Origin: Nanobdellota archaeon
Lineage (GTDB): Archaea; Nanobdellota; Nanobdellia; CSSed11-243R1
DNA length: 64,000 bases
Assembly: GCA_021163365.1 (NCBI GenBank)
Contig: JAGGWW010000006.1
Location: 4,123-68,122 of the forward strand
Reading direction: 5' to 3'
The notes beneath the pieces were generated by a model. The model saw only the letters and a list, made by a program, of their open reading frames with translations. It had not been told where the DNA came from and made no database searches. The number at the start of each line of letters is the position of its first letter. Positions within the stretch are counted from its first letter, which is position 1. A program made the position numbers and the translations under genes. Below, piece by piece: positions 1-64,000 of this stretch.

Positions 1-347
1 GCCATCTAAAAACCCCTTATATCTAATCTTTACAACCTTTGATTTAATTGGAAATATTTTGCTAAACATATTTTTCATAACTTTATATTGTTCTTTTGTT
101 ATCTCTGTTGAATACTCTTTTGCTTTATAAACATCTTTTGAATCAAAGCTTTGCAAAAGTATGTCCTTAAGCTGAAGAAATATTTTTCCATTTTTCTTTC
201 TAAAGCGCAAATAAGTATCTTCATCAAACATCTTTTTTGTGAGAAAATATTCGTCTTCTTCCTTGTAGGGCTTGAGTTTAAATTTACTTAATTTCTTTTT
301 GAGCTCAGCACCCACTTTAAATTTTATTTCCACTTCTTTGTTCATGT
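1..347 (-). CDS. partial CDS (N-terminal part in window), possible CYTH-domain (triphosphate tunnel metalloenzyme) protein
   Basis: Minus-strand ORF starting at ATG ~347 and running off the window start. N-terminus MNKEVEIKFKV resembles the CYTH signature (EIE.KF.v). Not in the ORF track because no stop lies in the window. Confidence 0.3.
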
Positions 348-438
348 TTTAAACAAAGGTGATGCGCTTTTTAAAATGTTCGGGAATAAAAATAACCCCA
401 CCCTGGTTTCCATTCACCCTTCTTTCGCCAATCTTCTT

Positions 439-915
439 TTATTGCCTGTTCCCAAGTTTTCCTTTTGTTATAACTTCTAATGCAAGTTGTGGAGCCTGAT
501 GGGCCACAATTGCGATGTGTTTCCCGTCGTATTTTTCTAAAGCTTCATTGAGAAAATCTCTAATCCTCCTTTCAACGTCTTTATAGCACTCACCATTTGG
601 AAAAGGTTTTTCAATAAATTCCTCCATCCTTTTTTCTATTTCTTTAAAGTCAGAACCAGTGAGGTCCCCAAAGTTAATTTCCCTTAATCTTTTATCCTTT
701 ATTACTTTTCCAAAAACGATCTCAGCTGTCTGAACCGCTCTTTTAAGATCCGAGGAAAAAACAGCATCAAATTTTTTATCCTTTATCAACCTTCTTAACT
801 CTTCAGATTGCTTAATTCCAAGCTCAGATAGACCCACATTAGACCATCCAGACGCTATACTATTCAAGTTATCTGGTGTTGTGCCATGTACGAAATATGT
901 TATCTTAACTCCCAC
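439..915 (-). CDS. histidine phosphatase superfamily protein (phosphoglycerate-mutase-like)
   Basis: N-terminal FVHGTT motif resembles the RHG catalytic motif of branch-1 histidine phosphatases. Size 158 aa. Confidence 0.5.
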   Translation of the reverse strand: MGVKITYFVHGTTPDNLNSIASGWSNVGLSELGIKQSEELRRLIKDKKFDAVFSSDLKRAVQTAEIVFGKVIKDKRLREINFGDLTGSDFKEIEKRMEEFIEKPFPNGECYKDVERRIRDFLNEALEKYDGKHIAIVAHQAPQLALEVITKGKLGNRQ

Positions 916-924
916 TCGTATCCC

Positions 925-2160
925 CTATAAATTTTTTGAAATTAAATCATTAATATCCACGATTTGGATACCCTTCAGTTTTACACCCCTAATTCTCTTT
1001 TTATCTATAACAATTAGTAGCTTTCTGCAATCAAATTTATTTAACCTCTCCTCTATTGTACGTAAATCCTTCTTGGTTATTTTATTCTTCCATTTTACCT
1101 CTGCCACTAAGTCTAGTCTCTTGAATCTCGTAAGAGCAATATCGATTTGAGGGTCTTCAATTATAACTTTTTTTAATCCTAATTTTTTTGCGATCAAATT
1201 CTCAAAGAAATTTTCAATATGAAATGGGATCTTTTCATCGATAACATTTTTGATAAACTTGCAAGGAACAAAGTTTTCAGCATAAGCGTATTTTTCATCA
1301 AGGTAGAAATGTAAATCAAACAAAGGTGAAATATTTTTGTACGCAAACTTTTTCTTATTAAATACGTTCACCCTTTCTATCAGACCGATTTTTACAAGTA
1401 CGTCTAAGTATCTTTGGATTAGACCGGGATTATCCTTTTTTATGAGCCCCCTCGAAAAAAGATAACTAGAAATTTCACTACTTCCATTTTTACCGCTTGC
1501 TATGGCTCTCAAAATACCTTCGTAGGTTAAAGAAAGGCGCCTTTCCTCTTCGCTAAAAATCTCGCCTATGATCTCATTGATGGCTAATTTATTCGCATCA
1601 AGGAACAAAGCAAGCCATTTTCTTATCTTTGGTTTGTAGTTAAACGCGATTATTGGTTCTCTTAGATAAGTTGCTGCCTCAACAAGCTCTTTCTTATCCA
1701 GTTTAAGATTTTTTAACGAATTTATCACGTCGAGTTCATCAATTAAACCAAACACCATTAAAGAAAACAACCCAACTAGAGGTGAGCCCTTACCAAGGAG
1801 CTTCTTTGAGAACCATAAAGTTGACGAAATTGCTATCAATTTACCTTGCTTAGAGGCGTGGAGGTAATCAAAAAATTCCTGCGGGAGTCTATGAAATTCA
1901 TCTATCACAACCCTTTTTGTTTTTATCAATTCCTTGAACAATTCAAAAAATGCATGATATGAAAGCTTGTTGTTATTTCTCAAAATAGTTCTATCTCTAT
2001 TTACAAAGAAATATTCGTCGTAGTTAATGAAATTCTTAACAAAAAACGTTTTTCCTGTTTTTCGCCTACCACAAATCCAAACCCAATCTCCAAGTTTCTC
2101 AATCTGCCGTTTTTCCCTAGTTCTATTAATTATGACCATAAACATAATGATTACGAACAT
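925..2160 (-). CDS. archaeal ATPase family protein (AAA+ P-loop with DUF234-like C-terminus)
   Basis: Walker A GRRKTGKT near the N-terminus. Overall architecture matches Arch_ATPase/DUF234 proteins. 411 aa. Confidence 0.55.
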   Translation of the reverse strand: MFVIIMFMVIINRTREKRQIEKLGDWVWICGRRKTGKTFFVKNFINYDEYFFVNRDRTILRNNNKLSYHAFFELFKELIKTKRVVIDEFHRLPQEFFDYLHASKQGKLIAISSTLWFSKKLLGKGSPLVGLFSLMVFGLIDELDVINSLKNLKLDKKELVEAATYLREPIIAFNYKPKIRKWLALFLDANKLAINEIIGEIFSEEERRLSLTYEGILRAIASGKNGSSEISSYLFSRGLIKKDNPGLIQRYLDVLVKIGLIERVNVFNKKKFAYKNISPLFDLHFYLDEKYAYAENFVPCKFIKNVIDEKIPFHIENFFENLIAKKLGLKKVIIEDPQIDIALTRFKRLDLVAEVKWKNKITKKDLRTIEERLNKFDCRKLLIVIDKKRIRGVKLKGIQIVDINDLISKNL

Positions 2161-2503
2161 ATTTATAAATTTTATGTTAGAATCCTTCTCCTGCTAAATC
2201 ATCCAAATAAGAAAGCAAACCCTCTTCTATTTAGCTTAGAGGGGATGCCTTTTCTTTTTTTCCATTTTTTCTACTCTTCGTCCTTTTCAAACTCAATTCT
2301 CTTGAGGAATTTCCCTGAGACTTGATGTTCAATTCCATTTTCCTCCAACTCATCGGAGCTATTCCAGATAAAATAGTTAAAAGGGAAACACCAACTCTTG
2401 CAAGAAAGAAGAGTTCAGGAGAAATTCCACTCTCAGCAAGTGCAATTTGGCAAAACACCTTAAGCCATACTACTCACAATATAGGATCTTCTGAATTAAA
2501 ATT

Positions 2504-2995
2504 TTAAACTGGCTTTTCTCCCTGCCAATGTCCTTCATATAATTGATTAACTTCTCCTTTTGTATCTAAAAAAATCATCTGGAACCAAAATTCATCTTTG
2601 TGAACGCGAAGTTCATTAACAGTAACTCTAACAGTTTGAGTGCCATAACCAGAATATCCAGAATCCCAAATTGCGCTTTCCGATTTTATAACACCAAGTC
2701 TGTTAAAAGTTGAGCGAGGAAGCAAAAGTCCAACAGCATTCTTTGGAATAGTTACCTTATTTGCAATTCTAATTTCGTATGTGCCTTTTGGAAGATAATA
2801 AAAACCATCGTCCGCTGGCTCGATTTTTATTTTCTCTGGTTTAATTTCTCTTATCTTACCATTTATTGTTACAACCCCTTCTTCTGGAAGCTTCCAAATC
2901 TCAGAAATCTTTAAATCAACACCATTTGGATTAATTTTAATTTCTGGAGGTTGTTCAATATATCTTGCGACATCTTCACCAATCCAAACACTCAT
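2504..2995 (-). CDS. dUTPase / dCTP deaminase superfamily protein
   Basis: LLPRSTFNRLGV and WDSGYSGYG motifs resemble the trimeric dUTPase/dCTP deaminase fold. 163 aa. Confidence 0.5.
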   Translation of the reverse strand: MSVWIGEDVARYIEQPPEIKINPNGVDLKISEIWKLPEEGVVTINGKIREIKPEKIKIEPADDGFYYLPKGTYEIRIANKVTIPKNAVGLLLPRSTFNRLGVIKSESAIWDSGYSGYGTQTVRVTVNELRVHKDEFWFQMIFLDTKGEVNQLYEGHWQGEKPV

Positions 2996-2999
2996 TTTT

Positions 3000-3413
3000 T
3001 CACCCTATAATATTTTTAAGTTCTTTAATCAAATCCTTACATTTGCTTATAGCATCTTTGCATACTTGAAACTCCATCTTCTTTCCATAGTAAGTAAGCA
3101 TGTTCCTCTTATATCTTAAATCATCAAATATATAAAATAAATCTTCCCTTTTTAAGAAATCTCTGAGGAAAAAACCCAAGCAGATGTGATTGGATACTTT
3201 AAAACCCTTCATAAGAGCTATAGCTTGAATCAATTCAAGTATAGAAGTGTAATAATCTTCAAAAACAAAGTTACAATTCTTTTCATTCAAATCTTGAATA
3301 TTTAATATCCTATCATTAGAGACTTCGATAAGTGATTCAGCCCTAACAACATCTGGAGTTACTTGCCTCCCATTCCCGCTTTCAATACAATCTTGCCATG
3401 ATGCCTCTTTCAT
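3000..3413 (-). CDS. HEPN domain protein (toxin component of HEPN/MNT pair)
   Basis: 137 aa. It lies immediately downstream of a nucleotidyltransferase gene and overlaps it by 4 nt (ATGA). The arrangement is typical of HEPN-MNT modules. Confidence 0.45.
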   Translation of the reverse strand: MKEASWQDCIESGNGRQVTPDVVRAESLIEVSNDRILNIQDLNEKNCNFVFEDYYTSILELIQAIALMKGFKVSNHICLGFFLRDFLKREDLFYIFDDLRYKRNMLTYYGKKMEFQVCKDAISKCKDLIKELKNIIG

Positions 3414-3943
3414 TCAAATACCCTCAAAAACCCGTTTAAGGTTATTCCATTTATTATATTATCAGCTAATTTTTTATTAGGTATTTGCTTGATGTTTTTA
3501 AATCTAAATATTTGTATTTTTCTCTGTAATATCTTTTCAAATTTCTTAGTATTTAACTTCTTCTTCGACAAAGTTTCAATGTAAATATCAATATCACTAT
3601 CTTCAACATCCTCGCCTTTGGAATATGAACCAAATAAAACAACAGTTGGATTACTTAACTCTTCGCGTAGATACTTTATCAAACCTGAAATATAAATTTG
3701 TTTTAAATTAAAAATTCTCTTTTCAAGTAAAAATATTTCATTGCTTCTATCAGCAGTATAAAATTTAACATTTCCAATTATAAGTGTTTTCAGAATTCCT
3801 TCTTTACTTAACTCTTTACAATATCGAATAACAGACGGCAAAGATAACCCTAAAACTCTTTCAAGCTGTCTAACCCTCATTTTTGCTGTTGGGTTCATGA
3901 AAAAGAATTCCTTTATCTTTCGTTTGATATCCATCGGTATCAT
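3410..3943 (-). CDS. minimal nucleotidyltransferase (MNT) with N-terminal wHTH, antitoxin component
   Basis: NTase motif LFGSYSKGEDVEDSDIDI (GS..D.D) and an N-terminal HTH-like segment LGLSLPSVIRYCKELSKEGIL. Confidence 0.6.
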   Translation of the reverse strand: MIPMDIKRKIKEFFFMNPTAKMRVRQLERVLGLSLPSVIRYCKELSKEGILKTLIIGNVKFYTADRSNEIFLLEKRIFNLKQIYISGLIKYLREELSNPTVVLFGSYSKGEDVEDSDIDIYIETLSKKKLNTKKFEKILQRKIQIFRFKNIKQIPNKKLADNIINGITLNGFLRVFE

Positions 3944-3976
3944 ATGATATTTTAAAATATCAACTGATATTTAAGG

Positions 3977-4564
3977 TTATCGATTCGTCTTAAACACCTT
4001 CCCATGTCCTGGAATTACAAAATCAGCTATCTCCAAGATTTTTTTGCGGGAAGCAATTAGTTTTTCCATATTTGTGTGTTCGGGGTCATTGTCTGGTTTA
4101 TTAATATCTACTTCTTGTTTCTGGTCCTCAGTCCACCAAAAAACATCTCCTGCTACAACATAAGTTCCTTCTGGTGTAGGAATCACAAATGAGCAGTGTT
4201 CTTCTTTATGTCCGGGTGTACGAATTACCCTTACATCAGTTCCTGGAACAACCCCATTGTGCTGTGAAATTAAATCCTTGTCATACACATAAAGTTCATC
4301 GATTATCTTGGCGTTTTTAAATATACCAGCGAGAACTGTATGGTCTGGATGTCCATGTGTCAAAAGCACGTAATCTATATCATCCACACTCAACCCTTCT
4401 TTTTTTAATGATTCTATTAATTTCTCTCTGTTACAACCTGGATCAGCAATCATCTTTTTGCCATTGCTAATAATTAAAGTAACGGATGAATTGGCTTTCC
4501 ACCCATTATCAGTTTCCTTAGCATATCCTTCAATAAGAATTTTAACTTTGTTCATCTTTTTCAC
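3977..4564 (-). CDS. metallo-beta-lactamase fold hydrolase
   Basis: HGHPDH motif (H.H.DH) and downstream His/Asp ligands. 195 aa. Confidence 0.65.
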   Translation of the reverse strand: MKKMNKVKILIEGYAKETDNGWKANSSVTLIISNGKKMIADPGCNREKLIESLKKEGLSVDDIDYVLLTHGHPDHTVLAGIFKNAKIIDELYVYDKDLISQHNGVVPGTDVRVIRTPGHKEEHCSFVIPTPEGTYVVAGDVFWWTEDQKQEVDINKPDNDPEHTNMEKLIASRKKILEIADFVIPGHGKVFKTNR

Positions 4565-5277
4565 CTCTTTTTATAAACTTCAAGCCAGCCCTGCCAATAA
4601 GGTGCTGGCTTTCTTTTTACAAGTTTCCAGCCAGATAGATTCATAATTGGCTCAAGTATAAAAGGTGCCCAAACTGCATGAACGAATTTAACTTTCTTTT
4701 TTTGAGCTTCATTAAATACTTCTTTGATTATCTCTCCTTTTTTGGAATCAAATCCTTTTGTTACGCTAAGCACTTTTTCACCCCTTTTTTTCTCAATCAT
4801 TCTCTCTTTCCACTTTTTCTCAAACAAAATTGTAACAACATCTCTGTAATCTATGATAAAATATGTCCCCTTATGAGTATTGCTTTCAATGTTTTCAAGT
4901 AAATCCACGAAATCAAATGTGGTAAAATGTGCCAAAGAATTTCCAAGAAAAGTGATGGTGTCAAACTTTCCAGCGATTTTCTTTTTAGTTACATCTCCAA
5001 TGATAAATTTGTTTTTTGATTTTATTTCTCTCGCATACCTCTTTGCGCTGTTAATCATATCAGGATTGATATCAATACCGACGTATGAATGTCCCTTTTG
5101 TTCAAGTATAAACCCTAAAACTCCACCGCCACAGGCTATGTCTAATATTTTCTTTCCAAAGTATTTCTTGTTTGACTGATATAACTTCTTGAGAGAATTA
5201 AATCTTTTTTTATCGCTTACCAGATATCTTTTAAAGTCCTCAGAAATCCTATAAAACTTCTTGATGTTCACTTTCAT
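4561..5277 (-). CDS. class I SAM-dependent methyltransferase
   Basis: Motif I ILDIACGGGVLG. 238 aa. Confidence 0.6.
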   Translation of the reverse strand: MKVNIKKFYRISEDFKRYLVSDKKRFNSLKKLYQSNKKYFGKKILDIACGGGVLGFILEQKGHSYVGIDINPDMINSAKRYAREIKSKNKFIIGDVTKKKIAGKFDTITFLGNSLAHFTTFDFVDLLENIESNTHKGTYFIIDYRDVVTILFEKKWKERMIEKKRGEKVLSVTKGFDSKKGEIIKEVFNEAQKKKVKFVHAVWAPFILEPIMNLSGWKLVKRKPAPYWQGWLEVYKKR

Positions 5278-5765
5278 TTTCTCTTCAGTCTTTTCTTAAA
5301 TTCTTTTGGCAAATCATCAATTCTTTCTATGAAGTCAATCTTCTTCTTTTTTTCATCAAAATGGACAAAACCAATTACCTTCCCTTTCTTTTTTAATTCA
5401 AACAAACCCTCTTTTGCAGCAGGAATGCCAAGCATTCTTCCAATTTCAGCATCTTTTAATTCTTCAATATCCAAAATCTCTGCTATGTTAGAAACAAGCA
5501 TATCATGATATCTTTCAATCTCTCTTTTGTAATCTTTTGGGATAAGCTGCTTTTTTACTTTTCTAGAAAAAAGAATTGAATGAAATTCCTCTGGCGTCAT
5601 AAATTTTCCTTTTTTCTCCATAAATTCTAAATCTCTTTCAAGAGCAGCCTTTCTTGCCTTTTCATCAAGAGCAATAAGCCCTTGCTGTAGCCACTTTATT
5701 CTCTCTAATTCATCTTTCTTGATTGGTTTTTCAATTATTTTCTTAAGCCTCACTTCCACCACCAA
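5274..5765 (-). CDS. hypothetical protein (Lys/Glu-rich)
   Basis: ORF in an operon-like arrangement with overlapping start/stop. No recognisable motif. Confidence 0.3.
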   Translation of the reverse strand: MVVEVRLKKIIEKPIKKDELERIKWLQQGLIALDEKARKAALERDLEFMEKKGKFMTPEEFHSILFSRKVKKQLIPKDYKREIERYHDMLVSNIAEILDIEELKDAEIGRMLGIPAAKEGLFELKKKGKVIGFVHFDEKKKKIDFIERIDDLPKEFKKRLKRK

Positions 5766-6162
5766 GAAGCATCATTGCTTTTTCAGCAATTTCAATCATA
5801 ACAGGGTTTATCAATTTCATTTTCTTTAAATCCTTTAAAGAAACCCATTTGTAATCTGTATGTTCCTTGCAAAGCTTAATCTTTTTTCCCTTTGGCCTGC
5901 ACAAATAAACAACAGTTAAAACCTTTTCACCATCAACAGTTGTTATAATACTTGAAAAAAATTGATAAACAATGTCAATATCTAAGCCTGTCTCTTCTTT
6001 TACCTCTCTTTTTAAAGCATCCTCATAGTTTTCATTTTTCTCTAATCTCCCTGATGGAAAAGTCCATTTACCTTTCACCTTTGGACCATAAACACCAGAA
6101 TATTTTAAAACCAAAAACTGGTCCTTTTCATTAAAGATAACAGCTTGTTGTATTGCTTCCAT
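5743..6162 (-). CDS. NUDIX hydrolase
   Basis: Nudix box GRLEKNENYEDALKREVKEETGL (G.5E.7REVxEExG). Confidence 0.7.
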   Translation of the reverse strand: MEAIQQAVIFNEKDQFLVLKYSGVYGPKVKGKWTFPSGRLEKNENYEDALKREVKEETGLDIDIVYQFFSSIITTVDGEKVLTVVYLCRPKGKKIKLCKEHTDYKWVSLKDLKKMKLINPVMIEIAEKAMMLLGGGSEA

Positions 6163-6182
6163 GTATAATGAAACTCTACAAT

Positions 6183-6194
6183 TATTTATAAATT
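6183..6194 (+). promoter_or_regulatory. putative archaeal TATA box for a leaderless Ku transcript
   Basis: TTTATAAATT lies ~22-28 nt upstream of the Ku ATG (6212), in the divergent intergenic region with the Nudix gene. Confidence 0.3.
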
Positions 6195-6211
6195 ATAAGA
6201 TATTAGTAAAA

Positions 6212-6988
6212 ATGGGTGATACTATTAAAGCGATATGGAAAGGTTCGTTATCTCTTGGACTTGTAAATATTCCTGTTGCTGTTTATCCAGCTGTTGAACC
6301 AAAAGCAATATCATTTAGAGAACTTCACAAAACATGTAAAACTCCTTTAGAACACAAAAGATGGTGTCCAACAGACAAAGAAGAAGTGGCTTGGGAAGAT
6401 GTTGTAAAGGGGTTTGAAATAGCAAAAGACCAGTATGTTGTTATAACAAAAGAAGAGCTTGAAGCTGCAAAACTTAAAACAACAAGCAATATAGAGATAG
6501 TACAGTTTGTAAATAGCGGAGAAATTGACCCAATTTATTATGATAAACCATATTACCTTGCGCCGCAAAAAGGTGGAGAAAAAGCATTCTTCCTTCTAAA
6601 AAATGTTTTAGCAACTCTTGGAAAAGTTGCAATAGCGAGATTCGTTCTAAGAAATAAAGAGTACATTGTTGCAATATACTCTTACAAGAAAGGATTGCTT
6701 ATGCACACACTTCATTATTCGTACGAAATAAGAGATATGAATGAAATAGAAGAGTTAAAGAAAAAAGCAAGGTACACAAAAGAAGAAGAAAAACTTGCAA
6801 TAGCTCTTGTTAAATCACAAAGTTCAAAGTTTGACATCAAGAAATTTAAAGATAGGTATGCTGAAGCACTAAAGGAGATAATAAAAGCAAAACTAAAAGG
6901 CAAAAAAATATCAATGCCCAAAGAGAAAATAGAAAAAGCAAAAGAACTTATGGAAGCACTTAAAGCAAGCATTAAAAAGAAAAAATGA
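6212..6988 (+). CDS. ku: Ku protein (NHEJ DNA end-binding)
   Basis: N-terminus AIWKGSLSLGLVNIPVAVY is the hallmark prokaryotic Ku signature. Likely start is the internal ATG at 6212 rather than 6161. Confidence 0.8.
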   Translation: MGDTIKAIWKGSLSLGLVNIPVAVYPAVEPKAISFRELHKTCKTPLEHKRWCPTDKEEVAWEDVVKGFEIAKDQYVVITKEELEAAKLKTTSNIEIVQFVNSGEIDPIYYDKPYYLAPQKGGEKAFFLLKNVLATLGKVAIARFVLRNKEYIVAIYSYKKGLLMHTLHYSYEIRDMNEIEELKKKARYTKEEEKLAIALVKSQSSKFDIKKFKDRYAEALKEIIKAKLKGKKISMPKEKIEKAKELMEALKASIKKKK

Positions 6989-7941
6989 TAAAACCAATGC
7001 TTTGCAAAACTGGAAAACCTTTTAATTCTAAAGAATGGATATTTGAATTAAAACTCGATGGGACTAGAACAATTGCTTACATTGAAAACAAAAGTTTAAA
7101 GCTTATAAACAGAAGGGGTAAAAATTTTACAAGCAGGTATCCAGAACTAAAGGATTTGCCAAAGCATGTTAAATCAAATTGTATTCTTGACGGAGAAATA
7201 GTTGTATTTAATGATAAAGGAATCCCTGATTTTTACCAACTTGCCACAAGAGAGCAAACAACAAGAAAAGCAAAGATAGAAATACTTTCTAAAACAATGC
7301 CAGCAACATTCGTTATCTTTGACATTCTTAAAAAAGACGGAAAAAATCTTATGAATTTACCTTTAATGAAAAGAAAAAAAATCTTAAGAGAAACAGTAAA
7401 AGACTACGAATATGCGTTTGTAATTGATTACATCGAAGAGTTTGGAAAAAACTTTTTCAAAGAAGCAGTTAAAAAAGGGTTTGAGGGAGTTGTGGCAAAA
7501 AAGAAAAATTCTGTTTACGAGCAAGGAGTTCGTTCTTCAAATTGGCTTAAGATAAAAGCAAAGGAAACAATTGATGCCATAGTAATAGGGTACACAGAAG
7601 GAAAGGGAAAAAGAAAAAACACATTTGGGGCTTTAGTTCTTGGGGCATATAAGGACAACGAATTAATTCACATAGGCAGAGTTGGAACAGGCTGGAAAGA
7701 AAATGATTTAAAACAAATAAAATCGTTGCTTGAAAAAATAGTTACAAAAAATTGTCCTGTAAAAAGAAGTTTTGAGAAATGGAAAGATTACGAAGCAAAG
7801 TATAAAGTTAAATGGGTGAAGCCAAAGCTTGTTGCAGAAATTGAAGCTATGGAAATAACCCCAAAGCTTGAGCTTCGCGCTCCAAGCTTTAAAAGATTGA
7901 GATTTGATAAGCCAATTGAAGAATGTGTTTTATCGAACTAA
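6985..7941 (+). CDS. ligD: ATP-dependent DNA ligase, stand-alone LigD-type ligase domain
   Basis: Motif I ELKLDGTR (KxDG adenylation lysine). 318 aa minimal ligase. Start overlaps the Ku stop (ATGA). Confidence 0.8.
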   Translation: MIKPMLCKTGKPFNSKEWIFELKLDGTRTIAYIENKSLKLINRRGKNFTSRYPELKDLPKHVKSNCILDGEIVVFNDKGIPDFYQLATREQTTRKAKIEILSKTMPATFVIFDILKKDGKNLMNLPLMKRKKILRETVKDYEYAFVIDYIEEFGKNFFKEAVKKGFEGVVAKKKNSVYEQGVRSSNWLKIKAKETIDAIVIGYTEGKGKRKNTFGALVLGAYKDNELIHIGRVGTGWKENDLKQIKSLLEKIVTKNCPVKRSFEKWKDYEAKYKVKWVKPKLVAEIEAMEITPKLELRAPSFKRLRFDKPIEECVLSN

Positions 7942-8007
7942 CATTTCTTGAGATAAAGTGGAAATATTGGACAATACCTAGAAAAGATAAAAAACAGTTA
8001 ATATTGC

Positions 8008-8811
8008 ATGGTGATTATGAAAATAAGAGAAATAAAAGCAAAAAGAATTATCCAGAAAACAAATATTCCTGATGCAGATTGGGTGATTAATCCTTATGTT
8101 GGATGCGAACATGCATGTAGATATTGTTACGCAAGATTTGTATGTAGGTGGAGAAACACAAAAGACAAGTGGGGAGAGTTCGTTGATGTAAAAGTAAACG
8201 CTCCAGAGCTTGCTGCAAAAGAAAGTAAAACCAAGAAAGGTGTTGTTATTTTCTCCACAGTATGTGACCCATACCAACCAATTGAGAGAAAATATAGACT
8301 AACAAGAAAGATATTGCAAAATTTAAATCCAAATATGTATGTTGTTATTTTAACAAAATCAGATTTGGTTTTACGTGACATTGATGTTTTTAAAAGATTT
8401 AAAAATATTGAAATTGGATTAACTATCACTACATTTGATGAAAAAATTAGAAAAATTTGGGAGCCAAAATCACCAAGTTCAGAAAGAAGATTAAAAGCAC
8501 TAAAGAAACTAAAGCAAGAGGGGTTTTCAACTTATGCTTTTATAGCGCCAATTTTTCCTTATCTTGTTAATTTAGAAGATGTTGTTAAAAAAGTCGCGCC
8601 TTATGTTGATGTTTTGATGTTTGAAGATTTAAACATCAACGCTGCAAAGCAAGAGATTTTTTCAACACTTAAAGAACATTTTCCACAGTTAGTTGAAAAG
8701 TACAAAAAACTTGATAAAAAATTTTGGCTTGAAAAAATTAAGGAAATAAAAACACTTGGAAAGAAATACAAAAAGCCAGTTGAGATTTACTTTAAGCATG
8801 TAACGTGGTAG
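8008..8811 (+). CDS. radical SAM protein, SplB-like (COG1533 DNA-repair photolyase family)
   Basis: CEHACRYCYA (CX3CX2C) cluster preceded by NPYVGC, as in spore-photoproduct-lyase-like enzymes. Confidence 0.55.
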   Translation: MVIMKIREIKAKRIIQKTNIPDADWVINPYVGCEHACRYCYARFVCRWRNTKDKWGEFVDVKVNAPELAAKESKTKKGVVIFSTVCDPYQPIERKYRLTRKILQNLNPNMYVVILTKSDLVLRDIDVFKRFKNIEIGLTITTFDEKIRKIWEPKSPSSERRLKALKKLKQEGFSTYAFIAPIFPYLVNLEDVVKKVAPYVDVLMFEDLNINAAKQEIFSTLKEHFPQLVEKYKKLDKKFWLEKIKEIKTLGKKYKKPVEIYFKHVTW

Positions 8812-8812
8812 A

Positions 8813-9844
8813 ATGAAAACCGGCATAGCTAATTTACCTTTGCACTATGGAAAAGCACCACGTTGGCTTTTTGATAGAATGACAAAGCTTTCTGGAGAAA
8901 TATCAGAAATTATAATTGATGAATATGGTGCTGATGAATTTTTAAGAAGATTAGCAAATCCATTTTGGTTTCAAGCATTTGGTTGTGTTCTTGGATTTGA
9001 CTGGCACTCTTCAGGATTAACCACCACAGTTTTGGGTGCTTTAAAAGTTTCTCTTAATGAAAAAAACCTTGGCATACAAGTCTGCGGTGGAAAGGGAGCA
9101 ACAAGCAGAAAAACACCCATGGAGATTGAAAACACAGAATTCAATTTGTCAACAAAGAAGATTGAAGAGCTAAAAAGAGCATCAAAACTTTCTGCAAAAG
9201 TCGACAACTCTCTTATTCAAGATGGATTTCAACTTTATCATCACAATTTCATTTTCACAGAAAAAGGAAAGTGGGCAGTAGTTCAGCAAGGAATGAGTGA
9301 TTCTTGGGCTCGGCGTTACCATTGGCTTTCAGAAAATGTAAATACCTTTGTTGAAGAGCCACATAGCGCAATTGTTTGTGATTTAAAAAAAGAAAAAGTG
9401 CTTAATTTAACTGCAAAAGAAAGCAAAGAAACAAGAAAAGCGACTCTTGATTTAGTTAAAAGCAAAAACATCTTAACACTTCCAAAACGACATGGGATTT
9501 TAAAAAAAGACTTGACTCCGCGTGCAATGAAAATAATAAAACTTGCATATGAGCTACAGCCAAGAGATTATGAGGAGTTGATTTCAATAAAGGGTGTTGG
9601 TCCAAAAACAATTCGCAGCCTAACTCTAATAAGTGATTTAATATACGGAACAAAAGCAAGCTGGAAAGACCCTGTTAAATATTCTTTTGCTCATGGTGGA
9701 AAGGACGGGATTCCTTTTCCTGTCGACAAACCAATTTATGATAAAAGTATTGAAATCCTAAGAGATGCAATTGAAAATGCAAAAATTGGAAAAAAAGAAA
9801 AAATTCTTGCTATAAAAAGACTTTCTGAGTTTGCTAAAGTTTAA
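8813..9844 (+). CDS. conserved hypothetical protein with C-terminal helix-hairpin-helix (possibly DUF763-like)
   Basis: SIKGVGPKTIRSLTLISDL HhH motif. 343 aa. Starts 2 nt after the radical SAM gene. The family assignment comes from memory, not a search. Confidence 0.4.
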   Translation: MKTGIANLPLHYGKAPRWLFDRMTKLSGEISEIIIDEYGADEFLRRLANPFWFQAFGCVLGFDWHSSGLTTTVLGALKVSLNEKNLGIQVCGGKGATSRKTPMEIENTEFNLSTKKIEELKRASKLSAKVDNSLIQDGFQLYHHNFIFTEKGKWAVVQQGMSDSWARRYHWLSENVNTFVEEPHSAIVCDLKKEKVLNLTAKESKETRKATLDLVKSKNILTLPKRHGILKKDLTPRAMKIIKLAYELQPRDYEELISIKGVGPKTIRSLTLISDLIYGTKASWKDPVKYSFAHGGKDGIPFPVDKPIYDKSIEILRDAIENAKIGKKEKILAIKRLSEFAKV

Positions 9845-9870
9845 AAAACAAGAATCATTTTCATGCAAAG

Positions 9871-12800
9871 ATGAAGCCAATTGATATAAAAGATAAAATA
9901 CCAAAAGAGCTATTTGAAAAATTAACTATTGATAAGTTTACTCCACCACAGGAGCTTGCAATAAAAAAGGGTTTGTTAGATGGTAAAAATCTTGTTGTTG
10001 CAAGCCCAACAGCATCTGGTAAAACACTAATTGCTGAAATAGCATGTGTTAAAAACATTCTTGAAAAAGGTGGGAAAGCAATTTATTTAACACCTTTAAA
10101 ATCTCTTGCTTCTGAGAAATATAATGAGTTCAAAGAAAAGTATCCTTTTCTAAACATAATGCTTTCAATTGGAGACTATGACTCAAGTGACCCATGGCTT
10201 CAAAAAGCAGACATTATTGTTTGCTCAAATGAAAAGCTTGATTCTTTGATAAGACACAATGTACCATGGCTACATGAGATTAACACTATTGTAATAGATG
10301 AAATTCATGTTTTAGACCAACCAGACAGAGGACCCACTCTTGAAATATTAATAACAAGACTAAAAGAATTTTGTAAAAATGCACAAATAATTGCGCTCTC
10401 TGCAACAATTCAAAATGCAAAAGAGTTAGCAGAATGGTTAAATGCAAATCTTGTGAAAAGCAATTATCGTCCAGTTGAACTTGAATATGGAGTTTATCTT
10501 GATGGCAAACTTTACTTTGAAGATAAAACTATTGATTTGCCAGAAGCAAAAATACCAGAGCATCAAATAATAAAAGATACTTTAAACATGAAAAAACAAA
10601 TACTGATTTTTCTTTCAAGCAGAAGAAATGCGGAAGCTGTTGCAAAAAATGCAAAAACAGTTGTTGAAAGATATTTGACAAAAGAAGAAAAAGAAAAACT
10701 TCAAAAAATAAGTGATGAGATATTACATGTTTTAGAATCTCCAACAAAACAATGTGAAGTTTTAAGTGAATGTGTAAAACATGGTGTTGCTTTTCATCAT
10801 GCAGGGCTTGTTGGAAAACAGCAAAGGATGATTGAAGAAGCATTTAAACAAGGACTAATTAAATTAATAGCTGCAACTCCAACTCTTTGTCTTGACGCTT
10901 CTGTTGAGATTTGGAATGGGATGAAAAATGTTAAAGTATCAGAAATGAAGCATAACTCTGTTTGGGCATTAAGCAAAGATAAGCTTCTGCAAATTCATCC
11001 AAAACAAGTTAATATTCTTGAAGCTCCAAAAGAAATGGTGGAATTAATTACTACATCTGGAGATAGAATAACACTAACAAAGAACCATAAAATATTAATA
11101 AAAAGGGGCAAAAAGAAGCTTTTAATACCTGCTAGTGAAGTAGAAGCTGGAGATAAAGTGGCACTTGCAGGAAATCTCAGAATGGAAGGGATGTCAGTTA
11201 AATGGGGTGACTTTCTAAGAGATAAAAAAGTTCCATTTGATGACTTGGAACCAAACGAAGATGTGTTCTATTTCATCGGAGCTATGCTTGGAGATGGGTA
11301 TTCTGGCGCAGAATTAAATAATGATAAGTTAATCTTAAAGGGTAGCCCTTGTATTGTGGGTGAAGATAAAGAAGTATTTGATAGGATAAAGAAACTCTTG
11401 AATAAGTATAAAATACACTATAGAGAAAGGCATAGTTCATATGGTGTTCCCGAATTGATTATTTCTAAATCGAATTGGTTGCGTGAGTTTTTGGCGAGAT
11501 GTGGGGTTGTGAAGGGGGAAGAAAAATTCATAAATGAAAAACTTTTAATGGCGAAAAAAGAATTTCTTGCACATTTAATTCAGGGATTATTTGATACAGA
11601 TGGATGTGTAGAAAAGAAAACGTTAAGAATAAGCTTTTCAAGTAACTCATTTAAATTAATTCACTCTTTGAAAAGAGCTCTTTTAAGATATGGGATTGTC
11701 ACATCTTATAGGAAAAGAAAGTGTGGGGAAATAAAAATCGGAGCTCGTAAATATGAAACAAAAGAAAATTTCGAACTGTACATTCAACATAGAGAAAGCA
11801 TACTTAAGTTTTATCAACAGATAGGATTTGGCATAAAAAGAAAACAAAAGGAATTAGAAAAAATAGTAAAAAGAATTAAGAACAATATTGTAAGCGTTAG
11901 TTGTAAAAAATGTGGGTATACTTTACCAACTGAGATATTTACTGGAAGGAATTCAAGTCAAAAGAAGTGGGGAAAACAAAGGCTAAAAATAATAACTCTT
12001 TTGGGAAAAGAAAAAGAATTGCCTTCTTCTGAAATTAGAAGGAAACTTGGTTTCGTACCTTGGAAAAAGGAACGAAGATTAAATACACATTTCATACTAA
12101 TTGAAAGAAAAAGAAAGGGGAAGCATGTAATATGGAAACTAAATAGCTTAGGAAAATGGGTGTATAAAAATGTAATTAAAGGTAATAAGAGCATTAAAGA
12201 CGCCATTGGGGATAGATGCCCAATATGTAATGCAAAGCTTAAGAAAAACCTAAAAGGAACTTGGAAAAAAGAAGATTTTGAAGGTGATATATACTGGTGC
12301 AAATTAAAAGAAATACATAAGGTTGCTCCAACCACAGATAAAGTTTATGACATAGTTCTCTCAAATGGTAACCATGACCACCTTTTTGTTGCGAATGGTT
12401 TTATTGTCCATAATTCTTTTGGTGTCAATCTTCCAAGCCACACAGTTCTTGTAAGGGATTTAAAAAGATATTCTCCAGAATATGGTAGCAATTGGATTCC
12501 TGTTTTGGAAGTTCAACAGTTTTTTGGAAGAGCTGGGCGTCCAAAGTTTGACAAAGAAGGAAGAGCTTTAATGATTGCTCGCTCAGAAATAGAAAAAGAT
12601 GAAATTTTTGAAAAGTATGTTAAGGGCGAGCCAGAAGAAATCTATTCAAAGCTTTCAGCTGAGCCAATTCTTAGAATGCAAGTTCTTGGATTAATTGCAA
12701 CTGGAGAGATTTCAAACAAGAAAAATTTGCTAAATTTTTTCTCAAAAACATTTTTTGCATATCAATATTCAGACATAAAAAGAATTGAGGTAAAGCTTGA

Positions 12801-13539
12801 CAAAATCATAAAATTGCTAATCGATTATGGATTTTTGATAAAACATAAAGATAAAATTCTTCCAACCCAAATTGGGAAAAGAGTTGCAGAGCTTTACATT
12901 GACCCAGAATCAGCTCACTTGTTAATTGAAAAAATAAAAACAAAAAGAAAAAGTGAAATCTTTTGGTTGCATGCGATTTGCTCATGCACAGAAATGTTTC
13001 CTTTACTTAAGGTTTCACCAAAAGAGTTTAACGACTTTCAAAAGATTTACCTTGATTTTGCAAACGAGCTTGATGAGCCAAATCCTTGGGATTTAAATTA
13101 CGAGACATGGATAAATGCTTTTAAAACAGCTTTAATGCTTTTTGATTGGATAAATGAAAAAACAGAAGCAAGAATACTTGAGGAATATAAGGAAACACCA
13201 GGTGTCTTAAGAAACAGAATATACATTGCTGACTGGCTTCTTTATTCTGCTTATGAATTAGCAAGGATTATGAAAGCAAAAGAATTGCTCTTGCCACTTA
13301 ACAAATTGCGCTTAAGAGTTAAAAACGGTATTAAAGAAGAATTGCTTAATCTTCTTCAGCTTGAAGGAATTGGAAGGGTTAAAGCAAGAAAGCTTTATCG
13401 CGCTGGCATAAAAAAGATTTCAGATATCAAAAAAGTTCCTCAAGAAAAATTAGCAGAAATAATTGGTCCCAAAACAGCGCTAAAGGTAAAAAAGCAGGTT
13501 GAGAAAAATTTAAATTCAAAACAAACAACTATTAATTAG
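9871..13539 (+). CDS. hel308: Hel308/Hjm-type Ski2-like DNA helicase, interrupted by an in-frame intein
   Basis: Walker A ASPTASGKT; DEIH box (IVIDEIHVL). The helicase motif ATPTL...GVNLP is split by a 509-aa insertion. C-terminal region has HhH-like ELLNLLQLEGIGRVKARKL. Confidence 0.8.
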   Translation: MKPIDIKDKIPKELFEKLTIDKFTPPQELAIKKGLLDGKNLVVASPTASGKTLIAEIACVKNILEKGGKAIYLTPLKSLASEKYNEFKEKYPFLNIMLSIGDYDSSDPWLQKADIIVCSNEKLDSLIRHNVPWLHEINTIVIDEIHVLDQPDRGPTLEILITRLKEFCKNAQIIALSATIQNAKELAEWLNANLVKSNYRPVELEYGVYLDGKLYFEDKTIDLPEAKIPEHQIIKDTLNMKKQILIFLSSRRNAEAVAKNAKTVVERYLTKEEKEKLQKISDEILHVLESPTKQCEVLSECVKHGVAFHHAGLVGKQQRMIEEAFKQGLIKLIAATPTLCLDASVEIWNGMKNVKVSEMKHNSVWALSKDKLLQIHPKQVNILEAPKEMVELITTSGDRITLTKNHKILIKRGKKKLLIPASEVEAGDKVALAGNLRMEGMSVKWGDFLRDKKVPFDDLEPNEDVFYFIGAMLGDGYSGAELNNDKLILKGSPCIVGEDKEVFDRIKKLLNKYKIHYRERHSSYGVPELIISKSNWLREFLARCGVVKGEEKFINEKLLMAKKEFLAHLIQGLFDTDGCVEKKTLRISFSSNSFKLIHSLKRALLRYGIVTSYRKRKCGEIKIGARKYETKENFELYIQHRESILKFYQQIGFGIKRKQKELEKIVKRIKNNIVSVSCKKCGYTLPTEIFTGRNSSQKKWGKQRLKIITLLGKEKELPSSEIRRKLGFVPWKKERRLNTHFILIERKRKGKHVIWKLNSLGKWVYKNVIKGNKSIKDAIGDRCPICNAKLKKNLKGTWKKEDFEGDIYWCKLKEIHKVAPTTDKVYDIVLSNGNHDHLFVANGFIVHNSFGVNLPSHTVLVRDLKRYSPEYGSNWIPVLEVQQFFGRAGRPKFDKEGRALMIARSEIEKDEIFEKYVKGEPEEIYSKLSAEPILRMQVLGLIATGEISNKKNLLNFFSKTFFAYQYSDIKRIEVKLDKIIKLLIDYGFLIKHKDKILPTQIGKRVAELYIDPESAHLLIEKIKTKRKSEIFWLHAICSCTEMFPLLKVSPKEFNDFQKIYLDFANELDEPNPWDLNYETWINAFKTALMLFDWINEKTEARILEEYKETPGVLRNRIYIADWLLYSAYELARIMKAKELLLPLNKLRLRVKNGIKEELLNLLQLEGIGRVKARKLYRAGIKKISDIKKVPQEKLAEIIGPKTALKVKKQVEKNLNSKQTTIN
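10888..12414 (+). mobile_element. intein with LAGLIDADG homing endonuclease domain inside hel308
   Basis: Begins with Cys (ATPTL|CLDAS) and ends ...IVHN|S (His-Asn then Ser +1 nucleophile). Two LAGLIDADG-like motifs (FYFIGAMLGDGYSG, LIQGLFDTDGCV). Removing it restores ATPTL-SFGVNLPS. Confidence 0.75.
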
Positions 13540-13542
13540 GGG

Positions 13543-13797
13543 GTGCATGAAGTGGGAGAAGCAATAGAATCTGGTTTCTTTGAATCTCAATTAGAAAAAA
13601 CTGCGCATGAAAAAATAAACATTGGAGGTAAAGAAATTTCTTTAAAAGGTGTGACATATGTAAAACCATATCTTTATAGATTAATAGAAGACAGATTAGA
13701 ACACCACAATTTTCTTGTTATGGGAAACAATGTTTATTTTAAACACGAAGGAGAAATATACACCTGGCATGGAAATAAACTTATGATAAAGAAATAA
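13543..13797 (+). CDS. hypothetical small protein
   Basis: 84-aa ORF directly after hel308. No motif. Confidence 0.25.
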   Translation: MHEVGEAIESGFFESQLEKTAHEKINIGGKEISLKGVTYVKPYLYRLIEDRLEHHNFLVMGNNVYFKHEGEIYTWHGNKLMIKK

Positions 13798-13799
13798 GT

Positions 13800-13981
13800 G
13801 GGGCCGTGGTCTAGCAAACCCTTTCTTCCGAAGAAAGCCTTGGGAAAGAAGGGTTTGGGCAACTTGGTCTAGGATGCGTGCCTGGGGCGCACGTGGTCCC
13901 GAGTGACCCTTTTCTTAAGAAGAAAAGCGTCAACGGAAAAGAACTTAAATTGGTCCGGGAATTCAAATCTCGGCGGCCCCA
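13800..13981 (+). tRNA. tRNA-Pro(GGG) with two non-canonical introns (D-loop and T-loop)
   Basis: Acceptor GGGGCCG/CGGCCCC plus A73. Anticodon stem-loop CGTGC-CTGGGGC-GCACG (GGG at 13884..13886). T-arm CCGAG...TTCAAAT-CTCGG split by ~58 nt (13904..13961). D-loop split by ~50 nt (~13816..13865). Exact splice boundaries unresolved. Confidence 0.5.
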
Positions 13982-14021
13982 CTTAAAAAACTTTAAATCA
14001 ATCAATTGCTTTTAATTTTAC

Positions 14022-14534
14022 ATGGAATTTTTTGATGTTTTAAAAAATAGGCATTCTATTCGCTCCTTTAAACAAAAAGAAATAGAAGAAGATAAACTAA
14101 AGAAAATAATTGAAGCTGCAATATCTGCACCCTCTGCTGGAAATTTGCAATCGTATGACATTGTTGTTGTAAAAAATCCATTTAATAAAGAAAGAATTGC
14201 ACAAGCAAGCTTAAACCAAGATTTCATTGCAGAAGCACCAGTTGTTTTAATATTCCTTGCAAACAAAAAAAGAGCATCAAAATATGGAAAAAGAGGAAAA
14301 GAACTTTATTGTGTGCAAGATGCAACAATTGCTGCAGCATACTCACAGCTTGCAGCTGTTGATTTGGGGCTTTCAAGTGTTTGGATTGGTGCATTTGATG
14401 AAGAAAAAATAAGAAAAATAATAAAAGCTCCAGATTATGCAATACCAGTAGCCATATTACCAATAGGTTACCCAGCTGAAGAACCGTATAAAACACAAAG
14501 AAGAAAGGATGTGATTCATGATGAAAAGTGGTAA
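14022..14534 (+). CDS. nitroreductase family protein
   Basis: LKNRHSIRSF N-terminal nitroreductase signature. 170 aa. Confidence 0.7.
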   Translation: MEFFDVLKNRHSIRSFKQKEIEEDKLKKIIEAAISAPSAGNLQSYDIVVVKNPFNKERIAQASLNQDFIAEAPVVLIFLANKKRASKYGKRGKELYCVQDATIAAAYSQLAAVDLGLSSVWIGAFDEEKIRKIIKAPDYAIPVAILPIGYPAEEPYKTQRRKDVIHDEKW

Positions 14535-14667
14535 TAGGATATTTAACTTGTTTGCTGATGGTGGGGATGAAATAATAAAATTCATTAAAAAAAGCAAATG
14601 GCATGCTTTATTAATTGGCTTTTTGTGCTTTATCTCACCAGTAAATTTAATTATGTGGATTATGGTA

Positions 14668-16059
14668 TTATGCGCTCTTTACAGAAAGTGAGTTAAACAA
14701 TTCAACAAAAAGCCTAACACCCCAACCAGTTGCACCTTTTTTATAATAATCTTTATTTTCCTTTGACCAAAAAGTTCCAGCCATGTCTATGTGCGCCCAT
14801 GGTATTTCATCGACAAATTCCTTTAAAAATGCTGCAGCTGTAAGTGATCCTGCAGCACCATTATCATATCCAATGTTCTTAATATCTGCTATATCACTTT
14901 TAATTGCCTCTGAATATTCTTTGTATAAAGGAAGCTTCCAAACCTTTTCATTTGTTTTTTCTCCTGCTTTAAAAATTAAATCTGTTAACTTATCATCATT
15001 TCCAACTAAACCTGCAACATGATAACCCAAAGCAACAACACAAGCACCAGTAAGTGTTGCAATATCAATAATTGCTTTTGGTTTTTTTCTTGCAACAAAA
15101 TAAAGGGCATCTGCAAGTGCAAGTCTTCCTTCAGCATCTGTGTTTATCACTTCAACTGTTTTTCCAGACATTGATTTTAAAACATCTCCTGGCTTCATAG
15201 CATTTCCACCAGGCATATTCTCAACACATGGAATCACTGCAATAATGTTAACTGGTAATCTTAATTCTGCAATTGCGTTTATTGCACAAGCAACAGCTGC
15301 GCCTCCTGCCATATCTCCTTTCATTTCATGCATGCCCTGCGATGGTTTAAGTGAAATACCACCAGAATCAAAAGTTATGCCTTTTCCAACAAGAGCGTAA
15401 AAATCTTTTTTCTTAGTTCCTTTATATTCAATTACAACAAGCTTTGGCTCCTTTCTTGTTCCTTGAGCAACGCCTAAAAAACAACCCATTCCCATTTTCT
15501 TAATTTGTTTTTCATTGTAAATCTTTATCTTAAGTTTGTTCTTCTTAGAAATCTCTGCAATTCTATCAGCAAAAGCATCTGGTGTTGCATGATTTGCTGG
15601 GTCATTAACAAAATCTCTTGCTAAACAAACATACTTTGATACGGTTTCTCCAAACCTTATGCCTTTTTTAATTTCATTCAAATTCTTTTTTGAAAGAATT
15701 GTAACATGCTTTAGCTTGTGATTTTCTTTTTTTGTTTTAAATTTATCAAAATCATAAGATGAGAGAATTACACCTTCAACCAAACACTTACTTGCTTCAT
15801 AATAATCATTCACATTTGGAAAAACAATAGAAAGCTCATCAACCTTAAACTCTTTTGCAAGATTAGCTGCTTTTGCTCCAAGTTTTCTTATATTTTCTAA
15901 ACCATAATCTTCTAAAAATACTTCAATAACTCTCTGTGCTAAAAACCTATTTTTAATTATATCAATCTTTTTCTTTTTGTCCTTTTTTGGGATTACAAGA
16001 AGTTTTGTTTTAACTCTATCTGGAGCTAAGTCAGATACATTTATCTTCATAACAATCAC
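14668..16059 (-). CDS. pepA: leucyl aminopeptidase (M17)
   Basis: NTDAEGRLALADAL M17 signature and metal-ligand region. Confidence 0.8.
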   Translation of the reverse strand: MIVMKINVSDLAPDRVKTKLLVIPKKDKKKKIDIIKNRFLAQRVIEVFLEDYGLENIRKLGAKAANLAKEFKVDELSIVFPNVNDYYEASKCLVEGVILSSYDFDKFKTKKENHKLKHVTILSKKNLNEIKKGIRFGETVSKYVCLARDFVNDPANHATPDAFADRIAEISKKNKLKIKIYNEKQIKKMGMGCFLGVAQGTRKEPKLVVIEYKGTKKKDFYALVGKGITFDSGGISLKPSQGMHEMKGDMAGGAAVACAINAIAELRLPVNIIAVIPCVENMPGGNAMKPGDVLKSMSGKTVEVINTDAEGRLALADALYFVARKKPKAIIDIATLTGACVVALGYHVAGLVGNDDKLTDLIFKAGEKTNEKVWKLPLYKEYSEAIKSDIADIKNIGYDNGAAGSLTAAAFLKEFVDEIPWAHIDMAGTFWSKENKDYYKKGATGWGVRLFVELFNSLSVKSA

Positions 16060-16272
16060 CTACTCAATGTGAATCGCATTAACAGGGCAATGCTTTGCTG
16101 CTTCTTCATTGCATCCAACATCTTCAACTTCTTTTTCATAATGGTCATTAACCTTTTTTGAGCCTTTTAATGTAGATTTTCCATCGTCGCTCATTTCCCA
16201 ATGTTCTGGACAAATTGATGCGCAAAATCCACAACCCACACATTTTTCTCTTTCATGAATTATCTTTGCCAT
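16060..16272 (-). CDS. 4Fe-4S ferredoxin
   Basis: CVGCGFCASICP and C..CP cysteine clusters. 70 aa. Confidence 0.65.
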   Translation of the reverse strand: MAKIIHEREKCVGCGFCASICPEHWEMSDDGKSTLKGSKKVNDHYEKEVEDVGCNEEAAKHCPVNAIHIE

Positions 16273-16435
16273 AGAATTATCTTAAACAAGAGAGTTAATA
16301 TTATTTTCCATTTAGATAAAGCTACTACAAAGACAGCAGCATATTAAGAAAAGATTCTACTATCACTTTATAGTTGCATCACAAATAAAAACTTTCCCCA
16401 AAGGTTTTATAAATTTGCTTATTTAAAGATAAACT

Positions 16436-17848
16436 ATGGCAAATACAAAAAAAGTAGTTGGGGTTTTGTCTCTCTTATTAATAAGTTTAATTATAGTTAA
16501 TACAGCTAATGCTGATTTAAGCGATTTGCTTTACAGCGTTAGCGTAATAAATGATAAAGCAAGACCAGGGGAAAATTTAGAATATAATGTAACATTAAAA
16601 AATGAGGGAAGTCAAGAGCTTCCAATAAGTTTAAACCTTCTTTTTACTGGCTATGCAAAAATAACACCAAGTAGTTTTACTTTAGAGCCAGGAGAAACAA
16701 AAGTTGTTCATGTTAGTTTAACAGTAAAACCAGAACAAAAACCAGGAAAGATAATTGTTAAGTTGCTTGTTTTTTCAAATGGTGAATCTTTGGACTCACC
16801 AATACCTCTTCAAGGAGAAATTTTAGAATCAATGGCTGCATACTCAAATGTTAAAATATTATCAGTTGAATTTCCAAAAGAAATTGATTTAAGAAATCCA
16901 TTTTCATTCAATATGACAATTGATAACCCAGTAAAAACAGTTAATGCAACTCTTGAAATTGATGCTGATTTTGAAAATGATGAACAAATCATTCAACATC
17001 CGCAAACAATTACAATACCTGAAGGAACAAATGAAATAACAGTTGAAAACATAAGCTTTCCATTAAGTGTGTCTTCCGGAAACCATTCAATAACGATAAG
17101 AATTAGATTTGCAGAAGACATATTCACACAATCAACCATTCAAACAAATGTTTTAGGATTCTCAGAATGCGAAACAAAAGAAGATGTTAATGTATCAATA
17201 TTTGGAAAAACATACAAAGCAACAGTTGTAAATTTAGGAAACGCAGCAACAATTTGTAAAGTAGATACAAAGATATCAAAGATAGAAAAATTGTTACTTG
17301 TTTCTGCAAGCGAAGGATACAAAATAGAAAACAACAAGATAAAATGGGAAGTTAAACTTGAACCGCGAACCAAAGCAGTAGTTGAATTTAAAGTTAATTA
17401 TACACCTTTGTTAATAATACCATTTATACTAATTGCAATTGCTATTGCAATATGGTATCTAACAAGAAAAATAGATGTTAAAAAAGAACTTGTGAGTCAT
17501 AAAAGACACCCAAGCTTTTTAGACTTAAAGATACAAATTAAAATAAGAAACCTAACAAATAAAGAATTAAAAAGAGTGAAAATAACAGAGCCTCTTCCAG
17601 CTTTTGTTAAAGAAGTGAGAGATTACGGAACTGTTCCTGGAAGGGTTGTTAAAAAAGGAAAACAAAAAGTTATAACTTGGGAAATAGAAAAACTTAATCC
17701 AAAAGAAGAAAGGGTTCTTTCATACACAATAAGAACATCAATTGTTGTATTAGGAAACATAATTTTCCCACCAACAAAAGTTGAGTTCAGAGATGACAAG
17801 ATGATAAGAGAAGAAGCCTCGAATGCGCTCACAATTCAAATAGAGTAA
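16436..17848 (+). CDS. secreted/membrane-anchored protein with CARDB/DUF11-like beta domains
   Basis: N-terminal signal/TM (VVGVLSLLLISLIIVNTANA). Repeated motif APGE..V.V.N.G typical of CARDB-like domains. TM helix LLIIPFILIAIAIAIWYL near residue 325. Confidence 0.45.
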   Translation: MANTKKVVGVLSLLLISLIIVNTANADLSDLLYSVSVINDKARPGENLEYNVTLKNEGSQELPISLNLLFTGYAKITPSSFTLEPGETKVVHVSLTVKPEQKPGKIIVKLLVFSNGESLDSPIPLQGEILESMAAYSNVKILSVEFPKEIDLRNPFSFNMTIDNPVKTVNATLEIDADFENDEQIIQHPQTITIPEGTNEITVENISFPLSVSSGNHSITIRIRFAEDIFTQSTIQTNVLGFSECETKEDVNVSIFGKTYKATVVNLGNAATICKVDTKISKIEKLLLVSASEGYKIENNKIKWEVKLEPRTKAVVEFKVNYTPLLIIPFILIAIAIAIWYLTRKIDVKKELVSHKRHPSFLDLKIQIKIRNLTNKELKRVKITEPLPAFVKEVRDYGTVPGRVVKKGKQKVITWEIEKLNPKEERVLSYTIRTSIVVLGNIIFPPTKVEFRDDKMIREEASNALTIQIE

Positions 17849-17883
17849 AGATTATAAATATCTTTTCTATTTCTTTTTTTGTT

Positions 17884-17981
17884 CCCCGCGTAGCTCAATG
17901 GTAGAGCGCTCGGCTGTAGTTGGTTTAACTGGAATTTCAGTTGAAACCGAGAGGTTGCTGGTTCGAATCCGGCCGCGGGGA
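17884..17981 (+). tRNA. tRNA-Tyr(GUA) with canonical-position intron
   Basis: Acceptor CCCCGCG/CGCGGGG with C1:G72 (archaeal Tyr identity). Anticodon stem CTCGG/CCGAG, loop CTGTAG then ~26-nt intron, T-arm GCTGG-TTCGAAT-CCGGC. Confidence 0.6.
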
Positions 17982-17982
17982 T

Positions 17983-18159
17983 GCCCCGATAGTCTAGGCG
18001 CCCTTTCCGCCTTCTTTAGAAAAGAAGGCAGGTTGCCAAGAAAGGGTGGGGAAATGGCCTAGGATCCCGGTCTGTCGAGCGACCTTTTCAGAGAAAAGCT
18101 CGAAAAAGAAGAGGTCGTGTAGCAAGCCGGGGACCCGGGTTCGAATCCCGGTCGGGGCG
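17983..18159 (+). tRNA. tRNA-Asp(GUC) with D-loop intron (carrying a nested insertion) and anticodon-loop intron
   Basis: Acceptor GCCCCGA/TCGGGGC. Anticodon loop CTGTCGA between CCGGT/GCCGG. T-arm CCGGG-TTCGAAT-CCCGG. D-loop interrupted by CGCCCTTTCCGC...GAAAGGGTGGGGAAA. Starts 1 nt after tRNA-Tyr. Confidence 0.6.
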
Positions 18160-18191
18160 CTTTCTTTTAATTTGGAAAATTGTGAGCGTAA

Positions 18192-18701
18192 ATGAAAATA
18201 ATACCAACTGAATTCCGTAATGAAACTAACATATTTACAATTTCTGAGAGCGAGTTATTAGAATTAATTAAATATGCTTTAAAAAATCAAAATGAAATAG
18301 GTGGAAAATTTGAAAATGGAAAATTACAAATAAAAACCTTTGACAGCTGGGTGCCAAAGGAATACAGAATTCATTCTCACCCAAATGGTATTGCATTCCC
18401 ATCTGAAGGAGATATAGACTTGATGATTAATTACATGGGTGGAGGAGTATATCACACAATTGTTGGAGTTAGAAGCGATTTAAAAAGAGCAGTTATCCGC
18501 TCTTATAATATGAAGTTTCAATTAGAAAGAGTTTTAATAAAAACAGAAAAAGGCGCGTATAGTGAAATAAGATATAAAGATGGTGAGCTATCATATTTAT
18601 TTGAAAAAAGAGAAAATGTTCAAATGTGTATAAAAAACATGTGCGATTTTTTACACTTGCAAATGCCTGAGAGCTTCAATAATATGATAATTAATCTTTA
18701 G
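18192..18701 (+). CDS. JAB/MPN+ (JAMM) metalloprotease domain protein
   Basis: HSHPNGIAFPSEGD matches the JAMM motif H.H.(7)S.(2)D, with an upstream Glu (EIGG). Confidence 0.6.
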   Translation: MKIIPTEFRNETNIFTISESELLELIKYALKNQNEIGGKFENGKLQIKTFDSWVPKEYRIHSHPNGIAFPSEGDIDLMINYMGGGVYHTIVGVRSDLKRAVIRSYNMKFQLERVLIKTEKGAYSEIRYKDGELSYLFEKRENVQMCIKNMCDFLHLQMPESFNNMIINL

Positions 18702-18800
18702 CGAAAAGTATATAAATACAAAAAAAAGCCATAAATGATATGTTATGGCTTGCGAAAACCCAATTTTTAGAGAAATTTCTATCAACATTTAATTCATCAA

Positions 18801-18901
18801 GGGCCCGTAGCTCAGCCTGGCAGAGCACCTGTTCAGCTTATGATCTTGCTGAGGTGAAGCTTTTAACCAGGGGGTCAGGGGTTCAAATCCCCTCGGGCCC
18901 A
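18801..18901 (+). tRNA. tRNA-Lys(UUU) with putative non-canonical intron in the anticodon stem
   Basis: Acceptor GGGCCCG/CGGGCCC; D-arm GCTC-AGCCTGGCA-GAGC. Removing ~27 nt (TTCAGCTTATGATCTTGCTGAGGTGAA) yields stem CCTGG/CCAGG around loop CTTTTAA. Confidence 0.55.
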
Positions 18902-18914
18902 TATTGGTGATACA

Positions 18915-19148
18915 ATGGAGATAGACATATTCAAAAACAAACTTGTACCAAAAAGCAGAATTTTAAAGGAAGAAGAAGAAAAGGAATTATTAGAAAAATA
19001 TAACATAAGCAAAAAACAACTTCCAAGAATATTAGTTTCTGATCCTGTTGCTAAAGCATTAAATGCAAAACCCGGGAATATAATTGAATTTACAAGAGAA
19101 AGCAAAACAGCAGGTATGTCAAAATTTTATAGAGTGGTGGTTGCTTAA
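18915..19148 (+). CDS. rpoH: DNA-directed RNA polymerase subunit H (Rpo5)
   Basis: 77-aa ORF immediately upstream of rpoB2 in the canonical archaeal operon position. Confidence 0.75.
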   Translation: MEIDIFKNKLVPKSRILKEEEEKELLEKYNISKKQLPRILVSDPVAKALNAKPGNIIEFTRESKTAGMSKFYRVVVA

Positions 19149-20644
19149 TGGATAAAGAAACATCACAATTTTTGTTGAAAAAATATTTTGAAAGTAGGTC
19201 ATTTGTAGATCATAATATTAACTCATTTAATAAATTCATAAAGTATGGGATGCAAAGAGTTATTGATGAAGTTGGAGAAATAGTTCCAGACATTCTTCCA
19301 ATTGGTGTTAGAGATTTAAAAATAAAATTTGGAAAAGTCTGGGTTGAAAAACCAATCATAAAGGAAGCAGATGGTTCAAGAAGAAAAATAATGCCAATTG
19401 AAGCAAGACTTAGAAACCTAACATATGAAGCCCCAATTCTTGTAGAAATGAGTGTGATACAAAGTGGTGAAGAAAAAGATAAACAAACAGTTCAAATTGG
19501 AAGTATTCCAATCATGTTGCGTTCTGAAAATTGCTATCTTCATGGGTTAAGCAAAGAAGAATTAATTGAAGCTGGCGAAGACCCAAGCGACCCGGGTGGC
19601 TACTTCATTATAAACGGTACAGAAAGAGTTGTTGTAATAGTTGAGGATCTTGTAACAAATAAACTTTTAGTTGATGAGCAAAAAACAGGCACATTCCCTT
19701 ATGTTGGAAAGTTATTTAGTGAAGATGGGCAATATAACATTCCGCACACATTAGAAAAAGCAAAAGATGGGATAATATATATTTCATTTACAAAACTTCA
19801 AAAGATTCCTGTTGCCATATTAATGAAAGCATTGGGATTAGTAAAAGATAAAGACATAGTTGAAGCAATTTCAACTGATGAGAAGTTTTCATCTGATTTA
19901 TATATCAATCTATATGAAGCAAAAGACATAAAAAAAGTTGAAGATGCTCTTGAATATCTTGGCAAAAAAATGGGTATAATGGTGCCTGAAAAAAGAATAG
20001 AAAGAGCAGAAGAGATGATAGACAAGTTCTTTTTCCCGCATATTGGACATTCAAAAGAAGATAGAATTACAAAAGCATATTTCTTAGCAAGATGTCTTAA
20101 GAAACTGCTGCTTGTCTCATATGGTGATGTTGCACCAGATGATAAAGACCACTATAGTAATAAGAGATTAAGGCTTTGTGGTGATTTATTAGAAAACTTA
20201 TTTAGATTTTCATTTAGAATGCTCGTTGGTGATATGAAATATAATTTTGAAAGATTAGTAAAAAGAGGAAAAATACCAAATCTTCAATCAATTGTAAGAG
20301 CTCAACTATTGACATCAAGATTAAGAAGCGCCCTTGCAACTGGTGAATGGATTGGAGACAGACATGGAATATCGCAACACCTTGATAGATTAAACTATTT
20401 TGCAACATTATCTCATATAAGAAGAGTTGTCTCGCTTTTAACAGCAAGTAGGGAGAACTTTGAAGCAAGAGACTTACACCCAACACATTGGGGAAGACTT
20501 TGTACATCAGAAACACCAGAGGGTGTAAACGTAGGACTTAGAAAGAACCTTGCTATAACATGTGAAATTTCAACAGAACCTGAAATGTCTGAAGATGAAA
20601 TCATTTCAAAACTTAAAAAAATAGGATTACAGAGGGTAAGATAA
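19148..20644 (+). CDS. rpoB2: DNA-directed RNA polymerase subunit B'' (Rpo2N)
   Basis: 498 aa, N-terminal half of split RpoB. Operon order H-B''-B'-A'-A''. Confidence 0.9.
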   Translation: MDKETSQFLLKKYFESRSFVDHNINSFNKFIKYGMQRVIDEVGEIVPDILPIGVRDLKIKFGKVWVEKPIIKEADGSRRKIMPIEARLRNLTYEAPILVEMSVIQSGEEKDKQTVQIGSIPIMLRSENCYLHGLSKEELIEAGEDPSDPGGYFIINGTERVVVIVEDLVTNKLLVDEQKTGTFPYVGKLFSEDGQYNIPHTLEKAKDGIIYISFTKLQKIPVAILMKALGLVKDKDIVEAISTDEKFSSDLYINLYEAKDIKKVEDALEYLGKKMGIMVPEKRIERAEEMIDKFFFPHIGHSKEDRITKAYFLARCLKKLLLVSYGDVAPDDKDHYSNKRLRLCGDLLENLFRFSFRMLVGDMKYNFERLVKRGKIPNLQSIVRAQLLTSRLRSALATGEWIGDRHGISQHLDRLNYFATLSHIRRVVSLLTASRENFEARDLHPTHWGRLCTSETPEGVNVGLRKNLAITCEISTEPEMSEDEIISKLKKIGLQRVR

Positions 20645-22446
20645 TGGTAAATGTGTTTTTAAACGGAAGATACATTGGAGAACACAAAGACCCTGCTTCA
20701 TTCATTGAGAAAATAAAAGAAATGCGTAGAAATGGTAATTTGCCTACAGAACTTAATGTTGCTTACTATAAAGAAGAAGACAGCATTTATATATTAACAG
20801 ATAAAGGAAGAGCAAGAAGGCCTTTAATTGTTGTAAAAGATGGGAAACCATTACTCACAAAAGAACATATAGAAAAATTAAAGAAAAATGAAATAAGTTG
20901 GGATGACTTAGTAAAACAAGGTGTTATAGAATATCTTGATGCAGAAGAAGAGGAAAATGCCTACATTGCACTTGATGAAAAAGACTTAACACCAGAACAC
21001 ACACATCTTGAAATCTCTCCAACCATAATAATGGGTCCACAAGCAAATATGGTTCCTTATGCTCAACATTCATTAAGTTATCGTATTACACTTGGAGCAA
21101 AAATGACAAAACAAGCATTAGGGCTTTACACAGCTAATGTACCAATAAGAGCTGACACAGATGTAAGCATAATTCATTATCCACAAATACCAATTGTAAA
21201 AACACAAATGTATGATTTGTTAAAAGTTGAAGACCATCCAATTGGCCAAAATGTTGTTGTAGCAATAATGCCATTTGATGGATATAATATTCAAGATGCA
21301 ATTGTAATTAACAAAGGTAGTATAGAAAGGGGATTATTTAGAGCAACAACATACAGACCTTACAAATGTGAAGAATTAAGATATCCTGGAGGACAAACAG
21401 ATATAATAAAAATCCCTGATAAAGATATAAAAGGATATAGAACAGAACATGCATATAGATATCTAGAAGAAGATGGTATAATTGTTCCTGAAGCAGAGGT
21501 TGGCCCAGGAGATGTTCTTGTTGGAAAGGTTTCTCCACCAAGATTCCTTGCAAGCTTAGAAGAATTTAGAGTTGGAACTGAAGCGCAAAGAGAAACATCT
21601 ACAACATTACAACATGCTGAACAAGGAATTGTGGAATCTGTTTTAATCTCAGAATCAGAAGAAGGGAACAAATTTGTGAAAGTAAAAGTTAGAGACGAAA
21701 GAATACCAGAGCTTGGAGACAAATTTGCATCAAGGCACGGACAAAAAGGTGTTGTTGGATTAATTGTCCCAGAAGAAGATATGCCATTCACAGCAGATGG
21801 AATTATTCCAGATATTATTTTCTCACCACACTCAATACCAACACGTATGACAGTTAGCCACTTAATTGAAGTGCTTGGTGGAAAGGTTGGGGCTCTTTAT
21901 GGAAAGTATGTTGATGCAACAGCTTTCCAAAGCATGAGTGAATTTGAACTAAGAAAAATGCTTAAAGAAGCTGGATTTAGAGAAGATGGTTCTGAAATAA
22001 TGTATGATGGAAGAACAGGAGAAGAGATAAAAGCAAGGATATTCATAGGAAGCCAATACTATTACAGACTTAAACACATGGTTGCAAATAAGATTCACGC
22101 AAGAAGCAGGGGACCTGTACAGCTTTTAACAAGACAACCAACAGAAGGAAGAGCAAAAGAAGGAGGATTAAGACTTGGAGAAATGGAAAAAGATTGTTTA
22201 GTAGGGCATGGTGCATCATTACTATTAAAGGAAAGGTTTGATTCTGACAAAACAGTGCTTCCAGTTTGTAAAAAATGTGGTTTAGTTGCTATTTACAACA
22301 AATATAAGAATAAAACAATGTGTCCTGTTTGTGGAGAAAATGCTCCTGTAACATTTGTAGAAATGTCATATGCATTTAAGCTTTTGCTTGATGAACTTAA
22401 ATCAATGGGTATATATCCAAAACTTAAGATAAAACCAAAGTATTGA
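20644..22446 (+). CDS. rpoB1: DNA-directed RNA polymerase subunit B' (Rpo2C)
   Basis: 600 aa C-terminal half of RpoB. Conserved GDKFASRHGQKG and C-terminal Zn ribbon CKKCG...CPVCG. Confidence 0.9.
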   Translation: MVNVFLNGRYIGEHKDPASFIEKIKEMRRNGNLPTELNVAYYKEEDSIYILTDKGRARRPLIVVKDGKPLLTKEHIEKLKKNEISWDDLVKQGVIEYLDAEEEENAYIALDEKDLTPEHTHLEISPTIIMGPQANMVPYAQHSLSYRITLGAKMTKQALGLYTANVPIRADTDVSIIHYPQIPIVKTQMYDLLKVEDHPIGQNVVVAIMPFDGYNIQDAIVINKGSIERGLFRATTYRPYKCEELRYPGGQTDIIKIPDKDIKGYRTEHAYRYLEEDGIIVPEAEVGPGDVLVGKVSPPRFLASLEEFRVGTEAQRETSTTLQHAEQGIVESVLISESEEGNKFVKVKVRDERIPELGDKFASRHGQKGVVGLIVPEEDMPFTADGIIPDIIFSPHSIPTRMTVSHLIEVLGGKVGALYGKYVDATAFQSMSEFELRKMLKEAGFREDGSEIMYDGRTGEEIKARIFIGSQYYYRLKHMVANKIHARSRGPVQLLTRQPTEGRAKEGGLRLGEMEKDCLVGHGASLLLKERFDSDKTVLPVCKKCGLVAIYNKYKNKTMCPVCGENAPVTFVEMSYAFKLLLDELKSMGIYPKLKIKPKY

Positions 22447-22455
22447 GGGAGAAAC

Positions 22456-25065
22456 ATGAATGAGATAATAAGAGACAAAATTGGAGCAATTGAATTTAGA
22501 ATGCTTTCTCCAAAGCTAATTAAAAAGATGGCTGTTGTTAAAGTAATAACACCAGAACTTTACGATGCAGATGGTTATCCAATTGATGGTTCTCTTATGG
22601 ATTTAAAGATGGGTGTAATTGACCCAGGATTGCGCTGCAGAACATGTGGTGGAAAAGTAAAAGAATGTCCTGGCCACTTTGGATACATTGAGTTAGCAAG
22701 ACCTGTTTTTCATATAAGATACATTCCTTTGATATACATATTCTTAAGAAGCACATGCTCATCATGTGGAAGACTTTTGTTGCCACAAGCAGAGATAGAT
22801 AAATGGCTAAAAAAGATGTCCGAAGTTGATGATGAGAAAAAAGCAATTATAACAAAGATAATAATAAATAAAACAAAGTTAATTAAAAAATGTCCGCATT
22901 GTGGTGCAAAACAAGAAAGAATTAAGCTTGTTAAACCTTCCACCTTTATGCAAGGTAGCACAAAACTTACACCAATTGATGTTTTAGAAAGATTAAAAAG
23001 AGTTCCAGATACAGATTCAGAACTTTTAGGAATATCTCCAGCAGCTGGAAGGCCAGAATGGATGGTTTTAACTGTTTTGCCTGTTCCACCAGTTTCTGTA
23101 AGGCCATCAATTACACTTGAGTCTGGAGAAAGAAGTGAAGATGACTTAACACACAAGCTTGGTGATATTGTAAGAACAAACCAAAGATTGCTTGAAAACC
23201 TAAGTGCTGGAGCTCCAGAGCTTATAATAGAAGACCTTTGGGATTTGTTGCAATATCATGTTACAACTTTCTTTGCAAATAACATAGCGCAGATTCCTCC
23301 TGCAAGACACAGAAGTGGAAGGCCACTTAAAACACTTACAGAAAGAATTAAAGGAAAAGAAGGAAGATTTAGAAAGAATCTTGCAGGAAAACGTGTGAAT
23401 TTCTCAGCAAGAACAGTAATTTCTCCTGATTCTCACTTAGCTGTTAATGAAGTTGGAGTTCCAGAAGTAATAGCGAGAGAATTAACAGTCCCAGAAAGAG
23501 TTACAGAATGGAATTTGAAAGAAATGAAAGAGCTTGTTAAAAATGCTCCACATAAATACCCAAGCGCAAATTATGTTATAACACCAGATGGCAAAAGAAA
23601 GGTTATTTCTGATGAAACACGTGGTGCAATACTTGAAGAACTTGCACCAGGATATATTGTTGAAAGACACTTAAGGGATGGAGACATTGCATTGTTTAAT
23701 AGACAGCCATCATTACATAGAATAAGCATAATGGGACATAGAGTAAAGGTTTTACCATACAAAACATTTAGAATGAACTTATGTGTAACAATTCCCTACA
23801 ATGCAGACTTTGATGGAGACGAGATGAATTTACACATTCCGCAAACCGAAGAAGCAAGAGCTGAAGCAGAGATTCTTCTTGGTGTTGAAAATAATATTGT
23901 AACACCAAGATATGGTCTGCCAATAATTGGCGCAATTCAAGACCAAATAACAGGATGCTATTTGCTAACAAAAACAGAAGAATTGTTTTCACAAGAAAAA
24001 GCTGCTGAATTACTTGCAAGTATTGGTATTTTTGAATTACCAAAGAAGCCAGCTATGAAAAAAGGTGGTGTTAAGTACTACACTGGAAAGCAAATATTTT
24101 CAATGATATTGCCAGATATAGATTACATAGGAACATCAAAAAATTGCCCATACCATAATGTGTGCAATAATCCTGATTGCAAATATAAAAAAGTAATAAT
24201 AGAAAAAGGGGAATTAAAGCAAGGAGTTATTGATGCAATAGCCATTGGTGCAGAAGCACCAAAAGGAAAGCTAACACAAGCAATTATTAATAAATATGGA
24301 AATGAAGTTGCAATTGATTTCATTCAAAAAGCAGCTTTGCTTGGAATTAACTTCTTGCAAAGACATGGATTCACAACTTTACTTACTGATACAGATTTAC
24401 CACAAGAAGCAATAAGAGAAATAAAAGATGCATTTAATCATGCTGAAAAGAAAATTGATGAAATAATAAAAGAATATCATGAAGGTAAACTAAAGGCATA
24501 CCCTGGAAGAACAGTAAGGGAAACACTTGAATTTAAAATAATTGAAATAATAAACAGGGCAAGAAACAGAACTGGAAGAATTGTGGAAAGTTATGTTAAG
24601 CCAAATAATTACACAATGATTATGGCAAAATCTGGAGCAAGGGGGGGTGTATTGAACTTAGCGCTTATGGCAGCATCTGTAGGACAGTTAAGCTTAAGAG
24701 GAAGCAGAATTAGAAAAGGATATAGAAATAGAACACTCCCACACTTTAAGTGGGGTGACATAGGTCCAGCAGCTGGTGGTTTTGTAAGACACTCTTATAA
24801 AGGAGGATTAACACCAACAGAATTTTTCTTTAATGCAATAACAGGTAGGGACACAATCATGGACACCTCAATGAGAACACCTAAATCAGGTTATCTTCAA
24901 AGAAGACTTATAAATGCATTGCAAGACTTAAAAGTAGAATATGATAACACAGTTAGAGATGCTTCAGGAAGAATAATTCAATTCACATATGGTGCTGATG
25001 GTTTAGATGTAACAAAATCAGACCATGGAAAGTTATTAATTCCAAAGGAGGAAGTGCTCAAATGA
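22456..25065 (+). CDS. rpoA1: DNA-directed RNA polymerase subunit A' (Rpo1N)
   Basis: 869 aa. [10 protein letters not shown] catalytic motif. N-terminal Zn-binding CRTCGGK..CPGHFG. Confidence 0.9.
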
Positions 25066-26180
25066 CACTGCCACCATCAATAGAAGAACAATTAAAAGAA
25101 CTTAAAGAAATGCTTAAACTTAACAAGGCACAAATGGAAAAACTAAGAAAAATAGCTGAAAAACAATATGAGAAATCATTAATTGAGCCTGGAGAAGCAG
25201 TGGGTGTTGTTGCTGCTCAATCAATTGGTGAACCAGGCACTCAGCTTACTTTAAGAACAAAGTTATTAGCTGGAGCTACAGAAATGACTGTTACACAAGG
25301 TTTGCCACGTTTAATAGAAATATTTGATGCAAGAAGCGAGCCAAGCACACCTGCAATGACAATATTCTTAAAGCCTTCTTATGCAACAAGCGAGGCAAAA
25401 GTTGAAGAAATAGCACTTAGGTTGCTTGAAATATCTTTAGAGGATATATCAAAAGAAATAAATGTGGACTTATTAAGAATGAGAATTGAAATAGAATTGG
25501 ACCCAGCAAAGATGAAGAAATTTAAAGTAAAAGAGAAAGATGTTTTAAAAAGAATTTCTGAATACTTTAAATCAGCAAAGATAACAACTGGGGCTTATAA
25601 GATAAACATAAAACCAAAAGAAGAAGACATGGATATCAAAAAATTATATAGATTAAGAGTTAAATTAAAAGGACTGCACATTGCTGGAATAAAAGGAATA
25701 AAACAAGTTTTACCAATTAAATTTGGAAATGATTGGATAATAAAAACAGCTGGTTCTAATCTTAAAGAAGTTCTTAAGTTGCCTGAGGTTGATATTGAAA
25801 GAACAAAAACAAATGATATATTTGAAATTTGGAGAGTTCTTGGAATAGAAGCTGCAAGAAACGCAATTATAGAAGAAACATTAGATGTGCTTAAAAATCA
25901 AGGAATTGAGGTTGATGTCAGACACATCATGCTTGTAGCAGATATTATGACAAATGATGGTACAATAAAAGGTATTGGAAGATACGGTGTTAGCAGTGCA
26001 AAAGCCTCAGTGCTTGCGCGTGCGAGTTTTGAAGTTCCATTAAAGCACTTATTTAGCGCTGCTGTAAAAGGAGAAGTTGATGAGTTAAGAAGTGTTGTTG
26101 AAAATGTCATGGTTAATCAGCCAGTTCCAGTAGGCACTGGTATGGTTGATTTAAGAGTTAAAAAAGGTGATAAAAAGTGA
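25062..26180 (+). CDS. rpoA2: DNA-directed RNA polymerase subunit A'' (Rpo1C)
   Basis: 372 aa. Follows A' with a 4-nt overlap. Confidence 0.9.
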
Positions 26181-26455
26181 TAACAGAAGTTGCAGAACTT
26201 CCAGATGATTTTAAAAAAGCTTTAAGCTCTGGAAAACTAGTTTATGGCATTAAGAGTGTTTTAAAAGAAATAAAAAAAGGAAACGTTAAAAAAGTAATAA
26301 TAGCATCAAATATTCCAAGCAACTATTTAGATGATTTAAAAAGATATTCGGAGATATCCAACTTTGAAATAATCAAATACAAAGGAACAAATATGGAACT
26401 TGGGGTGCTCTGTAAAAGAGCACATAGTGTTTTGGCAGCAGCCATAGTAAAGTGA
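26177..26455 (+). CDS. rpl30e: ribosomal protein L30e
   Basis: 92 aa in the conserved position between rpoA2 and nusA. Confidence 0.8.
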
Positions 26456-26459
26456 TATT

Positions 26460-26882
26460 ATGGGAAGGATAAGGTTAACAAACGAAGACATAGGATTTAT
26501 AACAATATTTGAAGGAATAACTGGAGCTACTGTTAAAGATTGTATTTATGATAAAGAAAAAGAAAAAATAACATTCATAGTGTCAGAAGGACAAGCTGGG
26601 ATAGCTATTGGTAGAGGGGGAATAAATATAAAAAAGCTTGAGGATAAGCTAAAGAAAAAAATAGAAGTTCTTGAATTTTCAAAAGACCCACTAAAGTTTC
26701 TTGCAAATATATTTAGACCTGTGCAAATAAAAAATGCGTATATATCAGAAAAATCAAATGGTGAAAAAACACTATATGCAAGTGTTTCAAAGGATAGGCT
26801 TGGAATGGCAAAATCAAAGGCAAAAATAGCAAAAGAACTTTTAAAAAGATACTTTGATTTTCAAGAAGTTATACTTCAATAA
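26460..26882 (+). CDS. nusA: transcription termination/antitermination factor NusA (archaeal KH-only form)
   Basis: 140 aa with GxxG KH motif (IGRGGINIKKL). Conserved position. Confidence 0.75.
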   Translation: MGRIRLTNEDIGFITIFEGITGATVKDCIYDKEKEKITFIVSEGQAGIAIGRGGINIKKLEDKLKKKIEVLEFSKDPLKFLANIFRPVQIKNAYISEKSNGEKTLYASVSKDRLGMAKSKAKIAKELLKRYFDFQEVILQ

Positions 26883-26909
26883 AGTTTATAAAGGAATTAA
26901 ATTTAAGGT

Positions 26910-27356
26910 GTGATTATGGCTAAGAAACCAAGAGGATTAAACGCTGGTAAGAAATTAAGACAAAGAAGGAAGAAATTTCGCTTTGCAAAAAAAGACTTAG
27001 CTAAGATGAAGACTAAAGCTTACAAAAAAACAGACCCACTTGAAGGAGCTCCAGCTGCAAGAGGCATTGTTATTCAAAAAATGGAAATAGAAGTAAAACA
27101 GCCACACTCAGGTTTAAGAAAATGTGTAAAAGTGCAAATTGCAAAAAATGGAAGAACTGTTGGAGCTTATGCTGGATACGGTCCTGGAGCAATCAAGTTT
27201 ATTGATGAACATAATGAAGTAATCATAGAGAGAATGGGTGCTCCACAAAGAAGAGCATTTGGAGACATGCCTGGAATTAAATTTAGAGTAATAAAAGTAA
27301 ATGGTGTTTCAATAAAAGAATTGGTTAAAGGAAGAAAAGAAAAACCAATGAGGTAA
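26910..27356 (+). CDS. rps12: 30S ribosomal protein S12
   Basis: KKPRGLNAGKKLRQRRKKFR N-terminus and S12/S23 core. Confidence 0.85.
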   Translation: MIMAKKPRGLNAGKKLRQRRKKFRFAKKDLAKMKTKAYKKTDPLEGAPAARGIVIQKMEIEVKQPHSGLRKCVKVQIAKNGRTVGAYAGYGPGAIKFIDEHNEVIIERMGAPQRRAFGDMPGIKFRVIKVNGVSIKELVKGRKEKPMR

Positions 27357-27360
27357 TAAA

Positions 27361-27957
27361 ATGGAAATAAAATTATTTGAAAAATATTCATTTGAAGGGG
27401 TTGTAGTAAATGACCCTGGATTAAAAAATGTGATTAGCCTTAAACCCATTTATGTTCCTCAAAATTTTGGAAGGCATGCAAGCCAAAGATTTGCTAAGGC
27501 AAAGGTAAACATTGTTGAAAGATTAACAAAGAAGTTAATGACACCAGGGCACAAAGGAAAAAAACATTGGAGAACAAGCGAATATTGTACTGGCAAATCG
27601 CAAACAGTGGTAAACATTGTAAAAAAAGCATTTGAGATAATTGAAAAACAAACAAAGAAAAATCCAATTGAAATTTTAGTAAGGGCAATAGAAAATGCAG
27701 CACCAAGAGAAGAAGTAACAGTAATAGAAATAGGTGGAATTCGTGTGCCAAAGCAAGTTGATACAGCTCCTTTAAGAAGAGTTGATTTGGCATTAAGATG
27801 GTTAACTCAAGGGGCTTTTCAAGCAGTTGCTGACAAAAAGATTTCAATTGAAAAAGGATTAGCAAATGAAATAATAGCTGCAAGCAATGATGACCCAAAA
27901 TCATTTGCTGTTTCTAAGAGAATAGAAGTTGAAAGGCAAGCAGAAGCAAGCAAGTAA
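27361..27957 (+). CDS. rps7: 30S ribosomal protein S7
   Basis: 198 aa. Conserved position after S12. Confidence 0.85.
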   Translation: MEIKLFEKYSFEGVVVNDPGLKNVISLKPIYVPQNFGRHASQRFAKAKVNIVERLTKKLMTPGHKGKKHWRTSEYCTGKSQTVVNIVKKAFEIIEKQTKKNPIEILVRAIENAAPREEVTVIEIGGIRVPKQVDTAPLRRVDLALRWLTQGAFQAVADKKISIEKGLANEIIAASNDDPKSFAVSKRIEVERQAEASK

Positions 27958-27995
27958 TGGAAAGCTTTTTATTGAATTGAAATTTCTCATTATTC

Positions 27996-28298
27996 ATGGA
28001 ACAACAAGCACCAGTAAGAGTAAGAATGCCAAAAGAAGGAGAAATTCTTGGCATAGTTGAGCAACTCCTTGGATATGCAAAAATGAAAGTAAAGGGGGTT
28101 GATGGAAAAACAAGAGTTTGTAGGGTGCCAGGAAAGCTCATGAGATCTCTTTGGGTAAGGGAAAGGGACATAGTGTTGGTAAAACCATGGGAATTTCAAC
28201 CAGATACAAAAGGCGATGTCATATACAAGTACAGAAGAAATCAAGTTGAAATACTAAAGAAAAGAGGCTTGTTAAAAGGGCTTGAAGGAGAACTTTAA
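27996..28298 (+). CDS. eif1a: translation initiation factor 1A (aIF-1A)
   Basis: S1-like OB fold VRVRMP...GKLMRSLWVRERDIVLV. 100 aa. Confidence 0.8.
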   Translation: MEQQAPVRVRMPKEGEILGIVEQLLGYAKMKVKGVDGKTRVCRVPGKLMRSLWVRERDIVLVKPWEFQPDTKGDVIYKYRRNQVEILKKRGLLKGLEGEL

Positions 28299-28310
28299 GA
28301 GGTGATATAG

Positions 28311-28859
28311 ATGGATGTTCTTATTCCTGTTCTTGGAATAATTGTGATAGGTGGATTTGTAATTTATTATTTCAATAGAATAATTGTTTTAGAGAATAGA
28401 ATAAAAAATGCTTGGTCTCAAATTGATGTACAACTTAAAAAAAGAGCAGATTTAGTTCCAAATCTTGTTGAAACAGTAAAAGGTTATATGAAACATGAAA
28501 GGAGTGTTTTTGAAAATATAGCAAAAGCAAGGAAAGAAATGTTAAAAGCAACAACGCAAGAGCAAAAGATAAAAGCTGGAAACATGCTTGCAGATGCTTT
28601 AAAAACAATTTTTGCAATTGCGGAAAACTATCCTAAGCTAAGGGCAAGTGAAAATTTCTTAATGCTTCAGGAAGAGCTTTCTGGAATTGAAAATAAAATT
28701 GCCTATGCAAGACAGTTTTACAATGATTCTGTTCTTGAATATAACAATTTAATTAAAACAATACCTGGAGTTTGGTTTGCAAAATTGATGGGTAAAAAAG
28801 AAAAGCAATACATTGAAATAAAAGAAGTTGAAAGAAAGCCAGTTAAAGTGAAGTTCTAA
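28311..28859 (+). CDS. lemA: LemA family membrane protein
   Basis: N-terminal TM plus conserved RQFYNDSVLEYNNLIKTIPGVWFAK C-terminal LemA motif. Confidence 0.7.
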   Translation: MDVLIPVLGIIVIGGFVIYYFNRIIVLENRIKNAWSQIDVQLKKRADLVPNLVETVKGYMKHERSVFENIAKARKEMLKATTQEQKIKAGNMLADALKTIFAIAENYPKLRASENFLMLQEELSGIENKIAYARQFYNDSVLEYNNLIKTIPGVWFAKLMGKKEKQYIEIKEVERKPVKVKF

Positions 28860-28860
28860 A

Positions 28861-29730
28861 ATGGTAAGCTTCTTTGATGAGATTAGAATCAATAAGATAA
28901 AGTCAGTAATTTTAATTTTCTTAGTTATTGGTGTACTTATTGCACTTGGCTATACAATTGCATTAGTTTACAATCCAGCATTTACTTTGTTCTTTGTTTT
29001 ATTTGCTCTTGTAATAGCAATTACTGAATCATTATATGCTTATTACAAGGGTGATAAACTAATATTAAAATTAGTAAATGCCAAGCCAGCAAAGAAACCA
29101 GAGCACGCCCACCTAATAAATGTTGTTGAAGGATTAAGTTTAGCAGCAGGGATACCACCGCCAAAAGTTTATGTAATAGAAAATCCTGACATAAATGCAT
29201 TTGCAACTGGAAGGGACCCAAAACATGCATCAATTGCAGTTACAACAGGCGCATTAGAAAAATTAGATAGAATAGAACTTGAAGGTGTGGTTGGGCACGA
29301 GATTGGACATATTAAAAATTATGATATTAGATTTGCAACACTTGTTGTTATACTTGTTGGGATAATTGCAATAGTTAGTGGCATATTCCTTCGTTCATTT
29401 TGGTTTAGGGATAGAGATAGAAAAGCAGGAGCAATAGTTTTAGTTGGGCTTTTGTTTGCAATTTTAGCACCAATTGCTGCAAAACTTGTTCAATTAGCAA
29501 TTTCAAGAAAAAGAGAGTATCTTGCTGATGCTTACAGTGCAAAGCTAACAAGGTATCCAGAAGGCTTAGCAAGCGCTCTTGAAAAAATCATGAAGTATAA
29601 CAAAGGTGTATTAAAGGTTGATGACTCTGTTTCAAGCTTGTTTATCGCAAACCCTAAAAAGAAAATAGCTGAACTTTTCTCAACACACCCACCAATTGAA
29701 AAGAGAATCGCTATCCTAAGGGCGATGTAA
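28861..29730 (+). CDS. htpX: M48 zinc metalloprotease HtpX
   Basis: HEIGHIKNYD (HExxH) and multiple TM segments. Paired with lemA. Confidence 0.75.
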   Translation: MVSFFDEIRINKIKSVILIFLVIGVLIALGYTIALVYNPAFTLFFVLFALVIAITESLYAYYKGDKLILKLVNAKPAKKPEHAHLINVVEGLSLAAGIPPPKVYVIENPDINAFATGRDPKHASIAVTTGALEKLDRIELEGVVGHEIGHIKNYDIRFATLVVILVGIIAIVSGIFLRSFWFRDRDRKAGAIVLVGLLFAILAPIAAKLVQLAISRKREYLADAYSAKLTRYPEGLASALEKIMKYNKGVLKVDDSVSSLFIANPKKKIAELFSTHPPIEKRIAILRAM

Positions 29731-30372
29731 ATGAAAATTTCATACTATGTTGAGGAGCCATTTGGCATATCAAAAGAAACAAAGAAAAAATCAATGCTGG
29801 GATGTGTTTTGAATATTGCAACTACAAATAAAAATAAAAAAGAAATAATTGATTTATCTAAAGAAGGCGCAAGGATAAATGTGTGGCCAGTGTTCCCAAA
29901 ATATAATAGCTTATTACTTAGCATGATTAGTGGAACATATTGGTTAGCTAAGGAAAATGTAAAACATTTGTATGAGTTTATAGACATAGCAAGAAAAGTA
30001 GATTCTGAATACATTGTTCTTGATGTAGAAGTACTTCCAATTTGGAAAAATAATCCTTCAAAACATGAATTAGTGAACCTTATCGATGAAATACATGACA
30101 ATGGTATAAAAGCAAAAGTTACAACAATTCCCATAACTCCAAAACCAAATAAAAGAATGAAAATCATCAAAGATAGTTTAAACCTCCTTAAGAAAAGATT
30201 CCCAAATAATAAAATTGGAGTTGATATTGGTGCTGGATTAAGTATTTTTCCTGTTGTAGATAAATTAACTTTAAAGCTTCCGAGAACATTAGAAGAAGAA
30301 CTAAAGTTTTGTGAAAGTTTGGGTGTTTATGAAGTTTCAATATACGATTTATCAAGTGCTTTAGTTAGTTGA
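29731..30372 (+). CDS. hypothetical protein
   Basis: 213-aa ORF. No motif recognised. Confidence 0.3.
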
Positions 30373-31144
30373 AATGGTCCTCAAAAACCTGAGCTTGTGT
30401 TTCATAAAATATTCCAATTGGTATCTTTTCTTTTTCATCTGCTTTTTTCATTGCTTGCTCAAAGTTTGAAGTATCATGCCCTTCTGCATTTAAATCATAA
30501 ACCTTTTTATTGTAAAAATTATATGTATTATTAAAAGCAACACAAGGTTGTAAAACATCAACAAAAGAAAACCCTTTATGTTTAACAGCTTTTTTAATTA
30601 ATTCCTTAAGATGCTCTGGCTTTCCAGCGTATCCCCTTGCAACAAATGTTGCTCCAGAAACAAGCATCAGCTTAATAGGATTAAGTGGATTTTCTATGCT
30701 CCCTTTTGGTGTGGATTTACCTTTAAATCCTTTTGGTGAAGTTGCTGTAAATTGTCCTGTTGTTAGTGCAAAAACACCATTATCATGAACTACTATGGTA
30801 ATGTCTGTGTTTCTCTTTGCAGCATGAATAAGATGTGATATTCCCTCGTCATAAATATCTCCATCTCCAACAAAACCAATTGCAACTAAATCTTTGTTTG
30901 CTAATTTTATCCCTGTTAAAGTTGGTGGGACTCTTCCATGAATTGAATAAAATGAATTAACATTAATATAATCAACAATCTTAGCATGGCATCCTATGCC
31001 ACTTGCAATTACAAATTTTTCTTTTGGTATTCCTTCTTTTATTAATTCATTTATCGCATTCTTAACTGATGTAAGAATCCCAAAGTTTCCGCATCCTGGG
31101 CACCATGTTATCTCAGCATAAGTATCTAACTTCACTTTAACCAC
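30365..31144 (-). CDS. 2-oxoacid:ferredoxin oxidoreductase beta subunit (TPP-binding)
   Basis: [12 protein letters not shown]/Fe-S motif; GDG...N TPP-binding region. Confidence 0.8.
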
Positions 31145-32781
31145 CTTTTTAATTCATTTAATAACTCAATTGGTTCAAACTCTCTTGAATCATACTTAAG
31201 AATCTTATTTTTAATTTCAATTCCCGTATTAAGCTTAATAAGGTTGGCAAGTTGTCCTGTTGCATTTGCTTCAACACAAACTATCTTCTTTGCATTTTTC
31301 AAATGCTTTTCAACAGATTTCTTAGGAAATGGAAGCATATAAATTATTTGAACAATCTTAACATTCTTCAAACCCTTTGCAGCTTCAAGAACAGCGCCGA
31401 TTGAAGAACCCCAAGTTACAATAACATTCTTTCCTTTTCCATAAACTTTAACAGCTTCAAGCTTTTCAACTTCTTTTTCAATTGCTTTCATTTTTCTCAA
31501 TCTTTTCTGTTGCATTTTTTTTACTACTTCCGGCTCTTCCGTTGTTATGCCAAACTCATCATGCTCATAACTTGATGCTTTTACTACGCTGTCTTTTGTT
31601 CCAGGAAATGCTATTGGCGAAACACCATCTTTTGTTATCAAATATCTTTTGTAGTTCTTTCCACCATTTGATGTTTTTATCTTTACTTTCTTAAGGTTTT
31701 TAACCTCAAATGTTTTCAAACTCTCGCTTAGGTGTTTGTCGCTTAATAAAATAACTGGTACTTGATATTTCCAAGCAAGATAAAGTGCTTCTGCAGACTT
31801 ATAATAAGCTTGTTCATTTGTTCCAGGAGCAATCACTACTTTTGGAAACTCTCCATGCCCAGCATTTAATACAAAGTTTAAATCAGCTTGTGAAGTGTAT
31901 GTTGGAACACCCGTGCTTGGTCCTGGTCTTTGACACTCAACTATCACAATTGGTGTTTCTGACATTCCAGCAAGACTTAATGCTTCATTCATCAAAGCAA
32001 AGCCACCACCAGAAGTACCAATCATTGTTTTTGCACCAGCGTATGCGCTTCCTAATGCCATGTTTATTACAGATATTTCATTTTCTGGCTGCACTACTTT
32101 TAGTTTAAACTTTTGAGAATTTTTTGCTAAATAATGCAGTATTGAAGTTGCTGGTGTCATTGGATATGCAATGTAAATATCTAAACCTGCTCTTACTGCG
32201 CCGTATGCTATTGCTGTGTTTCCACTCATTACTTCTTTTGGCTTTCCAATCTTTTTTAATCTTAAAATTTGTTTAACATTCTCTTTTGCAAAAGTGTATC
32301 CCTTCTGAGCTATTACAATGTTCTTATCTGCTTTTTCAGGATAAACTTTTTTTAATACACTTTTTACAATTTTAAAATCAATCCCTAAAGCATAAGAAAG
32401 TGCACCTAACAAAGCAACATTTCTCATTATTTTAATTCCACCAACTTCTTTTACAAAATCTTGAGCAGGTATTCCAATCGCACCTTTATATGAAAATGAA
32501 TTTGAATCATACAAAATTATTCCGTTTTTCTTAAGCTCTTTCTTATGTTTATCAATTGTTTTTTTATCTAACGCGATAAGCACATCTGTTTCTTTATAAT
32601 GACTAAAAATCGGTTTTTTGTCAAAAGATATTTTGTTAAAATTATGTCCGCCTGTGATTAAAGAAGGGTAGTCATCAAGAACAAAAACATAGTACCCCAA
32701 TTGACTTAAAATATTTGCAAAAAGCTTCCCAGCAGCTTTTATCCCATCACCAGCTTTGCCGCCAATTGTTATTGTTTTCAT
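31132..32781 (-). CDS. 2-oxoacid:ferredoxin oxidoreductase alpha subunit (gamma-alpha fusion)
   Basis: 549 aa. Upstream of and overlapping the beta subunit. Typical two-subunit OFOR. Confidence 0.8.
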
Positions 32782-32867
32782 TCACCTCACCTATGAAATC
32801 AAGAAGTTCTCTATTTAATTATTTTTGGTTTAGTAAGGTTTATATGCAATAAAATAATAGAAGAAGT

Positions 32868-33476
32868 GTGATTCAAATTCAATTTTTTAAAGAGGGTGAA
32901 TTGATTAGAATTACTGATGAGAATATTTTATACGAAAGCCAGGTACGTATTCCCTATTTTAACAAATCTAATCCTTACGACAGCTCAGAACTTATAAATA
33001 TCTTAGGAAGCAAAGGGTGGAGCTTTGATGGAAGGATGCTAACTAAAAAGGATACAATCGATAATTTAGTGTACTGCATTTCTTTTATAAAATCTTGGAG
33101 AGAGGTATATGATTCTTTAGCAGAAAAAGTAAAAGAGACTTTTAAGTCAAAAGATGGTTATGAGTTCTCTGAGACATATCATGTATTAGATGGAGTTCCT
33201 CTTACAGAAGAAATGTTTCTTAACGAAATAGAAAGATTAACGCAGAATATTGTTGAAAAGGAAAATAAAGCTTTTGAAAATATTCCAATTGTTAGAAAAG
33301 TGAATGCTAACTGTGTATATCTCAATGAAAAAGATGCATTTAAAAAAATAATGGCGTCTGCATTTGAAAATGGAGAAATTTATCAAAAAATTATTGGATA
33401 TTTGTTTAACAACGGATTCCATCTAGGTCATTTAATAATAGATGAAATTAAGTATTTTCCACCAGAAGACCAATGA
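32868..33476 (+). CDS. hypothetical protein
   Basis: 202-aa ORF. Confidence 0.3.
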   Translation: MIQIQFFKEGELIRITDENILYESQVRIPYFNKSNPYDSSELINILGSKGWSFDGRMLTKKDTIDNLVYCISFIKSWREVYDSLAEKVKETFKSKDGYEFSETYHVLDGVPLTEEMFLNEIERLTQNIVEKENKAFENIPIVRKVNANCVYLNEKDAFKKIMASAFENGEIYQKIIGYLFNNGFHLGHLIIDEIKYFPPEDQ

Positions 33477-33512
33477 TTAAATGTTATAAACCACCTTTTC
33501 CTTTCTTTATCT

Positions 33513-34238
33513 ATGCGAAAAGAAAAAGAGATTTTCAAAATATACAAAGAAGTTTTTGATTTGTCTACAGAAAAGACTATCTACAAATTATCAAATGATG
33601 GATACATAGACTACTTTATTGGACCAATATCAACGGGAAAAGAAGCAAATGTTTTTCTTGCAAAAAATCCAGAAGGAGAAAGCATAGCAGTTAAGATATA
33701 TAGAATTGAAACAAGCAACTTCAAAAATATGTGGAAGTATATAGCGGGTGATGAAAGATTTAGCAATGTTAAGAAGAGAAGAAGAGATATTGTGTTTGCA
33801 TGGGCAAGGAAAGAGTTTAAAAACTTAGAACTTGCAAAAAGAGCAAAGGCTAGCGCACCAGAGCCAATTGCATGTAGAAATAATGTATTAGTAATGGAAT
33901 TTATTGGAACAAACAACATACCAGCTCCAATTGCTAAAATAGCACCTCCAAAGAAACCAGAAACATGGTTTAAAAAAATATTTAAAGACATAAAAAGACT
34001 TTATCAAAAAGCAAATCTTGTACATGGAGACTTAAGTGAATACAATATATTAAACAACAAAGAAAAACCAGTTTTAATAGACTTTGGGCAAGGTGTTCTT
34101 TTTGACCACCCAAATGCAAATCAGATGTTAATGAATGACGTAAAGAACATAGCAAATTGGTTAAAGAAACTTGGTTTAAAATTACCAAGCATAGATGAGC
34201 TGTTTAAATTTGTGGTAGGTAAAAATGGAAGAATATGA
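33513..34238 (+). CDS. rio1: RIO-type serine/threonine protein kinase (Rio1-like)
   Basis: VHGDLSEYNIL catalytic loop and IDFGQ metal-binding motif. No N-terminal wHTH, so Rio1-like. Confidence 0.75.
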   Translation: MRKEKEIFKIYKEVFDLSTEKTIYKLSNDGYIDYFIGPISTGKEANVFLAKNPEGESIAVKIYRIETSNFKNMWKYIAGDERFSNVKKRRRDIVFAWARKEFKNLELAKRAKASAPEPIACRNNVLVMEFIGTNNIPAPIAKIAPPKKPETWFKKIFKDIKRLYQKANLVHGDLSEYNILNNKEKPVLIDFGQGVLFDHPNANQMLMNDVKNIANWLKKLGLKLPSIDELFKFVVGKNGRI

Positions 34239-34761
34239 ACAGGTTATAAAAATACCAAAAGAAAGGGTTGCAGTACTTATTGGTGTAAAAGGAAAAACAA
34301 AGAAAGAAATAGAGGAAAAAACAAACACAAAGATAAGGGTTTCAAAAGAAGGAGAAGTCTCAATTAGGGGGGATTCTTTTGATGCATGGCTTACAAAACA
34401 GATTGTGAAAGCCATTGGTAGAGGTTTTTCTCCAGAAAAAGCTCTTTTATTATTAGATGAAAACTACGGATTAGAAATCATAGAGCTAAGGGATTGGGCA
34501 AAAACAAAAAACTCTTTAACAAGACTTAAAGGAAGAGTTATTGGTGAAAAAGGAAAGGCAAAAAGAACAATAGAGAATTTAACAGAAAGTTATATATCTG
34601 TGTATGGTAAAACAATTTGCATAATAGGAGAAACAAGAAAGATGCCAGCAATTAGAAGAGCAATAGAAATGCTTTTATCTGGAAGCAGACATGCAACAGT
34701 ATACAGAATGCTTGAAAATGAAAGAAAAATTTGGAGAAGACAAGAACTTTTAGGTGAATAA
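34225..34761 (+). CDS. KH-domain RNA-binding protein (Dim2/Pno1-like)
   Basis: Two KH-like segments (IGVKGKTKKEIE; IGEKGKAKRTIE). Conserved neighbour of rio in archaea. Confidence 0.7.
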   Translation: MEEYEQVIKIPKERVAVLIGVKGKTKKEIEEKTNTKIRVSKEGEVSIRGDSFDAWLTKQIVKAIGRGFSPEKALLLLDENYGLEIIELRDWAKTKNSLTRLKGRVIGEKGKAKRTIENLTESYISVYGKTICIIGETRKMPAIRRAIEMLLSGSRHATVYRMLENERKIWRRQELLGE

Positions 34762-36613
34762 AATGCCAAAAGAAGTTGAGATTGCTGAAAAACTTGGAGA
34801 AAGAATGAAAGCAGTATCAGTAGCTGAGTTTTTCAAGAAAAATAAGCACTTGCTTGGATTTGATAATCCATTGAAATCAATGCTTGTTGTTGTTAAAGAA
34901 GCTGTTGATAATGCTCTTGATGCAACCGAGGAATACGCTTATGAGTTGCAGAAAAAAGGAAAAGAAATAGAATTTCCTGAAATAAAAGTTGAAATCAAAA
35001 AGGAAGAACATGGTCTTGTAATCATCCCAGAAGGAAGCGATATACCCATTGCCGATTTGGTAAAAACTGGAAAAAGAAACTGGGATTTGGTTTTATTTGG
35101 AAAAAGATTAAGAGCATCTAAAGTTGAGGGTAATACAAAAGAATACAATGTTGAAGGAAGAAAAGTGAAACTTGTTTTTACGAGTGCAATAAAACCACAA
35201 GTTTATGTTGATGGTGTAAAAGCAAGTGTGAAAGAAAGAACATTAAAGTATAAGGTAAGTGTTACAGATAATGGTCCTGGTATAATAGAAAGTAAAATCC
35301 CTAATGTTTTTGGAAAGCTTCTTTATGGTTCAAAATTCCATAGGCTAAGACAATCAAGAGGACAGCAAGGAATAGGTATATCTTCAGCAGTTCTTTATGC
35401 TCAACAAACAACAGGAATACCTGCAAGAATAACATCAAAAGTAAAAACAAAAAGCAAAGCTGTTGTTATGGAAATTTCAATTGCTGATAACAACGAACCA
35501 ATAATCCATTCAAAAGAATATGTTGATGGCTTTGATTATGAACATGGAACAAAAGTAGAGTTAGTTATAGAAGCAGATTACAGAGAAAGTGGTGAAAAGT
35601 CAGTTTATGAATTTATAAGAAGAACAGCAATTGTTAATCCACATGCAACTTTCATATTAATTGAGCCAAACAAAAGAAAAACTGTTTTTAAAAGGACATC
35701 AAACAAATTGCCAAAAGAACCAAAGGAAATAAAACCACACCCACACGGACTTGAGTTTGGTAAACTTAAAGACATGCTCATAGCAACAAAAGCAAGAACA
35801 ATCAAATCGTTTTTAGTAAACGACTTGTCAAGAGTTAGCTCACAAATGGCGGACAATATATTAAAAAAAGTTAACATAGATGCAAACAAAAAACCAGCAG
35901 AGCTAACAAGACAAGAAATTGAAAAACTATTAAGAGCATTACATAAAGCACCATTGCAAAGACCATCTACTGATTGTTTAAGTCCAATAGGTGAAAATGC
36001 CTTAAGAAAAAGTATTCTTGCTGATACAAAAGCAGAATTTGTAGCTGTTGTTTCAAGAAAACCAACTGTTTACAAAGGTATTCCATTTTTAGTAGAAGCT
36101 GCAATAGCTTATGGTGGAGAAATAAAAAGTGAAGGAATGGCTCAAAGACTTAGATATGCGAATAAAATCCCATTACTATATGATGCAGCAGGGTGCGCAA
36201 CAACAAAAGCAATTCAAGAAATGAATTGGAAGCAGTACAAGGTTCAAAGTGTTGCTCAAAATGGTGTTCCAATGGGTCCTTATGTTATTTTAATTCACCT
36301 TGCAAGTGTTTGGGTGCCATACACATCAGAGGGTAAGAGTGCAATTGCAAGCTATCCAGAGATAATAAAAGAAATGAAGCTTGCCCTACAAGATTGCGCA
36401 AGAAAGTTAAAATCTTACTTGGGAGCAAAGATTAGAGAAGCAATAAAAGCTCAAAGAGTTAGTTTGTTTGAAGCGTATATGCCAGAATTTGCATTAGCAT
36501 TATCAAAGATTATTGGAGTAAAAGAAGATGAGATAAAAAAAGATTTAGTCAAAGTTTTATCAAAGCTAAATAAATTAAGAGCTAAACAAGAAGGGGAAGA
36601 AAATGAGAAATAA
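34754..36613 (+). CDS. top6B: DNA topoisomerase VI subunit B
   Basis: GHKL ATPase Bergerat fold (VDNALDA; TDNGPGI). Confidence 0.85.
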   Translation: MNKMPKEVEIAEKLGERMKAVSVAEFFKKNKHLLGFDNPLKSMLVVVKEAVDNALDATEEYAYELQKKGKEIEFPEIKVEIKKEEHGLVIIPEGSDIPIADLVKTGKRNWDLVLFGKRLRASKVEGNTKEYNVEGRKVKLVFTSAIKPQVYVDGVKASVKERTLKYKVSVTDNGPGIIESKIPNVFGKLLYGSKFHRLRQSRGQQGIGISSAVLYAQQTTGIPARITSKVKTKSKAVVMEISIADNNEPIIHSKEYVDGFDYEHGTKVELVIEADYRESGEKSVYEFIRRTAIVNPHATFILIEPNKRKTVFKRTSNKLPKEPKEIKPHPHGLEFGKLKDMLIATKARTIKSFLVNDLSRVSSQMADNILKKVNIDANKKPAELTRQEIEKLLRALHKAPLQRPSTDCLSPIGENALRKSILADTKAEFVAVVSRKPTVYKGIPFLVEAAIAYGGEIKSEGMAQRLRYANKIPLLYDAAGCATTKAIQEMNWKQYKVQSVAQNGVPMGPYVILIHLASVWVPYTSEGKSAIASYPEIIKEMKLALQDCARKLKSYLGAKIREAIKAQRVSLFEAYMPEFALALSKIIGVKEDEIKKDLVKVLSKLNKLRAKQEGEENEK

Positions 36614-37688
36614 AAAGGACGTAAAGAAAAAATTGGAAGAACTTGGAAAAACATTATATAAAGAAATAAAAGAAGGAAAAAATCCTTTCTTAGACATTCC
36701 AATAAGGGCATTGTCTAATGTTTATTTTAATCCAAAAACAAAGTTGATTGAGCTTGGAGATGCAAAGTCTAGAAGGTATTTCTTTAATGTTGCACATATA
36801 AGAAAATTTGTCCAAACAATTGAGGTTGCATCGCTTGCAAAAGAGCTTTTAGACGTTAACAAACATTTAAGCTTAAGACAGGTTTTCTATGCAATACGTA
36901 AAACTTTACCTGGAACCAAAATAGACATTGTTGAAGATCAAACAGAAAGTAATCAAGCAATTGAAGATTTAGAACTAATTACTGGTGCATCAAGAGAGGA
37001 ATTACATATAAATGCAAAGAAAAGTGGTGCAGCAGCTGGTAAAATTATCATTAAGGATAAAGGAGATACAATTGATTGGTCAAAGTTAGGAAGCGGTGGA
37101 TGGTCAATTCCATCAAACACAGAAGACATTGAGTTTAAGAAGGTGGATGCAAAGTTTGTAATTTATATGGAAAAAGATGCAATGTGGGAAAGACTTCACG
37201 AAGATAAAGTGTGGGAAAAGCTTAAATGTGTTATAATCGCGTCGCAAGGGCAAGCAACAAGAGGGATAAGAAGGCTTTTGAGAAGGTTAAGTGATGAACA
37301 TGGTTTACCAATTTATGTTCTAACAGATTTTGACCCATGGGGTTTTTACATCTATTCTGTGTTAAAATATGGCTCAATTGCGCTTGCACACATTTCAAAA
37401 AAATTAGCAATACCAAATGCAAAGTTCCTTGGATTAACAGCAGAGGATATAAAGAAATACAAACTAGAAAAACAGAAAATTAAGTTTAAGGATGTTGATT
37501 TAAGAAGATTAGAGCAAATAAAAGAATATGAATGGTTTAAAGATGATAAAAGATGGCAAAGACAATTTAAACTTATGAAAGAAATGAAGGGAAAGGTTGA
37601 ACTTGATGCTCTTGTTACAAGAGGTATAAGCTTTGTTTCAAATGTATATCTTCCAGAGAAAATAAAAAACAAAGATTGGATTGATTGA
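36603..37688 (+). CDS. top6A: DNA topoisomerase VI subunit A (Spo11-like)
   Basis: 361 aa following top6B with overlap. Toprim region (VLTDFDPWG). Confidence 0.85.
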   Translation: MRNKKDVKKKLEELGKTLYKEIKEGKNPFLDIPIRALSNVYFNPKTKLIELGDAKSRRYFFNVAHIRKFVQTIEVASLAKELLDVNKHLSLRQVFYAIRKTLPGTKIDIVEDQTESNQAIEDLELITGASREELHINAKKSGAAAGKIIIKDKGDTIDWSKLGSGGWSIPSNTEDIEFKKVDAKFVIYMEKDAMWERLHEDKVWEKLKCVIIASQGQATRGIRRLLRRLSDEHGLPIYVLTDFDPWGFYIYSVLKYGSIALAHISKKLAIPNAKFLGLTAEDIKKYKLEKQKIKFKDVDLRRLEQIKEYEWFKDDKRWQRQFKLMKEMKGKVELDALVTRGISFVSNVYLPEKIKNKDWID

Positions 37689-37731
37689 TCAGGAAAAGCT
37701 TTTAAAATACTAACTCTAAGTATATACAAGT

Positions 37732-37908
37732 GCCCGCGTAGCTCAAAACCCTTTCCGCTGACGCGCAAAGCGTTTACGGAAAAGGTTGGCGAAGTGGTAG
37801 AGCGGCAGCCTGTTAAGCTGTAGGTCGCAGGTTCGAACGCACCCTTTCTTAAAAGAAAGCGTGCACGGAAAGAAAATCCGTGGGTGCTCGGAAGTCCTGC
37901 CGCGGGCG
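37732..37908 (+). tRNA. tRNA-Asn(GUU) with D-loop and T-loop introns
   Basis: Acceptor GCCCGCG/CGCGGGC; anticodon stem-loop GCAGC-CTGTTAA-GCTGT. D-loop carries AACCCTTTCCGCTGACGCGCAAAGCGTTTACGGAAAAGGTTGGCGAAG. T-arm GCAGG-TTCGAAC..[~55 nt]..CCTGC. Confidence 0.6.
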
Positions 37909-38133
37909 CTTTAACAATACTCTCAAGCATGCTTGGATAAGAGCAGAAGGAAGAGGCATAGGTGCTGAAACAGTAAAATACCATTTATTGCCAGATAAAT
38001 TAGAAAGAGTTTGCAAAAGTAGAAATATGACAATACAATTGTACTTGATATATATACCTGCGCACGCTATCGCAATATCCAAAGCCATTGCGGTGAGCGA
38101 GAAGTAATAATTAAATTTATTAATGTCAATCTT

Positions 38134-38358
38134 TTGAAAAATATCATGGTGAGCACAAGAGGAGCTGTAATAGGAATCTTGATTATGTTTCTTGGCTTTT
38201 TTATAATCTATACATTTGTTTCACCAGATTTTTTATTTTCAATAGGAATAGATATTAAAACATACAACGCCATACATCAACAATGGGGATTTTGGGGGCC
38301 TGCAATAGGTGTTGCAATTGTACTTGCTGGATTAATTGCAATGGGAAAATTTAGTTGA
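38134..38358 (+). CDS. small hydrophobic membrane protein (hypothetical)
   Basis: 74 aa with two TM helices. Confidence 0.3.
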   Translation: MKNIMVSTRGAVIGILIMFLGFFIIYTFVSPDFLFSIGIDIKTYNAIHQQWGFWGPAIGVAIVLAGLIAMGKFS

Positions 38359-38576
38359 TTAAAATGGGGATTGGAAAAATCTTTTTTGGTGTTGGAATAA
38401 TTGTCATTGGGATAGTTATATGGTTCTCCTTATTTAGTGATATGTTAAATGTGTTCATAGAGTCTCCTCAAGAAAGATATAATTTTAGAGAAACGATTAG
38501 AAGATTTCAAACAATTTACTTCCTTATAATAATATTAATTGGTGTGGGTTTTGTGCTTTGGGGTTCGCAGACGTAA
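38355..38576 (+). CDS. small hydrophobic membrane protein (hypothetical)
   Basis: 73 aa with two TM helices. 4-nt overlap with the preceding ORF. Confidence 0.3.
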   Translation: MIKMGIGKIFFGVGIIVIGIVIWFSLFSDMLNVFIESPQERYNFRETIRRFQTIYFLIIILIGVGFVLWGSQT

Positions 38577-38610
38577 CTTTTAAAAGCTAATTTTAATTTC
38601 ATTTGTATAC

Positions 38611-38764
38611 GGCCCGGTAGCTTACAACCCTTTACGCTTCGCGCAAAGCGTTGACGGAAAGGGTTGGCGAAGCCTGGTTAGAGCGCTGGTCTTATATGAC
38701 GCATAGGGAATTTCCCTATGTCTAAGCTAACCAGAGGTCCGGAGTTCAAATCTCCGCCGGGCCA
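38611..38764 (+). tRNA. tRNA-Ile(UAU) (putative) with D-loop intron and canonical anticodon-loop intron
   Basis: Acceptor GGCCCGG/CCGGGCC plus A. Mature D-arm TAGCTTAG-CCTGGTTAGAGCG after removing CAACCCTTTACGCTTCGCGCAAAGCGTTGACGGAAAGGGTTGGCGAA. Anticodon stem CTGGT/ACCAG; loop CTTATA then 32-nt intron with hairpin CATAGGGAATTTCCCTATG, then A. Confidence 0.5.
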
Positions 38765-38770
38765 TTTAAG

Positions 38771-40012
38771 GTGATAACTATGAAGGTTGCAATGTTTACA
38801 GACACCTTTTTACCAAACAAAGATGGTGTTGTAACATCAATTTGTAATCATGTAAAAGGATTGAAAAAAAGAAACATTGATGTAGTTATATTTGCTCCTG
38901 GAGAAAAAACTAAGTTAGATGAATATTTTGGAGCAAGGGTTTATTATATAAAAGGTTTAGAATTTAAGAAATATCCTGGTTATAAAATTGTTCTTCCAAC
39001 AAAGTTTATCTCAAGGATAAATGCATTTTTAGAAATTGAAGAGCCAGATATTTATCATATTCATTCTCCATTCTCTCTTGGAATTGCTGGGATGTTATTT
39101 TCTTCAAAGTTCAAAAAGCCAATTGTTGGAACATTTCATACTTACTTAGAAGATTACATTGGATATCTGTTTAATGGAAATGAGAGTAGGGAGTTTTACG
39201 CTACAAAAAAAATTCTTGGCATGACGTCATGGAATTACTTTAGGTTTATTTTTAACAAATGCAGTTTTGTAATTTCTCCAACTAATGAAATTGCAAAAGT
39301 CTTAAGAAAAAAAGGATTTAAGAATATTGTAGTTGTTCCAAGTGCTGTTGATTTTGATTATCTTGATAAACAAAAAAAGATAAACATAAGAAAAAAGCAT
39401 AAGATTCCAAAAGGTTACAAAATAATTCTTTATGTTGGAAGGCTTGGATTTGAAAAGAAACTTAATGTTTTACTTGACGCGTTTAAAATGCTTAATGGAA
39501 AAAATTACTTACTTATTGTTGGAAAAGGACCTTTTGAAAAGAAGTACAAAGATTATGTAAGGAAAAACAAAATCAAAAACGTGAAATTCGTTGGGTATGT
39601 TAAAGACGAAGAGCTTTCAAGTTATTACAGGAGTTGTGATTTATTTGTAAGCCCATCAGATACAGAAACGCAAGGATTAACTCTTGTTGAAGCTATGCAT
39701 TTTGGAAAACCAGTTATAGGTGCAAATAGACTTGGTGTAAAAGAAGTAATTGCTGATTACAAAAATGGATTAAAATTCGAGCCAAACAACTCTCTTGATT
39801 TAAAAGAAAAAATTGAAAAATTGTTGAATGATAAAAAGTTATATAAAAAGATAAGCAAGAATGCAAAGGAGTGTTCTAAGAAGTATTCCATTGAAAATTC
39901 AACAAATAAGTTGATGAAAGTCTATAAAAAATCAAAATACGAAAAACTTGAAATAAAAGATATTAAAAGAAAATTAAGCAAAAGATTTAAAAGCATTTTA
40001 AATTTTGTTTAG
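38771..40012 (+). CDS. glycosyltransferase family 4
   Basis: GT-B fold. C-terminal EAMHFGKPVI...G region typical of GT4. Confidence 0.75.
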   Translation: MITMKVAMFTDTFLPNKDGVVTSICNHVKGLKKRNIDVVIFAPGEKTKLDEYFGARVYYIKGLEFKKYPGYKIVLPTKFISRINAFLEIEEPDIYHIHSPFSLGIAGMLFSSKFKKPIVGTFHTYLEDYIGYLFNGNESREFYATKKILGMTSWNYFRFIFNKCSFVISPTNEIAKVLRKKGFKNIVVVPSAVDFDYLDKQKKINIRKKHKIPKGYKIILYVGRLGFEKKLNVLLDAFKMLNGKNYLLIVGKGPFEKKYKDYVRKNKIKNVKFVGYVKDEELSSYYRSCDLFVSPSDTETQGLTLVEAMHFGKPVIGANRLGVKEVIADYKNGLKFEPNNSLDLKEKIEKLLNDKKLYKKISKNAKECSKKYSIENSTNKLMKVYKKSKYEKLEIKDIKRKLSKRFKSILNFV

Positions 40013-40017
40013 TGTAT

Positions 40018-40173
40018 GCTCCGGTAGTCTAGGCGCCCTTTCCGCTTAGAAAGGGTGGGGAAATCCGGCCAAGGATACCGGCCTTTCGAAATCAGAACCC
40101 CGGTGGGTTCCGATACCTCCTGCGACGTGGTTGGAGAAAGCCGGTGACCCGGGTTCAAATCCCGGCCGGAGCA
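40018..40173 (+). tRNA. tRNA-Glu(UUC) with D-loop intron and anticodon-loop intron
   Basis: Acceptor GCTCCGG/CCGGAGC plus A. Mature D-loop AGTCCGGCCAA after removing ~31 nt (GCGCCCTTTCCGCTTAGAAAGGGTGGGGAAA). Anticodon stem ACCGGC/GCCGGT with loop CTTTCGA, then ~50-nt intron. T-arm CCGGG-TTCAAAT-CCCGG. Confidence 0.6.
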
Positions 40174-40196
40174 TTGAAAAGAAAGTGTGAGAAAAA

Positions 40197-40313
40197 ATGA
40201 AAAGAAGCTCACGAGTTTGGAAAAAAAGAAGACAATGTAGATGGAGAACAAGAAAAAAAAGAATTAGAGAAAGAAAGAGAAAGAGAAGGCAAGAAAGAGC
40301 AAGAGCTAAGTAA
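40197..40313 (+). CDS. rpl41e: ribosomal protein eL41 (L41e), very short basic peptide
   Basis: 38-aa ORF MKRSSRVWKKRRQCRWRTRKKRIRERKRKRRQERARAK is almost entirely Arg/Lys, like eL41. Below the 60-aa threshold of the ORF track. Confidence 0.5.
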   Translation: MKRSSRVWKKRRQCRWRTRKKRIRERKRKRRQERARAK

Positions 40314-40365
40314 TCTAATTCTTACAAAATGTTTAAATATGGTTTTAATTTAGATAAATGTGAAT

Positions 40366-40513
40366 GCGGGGGTGTCCGAGCCTGGCCAAAGGAGCAGGAC
40401 TTAAGTGCCAGTGCTAAGGAATCCTGTGCCTTAGTGGCTGCGAGGGTTCAAACCAGCCTTTCTTAGAAAGAAAGCCTGGGGAAAGAAAGGTTGTGAGATT
40501 CCCTCCCCCCGCA
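40366..40513 (+). tRNA. tRNA-Leu(UAA) with anticodon-loop intron and T-loop intron
   Basis: Acceptor GCGGGGG/CCCCCGC plus A; D-loop AGCCTGGCCAAA. Anticodon stem CAGGA/TCCTG with loop CTTAAG, ~15-nt intron, then A. Variable arm GCC-TTAGT-GGC. T-arm GAGGG-TTCAAAC..[~50 nt with CCTTTCTTAGAAAGAAAGCCTGGGGAAAGAAAGG]..CCCTC. Confidence 0.55.
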
Positions 40514-40522
40514 TTCGTACAT

Positions 40523-40594
40523 GGCCCGAGTAGTTTAACGGTAGAACGAGAGGCTGTGGCCCTCTTGGCCGGGGTTCAACTCCCCGCTCGGGCC
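40523..40594 (+). tRNA. tRNA-His(GUG), intron-less, with encoded G-1
   Basis: G-1 plus acceptor GCCCGAG/CTCGGGC, discriminator C. D-arm GTTT-AACGGTA-GAAC. Anticodon stem-loop AGAGG-CTGTGGC-CCTCT. T-arm CGGGG-TTCAACT-CCCCG. Confidence 0.8.
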
Positions 40595-40616
40595 TTAATT
40601 ATCTCCTAATAGATGT

Positions 40617-40985
40617 TTGGTTCTTTTTATAATAAATAAATTTTTTAATTCTTATATGAATCCAGTTACAACAACATTGTTTTTGGTTGGAATTGGAATA
40701 ATGGCTTACGCTCTATATTTATCAATTAAGTTAAAGGTTATCTTCAACTCTAGAAAAGCATGGTTTTCTTTTGGTGGAAAACTTAGAAAAGCTTGGGGAA
40801 TAATTACCTCTTTAATCTTTTTCTTTTTAACAAGTTATGTTATAATGGGTGTTATGCAAATAACAGGAATTGATTTGATTAATCCAGTAATGCTCACGTC
40901 AATAGTATTTGTTGTTGGTGCGACATTTGTTTTACTTGTTGTTTTTCTAAATTATGAGACATTTTCAAAGTTTGCAGTTCATTAG
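40617..40985 (+). CDS. hypothetical membrane protein
   Basis: 122 aa with 3 predicted TM helices. Confidence 0.35.
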   Translation: MVLFIINKFFNSYMNPVTTTLFLVGIGIMAYALYLSIKLKVIFNSRKAWFSFGGKLRKAWGIITSLIFFFLTSYVIMGVMQITGIDLINPVMLTSIVFVVGATFVLLVVFLNYETFSKFAVH

Positions 40986-41420
40986 TGGGTAATACACAAC
41001 ATCGACTGTGAATATTGAATTCGGATATTTTTTTCAATTGAGCATTAACTTCTTCTCCAAAAATTCTTACAAGTTCAGAATTGTTAATCTCTATTTTCAT
41101 AAACAATATTTTGAAAGAAAAAAGAATTCTTAAAAAAAGAAAAACCAATTCCTCCAGAATTCAAACCAAAACCACCACATGAAATTGTCCTTGAAGCTTG
41201 GAAAGACTTGTCGAAAAAATTGGATAGGATAGAAAGGAAAATTGATTTGCTTCTAAAGAAAAAGTAACCGACAAATTTATAAATAAAAAAATTTCTGATA
41301 AGTTCTGTGACGACGGCGGGAAGACATTGATTGTCTTTTCGTGATTGTCAGGATTGCCCTGGCAAGACTCTGACGATACCTGTTCCAGGTATAGAGTGAG
41401 GAGTCTTTTCCGTCCTGACA

Positions 41421-41462
41421 GCACCCTTCTTAAAAAGAAGCGTGCACGGAAGAAGGGTGGAG
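41421..41462 (+). other. intron-family hairpin element within the 16S leader
   Basis: GCACCCTTCTTAAAAAGAAGCGTGCACGGAAGAAGGGTGGAG is near-identical to the T-loop intron of tRNA-Asn (GCACCCTTTCTTAAAAGAAAGCGTGCACGGAAAG...). It lies in the processing-stem region upstream of 16S. Confidence 0.45.
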
Positions 41463-42335
41463 TCACTTGCCCTCTGCCGGTGCATTGCGTGCTGGCAAAA
41501 AAGAGGGAATGAGTAAACAGGATTTCCTGTTTATGATGTAGGAAGGCAACAAGTGAAAATAGGTTGTGCTCGAAAGCGACCGTTAACTCCAGTTGATCCT
41601 GCTGGAGATCACTGCTTTCGGAGTCCGGCTAAACCATGCAAGTCAGCTGGCAGGGTGCTGCTGGCGGCGAACGGCTTAGTAACACGTAGACAACCTGCCC
41701 TTAGGTGGGGGATAACTCCGGGAAACTGGAGCTAATACCCCATAGGTGTTGGATACTGGAAGGTTCCAACACTGAAAGGGCTTAGGCTTTCCCCTAAGTT
41801 CCGCCTAAGGATGGGTCTGCGGCTGATCAGGCTGTTGGTGAGGTAACGGCTCACCAAACCTAAGACCAGTAGGGGCCGTGAGAGCGGGGGCCCCAAGAAG
41901 GGCACTGAGACAAGGGCCCTAGCCCTACGGGGTGCAGCAGGTGCGAAACTTCTGCAATGCCCGCAAGGGTGACAGAGGGACTCCGAGTGCTCATGCATTG
42001 CATGGGCTTTTGCCAAGTGTAAAAAGCTTGGCGAATAAGGGGTGGGCAAGACCGGTGGCAGCAGCCGCGGTAATACCGGCGCCCCAAGTGGTGATCGCGA
42101 TTATTGGGCCTAAAGCGTCCGTAGCCGGTTTGGTAAGTCTCTGGTGAAATCCATGCGCTTAACGTATGGGCGAGCCAGAGATACTGCCAAGCTAGGGACC
42201 GGGAGAAGCCAGGGGTATTCCTGGGGTAGGAGTAAAATCCTGTAATCCCAGGAGGACCACCGGTGGCGAAGGCGCCTGGCTAGAACGGGTCCGACGGTGA
42301 GGGACGAAAGCTGGGGGAGCAAACCGGATTAGATA

Positions 42336-42381
42336 GACCCTTTCCGCTGACGCGCAAAGCGTCTACGGAAAGTCCTAAATA
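42336..42381 (+). other. 16S insertion 1 (putative intron) splitting universal GGATTAGATACCC
   Basis: GACCCTTTCCGCTGACGCGCAAAGCGTCTACGGAAAGTCCTAAAT lies between GGATTAGATA and CCCGGGTAGTCC. It is near-identical to the tRNA-Asn and tRNA-Ile D-loop insertions. Boundaries +/- 2 nt. Confidence 0.6.
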
Positions 42382-42468
42382 CCCGGGTAGTCCCAGCTGT
42401 AAACGCTGCCTGTTAGGTGTTGCACATCGTTCGACGGTGTGCAGTGCCGAAGCGAAGGCATTAAACAG

Positions 42469-42499
<31 letters not shown>

Positions 42500-42677
42500 T
42501 TCCGGTTGGTTTGCCTCGGGTGCAAGCTGACCGTGACAGCTTACTTAAAGGAATAGGCGGGGGAGCACAACAAGGGGTGAAGCCTGCGGTTCAATTGGAT
42601 TCGACGCCAGGAATCTCACCAGGGCTGACAGCATGATGAAGGTCAGCCTGAAGGGCTTACCTGAAGCGCTGAGAGGT

Positions 42678-42787
<110 letters not shown>

Positions 42788-43193
42788 TCGCCACTAGTTG
42801 CTATTTCCTATCTTCGGATGGGAAAGCACACTAGTGGGACTGCCTGCGTAAGCAGGAGGAAGGTGAGGGCGACGTCAGGTCAGTATGCCCCGAATGCCCT
42901 GGGCTACACGCGGGCTGCAATGCCTCAGACAATGAGATGCAACGCCGAAAGGCGAAGCAAATCTCCTAAACTGAGGCTCAGTTCGGATCGAGGGTTGGGA
43001 CTCACCCTCGTGAAGACGGAATCCCTAGTAACCGCGTTTCAGCATGGCGCGGTGAATACGTCCCTGCTCCTTGCACTCACCGCCCGTCATACCATTCGAG
43101 TTGGGTGGGGATGAGGCTTCCCCTTTTGTTAGATCTTCGGATCTGGCAAAAGAGGAAGTCGAATCCTTGCTCAGCGAGAGGGGTAAAGTCGTC

Positions 43194-43236
<43 letters not shown>

Positions 43237-43377
43237 TTTAATTAAAAGGGTGAGGCAAGGAAGAAATTCCTTGTGCACAACCTAACACGAGTTGTTGCCT
43301 TCCTACAAACCTTTCTCAAAAAGCGTGCTGAAAATTTTCTTAAAATTTAAATACAAGCATCAACTTCCCACAAATAT

Positions 43378-43899
43378 ATGCAATTTAGAAATATTCTTGA
43401 CAAAATTGGATACATCAAAGAAAAGATTAATCTTAAAGAATTTGTAACTCTGTTTGTCATTGTTTTAATCCCAGAAATAATGCGGCACATAGTTTATTAT
43501 CTTGCCCAATTGAAAACAAATTCTATTGATTTCATTGCAAGCTTTGAAACAAGAACAATTTATTCTGCCAGCTTTCCAATTGCAGGAATATTCGAAGAAA
43601 TTTTAATTGGTTTAGTATACATCACATTGTGGTTCAAATTCAAGAAGTTGAGATTTTTAACGTATGCTTGGATTGCTGATGTTGCTTTTGATTTCATAAG
43701 TGTGATTTCATTTTTGCTAATAGGTGCAACACCATTGCAACTTTTAGGATTGCCACTAAAAATCAGATTCCTTTTAAGAGAAATAGTATTCTTCTACTTA
43801 ATCACTGGTCCGCTTTTAATGAAATACAAAATCGATGTAAAGAAGTTTGCAATTGGAACAACTGCATTAGGAATTCTTACAATACTTCTTTCAGTATAA
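43378..43899 (+). CDS. hypothetical integral membrane protein
   Basis: 173 aa, multiple TM helices. Lies between 16S and tRNA-Ala/23S. Confidence 0.4.
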   Translation: MQFRNILDKIGYIKEKINLKEFVTLFVIVLIPEIMRHIVYYLAQLKTNSIDFIASFETRTIYSASFPIAGIFEEILIGLVYITLWFKFKKLRFLTYAWIADVAFDFISVISFLLIGATPLQLLGLPLKIRFLLREIVFFYLITGPLLMKYKIDVKKFAIGTTALGILTILLSV

Positions 43900-43937
43900 A
43901 CGAAATATTTATAAATAACTACTGATTAGTAGTAACT

Positions 43938-45245
43938 ATGGAATGGCATTTCCCTGTAAAAGAACTTGAGGGTGCTTTTAAAAAAGGCAATTATGAAGAA
44001 TATAAAAACACCCTTTCCAAATATTCAAGATATTTAGCTAAGTCCTTTGAGCTTTGTGAGGATAAAGAAAAGTTTAACACATATCTAATTAACATGGTTG
44101 GGTCAGACAACCAATTAGACAACTTAATTAATTTTCATCTAATGGCATTTTATCTTAAACAAGATAGAATATTAAAAAACAAAAAAATACCTTTAAAGAT
44201 TGCTCAAGAGGATTTAACAAAATTATTAGCATTAAAACAAGCAATAGAATTTCAAGAAAGTTCTCCAAATTTAGTTGAAAGAATAAGAAATTTAAGTTTG
44301 GGCAAAGGAAAAATAAAAGAATATTTTAAAAAACAATTTAATGAGTTTGCTAATGCTCTTGAAAAAGGAGAGGTTTCACTTTTTCATATGTTTTATGAAG
44401 AGAGCGAAGCTTACAAAAAACATTTTAAAATAAGCTGGAAAGAATTTGAAAGAGGTTATGAAGAAAAATGCGTTAAACAGCTTGAAGATATAACATTTGA
44501 AGAATTTCTTCAAGGGAATATTAATGATGAGGAAGCAATACAAACAATTTCATGGGTTGATGAATTTTTAAGAAGAGATACATACGATAATCAAAGATTG
44601 ATTGAAATTGTTGAAAACAATATAAATGGACTTAAGGAAATAGAAGATGAAAACATTTGCGGGCTTCTTGATGTAATTAAAGCGTTTATGAAAAAAGGTG
44701 AAATAAACCCAAAGCTTGCTTTTTCTATTTTAGAGTTTATCACAGACAAAGATATATCTCCAATTGTTAGAAATTATGGTTCTGATTATTATGAAGCTGA
44801 AAAACTTGTAAGGAGTATTGCAAACTTTGTTAATCAAGGAAAAATAGAGGATTTGGTTGATATAAATGACTCTATTGTTGAAGAAGGATATGTTTATGCT
44901 CATAAAGAACCAGAGTATATGGAAGAATCTTATGTTGTTTGTATTGATTTCAATACAAGTAAATTGCCAGAAGATTTAAAGAAAAAAGTAAAAGAGGTTG
45001 AAAGTGCAAAAAATGGTGCTTCTCTTCTTAAAAAGATGTATGAAACAAGACTTCAAGAAATAGAAAGCATTAGAAGACAAATAAGGATGGATTACATAAA
45101 GCAAAAAGATGAAAAAATTCTTAAAAAAATAAAAGAACTTGATGAAGAAATTGAAAATTATTATGCAAGAATAAACTATCTTGATGATGCTATTTCTGGG
45201 CTAAGAGATTTAAGCTTTGATTTAAGAAAAAGCAAAGATTTATAA
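43938..45245 (+). CDS. hypothetical protein (helical, acidic/Lys-rich)
   Basis: 435-aa ORF. No motif recognised. Confidence 0.35.
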   Translation: MEWHFPVKELEGAFKKGNYEEYKNTLSKYSRYLAKSFELCEDKEKFNTYLINMVGSDNQLDNLINFHLMAFYLKQDRILKNKKIPLKIAQEDLTKLLALKQAIEFQESSPNLVERIRNLSLGKGKIKEYFKKQFNEFANALEKGEVSLFHMFYEESEAYKKHFKISWKEFERGYEEKCVKQLEDITFEEFLQGNINDEEAIQTISWVDEFLRRDTYDNQRLIEIVENNINGLKEIEDENICGLLDVIKAFMKKGEINPKLAFSILEFITDKDISPIVRNYGSDYYEAEKLVRSIANFVNQGKIEDLVDINDSIVEEGYVYAHKEPEYMEESYVVCIDFNTSKLPEDLKKKVKEVESAKNGASLLKKMYETRLQEIESIRRQIRMDYIKQKDEKILKKIKELDEEIENYYARINYLDDAISGLRDLSFDLRKSKDL

Positions 45246-45268
45246 AAGCTTTCTCTTTCAAGTTTTTT

Positions 45269-46021
45269 ATGAAGTATTTACTTTTGAGTGACGTGCATGG
45301 AGCAGATTTAAAAAAAGCTTACAATCTTTTAAGGGATTCTGTTGATAGCGTTATAATTGCTGGAGACTTAGATAGAGCTTACATAGGAAGACAATTAAAT
45401 GAGATTTTAAAAGAAGATGGAAATTCAATGTTTGTTCCTGGGAATCATGATTTTGCTCATATTAAAAAACAAATGATTTATTCTGGAACATTGGAAAAAC
45501 AAAAAATATCATCTATAGATATGTGGATGGAGTGGATAGATGATGAAGAAGCATATGATTTGCTAAATTCAATTATTTCTAATAAATTTAAAAACAATTA
45601 TCCAACATATCGTGGGAGTGCTGGAAGAAAAATTTCTTTTTCTTTGGAAAGCGGAGGAAATGCAATTTTAATCCATGGTGGTTTAAGTGGTAATTATCGA
45701 GGAGAACCAGCTGACTTATGGTATAGATTGATAACTCAAGAAGATTACATTTCTAATTTTAAAATAATGGAGCAAACAAATCATAATCTTATGATTAGGG
45801 GACATGACCATTTTCCACGTTTAGCATATATAAATGGAAAAAATGAGCTGATAGTGCTTGGAACAAATGAATTGTTAAACAAAGAAATTCAAATAACGCA
45901 TGATTTGGTTTCAATTACAATTGGAGCATTGTTCAATGGATATTATGCGATATTAAATGATGAAGAGAAAAAGAGAACAATCACATTTAAGTTAAATAAA
46001 AATTTAGCCTTTAAGCGCTAA
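45269..46021 (+). CDS. metallophosphoesterase (calcineurin-like)
   Basis: LLLSDVHG, IIAGDLD, VPGNHD, IRGHDH motifs. Confidence 0.6.
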   Translation: MKYLLLSDVHGADLKKAYNLLRDSVDSVIIAGDLDRAYIGRQLNEILKEDGNSMFVPGNHDFAHIKKQMIYSGTLEKQKISSIDMWMEWIDDEEAYDLLNSIISNKFKNNYPTYRGSAGRKISFSLESGGNAILIHGGLSGNYRGEPADLWYRLITQEDYISNFKIMEQTNHNLMIRGHDHFPRLAYINGKNELIVLGTNELLNKEIQITHDLVSITIGALFNGYYAILNDEEKKRTITFKLNKNLAFKR

Positions 46022-46633
46022 CTCTTTAAAGAATTCTTTTAAGAATTGCTTCATAAATTTTGTTCTTTGTTTTGCAATTCTCTTTCCAGTTTTTGTATTC
46101 ATTAATTTCTCAAGCTGTAAAAGTTTTTCATAAAAATGATTTATACTTGTTTGCGAGCCTTTGTAATTCTTCAAGTTAATCTTTGGTTTAATCTTAGGAT
46201 TGTAAATTGGAACTCCAAGTTTTGCACCAGTTGCAAAACATCTTGCAATTCCAATTGCGCCAAGAGCATCGAGTCTATCTGCATCTTGAACAACTTTTGC
46301 TTCTTTTGTTTTTAATTTTCTTAAAACATTTTTGCTAAATGAAATGTTTTCAATTATGTAAGAAACTTGAGAAATTATATTTTCATCAAGATTTAAACTT
46401 TTCAAAAATTTTTCTGCAAGACCTTGCTTTTTGTTTACAAACTTGTAGTCTTCTAAATCGTGTAACAATGCTGCAAGCTCAACTACAAAAGTATCTGCTT
46501 TTTCTTCTTTTGCAATCTTTTTTGCAAGCTTCCAAACGCGGTAAGTGTGCCACCAATCGTGTCCTGATTCTTCGCCATCTAACTTTTGCTTTACAAACTC
46601 TTTTGTTTTACAAATGATTTCCTTTTTGTTCAT
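46004..46633 (-). CDS. HD-domain phosphohydrolase
   Basis: H...HD...D: HTYRVW ... LLHDLED ... DADRLDALG. Confidence 0.65.
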   Translation of the reverse strand: MNKKEIICKTKEFVKQKLDGEESGHDWWHTYRVWKLAKKIAKEEKADTFVVELAALLHDLEDYKFVNKKQGLAEKFLKSLNLDENIISQVSYIIENISFSKNVLRKLKTKEAKVVQDADRLDALGAIGIARCFATGAKLGVPIYNPKIKPKINLKNYKGSQTSINHFYEKLLQLEKLMNTKTGKRIAKQRTKFMKQFLKEFFKELALKG

Positions 46634-46670
46634 AAGATTTATAAATATGAAAAAGGGATTTAAACATTGT

Positions 46671-46784
46671 GGGCCCGTAGCGTAACGGTAACGCGCCCGC
46701 CTTGCAAGAGCCGGTGGCGGAAGTATCGGAACCGCTGTCGGTTCTGATCGCGGGAGACTTCGGGTTCGAATCCCGACGGGTCCA
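46671..46784 (+). tRNA. tRNA-Ala(UGC) with canonical-position intron (~42 nt)
   Basis: Acceptor GGGCCCG/CGGGTCC with G3:U70 (Ala identity) and discriminator A. Anticodon stem CCCGC/GCGGG with loop CTTGCA plus intron. T-arm TCGGG-TTCGAAT-CCCGA. Confidence 0.75.
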
Positions 46785-46790
46785 TTTTGG

Positions 46791-47042
46791 GTGATTAAGT
46801 TGGATGATTATGTTAATCCTGAAATTCTAAAAAGAACTGAAAAGAATATTGATTATTCTCAAAAAGAATTATTAGCTGAAATATACGAACTTGCTTCAGA
46901 AGTTCGCGAGCTAAGAACAGCTCTTTCAGAATTATATCAAGTTGTATTAAACAGAGTTATAGATGAATTAGAAGAACTTGAGCCAGAAGATGAAGAAATT
47001 GTGTTTCCAGAAATTCCAAATCGTAATATTTATAAACTTTAA
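46791..47042 (+). CDS. small acidic hypothetical protein in tRNA-Ala/23S spacer
   Basis: 83-aa ORF with AT-rich composition like the coding genome. Could be a real gene or a chance ORF in the spacer. Confidence 0.25.
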   Translation: MIKLDDYVNPEILKRTEKNIDYSQKELLAEIYELASEVRELRTALSELYQVVLNRVIDELEELEPEDEEIVFPEIPNRNIYKL

Positions 47043-49045
47043 AATTTCTCTTAAACAAAGGCTGATGATTTATGATAATAAAATAGTGCCTTGAGCACCA
47101 ATGGTTTTTTCTTGTGAGTCAGCCTTTTATGTGTGCTTCCTGATCATACGATCTGGAAGCAAAAGGCATCCTCTTAACATGTTCAGCATGTTAATGATGC
47201 CGTGCATAGGGGAGCACCAGAATAGGCACTACGCTGCCAGGTGGATGGCTCGGCTCAGAAGCTGATGAAGGGCGTGGCAAGCTGCGATAAGCCTGGGGTA
47301 GCCGCACGCAGGCTAAGATCCCAGGATTCCCGAATGAGACTTCTTGGCATGCAGTAATGCATGTCACTCGGGTTGGTGATGAGCTAACCCGAGGAGGAAC
47401 TCCGCGAATTGAAACATCTTAGTAGCGGAAGGAAAAGAAATCAATTGAGATGCCGTTAGTAGGGGCGACCGAAAGCGGCATAGGGCAAACTGAACCATAT
47501 ATCGCAAGATATATGGGATGTGGTGTTTGGGAGCTGCGTATGCCAACTTCAAGGTGAAGCTGAACTCTGCTGGAAAGCAGGGCCATAGAGGGTGATAGCC
47601 CCGTAAGCGTAAGCCAAGAAGTTGGCGCAGTTTCCAGAGTACGCGGGGTTGAGATTCTCCGCGGAAATTGGGGGGCAATAACCTCCAACCCTAAATACTC
47701 TCTGAGACCGATAGCGAATTAGTACCGTGAGGGAACGCTGAAAAGTATCCAGAAATGGAGGTGAAAAGAACCTGAAACCTGGCAGCTACGGTATGCTGCG
47801 GCTCAAAAGGCTACTTCCTGAGCGAAGCTGTCGAAAGGCAGTTTTAGCAAAGGAAGTAGTTCCAGGGTTGCAGCGTTCCTTTCGGATAAAGAGGCAGGGA
47901 GTTTGTCTCAGTGGCGAGGCTAAGCTCAATTAAGAGCGGAGCCAAAGCGAAAGCAAAATGCGCGCAATCAGGGTTCTGATGAGGCGCTGCGTACGAAAGT
48001 GCGCGTAGTCACTGGGACAAGACCCGAAACCGCACGATCTACGCCTGGCTAGGACGAAATGAGGGGTTTCTCCCTCATGGAGGTCCGTAGGGGTGCTGCC
48101 TTTCAAAGCGCTCCCATGAGCTGGGTGTAGGGGTAAAAGGCCAATCATGTGCGGTGATAGCTGGTTCCTCCCGAAATGAGTCTCAGCTCAGCCCTACCAG
48201 AGCTTGCTAAGGGGGTAGAGCACTGATTGCGTATGCAGGGGTCGAGAGGCCTCGGTACGCAGTCAAACTCCGAATACCTTAGCAGCTAAGAAGGTAGGAG
48301 TGGGGGCACTGGGGTAAGCTCGGTGTCCAAGAGCGGAACAACGCAGACTGGAGTTAAGGTCCCAAAATGCTGGCTAAGTGATTTCGAACTTTGTCACCAG
48401 CCACAGACAGCCGGGAGGTAGGCTTAGAAGTAGCCATCCTTTAAAAAGTGTGTAACAGCTTACCGGTCGAGGCTGTTGGCGGGGAAAATGGACGGGTCTT
48501 AAGCCAGCTACCGATACTCCAGACCAGGATCCTTTGGATCCTGTGTGGTAGGGAGGCGTGTCGCATGGGCAGAAGCTGGTTCGTAAGGACCAGTGGACCG
48601 TGCGATAATGAGAATCCTGCCGGTAGTAGTAGCCTAGATGGGTGAGAATCCCATCCGCCTTAAGAGCCAGGGTTCCTCGGCAATGCTTCGTCAACCGAGG
48701 GTTAGTCGGTCCTAACCCATGTGGTAATTCCAACATGGGGAAAGGGAAGCAGGTTAATATTCCTGCACCACCTGGATACGTTCGGCAACGAAGGCTTGCC
48801 CAGTGACGCTTGGGGATAGGCAGAGCAGCACCGTCGTGCTGTTTAACAGGGATAAGTCCGGGGAGTTCTGTAATGGAGAGATCCGGACTAAACCTGGAAT
48901 AGCTGGCGTTTGCCAGTTCTGCTGATTCCTCGAGCCCGTGAAAAGCTGGGCAAGAAGGAGTCCAGGTGTCCGTACCGAGAACCGGGACAGGTGTCTCGGG
49001 CTTAGAAGGCTAAGGCGTGTAGGGATAAGTCAGTCAAGGGAAATC

Positions 49046-49078
<33 letters not shown>

Positions 49079-49825
49079 TGCCTGCGACAGTGATTCGATG
49101 AGAATTGTTGTCGCAGGTCGCAGTGACTAGGGGGGCTGGACTGTTTAACAAAAACATAGCTGGTTGCTAATCCGAAAGGATTTGTACAACCGGCGACGCC
49201 TGCCCAGTGCCGGTATCTGAAACCCTGGTTCAACAGGGCTAAGGACCGGTAAACGGCGGAGGTAACTGTAACCTTCTTAAGCAAGCGCAATGCCTTGCCA
49301 TTTAAATGATGGCTTTGCGAACGGCGTAACTAGGTCCCCACTGTCCCTGACTGACACCCTATGAACACACTATTCTGGTGCAAAGGCCAGAGACTCCCAT
49401 TGGGACGATAAGACCCCAGGAGCTTTACTACAGCCAGTACTTGCGTTTCAGGTTTTGGTGTATAGCGTAGGCAGGAGACGTCGAAGCACCCACGCTAGTG
49501 GGTGTGGAGTCGCCAATGTAACACTGCCCACCTGGATCTGGAGCGCTAACTTCAGGGAAAACCTGAAGGACAGGTATTGGTGGGTAGTTTGGCTGGGGTG
49601 GCACGCCCGCGATAAGGTATCACGGGTGCCCTAAGGTCGGCTCATCCGGGTCAGAAATCCGGAGAAGAGCGTAAGGGCAAAAGCCGGCCTGACTGTGTGT
49701 CAGACAGAAAGACACGCAGGGGCGAAAGCCGGGCCTAACGAACCACAGTGCCCTTTTATTGAGGGCCTGTGATGACCGAAAAGCTACCCTGGGGGTAACA
49801 GAGTTGTCGCGGACGAGAGCTCATA

Positions 49826-49912
49826 CAACCTTTCTTTTGAGAAAAGAAACGTTGACGAAAGAAAATTCTCTTTGGTCAAGCTTTCTCTTTTCAAGAGAAA
49901 GGTTGGCGCATA
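49826..49912 (+). other. 23S insertion 1 (putative intron, ~87 nt) at the conserved GAGCTCAYATCGAC site
   Basis: AACCTTTCTTTTGAGAAAAGAAACG...GCTTTCTCTTTTCAAGAGAAAGGTTGGCGCAT carries two copies of the CTTTC..GAAAG hairpin. It lies between GAGCTCATA and TCGACTCCGCGG. This is the same region where archaeal 23S introns are known. Confidence 0.55.
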
Positions 49913-49968
49913 TCGACTCCGCGGCTTGCTACATCGACGTCGGCTCCTCCCATCCTGGCTGTGCAGCA

Positions 49969-50013
49969 AACCTTTTCTTAGAAAGAAAAGCTTTACCAAA
50001 AGAAAAGGTCTGA
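49969..50013 (+). other. 23S insertion 2 (putative intron or expansion) within the H93-equivalent hairpin
   Basis: ACCTTTTCTTAGAAAGAAAAGCTTTACCAAAAGAAAAGGTCTG lies between CCTGGCTGTGCAGCAA and AGGCAGCCAAGGG. ACCTTTTCTT is exactly complementary to AAGAAAAGGT. Confidence 0.4.
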
Positions 50014-50404
50014 AGGCAGCCAAGGGTACGGGTGTTCACCGGTTAAAGGGGGTCGTGAGCTGGGTTCAGTACGCTGCGAGGCAGTACGGTTTTTATCTAG
50101 TGGGAGTGTCGGCCGACTGAGTGGAAGGTCCCCTTAGTACGAGAGGAACAGGGGATCGGCGCCTCTAGTCAACCGGTTGTCCGACAGGGCAGACGCCGGG
50201 TAGCCACGCGCTAGCAGATAAGTCCTGAACGCATCTAAGGACGAAGCTGCTCGCGAAAAAAGTCGGCCATGGCGCGGGAGTAGAAGACTCCGTTGATAGA
50301 GTCGGGGTGTAATCCCGTAAGGGGCAGCCCACGACTACTAATAGCGCCAAGCCTATTCTAAATCCCCTATGCACGGTGTCATATTTTCATCTTTAGAAAG
50401 AATG

Positions 50405-51298
50405 CTAAACTTCATAGTTAATAGAAAACACAATGTTTGCTAGGGATGAAAATCTACGTAAGAGAGTTTTTAAGTAATACACCAAGATAGGATTATGAAT
50501 TTCTTTAAAAATGCTTAGTTGAACCTTAAAGATTTCTCTATCAATCTTGCTGAACTCTGACATATTGAAGGAAAACATTAACTCATACAGTCTTCTAAGA
50601 AAGTTATTGGCACGCTTGAGTAACTTAATAAATTTCGCATCTGTCTTAATATTGTTCTCAACTATGTTCTTGTAAAGCCATTTATATTCATCTGCTATTT
50701 GTTCTAAGCTAACACACAACATATAATAAAATGGCAACTTAGAGTAATGTTTGTGTCCTTCTTTTGATAGAATTCTTTGGCAAAAGTTAGTTAAGCGGTT
50801 TATACCTTTGTCTAGCGACTCTAAAGAACTTGGCTCTTTCTTTGTTGATACATTGTTATAACACTCCTCAGCCAGGTTCAACAACATAAGAAAAATTCTT
50901 CTGATAATTTGATTAAAATTCATAGAATAAGAAGTGGAAATCTCTTTCAGTAGACATCTATCTTTAGTTTGAGAGACAACTTCAAATCCAACAAGCCTTT
51001 GCTCAATAATTTCATCAATAATTCGCATGTCTTTTAGATTAATCAATTCTATTTCATCCACTCCCAAACGATAAAGCAAAGAAATGATTTTTATTAAATG
51101 TCTTCCAGCGTCTTCTGCATTTACTGTTGCTACAGTTGGAACTTCTTTTTTAGCACTTATAATAATTTTATTTCCTATTGTTTCAAGTTCAACTTTTTTT
51201 GTTTTGTCGAGTTTAAATTGCTTAATCCACACAATAGGAAGAGTAACCATGTATGACTTGCGATTCTTAGGGCCTTGGGCAATCAGCTTTTTTTCCAT
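50405..51298 (-). CDS. AbrB/SpoVT-domain plus PhoU-like regulator (putative)
   Basis: N-terminal swapped-hairpin-like segment SYMVTLPIVWIKQFKLDKTKKVELETIGNKIIIS. ~300 aa helical remainder, as in archaeal PhoU-family regulators. Confidence 0.45.
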   Translation of the reverse strand: MEKKLIAQGPKNRKSYMVTLPIVWIKQFKLDKTKKVELETIGNKIIISAKKEVPTVATVNAEDAGRHLIKIISLLYRLGVDEIELINLKDMRIIDEIIEQRLVGFEVVSQTKDRCLLKEISTSYSMNFNQIIRRIFLMLLNLAEECYNNVSTKKEPSSLESLDKGINRLTNFCQRILSKEGHKHYSKLPFYYMLCVSLEQIADEYKWLYKNIVENNIKTDAKFIKLLKRANNFLRRLYELMFSFNMSEFSKIDREIFKVQLSIFKEIHNPILVYYLKTLLRRFSSLANIVFSINYEV

Positions 51299-51389
51299 AT
51301 GTTTTAATATGTTTTATAACAATATAATTGTTTCGATTTAAATTATAAATATATCAAACGCATGTTATCAATTGGGGGGGCGATAAAAA

Positions 51390-52004
51390 ATGTATGAAGA
51401 TATTTACGTTGCGGACAAAGTTGGAAAAGCTTTTGCAATTGCATACAATGCTCACTTTCACCAAACAAGAAAAGATAGAACACCATACATTACACACCCT
51501 TTAGCAGTTGCAAGTTATGTAATTCAAGCAACAGGGATGGCTGAACCTACATTAGTATCTGCGGCTCTTTTGCATGATGTAGTTGAAGACACAGACATAA
51601 CTCTTGAAGATTTATCTAAGGAATTTGATGATGGGGTTGTAAAAATAGTAGAAAAACTTACAAGATTTAAAGACAAAGAAAGCAGAGAAGACTATATGAA
51701 CAAAATTCTAAAATCAAATGATTATTTTGTGTGGATTATAAAATTGGCAGATGTTACGCATAATTTAGAAACAATTGATGTTTTGCCAGAAGAAAACAGA
51801 AAGAGGTTTATAGAAGAGGTAATGAAATTCTATCTTCCTTTAACAAAGCTAACACCAAATGGGGAATTTTTTAAAAGAAAAATGGTTGAAACTTTAAAAT
51901 CCCATGGGATACCAATAACATATCACACTGTATCTCTCTCAAACGATGAAGTTATAATTGATGAAAGATTAGTAGCAAACCTTGCAAAACGCATTTATAT
52001 TTAA
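51390..52004 (+). CDS. RelA/SpoT-type HD-domain (p)ppGpp hydrolase-like small alarmone hydrolase
   Basis: HQTRKDRTPYITHPLAVA ... AALLHDVVEDT ... matches the RelA/SpoT hydrolase HD signature. 204 aa, no synthetase domain. Confidence 0.6.
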   Translation: MYEDIYVADKVGKAFAIAYNAHFHQTRKDRTPYITHPLAVASYVIQATGMAEPTLVSAALLHDVVEDTDITLEDLSKEFDDGVVKIVEKLTRFKDKESREDYMNKILKSNDYFVWIIKLADVTHNLETIDVLPEENRKRFIEEVMKFYLPLTKLTPNGEFFKRKMVETLKSHGIPITYHTVSLSNDEVIIDERLVANLAKRIYI

Positions 52005-52196
52005 ATCAAGAAACTAAATTGCTTGCGTAAGATTTATAAATTAGTGACTACTTCTAAATAGTAACGAGGTGGGGTGAGTGAAACCATCCAAGATATTCGA
52101 AGAAACTGTAGATGAATTTCCTAAAGCACAATATTTTTCTGTTGTTTGCCATTTAGGAAAAGACAATCATAAAGTCTTCCAAGAAAGGTGGCTTAA

Positions 52197-53531
52197 ATGA
52201 GCGATATTCCATGCACAGGAATAATTGGAAGGATGTATGATACGTTTATTCCAATAGCTGAATGGTTAACTGTAACACCCCCAAATAAAGAAGTTCCAAG
52301 AGTTGTGGAACTTTATAAACATAGAAATCAACTACAAATAGCAGACGTTGGATGTGGTGGGTGTGCAGATCACTTTCTCTTAGAAGAGATACTAAAAGAA
52401 ACACTTGAAGAAAATGGGATAACTAATCCAAACATATCAATTGTTGGATACGATAATAATGAAAAACTAATACAAAAAGTAAAAAGTGGAGAATTTGTTT
52501 ACAGTCATTTTGGAGAAACTGACCATCCAAATGAAGAAATTGTAAATAAGATAAATAAAACAGCAAAGAAAGTTTTTGAGCAATATGAAGATGGGTATAA
52601 AATGAAAAAAGATTTTGTTAAAAAAGTTAAAATAAAACATGGTGATATATTTAACTTGCCAATTGAAAAAGACTCACAAGACATTGTAATCTGCTCATAT
52701 GTTATTTATCATTATCATGGAAAAGAAAGACAAATACTTAAAAACTTAGCAGACATAGTTGCATCACACGGTGTTATATTTACAGAAGGTGGATTCTTTA
52801 ACAAAAAACTAAAGAGAATTGATAAAGAGGAAAAAGCATACAGAGAAATAGGGGGTAAAACATATCCAATTGCTTCTGGACTTTATGAACATGATTATAT
52901 CATGAACAAGCAACTTTTTGACATAGTGGATAAAAATAGGGAAACATATTTCATGGAAAAATATAATGCTCGCGCATTTCCAGAAAACAGAAAATTAAGA
53001 CAAGCGCAACTTGATATTTTAAAACAATATGTTGATGGTGGGAATGCCATTGAAGTAATGTGTGGCGAAGGGGTGCTCTCACTTCTTGCTTTATCAAATG
53101 GAATAATAGATAATGTAACATTTGTTGACAACAACAAATATGCATTAAAATTGCTAAACAATCATGTAAAAAGCTTGGGCTTAGAAGAAAAAACACAAAT
53201 AATAAATATGGATATAGAACAACAAACACCAATTGGGAAATTTGATTACTGCTTTGCAATATGTACAGAAATGTTTAACCCAGATTATCCAATTGCAGTA
53301 AAAGTTTTAAGGGATAGATACATACCTCCAATTCCAAGAGATTTCTTAGAAAAATTTAGTAAAGTAGCGAAAAATATAATAGTGATGGAGGCGTATTCAG
53401 ATAAAGAATTTGAAATTTCTCCTGAGCAGCGCATAAAAAAAGTTGCAGAAAAAGTTGAGCTTCATGCAGAAGTTGGAAAAAAAGATTTTGGAAATGGAAC
53501 ACTTTATTATGGTGTTATAAATGGTTTTTAA
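52197..53531 (+). CDS. hypothetical protein with two methyltransferase-like Rossmann segments
   Basis: IADVGCGGCADHF and IEVMCGEGVLSLLA resemble SAM-binding motif I. 444 aa. Confidence 0.35.
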   Translation: MSDIPCTGIIGRMYDTFIPIAEWLTVTPPNKEVPRVVELYKHRNQLQIADVGCGGCADHFLLEEILKETLEENGITNPNISIVGYDNNEKLIQKVKSGEFVYSHFGETDHPNEEIVNKINKTAKKVFEQYEDGYKMKKDFVKKVKIKHGDIFNLPIEKDSQDIVICSYVIYHYHGKERQILKNLADIVASHGVIFTEGGFFNKKLKRIDKEEKAYREIGGKTYPIASGLYEHDYIMNKQLFDIVDKNRETYFMEKYNARAFPENRKLRQAQLDILKQYVDGGNAIEVMCGEGVLSLLALSNGIIDNVTFVDNNKYALKLLNNHVKSLGLEEKTQIINMDIEQQTPIGKFDYCFAICTEMFNPDYPIAVKVLRDRYIPPIPRDFLEKFSKVAKNIIVMEAYSDKEFEISPEQRIKKVAEKVELHAEVGKKDFGNGTLYYGVINGF

Positions 53532-53868
53532 ATCAAAACAAGAAAAAATGAAAGTAATGGATGAAAACTGGGGAAAGATAAAAAGAGTAGAAGAATTTCT
53601 AAAGAAAAACAAAGGAAGGTATTTTAGCATTGATGAGATATGTGAAAATATTGGGTTAGAAAAAACAAATGAGTTAGAAGACGCTTTGTTGCATTACTCT
53701 CATGTTTCACACTTGGGGTTAAAAACAACTCATAGGATTTATAGAAAATATGCAAATTGTGTTGTTCCTGTTTATGATGGATTTGATTTACATCTCATGT
53801 ATAGTGAACGATTAGCAGAAAAGCTGTTTGATAAATCAACATATAAAAAGAAAAATTTTAATGTGTAG
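53521..53868 (+). CDS. hypothetical protein
   Basis: 115-aa ORF overlapping the preceding stop. Confidence 0.25.
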   Translation: MVFKSKQEKMKVMDENWGKIKRVEEFLKKNKGRYFSIDEICENIGLEKTNELEDALLHYSHVSHLGLKTTHRIYRKYANCVVPVYDGFDLHLMYSERLAEKLFDKSTYKKKNFNV

Positions 53869-53884
53869 AAAAAGTTATTTAAAA

Positions 53885-54184
53885 TGTGGGTGGGATAGGC
53901 AACTGTCGAACCTTTTCTTTGCTAAAAGAAAAGGTTTGAGGAAGTCCGTCCACCAAAAAGCCCAGCAGGGTAACCTGTCCGCAGAAATGCGGGGCTCTGA
54001 CGCAGAAAAATACCACAGCTTGTGCAAGATGATGTCGAAAGACTGATATTGCAAGCTTGTGGGTGAAATCGTCAGCCTGGGCGGTGCAAGCCTTAGGCGC
54101 TTAGTCGGATGTTGCCAATCCCTTCAAAGAAGTCGCAATTGTGCGACAGAGGGGATACAGAAGACGGGCTATTTCCCACCCACA
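53885..54184 (+). ncRNA. rnpB: RNase P RNA (putative, archaeal type A-like)
   Basis: GC-rich 300-nt non-coding block with terminal P1 pairing TGTGGGTGGGA/TCCCACCCACA and P2 ACTGTCG/CGACAG. P3 hairpin precedes the P4 strand GAGGAAGTCCG. GCAGGGTAACCTG and 3' ACAGAAGACGGGCTA match RNase P consensus (GGAAAGUCCGG...ACAGAANCCGGCUUA). Confidence 0.55.
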
Positions 54185-54226
54185 AACTTTTGAAAAGAAA
54201 CAAGTTGGCAAAAAATTTATAGAACG

Positions 54227-55174
54227 TTGGTTTCTAGATATCTTGTGTTAATTGCCATAATAGTGTTTATTATTGCAATGGCAGTCCTCGTAAAATCTGC
54301 TGATTTTTTTACAGAATATGCTGAGAAACTAGCTCTTGAACTTGGTGTTTCAAGTTTTATTGTGGGTGTAACTATTGCATCTGTTGCAACATCTCTTCCA
54401 GAGCTCAGCACTTCAATAATGGCAGTTTTAACAGATTCTGGGAGAGCCGCCTCAATTGTTGCAGGTAATGTTATTGGTTCTAACATTGCAAACATTGGTC
54501 TTGTGCTTGGGCTTGGTGCAATTCTTGTTACAATTGACATAAAACAAAATCTTCTTAAAATTGACCTCCCATTACTTTTAGGAGCATCAATTTTTCTTGG
54601 ATTCACTATTTATGACGGGGTGTTCACACTAAGTGAAGCAATCCTTGCTTTAATTGGTTACGTTATTTTTATTAAATACTCATTTGACAACAAGCGCGGC
54701 GACGTAAAAAAGACAAGAAAGGAAAAAGTTGAGTTAAAAACAGTTGCAATTTTAATTGCCTCAACAATAGGAATCATCTTTGGTGCAAAATACACTATAA
54801 TCTCGGTTGTTGAAATTGCAAAAGCAATAATGATACCAGAAGCAATTATTGCTGCCACACTTGTTGCAGTTGGAACCTCTCTTCCAGAACTTAGCGTTAC
54901 AATTTCAGCAATCTCAAAAAAGAAATTTGAGCTTGGTGTTGGAAATATAACTGGTTCAAACATGTTTAACACATTTATAGTAATGGGAATTCCTGCATTA
55001 ATTAAACCACTTCCAATAACACAAGAAATCATTTATCTTGCTTTTCCATTTATGCTTGCAATGACATTCTTATTCATAATTGTATCGCAGGACAGGCACA
55101 TATCCAAATATGAAGGAGCAATAATGCTGCTTATCTATATTTTATTTGTTGGAAAAATTTTTAACCTGATTTAA
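54227..55174 (+). CDS. Ca2+/Na+ antiporter (CaCA family, YrbG-like)
   Basis: Two alpha-repeats: GNVIGSNIANIGLVLG and GNITGSNMFNTFIVMG. ~10 TM helices. Confidence 0.75.
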   Translation: MVSRYLVLIAIIVFIIAMAVLVKSADFFTEYAEKLALELGVSSFIVGVTIASVATSLPELSTSIMAVLTDSGRAASIVAGNVIGSNIANIGLVLGLGAILVTIDIKQNLLKIDLPLLLGASIFLGFTIYDGVFTLSEAILALIGYVIFIKYSFDNKRGDVKKTRKEKVELKTVAILIASTIGIIFGAKYTIISVVEIAKAIMIPEAIIAATLVAVGTSLPELSVTISAISKKKFELGVGNITGSNMFNTFIVMGIPALIKPLPITQEIIYLAFPFMLAMTFLFIIVSQDRHISKYEGAIMLLIYILFVGKIFNLI

Positions 55175-55200
55175 ATTCCAAAACATTTTTAAAACAGCAA

Positions 55201-55389
55201 ATGCACTTGATAATCATGTCAGACCAAAAAATAAGGCTTCCTGCAAGCTATGGCGGAATAATGCAGTATTATGATGAATTTAAGAGCAAGTTTCGCTTGT
55301 CACCATACATGGTAATAGCCTTAACAATTGCTGTAATGATTTTTGTTTTAATTCTTCATTCAATAGGGCCAAAAATCTTTGGGTTTTAA
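55201..55389 (+). CDS. preprotein translocase Sec61 beta subunit (putative)
   Basis: 62 aa. ASYGGIMQYYDEF followed by a single C-terminal TM helix, as in archaeal Sec-beta. Confidence 0.5.
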   Translation: MHLIIMSDQKIRLPASYGGIMQYYDEFKSKFRLSPYMVIALTIAVMIFVLILHSIGPKIFGF

Positions 55390-56012
55390 ACCAAATTCTC
55401 TTGTTTTAAAACATTTACAATTTGATTAAAAACCTCTTCTTTTGACTTTGATGCATCTATTACAAAAATCTTTTCATCAAGCTTGTTTTTCAAATCTAAA
55501 AAGTTTTTTCTTATCTTACCCATTATCTCAAGCTTTTCAAATTTTTCAGAATTAGCCCTTCCATTTTGAATTCTTGATAAAGCAAGCTCTGGGTTTAAAT
55601 CAAGAATAAACGTTATAGTTGGCTTCAAGAAATCTTTTTGAAGCTCATAAATTCTTTCAAAAGGTATTCCTTGTGCTTGTTGGAATGCATAAGTAGAATG
55701 ATAGTATCTATCGCATAAAACAATTTTATTTATCTCTCCTGTTGAAAACAAAAATGGCTTTATTGTTTTTTCCAAATGCTCTTCTCTATCTTTTGTGTAA
55801 AGCTCTAAAAGAAGCTCTGCATTTTTATAAGGGTCCTTTTCTTCTTTTAAAATCTTTCTAATTTTAACACCATATGTTCCATAAGTTGGCTCTCTTGTTG
55901 TTAAAATAATATTCCTTTTATCTAATTCAAAAAAGAAATTGTGAAGTCTTTTTATCTGCTCTCCTTTGCCACATCCATCTAAGCCATCCAAAACAATAAA
56001 CATATTTGCCAT
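55386..56012 (-). CDS. tmk: thymidylate (dTMP) kinase
   Basis: P-loop LDGLDGCGKGEQ, DRY motif (CDRYYHST), lid region. Confidence 0.8.
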   Translation of the reverse strand: MANMFIVLDGLDGCGKGEQIKRLHNFFFELDKRNIILTTREPTYGTYGVKIRKILKEEKDPYKNAELLLELYTKDREEHLEKTIKPFLFSTGEINKIVLCDRYYHSTYAFQQAQGIPFERIYELQKDFLKPTITFILDLNPELALSRIQNGRANSEKFEKLEIMGKIRKNFLDLKNKLDEKIFVIDASKSKEEVFNQIVNVLKQENLV

Positions 56013-56064
56013 AAGATTTCATAAAACCTTAAAGCATAAAAAGATAATGCTATTTTATTTTTTC

Positions 56065-57381
56065 ATGAAAGAGATTTTTAATCCAAAATCAATTGCTGTT
56101 ATTGGAGCATCAAGATATAAAGGCAAAGTTGGGCATGATGTTTTTAAAAACCTTTTAAAATCTAAAAAGAAGGTTTTTCCAGTTAACCCAAATGCAAATA
56201 AGATATTGGGAAAAAAGGCATATGCTTCTGTGCTTGACATAAAGGAAAAAATAGACTTGGCAGTAATAGCTGTTCCTGCTGATATAGTTCCAAATGTTGT
56301 AAAAGAATGCGGAGAAAAAGGTGTAAAAGCAGTTATTATAATATCATCTGGCTTTTCTGAAATAGGAAACAAGGATTTGGAAAATAAAGTAATAGTAATT
56401 GCAAAAGCACATAACATGAAGGTTCTTGGCCCAAATTGCTTAGGTGTTATAAACCCATATCAAAAATTAAATGCATCATTCTTTAACAAAATGCCATTAA
56501 AAGGAGACATTGCATTTATATCGCAAAGTGGTGCATTGGGAGTTGCAGTTTTAGATTGGGCAATTCAAAACAAAGTTGGATTTAGCTCTTTTGTTTCTGT
56601 TGGAAATTGTGCTGATATAAAGATTCCTGATTTAGTTGAATATTTCGGGGAAGATAAAAAAACAAAAGCAATATGTATTTACCTTGAAAGCTTAAAAAAT
56701 GGAAAAAGGTTTATGGAAATTGCTAAGAAAATAAAAAAACCAATAATAGTTTTAAAAGGAGGATTAACAGAAAAAGGGCAAAAAGCTGCGACAACACACA
56801 CAGCAGCGCTTGCAAGCTCTGCTGAAATATACAAAGGTGCTTTTAAGCAAAGTGGTGTTTTACAAGTTGATAATTTACACCAATTGTTTGAAGTTGCAAG
56901 ACATTATGCATGTTGTAAAATTCCAACAAATAAGAGGGGACTAATAATAACTAATGCGGGTGGAGTTGGTGTTTTAGCGAGCGATGCATTTGAAAAAAAT
57001 GGGCTTGAAATTGTTGAGTTACCAGAAAAAATCATAAAAAACTTAAACAAAGTTCTTCCAAAGCATTGGAGTCATTCAAACCCCATAGATATAATTGGAG
57101 ATGCAACACCAAAAAGATATAAAGATGTTTTAAAAATAATTGAAAAAGAAAGATTCTATGATTTCGTTTTCATAGCATTGACACCACAAACAATGACTAA
57201 TCCAGAAGAGGTTGCAAGAATTGTTGTAAGATTTAATAAAAAAACAAAAATTCCGTGCTTCACATGTTTCATGGGTGGAGATGCAGTAAGAAAAGCAAAG
57301 AAGATATTAAAAGAAAACAAAATACTTAACTTTAAAGAACCTGGCTATGGAGCTGAAGTAATAGCAAAGATGATAATATGA
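56065..57381 (+). CDS. acetate--CoA ligase (ADP-forming) alpha subunit / CoA-binding domain protein
   Basis: NPKSIAVIGASRYKGKVG CoA-binding Rossmann start, plus a succinyl-CoA-synthetase-like ligase domain. Start moved to the internal ATG at 56065 (M34 of the track ORF). Confidence 0.65.
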   Translation: MKEIFNPKSIAVIGASRYKGKVGHDVFKNLLKSKKKVFPVNPNANKILGKKAYASVLDIKEKIDLAVIAVPADIVPNVVKECGEKGVKAVIIISSGFSEIGNKDLENKVIVIAKAHNMKVLGPNCLGVINPYQKLNASFFNKMPLKGDIAFISQSGALGVAVLDWAIQNKVGFSSFVSVGNCADIKIPDLVEYFGEDKKTKAICIYLESLKNGKRFMEIAKKIKKPIIVLKGGLTEKGQKAATTHTAALASSAEIYKGAFKQSGVLQVDNLHQLFEVARHYACCKIPTNKRGLIITNAGGVGVLASDAFEKNGLEIVELPEKIIKNLNKVLPKHWSHSNPIDIIGDATPKRYKDVLKIIEKERFYDFVFIALTPQTMTNPEEVARIVVRFNKKTKIPCFTCFMGGDAVRKAKKILKENKILNFKEPGYGAEVIAKMII

Positions 57382-57986
57382 ATCTAAAAGAATTTTCAAA
57401 TATGGTGAAAGAAATAATAAACCAAAAGATTAGTCTAAAGACATTGGATTTTCTAAAAGAATTACCTCAAGGGGAAACAAACTATGTGTTTGGATTTTTA
57501 TTAGAAGAAAATAGCGTGAGGATTTTATCATCTGTAAGAAGCATGCCAACAATTTTTCAGATGTTAAAAAACATAATGCATGTAAATGATTACAATTACA
57601 GCATAAGAATCATAACGCAAGACGGGAAAGCAAAGATACTTACAAAAACAGCTGTTTCTTATGTGGATGATATTAAAAAAGAGTTGCTATTAGGTGAAAA
57701 AGTTAATCGTGTAATGTATGAAAAAATAACAACAGAGAAATTTGAAATTACATTCTCAGAATATGAGGGAACAATAGTCAAATTTAAAGAAAAAGAACAA
57801 GCAGAAAAAATCTTTCAAATAATTGTTGGGTTGTTTCCATTTATAGAATTGGAAAAAGACAATAAAAAAGTAAAAGTCACCTGTAAATTTAACAAAAAAG
57901 AAAATAATGTAACATTAGATTGCATAATAGAAATAGATGGAAAAGGGATTGGAACAAAGAGAAGCATTGTTGTGTTAAACCCTTAA
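57378..57986 (+). CDS. hypothetical protein
   Basis: 202-aa ORF downstream of the acetyl-CoA synthetase alpha gene. No ATP-grasp motifs seen. Confidence 0.3.
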   Translation: MNLKEFSNMVKEIINQKISLKTLDFLKELPQGETNYVFGFLLEENSVRILSSVRSMPTIFQMLKNIMHVNDYNYSIRIITQDGKAKILTKTAVSYVDDIKKELLLGEKVNRVMYEKITTEKFEITFSEYEGTIVKFKEKEQAEKIFQIIVGLFPFIELEKDNKKVKVTCKFNKKENNVTLDCIIEIDGKGIGTKRSIVVLNP

Positions 57987-58211
57987 AAATCTTTCTTTAG
58001 ATAGAATCTCTATGTTCTTCTTTGTTGTTTTCTTTCCATACTTTTTAATTAATTGCTTAACGCTTTCTGATGAGTGCTTTGCAACACAATCATCACAAAC
58101 CTTTACTATTTTATGCGAACCCTTGTCATAGATAATCCTAATCTCTTTTTTCTTTTTACAAATAGAGCAAATACCAATTTCATATCCTAAAGTTATGCCA
58201 AAGTTGCTCAT
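57975..58211 (-). CDS. small zinc-ribbon protein
   Basis: CSICKKKK ... CDDCVAKH gives two CxxC pairs. 78 aa. Co-directional with the upstream GTPase gene. Confidence 0.35.
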   Translation of the reverse strand: MSNFGITLGYEIGICSICKKKKEIRIIYDKGSHKIVKVCDDCVAKHSSESVKQLIKKYGKKTTKKNIEILSKERFLRV

Positions 58212-59272
58212 TCTACACCTTCCAAAACAATACCGTTACCAACAATCTTTATAGAACGCCAATGAGCTTCTGGATTAATAACAACACAAGGCTGGTTTTT
58301 TACAAAAGCAAATGGAAGCTTTGACTCAACTTGTAATTGAACCTTTTCTCCTGGCTTTGCAGAATCAACTTCAGAGCCATCTTTTAATATGTTTAAAACA
58401 TTTACCTTTAAAGTTTGAAGCCCGATGTTTAAAAGAATCTCACTATCTTTCCTTAACTCATCTTTAAAGAACTTTGTTATTTCTAATTCTATTTTTAACT
58501 TCTTTGCTTTATTTAGATTGCCTTCAACTGTAATAACATCGCCTGTTTGAACATCCCAAGGATAAAGACCCTTGTATGAAACTGCAACCCTGTCCCCTGC
58601 TTTTGCTTCTTCAACAACTTCTCCATGCAAGTTAACTTCTTGTACAACAAACTCTTTGCCCCAAGGCATTATAACTGTTTTATCATACTTCTTTATTTTT
58701 CCAGATTCAATTATGCCAAAAACAGTTGTTAAACCACTCTTAATCTCCTTAGCAGTTTCAATAGGTAACATAAGGGTATCTCCTTTTCTTTCTCGCGGAT
58801 TTAACTTGATTAATTCTTCTCTTAATTCAGCAAAACCATCATCAGTAATAGAAGAAACACCAATCATTGGCACATCTTTTAAATTAGAATCAACAAGAAC
58901 AGCCTTTAATTTATTTTTAAGGGATTCAACTTCATCTGTTGTTGAAGAGTCTGTTTTTGTTATTGCAATAACACCATTTGATATGTTTAAGAAATTCAAG
59001 AGCAAGATTAATTCTCCAAGCTTTGGATTAATTCCATCAACAGCAGAAATGCAAAACAAACATGCGTCTGCTTCTTTTAATAAAGCAATCATTTCTTTTG
59101 GTTCATCCATGTTATAAGGTGTGTCAGATAAATAAACCAAGGTGTCCCCTTGTTTAAATGAATAAATCGTGAACTTTTCTGTTTCCAATTCCTTTTTTTG
59201 TTGAAGCTTGTTAGCTACAGTTGTTTTACCTGAGTTATTTAAGCCAATAAGTGCGATTTGTAGTGCTTTCAT
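58208..59272 (-). CDS. EF-Tu-like GTPase family protein (function unassigned)
   Basis: G1 GLNNSGKT, G4 TKTD, followed by beta-barrel domain II-like region (GDRVAVS...GDVITVEG). Confidence 0.55.
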   Translation of the reverse strand: MKALQIALIGLNNSGKTTVANKLQQKKELETEKFTIYSFKQGDTLVYLSDTPYNMDEPKEMIALLKEADACLFCISAVDGINPKLGELILLLNFLNISNGVIAITKTDSSTTDEVESLKNKLKAVLVDSNLKDVPMIGVSSITDDGFAELREELIKLNPRERKGDTLMLPIETAKEIKSGLTTVFGIIESGKIKKYDKTVIMPWGKEFVVQEVNLHGEVVEEAKAGDRVAVSYKGLYPWDVQTGDVITVEGNLNKAKKLKIELEITKFFKDELRKDSEILLNIGLQTLKVNVLNILKDGSEVDSAKPGEKVQLQVESKLPFAFVKNQPCVVINPEAHWRSIKIVGNGIVLEGVE

Positions 59273-59366
59273 TCTATCACCGTGTTTTCACAAACCAAAT
59301 TGGCTTTTATATTTCTTTCCCTTAAATTTTTATATAACTATTCATTTTAATAATTGGGTGATGTTT

Positions 59367-60146
59367 ATGAAAAAAATAATCTTTGGCATGCTAATTGCAT
59401 TGTTTTTTGCGGTGTCTATTGCAAGTGCGCAAAACCAAACAGTAAATCAAACTGCTACACAACTTATGAAAATAGCAGGATATACACCGGATAGCCCAAT
59501 TTATGGATTAGAAAGAATGTGGGAAAGAATAAGACTCATGCTAACATTTAATGAAGAGGCAAAATTAAAGCTTAAAATGGAATTTGCAGAAGAAAGATTA
59601 GCAGAAGCAGAAGCAATGGCTCAAAAAGGAAAACCAGAAATTGCAGAAAAGTTAGTTAATGAATATAAAAACCAATTTAATAAGACAGTAAATGAAGTTA
59701 AAAACAAATATGAGTTTTGCATTGCAAAACAAGAAGAAGTGTGTAAAAATCTTCCTTTTGAAGAAAGATGTGCTAATCTAACAGAAGAAGAGTGTTTAAA
59801 TTCAACAGAAACAATTTGTAAAGCATTTGCAGAGGAAAAATGTGTAAAGTGGGAAAATATGCTTAACAATGCACTAAACAAAACACTAAAACACAGGTAT
59901 GTTTTGCAATGGGTTTTAGAAAAAGTACCAGAGCAAGCAAAAAAAGGAATTGAAAGAGCAATAAATAATTCATATAAGCATGAAGAGAGACTTAAACAAA
60001 AACTTGGGGAAGTTAATGAAACAATAAATAAAGTTAAAGAAGAGAAGCAGAAGCATTTTTATGAAAATCTAACAGAGATATTAAATGAATCAGGAATAAA
60101 ATCTGAAGTACATGTGCCTGAAAAAGTGCATGGAAAACCAATGTAA
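59367..60146 (+). CDS. secreted Cys-containing coiled-coil protein (hypothetical)
   Basis: Signal peptide MKKIIFGMLIALFFAVSIASAQN beginning at the internal ATG. The rest is Lys/Glu-rich helical with paired cysteines. Confidence 0.4.
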   Translation: MKKIIFGMLIALFFAVSIASAQNQTVNQTATQLMKIAGYTPDSPIYGLERMWERIRLMLTFNEEAKLKLKMEFAEERLAEAEAMAQKGKPEIAEKLVNEYKNQFNKTVNEVKNKYEFCIAKQEEVCKNLPFEERCANLTEEECLNSTETICKAFAEEKCVKWENMLNNALNKTLKHRYVLQWVLEKVPEQAKKGIERAINNSYKHEERLKQKLGEVNETINKVKEEKQKHFYENLTEILNESGIKSEVHVPEKVHGKPM

Positions 60147-60227
60147 TTTTCATTTTTTACTTTTTAGTTACGAATTAACAAAGAATTTCTAAAAACACAT
60201 TTAAAGCCTTAAAATCTAATTTGTTTT

Positions 60228-60503
60228 GTGGAAGTTGGCGTAATAGAGAAAAATGTGAAGGTAAATTCTGACTTAGTGAGATTAGCAGAAGAAAGCTTTG
60301 ACATAGGAGTTGGAAGAGATAAGTCTATAATCCTCGTTGGAAAAAACACATCATATGCAATACCATTAAACACAATACAAAAAATAAGAGTAAATGGGCT
60401 TGGACAAACATCCATATACTTTGAAGGTGGGGAATTAAAAATTTATAGTGAGTCTAATAGAATTAGGGCTCTTCGACATTATCTACTTCCTTTTTATCAT
60501 TAA
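60228..60503 (+). CDS. hypothetical protein
   Basis: 91-aa ORF. Confidence 0.25.
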   Translation: MEVGVIEKNVKVNSDLVRLAEESFDIGVGRDKSIILVGKNTSYAIPLNTIQKIRVNGLGQTSIYFEGGELKIYSESNRIRALRHYLLPFYH

Positions 60504-60984
60504 ACAACTTCCTTATGCTTTCAATTGAATCACAAAATTTATTGCTCTTAACATACATTGGTCCTTTTCTTTTGATTATTCCAAGGGATTTCAGTTTGTT
60601 AATAATAGAATAATAACCAGAAACTGCTGCATTCCACATAATTGCCTTTTTAATAAGAAAAACTTCATCATCTGTCAAATGCAACTCTCCATTTTTATAA
60701 TTAGACAAAAGTTTTAAGAAAGGTTTCTTTCCCTTTAATTGATTGTCTTTAAAATATCTTTTACATAATTCATTTAAGATTTTTTCCTCATCCTCGGTAA
60801 TAGGATATGCATTAAAAATTTGACAAACATATGATTTCCAATTCTTTGTATAGAATTTCTCATTAGATATCTTATCGTAAAGCTTTACTGCATATCCTGC
60901 TAAAGATTTGTTTTTATAAAAAACATCGCTAAAGAAATCATACAAATCTTTATACACTCTTTCATTTAAATCAATTAAAGCCAT
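60463..60984 (-). CDS. hypothetical protein co-transcribed with integrase
   Basis: 173-aa ORF whose start abuts the integrase stop (shared nucleotide at 60984). Confidence 0.35.
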   Translation of the reverse strand: MALIDLNERVYKDLYDFFSDVFYKNKSLAGYAVKLYDKISNEKFYTKNWKSYVCQIFNAYPITEDEEKILNELCKRYFKDNQLKGKKPFLKLLSNYKNGELHLTDDEVFLIKKAIMWNAAVSGYYSIINKLKSLGIIKRKGPMYVKSNKFCDSIESIRKLFNDKKEVDNVEEP

Positions 60985-61790
60985 TATACCAACTCATCTA
61001 ATGGATTTTTTATTTTCTTTAATTCAGCTTGAGAAACAGATGTATATATCTGGGTGGTGGATAAATTTGAGTGTCCTAATAACACTTGTATTTTTCTAAT
61101 ATCCACACCAGATTCAAGCAAATGTGTGGCAAAAGAATGCCTTAAAGTGTGTGGAGAAACTTTTTTTGTTATTCCTGCTCTTTGTGCTGCAAGCTTAACA
61201 ACCTTTTGAACATTTCTTTTAGAAAGCTTGCCATTTCTTCCGCTAAAGACATAATCTTCTGGTTTTTTATCTTTCAAAAATTCCTTTAATTCTTCAATTA
61301 AACTGTTTGATATTAAAATCATCCTGTCTTTTGCACCCTTACCTTTTCTTACCCAACCTATTTTATTTTCAAGCTCTAAGTCTTTTACTTTTAGATTAAC
61401 ACATTCATTTAAACGCATTCCTGTTGAATAAAGAAGTTTTATTAAAAGCCTGTGTTTCTTGTTTTTTGTTAAATTTATCATTTTCTTAATTTCTTCTTTT
61501 GTTAAAACAGTTGGTATCTTTTTTGGAATCTTCGGTGTTTTAATATCAAATTTTTTATTAAGTATCTCAGAATAAAAGAATAACAAAGCAGACTTAACAA
61601 GAGCAATTGTTGAGTTTGAAGCACCATTGGAAATAAGTTCTGATAGATATAATTTTATATCGTCTTCATTAACATCTTCTGGATTTTTCTTTATAAATTC
61701 AAGAAACTTTTCATTATAAAATAAATAAGTTAATATTGTTTGCTGACTATAACCACGCAGTTTAAGCTCTGACTCCAACTTTTTAAGCAT
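60984..61790 (-). CDS. xerA: tyrosine recombinase, XerA/XerC/XerD-like
   Basis: C-terminal catalytic region HTLRHSFATHLLESGVDIRKIQVLLGHSNLSTTQIYTSV (R..H..R..Y). N-terminal core-binding domain. Confidence 0.75.
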   Translation of the reverse strand: MLKKLESELKLRGYSQQTILTYLFYNEKFLEFIKKNPEDVNEDDIKLYLSELISNGASNSTIALVKSALLFFYSEILNKKFDIKTPKIPKKIPTVLTKEEIKKMINLTKNKKHRLLIKLLYSTGMRLNECVNLKVKDLELENKIGWVRKGKGAKDRMILISNSLIEELKEFLKDKKPEDYVFSGRNGKLSKRNVQKVVKLAAQRAGITKKVSPHTLRHSFATHLLESGVDIRKIQVLLGHSNLSTTQIYTSVSQAELKKIKNPLDELV

Positions 61791-61874
61791 TTTATTTATA
61801 AAGCATTCTTTATTTATAAAGTTCGCTTTAAAAATCCCAAAGTTAAATAAATGATGAAATAATAATCATAAGCG

Positions 61875-62552
61875 ATGATAGACTTTGATAAACTTATACA
61901 CAATCATGTAAAAAGGGAGGAAAAACCAAAAGTTATTGGAAGATATTATCCTTCTGAAATAGGCTCATGTTTGAGAAAAATTTGGTTTTCTTATAAATAT
62001 CCAAAAGAAACAGAGTCAGAATTATTAAAGATTTTCAAAATTGGAGACATGCTTCATAACTTTGTTGTTGAAGTAATAAAAAGTGAGAAGAATCCTGATG
62101 TTGAACTAATTGATGCTGAAATGCCATTTGAGCTAAAAATGAAAAACTTTGTTATTTCTGGAAGGGTGGATGACATTGTCTTGTTAAAAGCAAATAATAA
62201 AAATATCTTGGTTGAGGTTAAATCAATTAGCAATGTAAACAAGCTTGAAAAAGCAAAACCACAGCATGTTATGCAATTGCAACTTTACATGTTTGCTACA
62301 AAAATAAGAGACGGTATGTTGCTATATGTTGATAAAAGGAATTTGAAAAGCAAGGTTTTTACAATACCTTATGATGAAATTGAAGCAATAAAAGCTCTTG
62401 AGAGATTTAGCATTTTACATGAGCATTTATCTAATAACACAATACCAGAGCCAGAAGCTAAGTTAGATGAAGAAAAGTCATGGATGTGCAAGTACTGTGA
62501 GTACAGGGATTTATGTGAGGAGGCAGATATAAATGGTAAAAAAGACAGATAA
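61875..62552 (+). CDS. Cas4-like PD-(D/E)xK nuclease with Fe-S cluster cysteines
   Basis: N-terminal Cys (SEIGSCLRKIW). Nuclease core GRVDDIV...LVEVKS. C-terminal CKYCEYRDLC triad. This is the RecB-nuclease/Cas4 (DUF83) architecture. Confidence 0.55.
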   Translation: MIDFDKLIHNHVKREEKPKVIGRYYPSEIGSCLRKIWFSYKYPKETESELLKIFKIGDMLHNFVVEVIKSEKNPDVELIDAEMPFELKMKNFVISGRVDDIVLLKANNKNILVEVKSISNVNKLEKAKPQHVMQLQLYMFATKIRDGMLLYVDKRNLKSKVFTIPYDEIEAIKALERFSILHEHLSNNTIPEPEAKLDEEKSWMCKYCEYRDLCEEADINGKKDR

Positions 62553-62745
62553 AATTGGGGATGTTTTAAAAAAATATCCAGAAGCAGCAATGATACTTTT
62601 AGAAGCAGGCTTAGGGTGTGTTGGCTGTCCAATGATGTCTCAAGAAACAATTGAACAAGGATGCAAAGCACATGGTTTAAGCAATGAAGAAATTGATGAA
62701 CTAATTAAAAAAATAAACAAAAAAATAGGTGAGAAAAATGGCTAA
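62533..62745 (+). CDS. DUF1858-like small redox/disulfide domain protein
   Basis: GCVGCPMM motif. 70 aa. Confidence 0.45.
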   Translation: MVKKTDKIGDVLKKYPEAAMILLEAGLGCVGCPMMSQETIEQGCKAHGLSNEEIDELIKKINKKIGEKNG

Positions 62746-63244
62746 GGTTTTAATGATAATTGCCCCAAAAAATTTTAGAGACGAAGAACTTTTCCATACA
62801 AAAGAAGAACTAGAAAAAGAAGGCAATGAAGTTACAATTGCATCAACAACAACAGAAGAAGCAACTGGAATGCTTGGAGGAAAAGCAAAACCAGAAATAA
62901 CAATTGATGAAGTAAATGTTGATGATTACGATGCAATTGTATTTGTTGGCGGTACTGGAGCTTCTATTTACTTTGAAAACCAAAGAGCACACGAGATTGC
63001 AAAACAAGCTTACGAAAAAGGAAAAGTTGTTGCTGCAATCTGCATTGCGCCAAGCACTCTTGCAAACGCTGGAATATTAAAAGGGAAAATGGCAACATCA
63101 TGGCCAAGCGAAGAAACAAACCTACTTGCAAAAGGGGCGTCGTACACAGGAGACCCAGTAACAGTTGATGGAAAAATAGTTACAGCAAATGGACCAACAG
63201 CAGCAAGAAACTTTGGAAGGAAAATTGCTGAGCTGTTAAAATAA
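62729..63244 (+). CDS. DJ-1/PfpI family protein
   Basis: AICIAPS nucleophile-elbow Cys. 171 aa. Confidence 0.75.
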   Translation: MRKMAKVLMIIAPKNFRDEELFHTKEELEKEGNEVTIASTTTEEATGMLGGKAKPEITIDEVNVDDYDAIVFVGGTGASIYFENQRAHEIAKQAYEKGKVVAAICIAPSTLANAGILKGKMATSWPSEETNLLAKGASYTGDPVTVDGKIVTANGPTAARNFGRKIAELLK

Positions 63245-63281
63245 TCGCTTCATTTATATATAAACATGAATTAAAAATATC

Positions 63282-64000
63282 ATGAGAAGCAAACTTCTTT
63301 TAGTAGGAATTTTGTTATCTTTTGCTTTATCAATAACAGCAGCGCAAACATACTACAAGTGTTACGACAGTTGTCCAGCAAAAAACCAAACAGTTGGCTG
63401 CGAGATATATGTAAATGGAAACCTAGCAGTGCAACTTGGAAACCAAACAAACTTCTATTACTATGAATACATAAACGACACTACAAACAACAATTTAGAA
63501 GAATTAGTGTGCTATTATCTTAGTAGCAATGTAACAATATCAACTCCAGCAAAAGCAATGAAATCGCTGAAAACTCCTCGAGTAATACCACCATTGCCAG
63601 CAAACCCAAAACCAGGCAATCCCCCACTTAAAGCAAACCCACCAATTAATCCACCATTGTTTAACTTTAGCAATAAAACACCATTAACAAAATTAGGAGA
63701 AGTAAAGTTGGGACAAAACATTTTCAGCGCGAAGTATTTCACATGTTCTAAAGACTGCCCAGAACCACAAGAAGGATATGAATTTATTGGTTGCATGATA
63801 GTAGTTAATCATGCTTTCTTTAATGCTGTTGGAAGATTACCAGAAGTAAAACCAGGAGTGAGAAACCCAGGCTATACATACATAGCATCGCACACAGATG
63901 TGAAAAATGGGAACATTGTATATGAAGAAATCATTAGCTGTGAATACTGGGAAAAAGGAAAACCACTTCCTCCAAAATTTGAACCATTTGATTATAGAGA
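63282..64000 (+). CDS. partial secreted Cys/Pro/Asn-rich protein (C-terminus beyond window)
   Basis: Signal peptide MRSKLLLVGILLSFALSITAAQT; N-glycosylation-like N.T sequons. No stop before the window end. Confidence 0.35.
   Translation, partial: MRSKLLLVGILLSFALSITAAQTYYKCYDSCPAKNQTVGCEIYVNGNLAVQLGNQTNFYYYEYINDTTNNNLEELVCYYLSSNVTISTPAKAMKSLKTPRVIPPLPANPKPGNPPLKANPPINPPLFNFSNKTPLTKLGEVKLGQNIFSAKYFTCSKDCPEPQEGYEFIGCMIVVNHAFFNAVGRLPEVKPGVRNPGYTYIASHTDVKNGNIVYEEIISCEYWEKGKPLPPKFEPFDYR

Follow-up and report, generated by a model that had tools for sequence, protein, structure and literature searches.

Five co-directional genes encode, in order, Ku, a stand-alone ATP-dependent ligase, a radical SAM (rSAM) protein, a DUF763 protein, and the helicase Hel308. 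With moderate confidence, we regard this array as a mosaic: two DNA-repair modules, ku-lig and rSAM-DUF763-hel308, can be separated and are placed head to tail. The ku-lig pair lies directly upstream of the second module, which is presumably the older one. Their side-by-side placement is peculiar to this lineage. It may permit read-through or co-regulation; biochemical coupling between the modules is without support. The array would hold two independent units brought together by chance, and not a new end-joining machine.

Organization of the gene array

The window analysed here is the whole stretch of 64,000 nucleotides (64 kb). It comes from a DPANN ("Nanoarchaeota") genome, and the host is a tiny archaeon of the symbiotic type. 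All five genes are real ORFs on the plus strand (Table 1), with family assignments far above chance. Gene identities, synteny, and the separability of the modules are observed, whereas promoters, transcription units, and biochemical activities of the array are predicted. The first-pass annotation had located the ORFs correctly, and had named the three genes after the ligase rightly in broad terms. The gaps along the array are -4, 66, 1, and 26 nt (Ku/ligase, ligase-rSAM, rSAM-DUF763, and DUF763-Hel308, respectively). The overlap of 4 nt agrees with the earlier value; the next two gaps had been given as 67 and 2 nt. The ligase-rSAM gap becomes 75 nt if the rSAM gene is given the start at 8017 that matches its 264-aa orthologues.

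Table 1. Positions of the genes and sequence elements of the array in the window.
Feature	Position	Strand	Families and remarks
TATA-like box TTTATAAA	6185..6192	+	Read from sequence; ~24 nt upstream of probable Ku start
Ku, prokaryotic-type DNA-end-binding protein, 258 aa	6212..6988	+	PF02735, TIGR02772; mechanical ORF from 6161
Stand-alone ATP-dependent ligase, LigD ligase-domain type, 318 aa	6985..7941	+	PF01068, PF04679, TIGR02779
Conserved block TGGACAATACCT and A-rich, TATA-like stretch	7968..7996	+	Aligns upstream of rSAM cluster in L170 and L169
rSAM protein, COG1533 'SplB-like / DNA repair photolyase' group	8017..8811	+	PF04055; 264 aa (267 if start 8008)
DUF763 protein with internal HhH, 343 aa	8813..9844	+	PF05559
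Hel308, Ski2-like 3'-5' DNA repair helicase, 1222 aa	9871..13539	+	DEAD, Helicase_dom4_arc, HHH_5
LAGLIDADG intein, 509 aa	10888..12414	+	PF14890, PF14528; Hel308 aa 340-848

The Ku-ligase pair

Profile searches matched the first protein to PF02735 (E = 1.5e-50). It is also a member of the Ku_bact equivalog family TIGR02772 (287.7 bits, cut-off 150; model positions 1-259 of 259), and the Ku beta-barrel core is present. The start codon had been placed at 6161. However, position 6212 is the most likely start, because the deposited protein P0241 ('Ku protein [Nanoarchaeota archaeon]') has 258 aa and TIGR02772 matches the long ORF from residue 23 onward. P0241 is 100% identical to the Ku described here.

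The ligase is a member of TIGR02779 (NHEJ_ligase_lig; 276.1 bits, cut-off 227.75). It consists of the NTase (PF01068) and OB (PF04679) domains only, with nothing further in its 318 residues. The KxDG adenylation motif is found in 'ELKLDGTR', with KLDG at residues 23-26. The description of the two genes as an archaeal (DPANN) pair of Ku and a stand-alone LigD-type ligase holds. At the Ku stop codon, the two reading frames share 4 nt (ATGA), and ku and lig are thereby translationally coupled. A TATA-like box is located within the 49-nt divergent spacer between a NUDIX gene (-) and Ku (+); it is probably the archaeal promoter of a leaderless ku-lig transcript.

A tblastn search of the 64 kb window with full-length bacterial LigD ORFs from 80 Ku loci gave no polymerase (Pol) or phosphoesterase (PE) domain of LigD, and these queries matched the window through the ligase domain only. 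The earlier remark that both domains are missing therefore holds for the window, where the AP-NHEJ components (Ku, Lig, Pol, and PE) are not all present. The ku-lig module is probably a minimal two-component end-joining cassette. If it works like the characterised NHEJ systems of bacteria and Methanocella, a homodimer of Ku would thread onto double-strand ends and recruit the LigD-type ligase to seal them. Without dedicated Pol and PE, such a cassette would join clean or compatible ends only, or would borrow general enzymes of the cell. NHEJ is rare in archaea and has often been gained or lost in one step, and the combination of Ku with a ligase of the LIG-only type is classed as 'non-conventional' (PMC7719229). 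DPANN are not mentioned by name in the NHEJ surveys consulted.

The rSAM-DUF763-Hel308 cluster

The third protein belongs to the radical SAM superfamily (PF04055, E = 4e-18, 66.4 bits, cut-off 29.5). Its CX3CX2C [4Fe-4S] motif occurs in GCEHACRYCYARF as C-EHA-C-RY-C. The best match among the NCBIfam models was TIGR04470 (radical SAM mobile pair protein B; score 190.6, cut-off 410), with lower scores for PA0069 (147.6, cut-off 360) and Rv2578c (127.9, cut-off 430). By these scores, the protein is related to all three equivalogs and a member of none. Orthologues of 264 aa with 82-85% identity are found in the related loci L169 and L170, and the protein belongs to a distinct subfamily that is mainly DPANN/archaeal. 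Spore photoproduct lyase (SPL) proper was considered and rejected: TIGR04070 gave 27.9 bits (cut-off 400). The match to PF20903 (15.3, cut-off 27) covered only residues 17-43 around the Cys motif. Bacterial COG1533 genes are LexA/SOS-regulated in several phyla (PMC4951493, PMC8565304, 10.1101/2022.03.14.484287), which implies a role in DNA damage. As the protein belongs to this group, its chemistry may be a radical-based reversal or processing of DNA lesions, and not spore photoproduct repair proper.

The fourth protein is a member of PF05559 (E = 4e-132, 440.6 bits, cut-off 35.5), and covers profile positions 1-319 of 319. This DUF763 family corresponds to COG1415. The HhH motif, described earlier as C-terminal, is located about three quarters along the protein (aa 248-270). 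DUF763 proteins are 52-64% identical across archaea and bacteria. The predicted model has a pLDDT of 84, and no relative was found in the PDB by sequence or by fold. No literature on DUF763 was found beyond a 2005 domain census. The family is widespread in archaea, including Pyrococcus, Sulfolobus, Thermoplasma, and others (PMC554113). Its neighbours sporadically include PolX (three bacterial loci), OGG, endonuclease IV (L087), PolB, and SplB-like rSAM genes; in L084, it adjoins a Clp1-type kinase and a TIGR00375 family protein. None of these dominates; the most frequent neighbour family is present at 8 of the 80 loci. DUF763 is probably an uncharacterised DNA-repair enzyme, and might act as an HhH DNA-binding protein or as an enzyme.

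The Hel308 gene encodes an extein of 713 aa that is split by an intein. The intein was missed in the earlier description and is missing in all relatives examined. It extends from C340 to HN848, followed by S, and is inserted between ATPTL and SFGVNLP of a Hel308 motif. The spliced extein aligned end to end with NF002654 (positions 13-710 of 739) and scored 748.7 bits. This is below the equivalog cut-off of 887, which fits the divergence expected of a DPANN sequence. Orthologues with 85-88% identity lie downstream of DUF763 in L086, L169, and L170, and this synteny supports the orthology. Within the cluster, Hel308 would be the helicase for stalled forks and repair.

Three features might suggest that the array belongs to a mobile element or to an island for defence against viruses, such as a helicase system of the Hachiman type or a 'radical SAM mobile pair': the partial matches of Hel308 to Hachiman HamB helicase models, an HEPN/MNT-like pair 2 kb upstream, and mobile pair protein B as the best match of the rSAM protein. 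However, the HamB matches are limited to the helicase core (aa 17-208), whereas the alignments with Hel308 models run from end to end. Relatives keep Hel308 in synteny, and both HamA and the pair-A partner are missing. Ku, the ligase, and DUF763 gave no PADLOC matches, DUF763 was not found in IMG/VR, and the viral matches of Ku reached at most 38% identity. No integrase, repeats, or compositional anomaly was seen. Such an origin is disfavoured and very improbable.

A block of TGGACA-N3-CCT followed by an A/T-rich stretch lies inside the 66-nt ligase-rSAM gap, and is the sole exact match within the window. L169 and L170, both without Ku-ligase, keep the same block upstream of their rSAM clusters, which points to a separate promoter for this cluster. 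The block probably serves the rSAM-DUF763-Hel308 unit as its own promoter or operator. The second module is a cluster kept in this Nanoarchaeota lineage independently of Ku-ligase, with its own promoter-like element.

Gene neighbourhoods in other genomes

Comparison with other genomes showed that each module occurs without the other. In L169 and L170, the order is rSAM, DUF763, Metallophos, a small ORF, and Hel308, with no Ku or ligase upstream (identities: rSAM 82-85%, DUF763 about 82%, Hel308 85-86%). DUF763 is likewise followed at some distance by Hel308, without Ku-ligase, in L086 (DUF763 identity 86%) and L088 (69%). The synteny with relatives continues downstream in the window through a peptidase M17, a ferredoxin, and a 470-aa protein. 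Other Ku-ligase pairs have different surroundings. In L173 (Ku identity 69%), the pair lies among purine genes, and in L174 (58%) the order is Ku, a 202-aa protein, Lig, and a PHP protein; both loci are on DPANN-like contigs and are without rSAM or DUF763. In L089 (51%), the order is NUDIX-Ku-Lig, and Hel308 adjoins Ku-Lig in convergent orientation. Since relatives hold rSAM-DUF763-Hel308 without Ku-ligase, and Ku-ligase occurs elsewhere alone, the two modules are separable and juxtaposed.

Some observations count against this division. Read-through across the whole array is conceivable, as the genes are co-directional with short gaps. Ku-ligase may have been gained here or lost in the relatives; the GC and GC3 of ku-lig are those of the neighbouring genes. 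In L018, a second Nanoarchaeia genome, Ku-Lig and DUF763 form one co-directional array with three small ORFs between them. Among the archaeal-type Ku loci whose flanks are long enough, about 5, DUF763 lies within 3 kb of Ku in 2, a proximity above the random-placement expectation in a small sample.

The first-pass annotation proposed the rSAM and DUF763 proteins as possible NHEJ accessory factors in the Ku-ligase operon. They would replace the LigD Pol and PE or couple lesion removal to the joining, with all five genes in one operon. The tight packing on one strand, the missing Pol/PE domains in the window, and the array of L018 agree with this proposal; so does the occurrence of DUF763 elsewhere beside end- or gap-processing enzymes (PolX, endonuclease IV, the Clp1-type kinase with the TIGR00375 family protein). 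However, the surveys of 80 Ku and 80 DUF763 loci did not show a recurrent Ku-ligase-rSAM-DUF763 neighbourhood. Neither rSAM nor DUF763 was found at any of the 80 metagenomic Ku loci. Among the DUF763 loci, Ku-ligase was present in 1 of 80 (Ku is missing from the other 79) and rSAM in 2 of 80. The closest relatives hold the cluster without Ku-ligase, and neither rSAM nor DUF763 accompanies the other DPANN pairs. DUF763 is found in many archaea (PMC554113), whereas NHEJ is reported as rare there (PMC7719229), and the promoter-like block after the ligase favours a separate unit. An accessory role is therefore improbable. The annotation had named as its refutation an assignment of the two proteins to unrelated housekeeping families together with a lack of conserved Ku linkage in other genomes. 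The lack of linkage was essentially observed. Assignment to unrelated housekeeping families was not, because bacterial COG1533 genes are SOS-regulated and DUF763 has scattered DNA-repair neighbours.

A co-regulated repair island is somewhat easier to reconcile with these data, though still unlikely. Selection would keep the damage-response genes (Ku, ligase, rSAM, DUF763, and Hel308) together for joint expression, such as through transcripts that start at the ku promoter and read through. Each gene would still serve its own pathway, with no direct biochemical coupling. The gaps of the co-directional array are very short. A strong terminator is not apparent downstream of lig, where only 'TTTCTT' lies past the stop codon. 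DNA-repair genes recur near DUF763 in unrelated lineages; a similar array exists in L018, and Hel308 is beside Ku-Lig in L089, though convergent. However, a shared regulatory motif was not found, as the TGGACA...CCT block lies upstream of rSAM only and not of ku, and the gene make-up of such islands differs in every lineage. Two juxtaposed modules remain the preferred reading.

Comparison with known systems

Hel308 shares with archaeal Hel308 (Hjm) the five-domain architecture, which includes archaeal domain 4 and an HhH domain at the C-terminus. It differs from its closest relatives by the LAGLIDADG intein. The DUF763 protein is a full-length, high-scoring member of its Pfam family, but sits in an rSAM-DUF763-Hel308 array specific to one Nanoarchaeota clade. 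The rSAM protein has the radical-SAM core and the CX3CX2C motif of the COG1533 proteins (PA0069, Rv2578c, and mobile pair protein B) and SPL, with significant similarity to all models. However, it scores below the curated cut-off of each COG1533 family model and far below that of SPL, and its 264 aa are shorter than the SPL model (length 338).

The Ku-ligase pair resembles the archaeo-prokaryotic NHEJ of Mycobacterium and Methanocella paludicola in its single-domain prokaryotic-type Ku and in a ligase above the cut-off of the NHEJ ligase-domain model. The ku and ligase genes are adjacent and overlapping, an arrangement shared with many bacterial ku-ligD pairs. The NHEJ system of Methanocella paludicola has separate Ku, Lig, Pol, and PE genes, whereas here Ku and Lig occur without Pol or PE in the window. 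The pair corresponds to the 'non-conventional, LIG-only' class (PMC7719229).

The Ku and ligase genes

The five genes from Ku to Hel308 all lie on one strand, as the first-pass annotation had described, and profile searches agree, well beyond chance, with the families it named. The intergenic gaps are, in order, -4, 66, 1, and 26 nt. Ku matched PF02735 (E = 1.5e-50) and TIGR02772 (288 bits, cut-off 150); its start, first placed at 6161, is more probably at 6212, and the deposited protein has 258 aa. The ligase, of 318 aa, contains only a nucleotidyltransferase and an OB domain, and its 276 bits against TIGR02779, the model for NHEJ ligase domains, exceed the cut-off of 227.75. Bacterial full-length LigD proteins used as tblastn queries matched the window at the ligase domain alone; therefore no polymerase or phosphoesterase domain is encoded in the 64 kb, as the annotation had stated. 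Judging from family membership, Ku would bind DNA ends and then recruit the ligase. The GC and GC3 of both genes are those of their neighbours, giving no compositional sign of a recent ku-lig transfer.

Homologues of the pair were found in several other genomes. The closest Ku (L172, 81% identity) shares with the window an upstream methyltransferase, a 159-aa ORF, and a divergent NUDIX gene, and its contig stops right after Ku. In L173 (69% identity), Ku is followed by the ligase, and purine-biosynthesis genes flank the pair. The distant archaeal contig L089 (51% identity) has NUDIX before Ku, the ligase after it, and a convergent Hel308 gene 1.1 kb beyond. The Ku-ligase cassette thus moves among genomic contexts. 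NUDIX genes adjoin Ku in the window, L172, and L089; a repeated partnership with the cassette is possible, as is chance, the NUDIX family being large. Viral Ku genes (16 IMG/VR contigs, identity at most 38%) were uninformative for this locus.

Features of the window and of the loci compared with it
Feature	Locus	Position	Strand	Remarks
Five-gene array	window	6161-13539	+	Ku, ligase, rSAM, DUF763, Hel308
TTTATAAA box	window	6185-6192	+	upstream of probable Ku start
NUDIX hydrolase gene	window	5743-6162	-	divergent, directly beside Ku
LAGLIDADG intein, 509 aa	window	10888-12414	+	in Hel308; C340...HN848/S, in helicase motif ATPTL/SFGVNLP
137-aa and 177-aa genes	window	3000-3943	-	overlapping
rRNA and tRNA region	window	41586-50361		SSU and LSU rRNA genes
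NUDIX gene	L172	2189-2593		divergent
NUDIX gene	L089	227-658		co-directional NUDIX-Ku-Lig, 22-nt gap
Ku-ligase-PHP region	L174	10001-13444
Metallophos gene and ~112-aa ORF	L169	7753-8944		between DUF763 and Hel308
Metallophos gene and ~112-aa ORF	L170	4115-5273		between DUF763 and Hel308
Metallophos gene and ~112-aa ORF	L086	11070-12201		between DUF763 and Hel308
Ku-ligase-DUF763 cluster	L018	6283-14656		co-directional
rSAM-DUF763 cluster	L084	299-6997		co-directional

The rSAM-DUF763-Hel308 cluster

The nearest genomes, L169 and L170, encode rSAM, DUF763, and Hel308 proteins 82-86% identical to those of the window, in the order rSAM, DUF763, Metallophos, small ORF, Hel308; there is no Ku or ligase upstream of the cluster in either. 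In two further relatives, L086 (DUF763 86%, Hel308 88% identity) and L088 (69% and 61%), Hel308 comes after DUF763, and rSAM, Ku, and ligase are absent at both loci. The window and these relatives have a peptidase M17, a ferredoxin, and a 470-aa protein in common downstream, and this synteny indicates that the regions are truly orthologous. The gap between the ligase and rSAM genes contains TGGACAATACCT and an A-rich stretch, which align with the region that precedes the rSAM cluster of L169 and L170; this gap holds the sole exact copy of the TGGACAATACCT block in the window. The gene orders, together with the upstream block, show that the rSAM-DUF763-Hel308 unit occurs without Ku-ligase, and the unit seems, from the sequence, to retain its own promoter region in the window. 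The five genes might instead belong to a looser, co-regulated "repair island". No regulatory motif common to the ku and rSAM upstream regions was found, and such an island is considered rather unlikely.

The Metallophos (calcineurin-like phosphoesterase) gene of the relatives is divergent, and overlaps DUF763 by 4 nt in L169. Neither this gene nor the ORF of about 112 aa beside it occurs in the window or in L088.

The rSAM protein has the CX3CX2C motif. It is similar to radical SAM mobile pair B, PA0069, and Rv2578c, all COG1533 families, and falls below the cut-off of each. Spore photoproduct lyase itself is far off (28 bits vs 400). A sequence search of PDB chains gave nothing significant for rSAM. 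Its bacterial COG1533 relatives are under LexA control in several phyla (PMC4951493, PMC8565304), and the member PA0069 is LexA-regulated (10.1101/2022.03.14.484287). Hel308 was intein-free, with 701-713 aa, in all five relatives examined. A defence-system origin was rejected, and a defence or mobile-element origin is unlikely: the PADLOC matches were to the helicase core of HamB, with weak rSAM hits besides, whereas Hel308 models align end to end; Hel308 is syntenic in the relatives; and the search for an integrase, repeats, or a break in composition revealed none.

Properties and neighbourhoods of DUF763

The window protein gave a full-length match to the DUF763 family (441 bits), with the HhH motif at residues 248-270. 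The family is widespread in archaea and also occurs in many bacteria, including on 230 rhizobial megaplasmids, and falls into some 3,570 clusters when grouped at 50% identity; a 2005 listing named Pyrococcus, Sulfolobus, Thermoplasma, Archaeoglobus, and others (PMC554113). Archaeal and bacterial members share 52-64% identity, which is unusually high for an uncharacterised protein. Invariant positions in the A1/A4 alignments, with Gly, Ser, Lys, Arg, Tyr, and Gln among them, include S67-G68, G92-G93, Y142, Q159, R168, G295, and P301; K94, K297, and D298 are counted as invariant too. No significant PDB relative was found by sequence search, no solved structure resembles the DUF763 model (pLDDT 84), and no relatives were found in IMG/VR and no literature on the family. 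A scan of ten long or odd representatives for domain fusions gave a single doubtful case, with a DHHA1 fragment. Nothing informative came from the rhizobial neighbourhoods, and no conserved GTTC-N7-GTTC SOS site was seen by eye upstream of DUF763 in S. meliloti and R. leguminosarum.

Neighbours were surveyed at 80 loci of DUF763, each from a different GTDB species, across many archaeal and bacterial phyla. The commonest neighbour family occurred at no more than 8 loci, and among 57 directly adjoining same-strand genes the top independent partners were PolX (3) and HhH-GPD glycosylases (2). PolX, OGG, PolB (L001/L007), and endonuclease IV (L087) appear sporadically; further neighbours are Ku-ligase (window, L018) and, in the window's clade, Hel308. 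rSAM accompanies DUF763 at two loci: L027, where the genes overlap, and the Syntrophobacterales MAG L084, where both belong to one co-directional cluster. The latter is the richest functional context found, with a 375-aa rSAM, DUF763, a 418-aa TIGR00375-family protein, DUF72, a Clp1-type P-loop kinase, an SplB-like rSAM, and DUF488; in appearance it is an operon for nucleic-acid repair or end healing. The occasional neighbours of DUF763 all work on DNA or nucleic-acid ends, and from these scattered genes we infer an uncharacterised DNA-repair role for the family.

The first-pass annotation had proposed the radical-SAM and HhH proteins as a new NHEJ accessory set. This proposal is unsupported: relatives carry the cluster without Ku-ligase, and neither rSAM nor DUF763 was found at any of the best 80 metagenomic Ku loci, 45 of which have a ligase nearby. 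The absence of conserved linkage to Ku, named beforehand as the refuting outcome, is essentially what was found, and this failure in comparative analysis spares experimental effort. A true functional partnership of Ku with DUF763/rSAM is quite improbable. DUF763 does lie within 3 kb of Ku at 2 of the roughly 5 archaeal-type Ku loci whose flanks could be used, a sample too small to test. One of the 80 surveyed DUF763 loci has Ku-ligase within 10 kb. That locus, in the Nanoarchaeia MAG DRTY-6 (L018), reads Ku, ligase, ORFs of 223, 229, and 137 aa, DUF763, and a 1095-aa HerA/FtsK-like ATPase. The 229-aa ORF has a C-terminal CX4CX2CX5C and a GKGIGD HhH-like loop; two of the small ORFs between ligase and DUF763 look HhH-like, and none of the three has a Pfam, NCBIfam, or PDB match. 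Because Ku-Lig and DUF763 recur co-directionally in this distant genome, DUF763-assisted end joining is kept in view. DUF763, with or without the SplB-like rSAM, would then be a new lesion- or end-processing enzyme class of unprecedented fold, aiding the Pol/PE-less Ku-ligase in Nanoarchaeota. This is highly improbable, and if true would add a new form to prokaryotic end joining. As a possible uncharacterised DNA-repair activity, DUF763 is a more useful lead than the accessory-set idea.

Host and other features of the window

Archaeal SSU rRNA, LSU rRNA, and RNase P in the window indicate that it is archaeal. Its proteins match entries of a Nanoarchaeota archaeon MAG at 100% identity, which makes the host a DPANN archaeon; the GC content is about 33%. 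The SSU and LSU rRNA genes lie about 4 kb apart, with four ORFs of more than 100 aa and a tRNA-Arg between them, so the window lacks a compact rRNA operon. An insertion is suggested by the SSU match, which covers 1649 nt against a model of 1478 nt. Rfam reported five tRNAs and ARAGORN only two; three of the Rfam tRNAs, of 98-114 nt, likely contain introns. Elsewhere, the small genes at 3000-3943 match the PADLOC candidate system PDC-M05A/B, and their products look like a HEPN/nucleotidyltransferase toxin-antitoxin-type pair.

Comparison with known end-joining systems

In summary, the most fitting description of the locus is a minimal Ku and ligase cassette of a DPANN archaeon beside a lineage-specific rSAM-DUF763-Hel308 repair cluster. 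The kinds of gene at the locus are already known, and DUF763 is a side lead worth following. Few archaea have Ku: of 243 archaeal genomes, 10 carried it together with a LIG domain (PMC7719229), and OrthoDB holds 19 archaeal Ku proteins (PMC11936186). NHEJ has often been gained and often lost, each in one step (PMC7719229). DPANN are not named in the NHEJ surveys consulted, and the present locus documents a minimal end-joining cassette, Ku with a ligase-only enzyme, in these archaea with strongly reduced genomes. The pairing of Ku with a LIG-only ligase has been recognised as a non-conventional class (PMC7719229). In the DPANN-like contig L174 (Ku 58% identity), a hydrophobic ORF of 202 aa separates Ku from the ligase, and a PHP-domain protein of 333 aa follows. 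This protein could help the L174 cassette to process ends, whereas the window's cassette has other neighbours.

Follow-up and report, generated by a model that had tools for sequence, protein, structure and literature searches.

InBase and UniProt list an intein in the Hel308 of Methanocaldococcus jannaschii under the name 'Mja Helicase'. The inteins of Ski2-like/Hel308 helicases (COG1204) were surveyed in 2016, and all 11 cases came from Euryarchaeota (Novikova et al. 2016, PMC4760082). The Hel308 intein described here was found in a window of 64,000 nucleotides, which is the whole stretch of DNA that was analysed. It shares with the COG1204 inteins the host family, a Ski2-like DNA helicase with a P-loop NTPase. 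It is likewise a large, LAGLIDADG-bearing intein inserted in a conserved ATPase/helicase motif. While the surveyed inteins were euryarchaeal, the present lineage was found in DPANN and Asgard genomes. Literature searches on Hel308 inteins yielded only a general listing of Ski2-like helicase inteins, with no description of this allele or of its accessory domain.

The AF2 model of the intein (pLDDT 94.4) consists of HINT-N, a two-fold alpha/beta endonuclease core, an extra domain, and HINT-C. Its best matches in Foldseek are solved endonuclease-containing inteins, TliVMA, PI-PfuI, PI-TkoII and PI-SceI. The entry 7qss came first (E 1e-18), and the other top PDB entries were 1dq3, 7qst, 2cw7 and 1vde. 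The archaeal inteins TliVMA (7qss) and PI-TkoII (2cw7, fifth-ranked, E 1e-12) have the same order of HINT-N, LAGLIDADG endonuclease, accessory domain and HINT-C. Their hosts and insertion sites differ from Hel308, being the P-loop of V-ATPase A and DNA polymerase, respectively, and sequence identity is only 11-17%. The accessory domains of both are helix-turn-helix-like and have been implicated in DNA recognition (PMC8966425), whereas in the Hel308 intein a predicted CxxC...CxxC zinc ribbon closes a full winged helix.

PI-PfuI (1dq3), the RNR intein of P. furiosus, matches the Hel308 intein in overall fold (E 2e-16), and both have an extra domain, in PI-PfuI a DNA-contacting one, that follows the endonuclease and precedes the C-terminal splicing segment. 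The middle domain of PI-PfuI, called the 'Stirrup', belongs to the YcfA/dsRBD-like fold class (PMC3969222), while the Hel308 intein accessory domain is a MarR/ArsR-type winged helix. Since the fold classes differ, identity of the two domains was rejected. PI-SceI (E 1e-10), the yeast VMA1 intein, has a eukaryotic host and is the archetype of the mechanism, in which class-1 splicing is combined with a two-motif LAGLIDADG endonuclease and an extra DNA recognition region. In PI-SceI that region is inserted within the HINT domain and not in the linker between the endonuclease and HINT-C (PMC8966425). The Hel308 intein is real, but it belongs to a widespread family that is already known and is unremarkable within it, and it leaves the current understanding of inteins unchanged. 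What it adds is a well-defined, widely distributed allele in Hel308 motif V.

The host gene and the insertion site

All features lie on the + strand and are given in window coordinates. A single, uninterrupted ORF (9871..13539; 1222 aa plus stop) encodes a Hel308/Hjm helicase precursor with one intein, as identified using Pfam (DEAD, Helicase_dom4_arc, HHH_5) and NCBIfam (PRK02362, helicase_Hel308). The source is a small uncultured archaeon. The N-extein (9871..10887; aa 1-339) contains RecA1 and the first part of RecA2 and ends with IAATPTL, the first half of SF2 motif V. The C-extein (12415..13536; 374 aa) begins with the Ser+1 nucleophile and completes motif V with SFGVNLPSH. Motif VI (GRAGRP), the winged-helix and ratchet domains, domain 4 and the HhH domain follow.

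The PRK02362 and helicase_Hel308 matches to the precursor fall into two pieces with a break at residue 340. PRK02362 scored 723 bits, under the NCBIfam equivalog cut-off of 887, on the unspliced form. The spliced 713-aa product matched P. furiosus Hjm (2zj2) with an E value of 4e-165 over residues 8-706, and also matched 2va8 and 2p6r. It has the five-domain architecture of Hel308 (RecA1, RecA2, winged helix, ratchet, HhH) and is similar to characterised Hel308 over its full length. Pfam identified DEAD, Helicase_C, Helicase_dom4_arc and HHH_5 in this product. An earlier, sequence-only reading of this DNA had named the host as Hel308, which the two-piece profile matches and the match to 2zj2 bear out. 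In genome annotation, the ORF should be treated as a single, intein-containing Hel308 gene; some homologues in databases carry the label "LAGLIDADG family homing endonuclease" or "hypothetical protein" instead.

The same reading had placed a 509-aa intein at 10888-12414, with Cys directly after ATPTL and a terminal HN followed by Ser, and translation agreed with it to the base. The segment encodes exactly 509 aa (precursor residues 340-848), starting with CLDASVEI and ending with FIVHN, and is in frame between the flanking extein residues IAATPTL and SFGVNLPSH. Deleting it generates a 713-aa protein in which the junction reads ATPTL/SFGVNLPSH and the junction peptide is AATPTLSFGVNLPSH. As had been proposed, the intein splits a conserved helicase motif, here motif V, and exact excision restores it. 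The Pfam Helicase_C match across the junction is restored as well; in the spliced form it covers residues 294-382 and scores 33.5 bits, compared with 11.1 bits for the precursor.

The spliced form is colinear with intein-free Hel308 orthologues at both the protein and the DNA level, a comparison that the sequence-only reading had suggested as a check. Orthologues that lack the intein and share 81-88% extein identity align through the junction without disruption, and 74/90 nt of the surrounding DNA match an intein-free locus (L001) without a gap. One intein-free protein, P0003, reads ATPTLSFG at this site, where its nearest relatives have Ala. Its Ser+1 was considered as a footprint of precise intein loss, which was rejected because the intein-free P. 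furiosus Hjm also reads ATPTLSAG.

Splicing and endonuclease domains

The intein (10888..12414; 509 aa) is of class 1 (Cys1 ... His508-Asn509) according to Pfam, TIGR, AF2 and Foldseek. Pfam Intein_splicing (PF14890) scored 61.1 bits (E 1.5e-16; cut-off 35.8), and TIGR intein_Nterm and intein_Cterm (NCBIfam) also matched. The N-terminal HINT part (10888..11202; intein aa 1-105) carries block A Cys1, is all-beta in the model over residues 1-94, and resembles the TFIIB and CDC21 mini-inteins. Block B is the TxxH motif T64-K-N-H67 (11077-11088). The C-terminal HINT segment (12274..12414), supported by TIGR01443 and a match to the C-terminus of the TFIIB intein 5o9j, carries block F (D488, H498) and block G (VH508-N509). 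The intein C-terminus reads VYD488...DH498LFVANGFIVH508N509 and is followed by S.

Eight of these splicing-domain residues, C1, T64, H67, V486, H498, G504, H508 and N509, were invariant in 48 homologues, and D488 was conserved in at least 90% of homologues. Cys1 was invariant in the larger set of 84 homologues, and Ser+1 was present in 84/84 intein-bearing homologues. At residue 471, where the C-terminal HINT strand begins, the intein has Cys, while 96% of homologues have Asp. Every sequence and fold feature that marks a class-1 HINT intein was found, namely the nucleophile, TxxH, His-Asn/Ser+1, block F, the profile match and intein-less alleles.

The LAGLIDADG homing endonuclease domain (11248..11877; intein aa ~121-330) was identified using Pfam LAGLIDADG_3 and Foldseek. 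LAGLIDADG_3 (PF14528) scored 66.5 bits in two stretches (E 2.6e-18; cut-off 22.5); like Intein_splicing, this is above the curated cut-off and well outside what chance would give, and both are profiles that the earlier reading had pointed to. Its two LAGLIDADG-like blocks correspond to motif 1, FYFIGAMLGDG (11266-11298), and motif 2, HLIQGLFDTDG (11572-11604), each with an invariant catalytic Asp. The residues invariant in the 48 homologues are G135-D136-G137 in the first and D236, D238 and G239 in the second. The secondary structure of the model over residues 124-331 fits a pseudo-symmetric alpha-beta-beta-alpha-beta-beta-alpha core. Foldseek matched the domain to I-DmoI, I-Tsp061I and I-SceI with TM (target) of 0.65-0.70.

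That the insert might instead be a lineage-specific helicase domain, or an artefact of assembly or gene fusion, has in our judgement a negligible probability. Support for it was sought and none was found. All intein blocks are present and invariant, the intein HMMs score over their cut-offs, and the structural matches are inteins. Independent contigs from many samples carry this insert at an unchanged position, and a near-identical 1222-aa protein (P0001) was found on another contig. A helicase domain lacking the block A/B/F/G residues, named in advance as the case that would overturn the intein, is contradicted by the presence and invariance of those blocks.

Very probably, the insert is a class-1 intein that is mobile and encloses a LAGLIDADG homing endonuclease. 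It lies in frame between Leu339 and the Ser of Hel308 motif V. The conserved residues and the established intein pathway suggest how the precursor would splice. The 1222-aa chain would fold first. Cys1 would then attack the Leu(-1) carbonyl in an N-S acyl shift, assisted by Thr64 and His67 of block B, and the thioester would be transferred to the Ser+1 hydroxyl. Cyclisation of Asn509, assisted by His508 and the block F Asp and His, would release the intein. After an O-N shift, the exteins would be joined by a normal peptide bond, and motif V and the RecA2 domain would be intact in the resulting 713-aa Hel308. The free 509-aa intein would be a monomeric two-motif LAGLIDADG endonuclease, presumably active in view of its conserved catalytic residues. 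It is expected to bind DNA and to cleave intein-less alleles where ATPTL/SFGVN is encoded, whereupon repair would copy the intein in (homing).

A splicing-competent intein could also be fixed, that is, vertically inherited and immobile late in the homing cycle, with an inactive endonuclease. We felt that this was unlikely, though PhoVMA provides a precedent, showing that an endonuclease domain may look intact and yet be inactive (PMC8966425). Both motif-terminal acidic residues (D136, D238) and many other positions of the endonuclease domain are invariant, which speaks against loss of activity. The domain is conserved on par with the rest of the intein (mean identity 0.48 versus 0.37 for HINT-N), which is unexpected for a decaying domain.

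The accessory domain

The last endonuclease helix (317-331) is followed by a domain of ~130 aa (11878..12273; intein aa 331-462), a winged helix-turn-helix with a predicted 4-Cys zinc ribbon, which precedes HINT-C strand 468. When modelled alone it still folds (pLDDT 93). The two Cys pairs, CKKC (11902-11913) and CPIC (12217-12228), adjoin predicted hairpins and are invariant in 84/84 homologues. Pfam Zn-ribbon and rubredoxin-like matches to the domain were all under their cut-offs. Taken with the predicted fold, the four invariant Cys suggest that the domain may bind zinc. A profile of the domain produced no sequence relatives outside Hel308-type proteins, and this intein lineage was the only one in which the family turned up.

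Homing inteins are known to carry accessory domains of varied structure, and the domain occupies the position of these. As an extra folded domain that follows the endonuclease and precedes the C-terminal HINT segment, it agrees in fold and place with an ACD in the sense of Beyer et al. 2022. By analogy with accessory domains elsewhere, the zinc-clasped winged helix most probably supplies additional DNA contacts adjoining the cleavage site. The predicted zinc-ribbon-clasped winged helix would be an addition to the catalogue of DNA-recognition modules of homing inteins and may interest meganuclease engineers.

The intein blocks an essential catalytic motif, and one could imagine that it has been recruited to regulate Hel308, with the winged helix-zinc domain sensing DNA or redox/metal state and gating splicing so that active helicase is produced only on demand. 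Conditional splicing has been discussed for inteins of archaeal repair proteins (Belfort 2017, cited in PMC8301817). With a mean pairwise distance of 0.547, versus 0.578 for the host helicase, the intein as a whole is no less conserved than its host, its length is nearly constant (502-516 aa) across DPANN and Asgard homologues, and the confinement of the accessory domain to this Hel308 intein lineage points the same way. However, the intein is dispensable, since closely related genomes manage without it. Homing inteins also normally have DNA-binding accessory domains, which need no regulatory role (PMC8966425). We consider a regulatory function highly improbable. Scarcely less doubtful is a broader proposal, that the winged helix-zinc domain goes beyond a generic DNA clamp. 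It would be a lineage-defining recognition module through which one intein has persisted in DPANN and Asgard archaea under purifying selection at the level of the host helicase, and it might also couple splicing of the repair helicase to DNA, metal or redox state.

Distribution, neighbourhood and history

The genes surveyed around Hel308 encode a radical SAM protein, DUF763, a nitroreductase, an M17 peptidase, the RNA polymerase B/A operon, Topo VI, PFOR and rRNAs. Pfam scans of 20 neighbouring and large ORFs, together with an Rfam scan, produced housekeeping genes and no additional intein. The sequence-only reading had called the locus element-rich, which is unsupported because the neighbours are housekeeping genes. 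Its statement that Hel308 inteins are known in a few archaea did not hold either. Among the best 120 matches, at least 84 protein clusters carry this intein, each time at the motif V site. A scan of genome contigs with patterns taken from the endonuclease domain also placed it in about 60 DPANN and Asgard genomes, each representing one species. The Hel308 motif V intein is therefore not rare.

Intein GC (0.324) is close to that of the host (0.313/0.325), and the codon-usage distance between intein and extein is about equal to that between host genes, so neither shows the compositional signature of recent transfer that was looked for. Intein and extein distances are correlated among 73 homologues (Pearson 0.58, Mantel p 0.001). 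This correlation fits long residence, and the shared composition is likewise what a fixed, vertically inherited intein would show. Against such inheritance stands the distribution among relatives. Those with 67-88% extein identity are all without the intein, while all intein-bearing homologues have ≤52.5% extein identity. With this pattern, horizontal gain through homing is simpler than about a dozen independent losses. The closest sampled intein is only 54% identical and therefore no donor was identified. The intein-free near relatives are natural homing substrates, which makes the system convenient for studying how uncultured DPANN and Asgard archaea gain and lose inteins.

The insert in Hel308 and its excision

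The Hel308 precursor is encoded on the forward strand by an uninterrupted ORF of 1222 codons (9871-13539). Translation of 10888-12414 (+) gives an insert of exactly 509 residues (ORF residues 340-848), which begins with CLDASVEI, ends with FIVHN, and is flanked by IAATPTL and SFGVNLPSH. Taking it out in silico leaves a 713-aa protein with the junction ATPTL/SFGVNLPSH. The coordinates, length, boundary residues and product size in the sequence-only reading were all exact.

The precursor matched the NCBIfam Hel308-type equivalogs PRK02362, PRK00254 and helicase_Hel308 in two pieces with a break at residue 340. The spliced product could be aligned over its full length with P. furiosus Hjm/Hel308 2zj2 (E 4e-165, residues 8-706), and also with S. 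solfataricus 2va8 and A. fulgidus 2p6r. In the alignment with solved Hel308 the junction falls within vATPTLSaGiNtPa, which in SF2/Ski2-like helicases is motif V of the RecA2 domain. Pfam Helicase_C (cut-off 23.5 bits) was undetectable in the unspliced precursor (11.1 bits, E 0.5) but scored 33.5 bits in the spliced sequence, over residues 294-382 and across the junction. Exact excision therefore restores the host helicase.

Two Pfam models scored over their cut-offs on the insert. Intein_splicing (61.1 bits, cut-off 35.8) covered insert residues 10-509, and LAGLIDADG_3 (66.5 bits, cut-off 22.5) matched two stretches. The NCBIfam TIGR intein N-terminal and C-terminal models also matched, and many equivalogs of intein-containing proteins, RpoA'', DnaB, IF-2, GyrA and RtcB among them, matched in part. 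In a PDB sequence search the N-terminal part matched the CDC21 intein and the C-terminal 46-62 residues matched the TFIIB mini-intein. The full set of canonical blocks was found: A (Cys1), B (T64-K-N-H67), C and E (FYFIGAMLGD136G and HLIQGLFDTD238G), F (VYD488 and DH498) and G (VH508-N509, then Ser+1). The AlphaFold2 model, built with 48 homologs as input, is confident (mean pLDDT 94.4, pTM 0.88). Its top Foldseek PDB matches are solved endonuclease-bearing inteins, namely TliVMA 7qss (the best, E 1e-18), PI-PfuI 1dq3, PhoVMA 7qst, PI-TkoII 2cw7 and PI-SceI, followed by the free-standing LAGLIDADG enzymes I-Tsp061I, I-DmoI and I-SceI and by mini-inteins. The insert is a canonical homing intein, and the original call was correct and precise.

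Intein residue 471 (12298-12300), where the first C-terminal strand of the splicing (HINT) domain begins, is Cys in the window intein and in the near-identical database protein P0001; the equivalent position is Asp in 96% of 84 homologous inteins. A second intein of ~150-470 aa lies in motif VI (Q..F/GRAGRP) of some Hel308 homologs (P0049, P0055, P0058 and P0069), on top of the motif V intein, so there are two or more sites in Hel308 at which inteins insert. The window has the motif V intein only; its motif VI site is at ORF residues ~880-887 (nt ~12510-12531).

Empty sites, distribution and mobility

Five database orthologs of 701-720 aa (P0002-P0004, P0006 and P0007), 81-88% identical to the window extein, lack the insert and read continuously through the site as ATPTL[A/S]FGVNLPSH. 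One of them, P0003, is encoded on a 71.5-kb Nanoarchaeota MAG contig (L001) that, like the window, has DUF763 upstream and an M17 peptidase downstream of Hel308. The joined window flanks align to L001 DNA gaplessly at the junction (74/90 nt identical), and identity over the whole gene is 81%. The objection anticipated in the sequence-only reading, a lineage-specific helicase domain, was refuted, as was an artefact.

Hel308 of M. jannaschii bears the Mja Helicase intein. The Ski2-like helicase (COG1204) had already been listed as an archaeal intein host, with 11 cases in Euryarchaeota (Novikova et al. 2016, PMC4760082). That such inteins are known in a few archaea proved an understatement. Of the best 120 database hits, 84 clusters have an intein at the ATPTL/S site, without exception with Cys first, HN last and Ser following; lengths are a uniform 502-516 aa, with a single one of 484 aa. 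Scanning one genome per GTDB species found full-length relatives (39-46% identity) at ~60 loci, labeled Woesearchaeota, Nanoarchaeota, Aenigmatarchaeota, Iainarchaeota, Hermod-, Borr-, Heimdall- and Atabeyarchaeia/Promethearchaeota, and 'uncultured Methanosarcinales' MAGs.

All orthologs with ≥67% extein identity to the window were intein-free, all intein-bearing homologs had ≤52.5% extein identity, and the nearest intein is only 54% identical. These figures fit a horizontal gain, by homing, from a donor that has not been sampled; to explain them by repeated loss in about a dozen of the sampled relatives would be less parsimonious. The intein is like its host in composition. Among 73 homologs the mean distance was 0.547 for the intein vs 0.578 for the flanking extein, so the intein is slightly more conserved, and the two distances were moderately correlated (Pearson 0.58, Spearman 0.23, Mantel p 0.001). 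Mean identity was 0.48 in the endonuclease domain, 0.45 in the accessory domain and 0.37 in HINT-N. Since the first two are no less conserved than HINT-N, the alignments argue that purifying selection acts on the element as a whole, nuclease included. It is unlikely that the intein is fixed and immobile with a dead nuclease, as the catalytic Asp residues are invariant and close relatives are intein-free. We felt that co-option of the intein to regulate Hel308 by conditional splicing was quite improbable, given that those relatives manage without it.

The most likely mechanism is standard class-1 splicing plus homing. An N-S shift at Cys1, transesterification to Ser+1, and Asn509 cyclization followed by an O-N shift would yield an active Hel308 of 713 aa in which motif V is whole again, and a free 509-aa endonuclease. 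The latter would recognize and cut the intein-less ATPTL/SFGVN coding sequence by its LAGLIDADG saddle, with extra DNA contacts from a winged-helix domain, and repair of the cut allele would copy the intein in.

The RecA1 (DEAD) domain is missing from the intein-bearing Hel308 gene in ~30 Woesearchaeota-type genomes (loci L007, L009, L011, L013, L017-L020, L022, L023, L025, L027, L028, L030 and others; proteins P0080-P0120). Similarity begins at residue ~236 of the query, and the ~2.7 kb upstream do not code for RecA1, which suggests that Hel308 is split and that its N-terminal part is encoded at another place. For several of these proteins the only annotation is 'LAGLIDADG family homing endonuclease'.

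The accessory domain

An accessory domain of ~130 residues (331-462; 11878-12273) follows the last helix of the endonuclease and precedes the C-terminal HINT strands. It was modeled confidently alone (pLDDT 93). It contains CKKC and CPIC, and the four Cys are invariant in 84/84 inteins. The two CxxC knuckles are predicted to arise from hairpins at the two sides, as in a zinc ribbon, and may bind zinc. No Pfam family matched the domain up to its cut-off. A profile search of 1.84 billion representative proteins returned only 24 hits, and because the lengths and match positions of all 24 fit Hel308-intein proteins or fragments thereof, the domain appears, by sequence, to be a family private to the Hel308 motif V intein lineage.

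The position of the domain and the role presumed for it are already known from other homing inteins. In those of archaea, accessory domains of diverse structure sit between the endonuclease and HINT-C and modulate DNA cleavage; the TliVMA and PI-TkoII domains are helix-turn-helix-like (Beyer et al. 2022, PMC8966425). The PI-PfuI Stirrup domain occupies the same position but has a different, YcfA/dsRBD-like fold (PMC3969222). The sole mildly novel feature of the intein is thus this lineage-restricted, predicted zinc-clasped winged-helix domain.

Genomic neighborhood

The window also encodes an ATP-dependent DNA ligase, radical SAM, DUF763, nitroreductase and M17 aminopeptidase proteins, the RNA polymerase B''/B'/A'/A'' operon, Topo VI B/A, PFOR, 16S and 23S rRNA, and RNase P RNA. 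These neighbors are ordinary chromosomal genes and no further intein was found among 20 ORFs scanned, so the description of the locus as element-rich is unsupported.

The 16S (41586-43234) and 23S (47217-50361) rRNA genes are not a compact operon, since the ~4-kb interval holds four protein-size ORFs and one tRNA. Small insertions in both genes are possible, because the 16S match is ~170 nt over the Rfam model length (1649 vs 1478) and the 23S match ~160 nt over. Three Rfam tRNA matches (17884-17981, 18801-18901 and 46671-46784) are probably intron-containing, their 98-114 nt being much longer than a mature tRNA; ARAGORN missed two and gave a shorter call for the third. No Pfam match at E ≤ 1e-5 was obtained for the 435-aa ORF that lies between the rRNA genes (43938-45245, +) or for the ORF of 84 aa immediately downstream of Hel308 (13543-13797, +). 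The RNase P RNA (53886-54183, +; Rfam RF00373, 144.8 bits) is of the archaeal type, consistent with an archaeal chromosome.

Follow-up and report, generated by a model that had tools for sequence, protein, structure and literature searches.

Multiply interrupted tRNA genes and related rRNA mini-introns in a DPANN archaeon

[quoted passage not shown] Positions 30/31, 53/54 and 59/60 are all listed as tRNA intron sites (PMC4090602), and an L3 loop in DPANN EndA has been linked to more extensive disruption of tRNA genes (PMC5829648). In ARMAN-2 (Candidatus Micrarchaeum acidiphilum; Fujishima et al. 2011, PMC3239211), 56% of tRNA genes are described as interrupted, with non-canonical positions, several introns per gene, BHB motifs of the strict as well as the relaxed kind, a tRNA-Pro(GGG) interrupted at 53/54 and 59/60, and a tRNA-Ile(UAU) with a 37/38 intron; according to the same account its EndA is an epsilon2 enzyme, and three ARMAN lineages have Ile(UAU) in place of the CAU/agmatidine system. 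For the Thermoproteales, summaries of a 2010 study (PMC4090602, PMC4033280) report highly similar introns across tRNA species at canonical and non-canonical sites, a similarity that points to late intron gain constrained by the BHB requirement at the new site. Nanoarchaeum equitans and Staphylothermus have a split tRNA-Lys, broken at 30/31 of the anticodon stem and processed through a BHB (Chan et al. 2011, cited in PMC4090602), and in Thermoproteales and Desulfurococcales BHB-flanked insertions, presumably removed by EndA, interrupt universally conserved 16S and 23S rRNA (e.g. Jay and Inskeep 2015, PMC4496867).

Here we describe a 64,000-nt stretch of DNA (the window, in whose numbering all positions are given) containing ten tRNA genes (Pro, Tyr, Asp, Lys, Asn, Ile, Glu, Leu, His and Ala), all on the + strand, together with archaeal SSU rRNA, LSU rRNA and RNase P RNA. 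The host is an uncultivated DPANN "Nanoarchaeia" archaeon of ~32% GC, its RpoB'' being 79–86% identical to that of DPANN 'Nanoarchaeota/Nanoarchaeia' MAGs, and belongs to a different DPANN lineage from ARMAN-2. Nine of the ten genes are interrupted, by 15 introns of 15–58 nt, and only tRNA-His lacks one (Table 1). The canonical 37/38 site is occupied in six genes (Tyr, Asp, Ile, Glu, Leu, Ala). Five further introns interrupt the D-loop, at 14/15 in Asn and Ile and at 15/16 in Pro, Asp and Glu, give or take a few nt; the others lie at 30/31 in Lys, 53/54 in Pro, and 59/60 in Asn and Leu. As in ARMAN-2, then, many genes are interrupted, some repeatedly and at non-canonical sites, tRNA-Pro(GGG) has a 53/54 intron, tRNA-Ile(UAU) has one at 37/38, and strict and relaxed motifs both occur; compared with what is described there, D-loop introns are found in half of the window's tRNAs. 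tRNA-Lys shares the 30/31 break of the split genes, but its halves are contiguous around a 27-nt cis intron and its anticodon is UUU rather than CUU.

Table 1. Positions and supporting observations for tRNA genes, introns and a leader module in the window
Feature	Length (nt)	Site	Position	Strand	Observations
tRNA-Pro(GGG), 2 introns			13800..13981	+	acceptor and T-arm scan; cloverleaf test
Pro D-loop intron, A-type	48	15/16	13815..13862	+	central helix GUCU/GGGC 4/4, inner 9 bp
Pro T-arm intron, A-type	58	53/54	13904..13961	+	central helix CCCG/CGGG 4/4, inner 4 bp
tRNA-Tyr(GUA), C1-G72 pair			17884..17981	+	Rfam tRNA 61.5 bits; sequence
Tyr intron	26	37/38	17920..17945	+	central helix 3/4, outer 5 bp
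tRNA-Asp(GUC), G73, 2 introns			17983..18159	+	sequence; cloverleaf test; spliced form accepted by ARAGORN
Asp D-loop intron	57	15/16	17998..18054	+	central helix 3/4, inner 9 bp
Asp intron, strict hBHBh'	47	37/38	18078..18124	+	central 4/4, outer 7 bp, inner 11 bp; BHB in MFE fold
tRNA-Lys(UUU)			18801..18901	+	Rfam 51.5 bits
Lys anticodon-stem intron, strict hBHBh'	27	30/31	18832..18858	+	central CACC/GGUG 4/4, outer 4 bp, inner 5 bp
tRNA-Asn(GUU), G73, 2 introns			37732..37908	+	sequence; cloverleaf test; spliced form accepted by ARAGORN
Asn D-loop intron, B-type	48	14/15	37746..37793	+	central 3/4, inner 4 bp contiguous
Asn T-loop intron, A-type	57	59/60	37838..37894	+	central UUCG/CGGA 4/4, outer 5 bp; BHB in MFE fold
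tRNA-Ile(UAU), 2 introns			38611..38764	+	cloverleaf test
Ile D-loop intron, B-type	47	14/15	38625..38671	+	central 3/4, inner 8 bp
Ile intron, strict BHB	32	37/38	38697..38728	+	central CUUA/UAAG 4/4, outer 5 bp, inner 4 bp
tRNA-Glu(UUC), 2 introns			40018..40173	+	sequence; cloverleaf test; spliced form accepted by ARAGORN
Glu D-loop intron	31	15/16	40033..40063	+	central 3/4, inner 9 bp
Glu intron	50	37/38	40089..40138	+	central 4/4, outer 7 bp, inner 5 bp
tRNA-Leu(UAA), class II, 2 introns			40366..40513	+	sequence; cloverleaf test; spliced form accepted by ARAGORN
Leu intron	15	37/38	40406..40420	+	central CUUA/UAAG 4/4, outer 6 bp
Leu T-loop intron, strict hBHBh', A-type	47	59/60	40453..40499	+	central 4/4, outer 5 bp, inner 11 bp
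tRNA-His(GUG), encoded G-1, no intron			40523..40594	+	ARAGORN; Rfam 64.5 bits
A-type module copy, outside mature rRNA		16S 5' leader	41418..41460	+	nhmmer E=0.005
16S mini-intron 1, B-type	46	conserved GGAUUAGAU|ACCC	42335..42380	+	Rfam alignment; central UUAG/CUAA 4/4
16S mini-intron 2, neither A nor B	43	GCUGAA|ACUUAAAGG	42500..42542	+	Rfam insertion; central GCUG/CAGC 4/4
16S mini-intron 3, A-type	45	hairpin loop CCGUG|AGGCG	42708..42752	+	central ACCG/CGGU 4/4, inner 10 bp
tRNA-Ala(UGC), G3:U70, between 16S and 23S genes			46671..46784	+	Rfam 59.7 bits; UGC in every passing excision
Ala intron, poor BHB	42	37/38	46707..46748	+	central helix 2/4
23S mini-intron 1	87	domain V loop GAGCUCAU|AUCGAC	49825..49911	+	central 3/4, inner 18 bp
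23S mini-intron 2, A-type	47	domain V loop GUGCAGCA|GCAGCC	49969..50015	+	central 3/4, inner 10 bp

To locate the introns, all possible excisions of one or two segments were scored against a strict cloverleaf definition only, amounting to 420 excisions for each single-intron gene and 0.7–1.1 million for each double-intron gene. The passing excisions were confined to narrow windows of a few nt for all 15 introns, D-loop boundaries floating by up to ~10 nt under these rules. For tRNA-Pro, 38 of 1,077,475 excisions passed, every one with anticodon GGG, and the start of the 53/54 intron was restricted to 13904–13905. The anticodon was likewise the same across all passing excisions for Ile (UAU, 66 of 66), Asn (GUU), Ala (UGC) and Lys. 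In an Rfam scan, five tRNAs reached the gathering score and two others gave weak matches. ARAGORN accepted the spliced sequences, which is weak evidence alone because random excisions were often accepted as well.

A preliminary description, made from the letters alone, had already put the interrupted genes at nine of ten, and Rfam, ARAGORN, the cloverleaf test and a BHB scan bear this out; the isotypes and anticodons it assigned, and the number and rough placement of its introns, also hold in the cloverleaf test, the BHB scan and the spliced sequences. The anticodon-stem intron it saw in tRNA-Lys near 30/31 is the unique passing solution among the 420 excisions, the two introns it thought probable in tRNA-Pro were both located, and the single nucleotide it noted between Tyr and Asp (17981/17983) is a T at 17982. 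The D-loop introns it placed around 15–17 are present, at the corrected positions given above, as are the T-loop introns of Asn and Leu, one position away from its ~60/61. It read the Ile anticodon correctly as UAU; calling this rare overstates the case for the lineage, as ARMAN archaea, also DPANN, are described as carrying Ile(UAU) (PMC3239211). The range it gave for all ten genes, 17884–40594, excludes those for Pro and Ala. The ARAGORN run on raw DNA that it proposed as a check found only tRNA-His, plus an 'Arg-tct' that is false and is actually a piece of tRNA-Ala.

In an independent scan, 14 of the 15 tRNA introns showed a BHB motif or its relaxed HBh' form, and these 14, like all five insertions found in the rRNA genes, have 3-nt bulges and a central helix paired at 3/4 or better. 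Of the 20 introns together, 10 combine a 4/4 central helix with a flanking helix of 4 bp or more, and 17 do so when a central helix of 3/4 or better is accepted; random site pairs in the window reach these levels in 0.11% and 0.73% of cases, respectively. Whole-precursor MFE folds include the BHB for the Leu 59/60 (a strict 3-4-3 structure), Asn 59/60, Asp 37/38 and Pro D-loop introns, the last with bulge and helices visible. In several A-type introns the pairing that makes the BHB has to compete with a local hairpin, and the MFE fold of the Pro 53/54 intron is a local hairpin, not a BHB. The inner helix of the Asn D-loop intron is longer if one mismatch is permitted. A central-helix mismatch is found in seven introns (Tyr, four of the five in D-loops, and both in 23S), and alongside this class the outer helix is slight or absent in D-loop, 53/54 and 23S introns; a broad-specificity enzyme would therefore be needed. 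A Pfam scan of 30 window ORFs found no EndA or RtcB gene.

It is improbable, though less so than the other alternatives considered below, that the introns are real and some boundaries or anticodons are wrong. In Tyr, Asp, Glu and Leu the anticodon varies with the splice register, cloverleaf rules allowing UGA, GGA or GUA for Tyr, AGC, GGC or GUC for Asp, AGA, UGA, UUA or UUC for Glu, and AGG, UGG, UAG or UAA for Leu; the D-loop registers float as noted, and tRNA-Ala has no recognisable 3-4-3 BHB, a 6x4 internal loop separating its anticodon stem from a 14-bp intron helix in the MFE fold. Against such errors, the BHB register gives a single solution per gene, selecting GUA, GUC, UUC and UAA, respectively, and this solution fits identity elements that are independent of the anticodon: C1-G72 in Tyr, G73 in Asp, the long variable arm in Leu and G3:U70 in Ala. 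G73 in Asn and G-1/C73 in His also agree with the assignments, and no allowed register changes the anticodon of Ala, Ile, Pro, Asn or Lys.

The rRNA insertions, three in 16S and two in 23S, were recognized as excesses over the Rfam models, with 47 inserted nt against 1 for the first in 16S, 46 against 1 for the third, and 89 against 2 and 48 against 1 for the two in 23S. At all five sites the predicted ligation restores the Rfam consensus, the join at 16S mini-intron 1 yielding GGATTAGATACCC and that at mini-intron 2 likewise giving the consensus. In Crenarchaeota, most rRNA introns run to hundreds of nt and homing endonucleases are often encoded in them. The rRNA mini-introns of the window differ in being 43–87 nt long and non-coding, and in their homology to tRNA introns from the same genome.

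Judged by sequence, most of the introns are members of two families, designated A-type and B-type. An A-type intron has three arms: a left arm rich in pyrimidines, a right arm complementary to it, and a repeat of this right arm. The left and right arms fold into a hairpin that contains a conserved C.C mismatch; the BHB would be formed by the left arm pairing with the second right-arm copy. This definable three-arm layout sets the window introns apart from those of the Thermoproteales as summarised, as do the occurrence of the families at 16S and 23S sites and in the rRNA leader, the existence of module copies outside stable-RNA genes, and the host phylum, DPANN rather than Crenarchaeota. Families common to tRNA and rRNA are not mentioned for ARMAN-2, as far as the account in PMC3239211 goes. 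The Asn D-loop intron is identical at 42 of 47 positions to that of Ile and at 34 of 35 to 16S mini-intron 1, and the Glu and Asp D-loop introns have a common 5' 16 nt and a common 3' tail. Searches with an A-type nhmmer profile gave 23S mini-intron 2 as the top match (E=7e-8) and also 16S mini-intron 3 (E=3e-5), both introns being themselves in the profile's source alignment; the copy in the 16S leader matches the Asn T-loop intron at 32 of 36 positions. The grouping of tRNA introns in sequence families that also supply the five rRNA mini-introns is new here, as is the wide distribution in metagenomes of a related hairpin module, which lies mostly outside tRNA genes.

That module brings up a second alternative, in which the interrupted genes are pseudogenes hit by a small MITE-like DNA repeat and functional uninterrupted copies lie elsewhere in the genome. 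The A-type module does occur outside stable-RNA genes, in the 16S leader, as tandem copies downstream of tRNA-Pro in one relative (L003), and in ~104 of 122 metagenome matches, some of them in frame within ORFs and some within a TIR-flanked repeat. We nevertheless regard this reading as very unlikely: it would require nine of ten tRNAs and both rRNAs to be dead, yet the exons show no damage, their stems being perfect and their identity elements in place, all insertions but that of tRNA-Ala bear a BHB, with an intron tail complementary to its own exon, and orthologous interrupted genes occupy the same genomic positions in relatives whose RpoB'' is as similar as stated above. Least credible of all is retention of the insertions in mature RNAs as unspliced expansion segments, for although the rRNA insertions are in hairpin loops, sites sometimes tolerant of expansion, they lie in the universally conserved core (GGAUUAGAUACCC and two domain V loops), BHB motifs with correct bulge spacing mark the junctions, and, given established tRNA structure, insertions at 37/38 and 30/31 would ruin anticodon presentation and those in the D- and T-loops the D/T-loop tertiary core.

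We consider it very probable that the tRNA genes of this low-GC DPANN archaeon are functional and that archaeal introns of the BHB type interrupt them. In the processing we envisage, precursors would be transcribed first, Tyr and Asp on one transcript and Leu and His, 9 nt apart, probably likewise, and their ends trimmed by RNase P and a 3' nuclease. Each intron would form a 4-bp helix with two flanking 3-nt bulges, relaxed to HBh' in the D-loop and 53/54 introns because the exon gives only a 4-nt strand of the central helix. We infer that both bulges are cut by EndA, that exons are joined by an RtcB-type ligase, and the order in which introns are removed; CCA would then be added, and the same machinery would remove the five mini-introns from 16S and 23S.

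Comparison with relatives also showed, as a further new observation, near-identical intron copies at non-homologous tRNA or rRNA sites. The Asn 59/60 intron matches a tRNA-Asp 37/38 intron of L001 (47/49 identical), the Asp D-loop intron an anticodon-loop (37/38) intron of L002 tRNA-Pro (47/49), and 23S mini-intron 1 a tRNA-Asp 53/54 intron of L001 (70/82), while the Asp D-loop intron of L002 matches the Pro D-loop intron of L003 (49/51), all with z > 25 against shuffles; the Pro 53/54 intron is identical to its L003 ortholog at 52 of 58 positions. Occupancy differs as well. The Tyr 37/38 site holds an intron in L001–L003 too, and these three additionally have a T-loop intron in Tyr and a third intron in each of Asp and Pro, none of which has a counterpart in the window. 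tRNA-Lys is kept upstream of rpoH/rpoB in 16 relatives, with the 30/31 position occupied in L001–L003 and L008, and without that intron in more distant relatives, namely L007, L009–L012 and L015 and, as blastn suggests, L013, L014 and L016; L004 has a 37/38 intron in its place. The same intron sequences in 16S and 23S and at different sites in close relatives suggest that the introns move between sites, and the families may have spread between tRNA and rRNA by a process like the intron transposition described in the Thermoproteales. The relatedness of many of these introns to each other and to the rRNA mini-introns of the window had gone unremarked in the preliminary description.

The nine interrupted tRNA genes were recovered from GC-rich islands combined with a search for acceptor stems adjoining T-arms, which gave no further convincing tRNA candidates in the window, and the uninterrupted tRNA-His was found by ARAGORN and Rfam (table). 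Acceptor-like matches on the minus strand at 34910, 30927 and 9695 were dismissed as AT-rich sequences away from the GC islands for which Rfam gave no minus-strand tRNA support, as judged by a permissive scan for 30927 and 34910 and at gathering score only for 9695. The set extends beyond 17884-40594, the range given in the preliminary description, since tRNA-Pro and tRNA-Ala fall outside it. Most of these genes escape standard tRNA finders. Run on the raw DNA, ARAGORN called one of the ten genes correctly, returning tRNA-His and a false "Arg-tct" that is the 3' part of tRNA-Ala; Rfam reported five tRNAs at gathering score, and a permissive scan added weak tRNA matches at 38671-38764 and 40054-40173. 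DPANN genomes annotated with such finders will seem, falsely, to be poor in tRNAs.

Interrupted and intact stable-RNA features of the window
Feature	Position	Strand	Detection or Rfam insertion	Site
tRNA-Pro	13800-13981	+	GC islands, acceptor/T-arm scan	
tRNA-Tyr	17884-17981	+	GC islands, acceptor/T-arm scan	
tRNA-Asp	17983-18159	+	GC islands, acceptor/T-arm scan	
tRNA-Lys	18801-18901	+	GC islands, acceptor/T-arm scan	
tRNA-Asn	37732-37908	+	GC islands, acceptor/T-arm scan	
tRNA-Ile	38611-38764	+	GC islands, acceptor/T-arm scan	
tRNA-Glu	40018-40173	+	GC islands, acceptor/T-arm scan	
tRNA-Leu	40366-40513	+	GC islands, acceptor/T-arm scan	
tRNA-His	40523-40594	+	ARAGORN, Rfam	
tRNA-Ala	46671-46784	+	GC islands, acceptor/T-arm scan	
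16S mini-intron 1	42335-42380		Rfam insertion 47 nt	GGAUUAGAUA/CCC
16S mini-intron 2	42500-42542		Rfam insertion 43 nt	GCUGAA/ACUUAAAGG
16S mini-intron 3	42708-42752		Rfam insertion 46 nt	CCGUG/AGGCG
23S mini-intron 1	49825-49911		Rfam insertion 89 nt	domain V loop
23S mini-intron 2	49969-50015		Rfam insertion 48 nt	domain V loop

Candidate splice sites were obtained with a scan for the bulge-helix-bulge (BHB) motif in the form h-H(4 bp)-bulge(3 nt)-h'...h'-H-bulge-h. After excision of these candidates ARAGORN drew all ten sequences as canonical cloverleaves. In a control with 500 random excisions per gene, however, it took 17-292 (3-58%) for full-length tRNAs as well, and we rejected the result as proof. 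We relied instead on an independent, exhaustive test in which all one-segment removals (420 per gene) or two-segment removals (0.7-1.1 million per gene) were filtered for a strict cloverleaf: a 7-bp acceptor stem, U8, A14, a 4-bp D-stem and GG in the D-loop; a 5-bp anticodon stem with a 7-nt loop carrying U33 and a purine at 37; and a 4-5-nt or long variable region, a 5-bp T-stem and a UUCRA T-loop. The solutions always fell in the BHB-scan windows and clustered at single sites in all nine genes, confirming the earlier claim that nine of the ten tRNAs are interrupted.

The intron of tRNA-Lys had a sole solution, 18832-18858, which places it inside the anticodon stem between nucleotides 30 and 31, where it had been proposed to lie. 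Introns had likewise been proposed in the T-arm or T-loop of Pro, Asn and Leu, and all three are present: the permitted starts of the Pro 53/54 intron are 13904-13905 only, and the Asn and Leu introns are confined to 5-6-nt windows, around 59/60 rather than the ~60/61 suggested. The anticodon was invariant over all solutions for Pro (GGG), Asn (GUU), Ala (UGC), Lys (UUU) and Ile, where the anticodon UAU read in the preliminary description held in all 66 solutions. The anticodons of Tyr, Asp, Glu and Leu vary with register, the BHB register giving GUA, GUC, UUC and UAA, respectively. Identity elements independent of the anticodon are concordant, namely C1-G72 in Tyr, G73 in Asp and Asn, G3:U70 with A73 in Ala, the class II variable arm in Leu and G-1/C73 in His. 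Taken together, six large ORFs encode isoleucine most often by AUA (181 of 373 codons, with AUU 167 and AUC 25), which fits a dedicated tRNA-Ile(UAU).

Graded by their central helix, nine of the 15 tRNA introns have all four pairs, five have three, and that of tRNA-Ala has two. When the five rRNA mini-introns described below are included, 10 of 20 introns combine a perfect 4-bp central helix with a flanking helix of at least 4 bp, and 17 of 20 do so with at least three of the four central pairs, against backgrounds of 0.11% and 0.73%, respectively, for random site pairs of the window. The strict form, hBHBh', is found at 37/38 in Asp, Ile, Glu and Leu, at 30/31 in Lys and at 59/60 in Leu and Asn. 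The D-loop introns (15/16 in Pro, Asp and Glu; 14/15 in Asn and Ile) and the Pro 53/54 intron have the relaxed HBh' form and lack an outer helix; of the central helix, the exon gives just the 5' strand, from the D-stem or from nucleotides 50-53. The weak case is tRNA-Ala, with a 6x4 internal loop between the anticodon stem and a 14-bp intron helix. Unconstrained minimum free energy folds of whole precursors contain the BHB for Leu 59/60, Asn 59/60, Asp 37/38 and the Pro D-loop intron. Among copies of the A-type intron family described below, the 3' tails vary, each being complementary to its local exon (CGGA versus UUCG in Asn, UGAG versus UUCA in Leu). All of the introns are 15-87 nt long, and Rfam scans detected no group I or group II intron families in the window.

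The exons of every tRNA are colinear, within 98-182 nt, with no split or permuted arrangement. As previously noted, tRNA-Tyr and tRNA-Asp are one nucleotide apart, a single T at 17982, and tRNA-Leu and tRNA-His are separated by 9 nt, so that each pair must come from a shared transcript. By analogy with established archaeal tRNA and rRNA processing, the introns would be cleaved by EndA and the exons ligated by RtcB, RNase P and 3' trimming would release the tRNAs from the Tyr-Asp and Leu-His transcripts, and CCA, which none of the ten genes encodes, would be added. A Pfam scan identified no EndA, RtcB or TiaS among the 30 ORFs of the window.

Rfam also identified an archaeal 16S rRNA (41586-43234), a 23S rRNA (47217-50361) and an archaeal RNase P RNA. 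A CCUUUC...GAAAG theme is common to many of the tRNA introns, and a regular-expression scan located the same theme within the 16S and 23S genes. The rRNA genes contain five non-coding mini-introns of 43-87 nt, all in segments of the rRNA that are universally conserved. A BHB or HBh' motif is present at every one, predicted ligation restores the Rfam consensus at each, and four of the five share sequence families with tRNA introns. The first 16S intron breaks the conserved segment GGATTAGATACCC, which overlaps a site commonly targeted by 16S primers, so that the lineage may be under-detected in amplicon surveys. A hairpin in the RNase P RNA (53911-53933) also matched the regular expression; its profile match is marginal (E=0.56), and we took it to be an ordinary stem rather than an intron (the Rfam match is 298 nt, against a model of 288 nt).

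Local alignments revealed that introns at non-homologous sites can be nearly identical. Within this one genome, the intron in the D-loop of tRNA-Asn agrees with 16S intron 1 at 34 of 35 positions. In comparisons with close relatives (L001-L003), the 23S intron 1 matches the tRNA-Asp 53/54 intron of L001 (70/82), the Asp D-loop intron of the window matches the tRNA-Pro 37/38 intron of L002 (47/49), the Asn 59/60 intron matches the tRNA-Asp 37/38 intron of L001 (47/49), and the Asp D-loop intron of L002 matches the Pro D-loop intron of L003 (49/51). Against shuffled sequences all of these identities have z-scores above 25, and they exceed the 70% similarity between evolutionarily distinct tRNA genes, or between differing positions, that defines the transposed intron groups of the Thermoproteales.

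One of the two sequence families, the A-type, has the layout X-C-CUUUCUU, loop, AAGAAAG-C-X', a linker of A plus CC, CGG or GGG, then AAAGAA(GG) and X''. Its left arm forms a hairpin with a conserved C.C mismatch when paired with the adjacent right arm, and the inner helix of the BHB when paired instead with the second right-arm copy. In 146 copies from the window, its relatives and the metagenome matches listed, X and X' are complementary at three or more of four positions in 135, compared with 42% for shuffled partners, and 18 distinct X sequences occur among the fully complementary pairs, indicating that the local hairpin is conserved by covariation. In an nhmmer profile search, A-type matches occurred in the window and L001-L003 only, and none was found in the related loci L004-L016. 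Beyond the training members, the matches in the window were tRNA and rRNA introns, the marginal RNase P RNA match and a copy in the 16S 5' leader, matched by the profile at ~41424-41460. This leader copy (41418-41460) lies outside the mature rRNA and is identical to the Asn T-loop intron at 32 of 36 positions. In L003 (2955-3210), several degenerate A-type copies stand in tandem directly downstream of tRNA-Pro, with no tRNA exons visible.

The window has a GC content of about 32% and encodes RpoB in two parts (19148-20644 and 20644-22446), of which the N-terminal one is 79-86% identical to that of metagenome-assembled genomes labelled Nanoarchaeota, Nanoarchaeia or Nanobdellati archaeon and 53-66% identical to that of "Parvarchaeota", "Woesearchaeota" and other Nanoarchaeia genomes, identifying the organism as a DPANN archaeon. 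The same organism is also present in JGI 3300017593, JGI 3300016457 and ENA ERZ23499535. All 16 related loci have a tRNA-Lys gene upstream of rpoH/rpoB. Besides the window, L001-L003 carry the 30/31 intron, as does L008, where two further introns accompany it; L004 has a 37/38 intron in its place, and the gene is uninterrupted in L007, L009-L012 and L015. The spacing of exons in blastn matches suggests that it is also uninterrupted in L013, L014 and L016. L001-L003 exceed the window in introns, with an extra T-loop intron in Tyr and three introns each in Asp and Pro. These differences in presence and absence indicate that intron content changes quickly within the clade. The tRNA-Lys(UUU) of the more distant L008, labelled 'Parvarchaeota', spans 205 nt (6804-7008) and apparently has three introns, of which that at 30/31 is 83 nt long.

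Interrupted tRNA genes of this kind are already known. Non-canonical positions including 30/31, 53/54 and 59/60, and several introns per gene, have been reviewed (PMC4090602), as has the splitting of tRNA-Lys at 30/31 in Nanoarchaeum and Staphylothermus (PMC4090602). In ARMAN-2, 56% of the tRNA genes are disrupted, with introns at 53/54 and 59/60 in tRNA-Pro(GGG) and at 37/38 in tRNA-Ile(UAU), and Ile(UAU) replaces the TiaS system in all three ARMAN lineages (PMC3239211); the window, too, has introns at Pro(GGG) 53/54 and Ile(UAU) 37/38. tRNAs have been predicted in Pacearchaeota and Woesearchaeota genomes (Kaneta et al., 2018), and similar introns in distinct tRNAs of Thermoproteales have been read as transposition (PMC4090602, PMC4033280). 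In the literature found, whose coverage is incomplete, there was no description of intron families shared between tRNA and rRNA, of the three-arm architecture of the module or of its occurrence outside stable-RNA genes, and we hold with moderate confidence that these three features are new here.

Further copies of the module were sought in metagenomes, where the scan returned at least 120 stretches. A tRNA gene with introns could be recognised around 17 of the 122 matches listed, the match often being in the D-loop; one match lies in a 23S gene, and about 104 lie elsewhere, mostly as the stereotyped AAACCUUUCUUUnnnAAAGAAAGCUUUACCAAAGAAAC on contigs of ~43% GC. The metagenome contexts include intergenic DNA, ORFs and tRNA genes. 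Three metagenome loci, on contigs of ~43% GC, carry in-frame copies inside ORFs: L048 (3387-3419, minus strand), L068 (7755-7787) and L121 (3549-3581). That these are BHB introns of mRNAs was considered and rejected, no motif above background being detected in any of the three. The host ORF in L048 (1934-3820) encodes GlmS, and its PDB alignment is interrupted by ~26 residues between positions 138 and 141 of E. coli GlmS; the module copy coincides with this insertion and, lacking a detectable BHB, is probably translated. In three other metagenome loci (L094, ~1190-1330; L132, ~6300-6450; L058, ~6880-7020) the module lies inside a ~150-nt repeat with AACCACRAGA inverted repeats, which adjoins unrelated genes and looks like a MITE. 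For the module copies no transposase or target-site duplication was identified, and homology among them rests on the ~35-nt module.

What these loci show directly is how exons and introns are arranged, which BHB motifs they carry, how the intron families are related and how introns turn over among relatives. The copies in ORFs, repeats and introns suggest, and do not prove, a small mobile DNA repeat that survives as an intron where a BHB forms. Such a module may move as DNA into many sorts of site, among them intergenic DNA, protein-coding genes, where it is kept in frame, and stable-RNA genes. We tentatively propose, as a possibility that we consider rather unlikely, that the tRNA and rRNA mini-introns are copies of a mobile DNA hairpin module, surviving as introns spliced by EndA where the duplicated arm and a short tail build a BHB with the adjoining exon. 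To our knowledge, there is no settled account of how archaeal protein-spliced introns originated and spread; we know of no vehicle for intron transposition, nor of grounds for inferring it other than the sequence similarity of Thermoproteales tRNA introns. If true, the proposal would explain in concrete terms how archaeal BHB introns arise and spread, and would link tRNA introns, rRNA introns and MITE-like repeats. The window is a very dense case, with 20 BHB introns in 64 kb; near-identical copies at differing tRNA and rRNA sites, in genomes whose RpoB'' proteins are 79-86% identical, suggest recent movement; and the module is also recognisable in free-standing form. These three features bring the mechanism within reach of comparative and experimental tests.

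Further observations concern the arrangement of the rRNA and RNA polymerase genes. Segments of the 16S leader (41540-41570) and trailer (43277-43307) are complementary, gtaggaaggcaacaa..ggttgtg with cacaacc..ttgttgccttcctac; they form the usual archaeal pre-16S processing stem, a further expected EndA substrate. Between the 16S gene and the tRNA-Ala and 23S genes lies a spacer of ~3.4 kb (43235-46670) with four ORFs, namely two without a Pfam match, a metallophosphoesterase and an HD-domain protein (minus strand), so that the rRNA genes are effectively unlinked; tRNA-Ala has its own AT-rich upstream region. At 22444-22458, the TGA stop of rpoB' shares its reading frame with the start codon of rpoA', 12 nt further downstream. 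The two are called as a fused product of 1479 residues in other public assemblies of the same organism, which is probably no real fusion but an effect of the genetic code chosen by the gene caller.

Follow-up and report, generated by a model that had tools for sequence, protein, structure and literature searches.

A two-intron tRNA-Asp gene of a DPANN archaeon and the probable loss of a predicted hairpin tip from the related D-loop intron of tRNA-Glu

Non-canonical bulge-helix-bulge introns in tRNA genes were reportedly described by Sugahara et al. in 2007 and 2008. The motif comprises a 4-bp helix between two 3-nt bulges and is cut after the second bulge base (PMC4090602), and the Thermoproteales have been characterised by 'large-scale intron transposition' (Fujishima et al. 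2010, as summarised in PMC4090602). The 64-kb stretch of DNA analysed here (the window) holds introns that resemble those of the Thermoproteales in being of the protein-spliced kind, in occupying non-canonical positions, in occurring several to a tRNA gene and in having strict or relaxed motifs, and in both cases near-identical introns sit at different positions in different tRNA genes. Unlike the Thermoproteales, the host is not a crenarchaeon but a DPANN archaeon, with 32% GC across the window and GC-rich RNA genes, and its introns form a family with a conserved CCTTTCTT/AAGAAAGG hairpin core of its own, which is also present in the 16S and 23S rRNA genes. Thermoproteales 16S rRNA genes contain short bulge-helix-bulge introns, so far as PMC4496867 sets them out; the window likewise has short inserts in conserved parts of rRNA genes, with bulge-helix-bulge motifs at their junctions, and these differ from the introns of that account, as far as it goes, in being near-identical to tRNA introns within their own genome. 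PMC3239211 and PMC5829648 report, in the parts that concern us here, highly disrupted tRNA genes and broad-specificity endonucleases for ARMAN-2 and other DPANN lineages. With the genes treated in those parts the window and its relatives share DPANN hosts, intron positions 59/60 and 53/54, the presence of two introns in a single T-arm, motifs of the relaxed type and tRNA genes overlooked by standard predictors, whereas a sequence family that spans tRNA and rRNA genes finds no mention in them.

A first-pass annotation of the window had taken the D-loop intron of a tRNA-Asp gene to be the D-loop intron of tRNA-Glu with a second family member inserted into its loop, a twintron-like arrangement that was offered as direct evidence that the elements move. 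Twintrons are group II or group III introns nested within other introns in Euglena plastids, and they require sequential splicing. The tRNA-Asp intron is like them in that a hairpin-forming, intron-like sequence lies inside another intron, and unlike them in that the inner segment carries no separate splice signals and leaves the outer recognition motif undisturbed; the chemistry, too, would be that of a protein endonuclease rather than of a ribozyme. Sequential splicing is known for adjacent archaeal tRNA introns, which are neighbouring and not nested (PMC8450103). A true filled-site/empty-site pair would be a rare direct clue to the spread of archaeal protein-spliced introns, and the sequences do not support one here. 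The feature was correctly seen and its interpretation over-read: the tRNA-Asp D-loop intron is most likely a commonplace length variant of an already known kind of archaeal intron, within a lineage unusually rich in such introns. On balance we favour a functional tRNA-Asp gene with two introns and no nested one, the tip of the D-loop hairpin having been deleted from the tRNA-Glu copy.

The tRNA-Asp gene belongs to a DPANN ('Nanoarchaeota') archaeon. A protein annotated 'MAG: Nanoarchaeota archaeon' matches the RpoB'' of the window at 100% identity, and the nearest relatives stand at ~85% identity. Rfam recovered archaeal 16S and 23S rRNA, RNase P RNA and five tRNAs from the window, and ARAGORN called only tRNA-His and tRNA-Arg on the raw sequence. 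Neither program called tRNA-Asp, tRNA-Glu, tRNA-Leu or tRNA-Pro there, so that by our count at least four tRNA genes of the window escaped both; the introns of the window illustrate why standard tRNA finders overlook genes in such a lineage. A tmRNA match at 18059-18152 is simply the T-arm of tRNA-Asp.

The tRNA-Asp(GTC) gene spans 17983-18159 on the + strand, with exons at 17983-17997, 18055-18077 and 18125-18159 separated by two introns. When spliced in silico, it yields a canonical cloverleaf of 73-74 nt that ARAGORN calls tRNA-Asp(gtc). Synteny with the tRNA-Asp of relatives, identity across three assemblies (the window and two other metagenome assemblies of the same species) and the perfect spliced cloverleaf led us to reject a pseudogene, which had been raised beforehand as a possible objection. 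Immediately upstream, tRNA-Tyr(GTA) (17884-17981, +; Rfam tRNA, 61.5 bits) has a canonical-site intron at ~17920-17945 in the bulge-helix-bulge scan and is itself preceded by a TATA-like TTATAAAT at 17853-17860. Only a 1-nt gap separates the end of tRNA-Tyr from the start of tRNA-Asp, and because of this spacing the two are probably co-transcribed. The canonical 37/38 intron of tRNA-Asp (47 nt; 18078-18124, +) has a strict motif in the scan, with 4 central, 11 inner and 7 outer pairs, and its 5′ part resembles the D-loop introns of AUK188 tRNA-Asp and tRNA-Glu (35/39 in the alignment to the L002 D-loop intron). Further downstream, tRNA-Lys(TTT) (18801-18901, +) is interrupted at 30/31, a non-canonical position, by an intron of 27 nt (18832-18858) whose motif is strict (central helix CACC/GGTG, 5 inner and 4 outer pairs) and whose sequence bears no relation to the CTTTC/GAAAG family. 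Between tRNA-Asp and tRNA-Lys lies a 169-aa ORF (18192-18701, +) that is missing at that position in relatives; the majority of these have a serpin gene in its place, and the site is a local rearrangement beside the tRNA cluster.

The D-loop introns of tRNA-Asp and tRNA-Glu are homologous members of one family. The former is 57 nt long (17998-18054, +), and the tRNA-Glu(TTC) gene (40018-40173, +) has a short form of 31 nt at 40033-40063 in addition to a canonical intron of 50 nt at 40089-40138; its in-silico spliced product of 75-76 nt is called tRNA-Glu(ttc) by ARAGORN. The identical ends that the first-pass annotation described are indeed present, as CGCCCTTTCCGC occurs exactly twice in the window (17999 and 40034) and GAAAGGGTGGGGAAA exactly twice (18040 and 40049), numbers of matches that none of the dinucleotide shuffles attained. 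A match to the tRNA-Asp 3′ arm at 11717 falls within coding sequence and was set aside as chance. Between the shared ends stand 29 nt in tRNA-Asp versus 3 nt in tRNA-Glu, and MAFFT aligned the two introns with a single 26-nt gap, located in the loop, and one substitution (CGCTT versus CGCCT). The description of tRNA-Asp as tRNA-Glu plus an extra hairpin is therefore right about the internal 26-nt block; it passes over the substitution and most likely places the boundary one base off, and the difference between the two introns amounts to more than a clean insertion.

In L017, a MAG labelled Micrarchaeota, the canonical tRNA-Glu intron (AAATCAGAA...TTCCGATACCT...GGAGAA) is conserved too, and it may be more than a spacer because both of its hairpins show apparently compensatory changes. 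An extremely basic ORF of ~38 aa (MKRSSRVWKKRRQCRWRTRKK...; 40198-40314, +) lies 3′ of tRNA-Glu and is conserved after this gene in L036 (~3934-4050), L037 (~2274-2390) and L039 (~2552-2665). A different small basic ORF follows tRNA-Asp in L001, L002, L008 and L030; such an ORF may encode a small ribosomal protein.

To the scan, these D-loop introns present a relaxed motif with 3/4 central pairs and three possible registers. The central helix of tRNA-Asp joins GTCT (17992-17995) to GGGA (18049-18052), with bulges AG|G and AA|T, and in both window genes it is weakened to three pairs by GGGA instead of GGAC or GGGC. We compared these with homologous D-loop introns gathered from syntenic loci of relatives and from one pattern scan each of genome and metagenome collections. 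The 15/16 register is common to 19 homologous introns, and in 15 of the 19 it gives 4/4 central pairs: the D-stem GTCT (nt 10-13) pairs perfectly with four intron bases that end two bases upstream of the 3′ splice site, and the 5′ bulge reads A14 G15 | N. In the anchored alignment 87.7% of cells were paired, versus 26-48% when the partner was slid by 1-3 columns, and changes on both sides were found in all five inner-stem pairs, a covariation score attained by none of the shuffles. The register and the covariation across homologues place the intron at 15/16. We prefer this position because it alone gives all four central pairs in the homologues together with the usual AG-U... D-loop, and the registers 16/17, on which the earlier boundaries rested, and 17/18 were rejected. 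The D-loop introns most likely start one base earlier than had been written, with boundaries established to within 1 nt.

Minimum-free-energy folds predict that the tRNA-Asp D-loop intron is a hairpin within a hairpin (9 bp + 9 bp). The 5′ arm of the outer stem, CGCCCTTTC (17999-18007, +), pairs with 18040-18048, where the 3′ arm, GAAAGGGTG, begins a segment that continues into the GGGA central strand and the AA of the 3′ bulge (18040-18054, +); both arms and this continuation are identical in tRNA-Glu. Within the outer loop, GCCTTCTTT-AGA-AAAGAAGGC (18009-18029, +) folds as a perfect 9-bp stem, a 100% complementary inverted repeat (I3) with a core of the pattern CCTTCTTT-NNN-AAAGAAGG. It is followed on its 3′ side by a linker, AGGTTGCCAA (18030-18039, +), that is similar to the AAGTTGCC(C)AAAGAAAG linkers in further introns of the family (L027, L030). 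In both the minimum-free-energy and the centroid fold of the full precursor, the 9-bp outer stem (CGCCCUUUC/GAAAGGGUG) stays intact with the inner hairpin stacked in its loop, which indicates that the outer motif is independent of any removal of the inner segment. A bulge-helix-bulge scan around that segment gave chance-level candidates only. The best of them (18010-18033) has 3/4 central pairs, an internal mismatch and one outer pair, with a chance expectation of ~15% at fixed register and many equally good spurious hits in the scan. Since no bulge-helix-bulge surrounds it, the inner segment does not qualify as an intron, and no sequential splicing is required or expected. The comparison with twintrons fails both here and at the outer stem, which keeps its structure while the inner hairpin is present.

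Insertion into a Glu-like intron had been the proposed direction of change, and comparison with homologues makes the reverse likelier. The tRNA-Glu D-loop intron, at 31 nt, is the shortest among 21 homologous D-loop introns, the others measuring 34-57 nt and most of them 45-55 (the 20 D-loop introns of tRNA-Asp, tRNA-Glu and tRNA-Pro compared from DPANN relatives measure 34-55 nt). In nearly all other homologues the stem is long and carries additional sequence at its apex, an apical hairpin or duplicated arms. In the tRNA-Glu intron of L029, which is identical in L039, the inner hairpin comes directly after the outer CCTTTC arm with 18/19 bases matched, a match equalled by 11 of 5000 hairpin-preserving shuffles (p ~0.002) and by 4 of 3000 for the best of 11 centres. 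L029 is a distant relative, with a neighbouring glycosyltransferase of only 66% identity to that of the window, and about one third of the outer-arm positions differ between its tRNA-Glu and the window, whereas none differ between the window's own tRNA-Asp and tRNA-Glu flanks. Because so distant a tRNA-Glu has the two-tier form while the window flanks are unsubstituted, this form appears to be older than the Asp/Glu split in the window genome.

The sequence left in the tRNA-Glu loop fits the same direction. It starts with CGC, and the GC of this triplet provides in tRNA-Asp the first two bases of the inner hairpin and its first two pairs (18009-18010 with 18028-18029), which would be expected of a remnant and fortuitous for an insertion. 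In AUK188, moreover, the D-loop introns of tRNA-Asp and tRNA-Glu agree with each other at 49/54 positions and are unlike their own orthologues. The two genes thus evidently exchange the D-loop region, probably via their near-identical D-arm exons, so that the identical ends in the window need no transposition. With longer homologues, the L029 hairpin in place and CGC kept in the short form, the tRNA-Glu intron looks like a deletion derivative, and the polarity is probably one of loss in tRNA-Glu. Either direction requires a 26-nt indel and one substitution, and the relatives against which the event could be timed stand no nearer than ~85% RpoB'' identity.

Some further observations sit less easily with a deletion, and because of these caveats we retain three other readings. 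The T-loop intron of L011 has GTGCTTCGCAC where two close copies show TTAGAAAG, a case of tips gained or swapped; the tRNA-Asn D-loop and SSU introns bear a GC hairpin within a similar CCCTTTCCGC frame; between window tRNA-Asp and L029 tRNA-Glu the inner hairpin matches at 18/19 positions and the outer frame at ~17/25; and in a third genome, Dive96 (L036), where the neighbouring glycosyltransferase has 74% identity to that of L039, the same 18-nt core recurs in the D-loop intron of a tRNA-Leu. The last two of these would fit a transferable module. One reading is the nested insertion of the first-pass annotation, in which the CTTTC/GAAAG introns would be an actively mobile family of this DPANN clade that enters the apical loops of structured-RNA genes (tRNA D-, anticodon- and T-loops, 16S and 23S rRNA), the loop of a resident copy included, and a second member would have inserted into the loop of a Glu-like intron, with tRNA-Asp as the filled and tRNA-Glu as the empty site. 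If true, a nested bulge-helix-bulge intron would be on record for the first time, along with a snapshot of how archaeal introns insert, and the reading would account for the identical ends, for an extra block that forms one stretch exactly in the loop and for an inner hairpin in the family's pyrimidine-run/purine-run style. The core does occur in the D-loop introns of three genomes (window Asp, L029/L039 Glu and L036 Leu), and the family is demonstrably present in many loops of tRNA and rRNA genes. We nevertheless consider it unlikely. The inner block lacks a bulge-helix-bulge motif, and as a candidate DNA transposon or MITE it shows in the Asp/Glu alignment no flanking direct repeats and no ends matching another element. 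Its similarity to the ten other family introns of the window is not significant, the best local score being equalled by 130 of 2000 dinucleotide shuffles (p = 0.065) and by 300 of 2000 hairpin-preserving shuffles (p = 0.15). A search for other copies found no second one of the inner block in the 64-kb window, where a core match at 59751 lies within coding sequence and was dismissed as chance. Across ~400 kb of related loci the core appeared only in the homologous L029/L039 Glu and L036 Leu D-loop introns and in one unrelated viral hairpin, and viral contigs scanned for the core hairpin and the family core gave this one terminator-like hairpin and nothing else. Two inner-stem bases, moreover, fall in the part common to tRNA-Glu, the composite is also found in a distant tRNA-Glu, and it is the short form that is the outlier. 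As neither the nested reading nor the insertion polarity is supported, the Asp/Glu pair is not direct evidence of movement.

The other two readings dispense with an inserted element. The centre of the tRNA-Asp intron might have been overwritten, without transposition, via ectopic gene conversion with a member that shares the CTTTC/GAAAG arms. Short repeated arms of this kind could seed recombination, and the same frame is seen with different centres (Asn D-loop/SSU versus Glu versus Asp; L011 versus Asn T-loop). The tRNA-Asp intron minus its first 10 nt also aligns full-length with the window tRNA-Leu T-loop intron (34/45), and its linker AGGTTGCCAAGAAAG is like the linkers of other members. 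These identities, however, are low-complexity and not significant, the homology arms measure just 5-9 nt, and the window holds no donor with the same centre; we regard such a mosaic as doubtful. Local growth in tRNA-Asp, whether the 5′ arm was duplicated in tandem (CGCCCTTTC | CGCCTTCTTT) or the template was switched at a quasi-palindrome, would convert an intron with one stem and two alternative 3′ arms into a hairpin of two tiers. CGCC does stand twice in the 5′ strand, 9 nt apart, and a doubled 5′ arm is also present in L029. In most relatives, in addition, two 3′ arms compete for a single 5′ arm, whose duplication would give the tRNA-Asp structure exactly. The two 5′ copies are only ~67% alike, though, and growth by itself leaves the short tRNA-Glu form unexplained, a deletion still being needed, and this is to our mind the least probable of the readings.

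With loss of the hairpin tip in tRNA-Glu as the preferred reading, the course of events can be sketched. RNase P and 3′ processing would free the precursor, and both introns of tRNA-Asp would be removed by the archaeal tRNA splicing endonuclease (EndA), which from its family would be expected to cut both bulges of each motif before RtcB joins the exons. In the D-arm, GUCU of the D-stem and four intron bases form the central helix of the relaxed bulge-helix-bulge, with the long intron hairpin abutting this helix, and the D-loop intron would leave as a single 57-nt piece, both tiers together. As recognition by the enzyme extends only to the central helix, both bulges and the hairpin base, the tip should be free to vary; the tRNA-Asp hairpin has two tiers, of which tRNA-Glu retains the lower one only. 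The two copies are recent paralogues, most likely kept alike by gene conversion or copying, and the 26-nt difference would most likely be the deletion of a hairpin tip in tRNA-Glu and less likely local growth or a swapped centre in tRNA-Asp.

Mobility, for which the Asp/Glu pair had been the proposed proof, is better argued from the family as a whole, with near-identical introns in different hosts. At least 11 introns of the window follow one plan: a short GC-rich arm, a CCTTTCTT-loop-AAGAAAGG hairpin, a linker (such as ACGGAAAGAAA or ACCAAAAGAAA) and a second 3′ arm, after which the intron ends with four bases complementary to the upstream exon. The tRNA hosts are Pro (D-loop and 53/54), Asp (D-loop and 37/38), Glu (D-loop), Asn (D-loop and 59/60) and Leu (59/60), the tRNA-Leu T-loop intron (40453-40499) having a strict motif, and the rRNA hosts are 16S (42335-42380 and 42708-42752) and 23S (~49826-49910 and ~49968-50015). 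The tRNA-Asn D-loop intron (37747-37792) matches the 16S intron at 42335-42380 at 39/43 positions. Comparably close matches join introns of the window to those of relatives, namely the Asn T-loop intron to the L001 Asp 37/38 intron (50/53), the Pro 53/54 intron to the L011 Asp 53/54 intron (53/56) and the 23S intron at ~49826-49910 to the L001 Asp 53/54 intron (71/86). The family does move, as shown by such near-identical introns, which are found in more than one tRNA, at more than one position and in the 16S as well as the 23S rRNA gene, and its movement parallels the intron transposition described in the Thermoproteales. This DPANN clade has a dense and recognisable intron family common to tRNA and rRNA genes, and because presence and absence vary among close relatives, with two to four introns in each of the orthologous tRNA-Asp genes and one tRNA gene reaching four, it is well suited to the study of how introns are gained, lost and reshaped.

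Several other genes of the window and its relatives carry introns of note. In tRNA-Pro(GGG) (13800-13982, +) a D-loop intron at 13815-13862 (48 nt, 4/4 central pairs) accompanies a T-arm intron of ~57 nt at 53/54. The 16S rRNA gene (41586-43234) has three short inserts in conserved regions, at 42335-42380, ~42506-42548 and 42708-42752; in the first and the third, both members of the tRNA intron family, the 4-bp central helix is perfect, and the second looks unrelated. Two family-type inserts interrupt the 23S rRNA gene (47217-50361), the first being a two-hairpin composite; the scan gave no clean splice motifs at these 23S inserts, whose boundaries are approximate. A distance of ~4 kb separates the 16S and 23S genes; the interval contains protein-coding sequence and a tRNA-Arg(TCT) gene with an intron (46671-46784), which spans 114 nt in Rfam versus 78 nt in ARAGORN. 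In L036 (Dive96_bin10.467), the core of the tRNA-Leu D-loop intron is a CCTTCTTT-AAAA-AGAAGG hairpin, and tRNA-Glu (3724-3881) has two D-arm introns, one at 15/16 and a second of ~34 nt directly before the 3′ D-stem strand, and lacks an anticodon-loop intron. Archaeal tRNA genes hold up to three introns according to the tRNAscan-SE 2.0 paper (PMC8450103). The tRNA-Asp of L011 (143-424; ENA REYS20 scaffold_3916) has four, at 15/16 (51 nt), 37/38 (52 nt), 53/54 (59 nt) and 59/60 (47 nt), and splicing it in silico yields a 73-nt tRNA-Asp.
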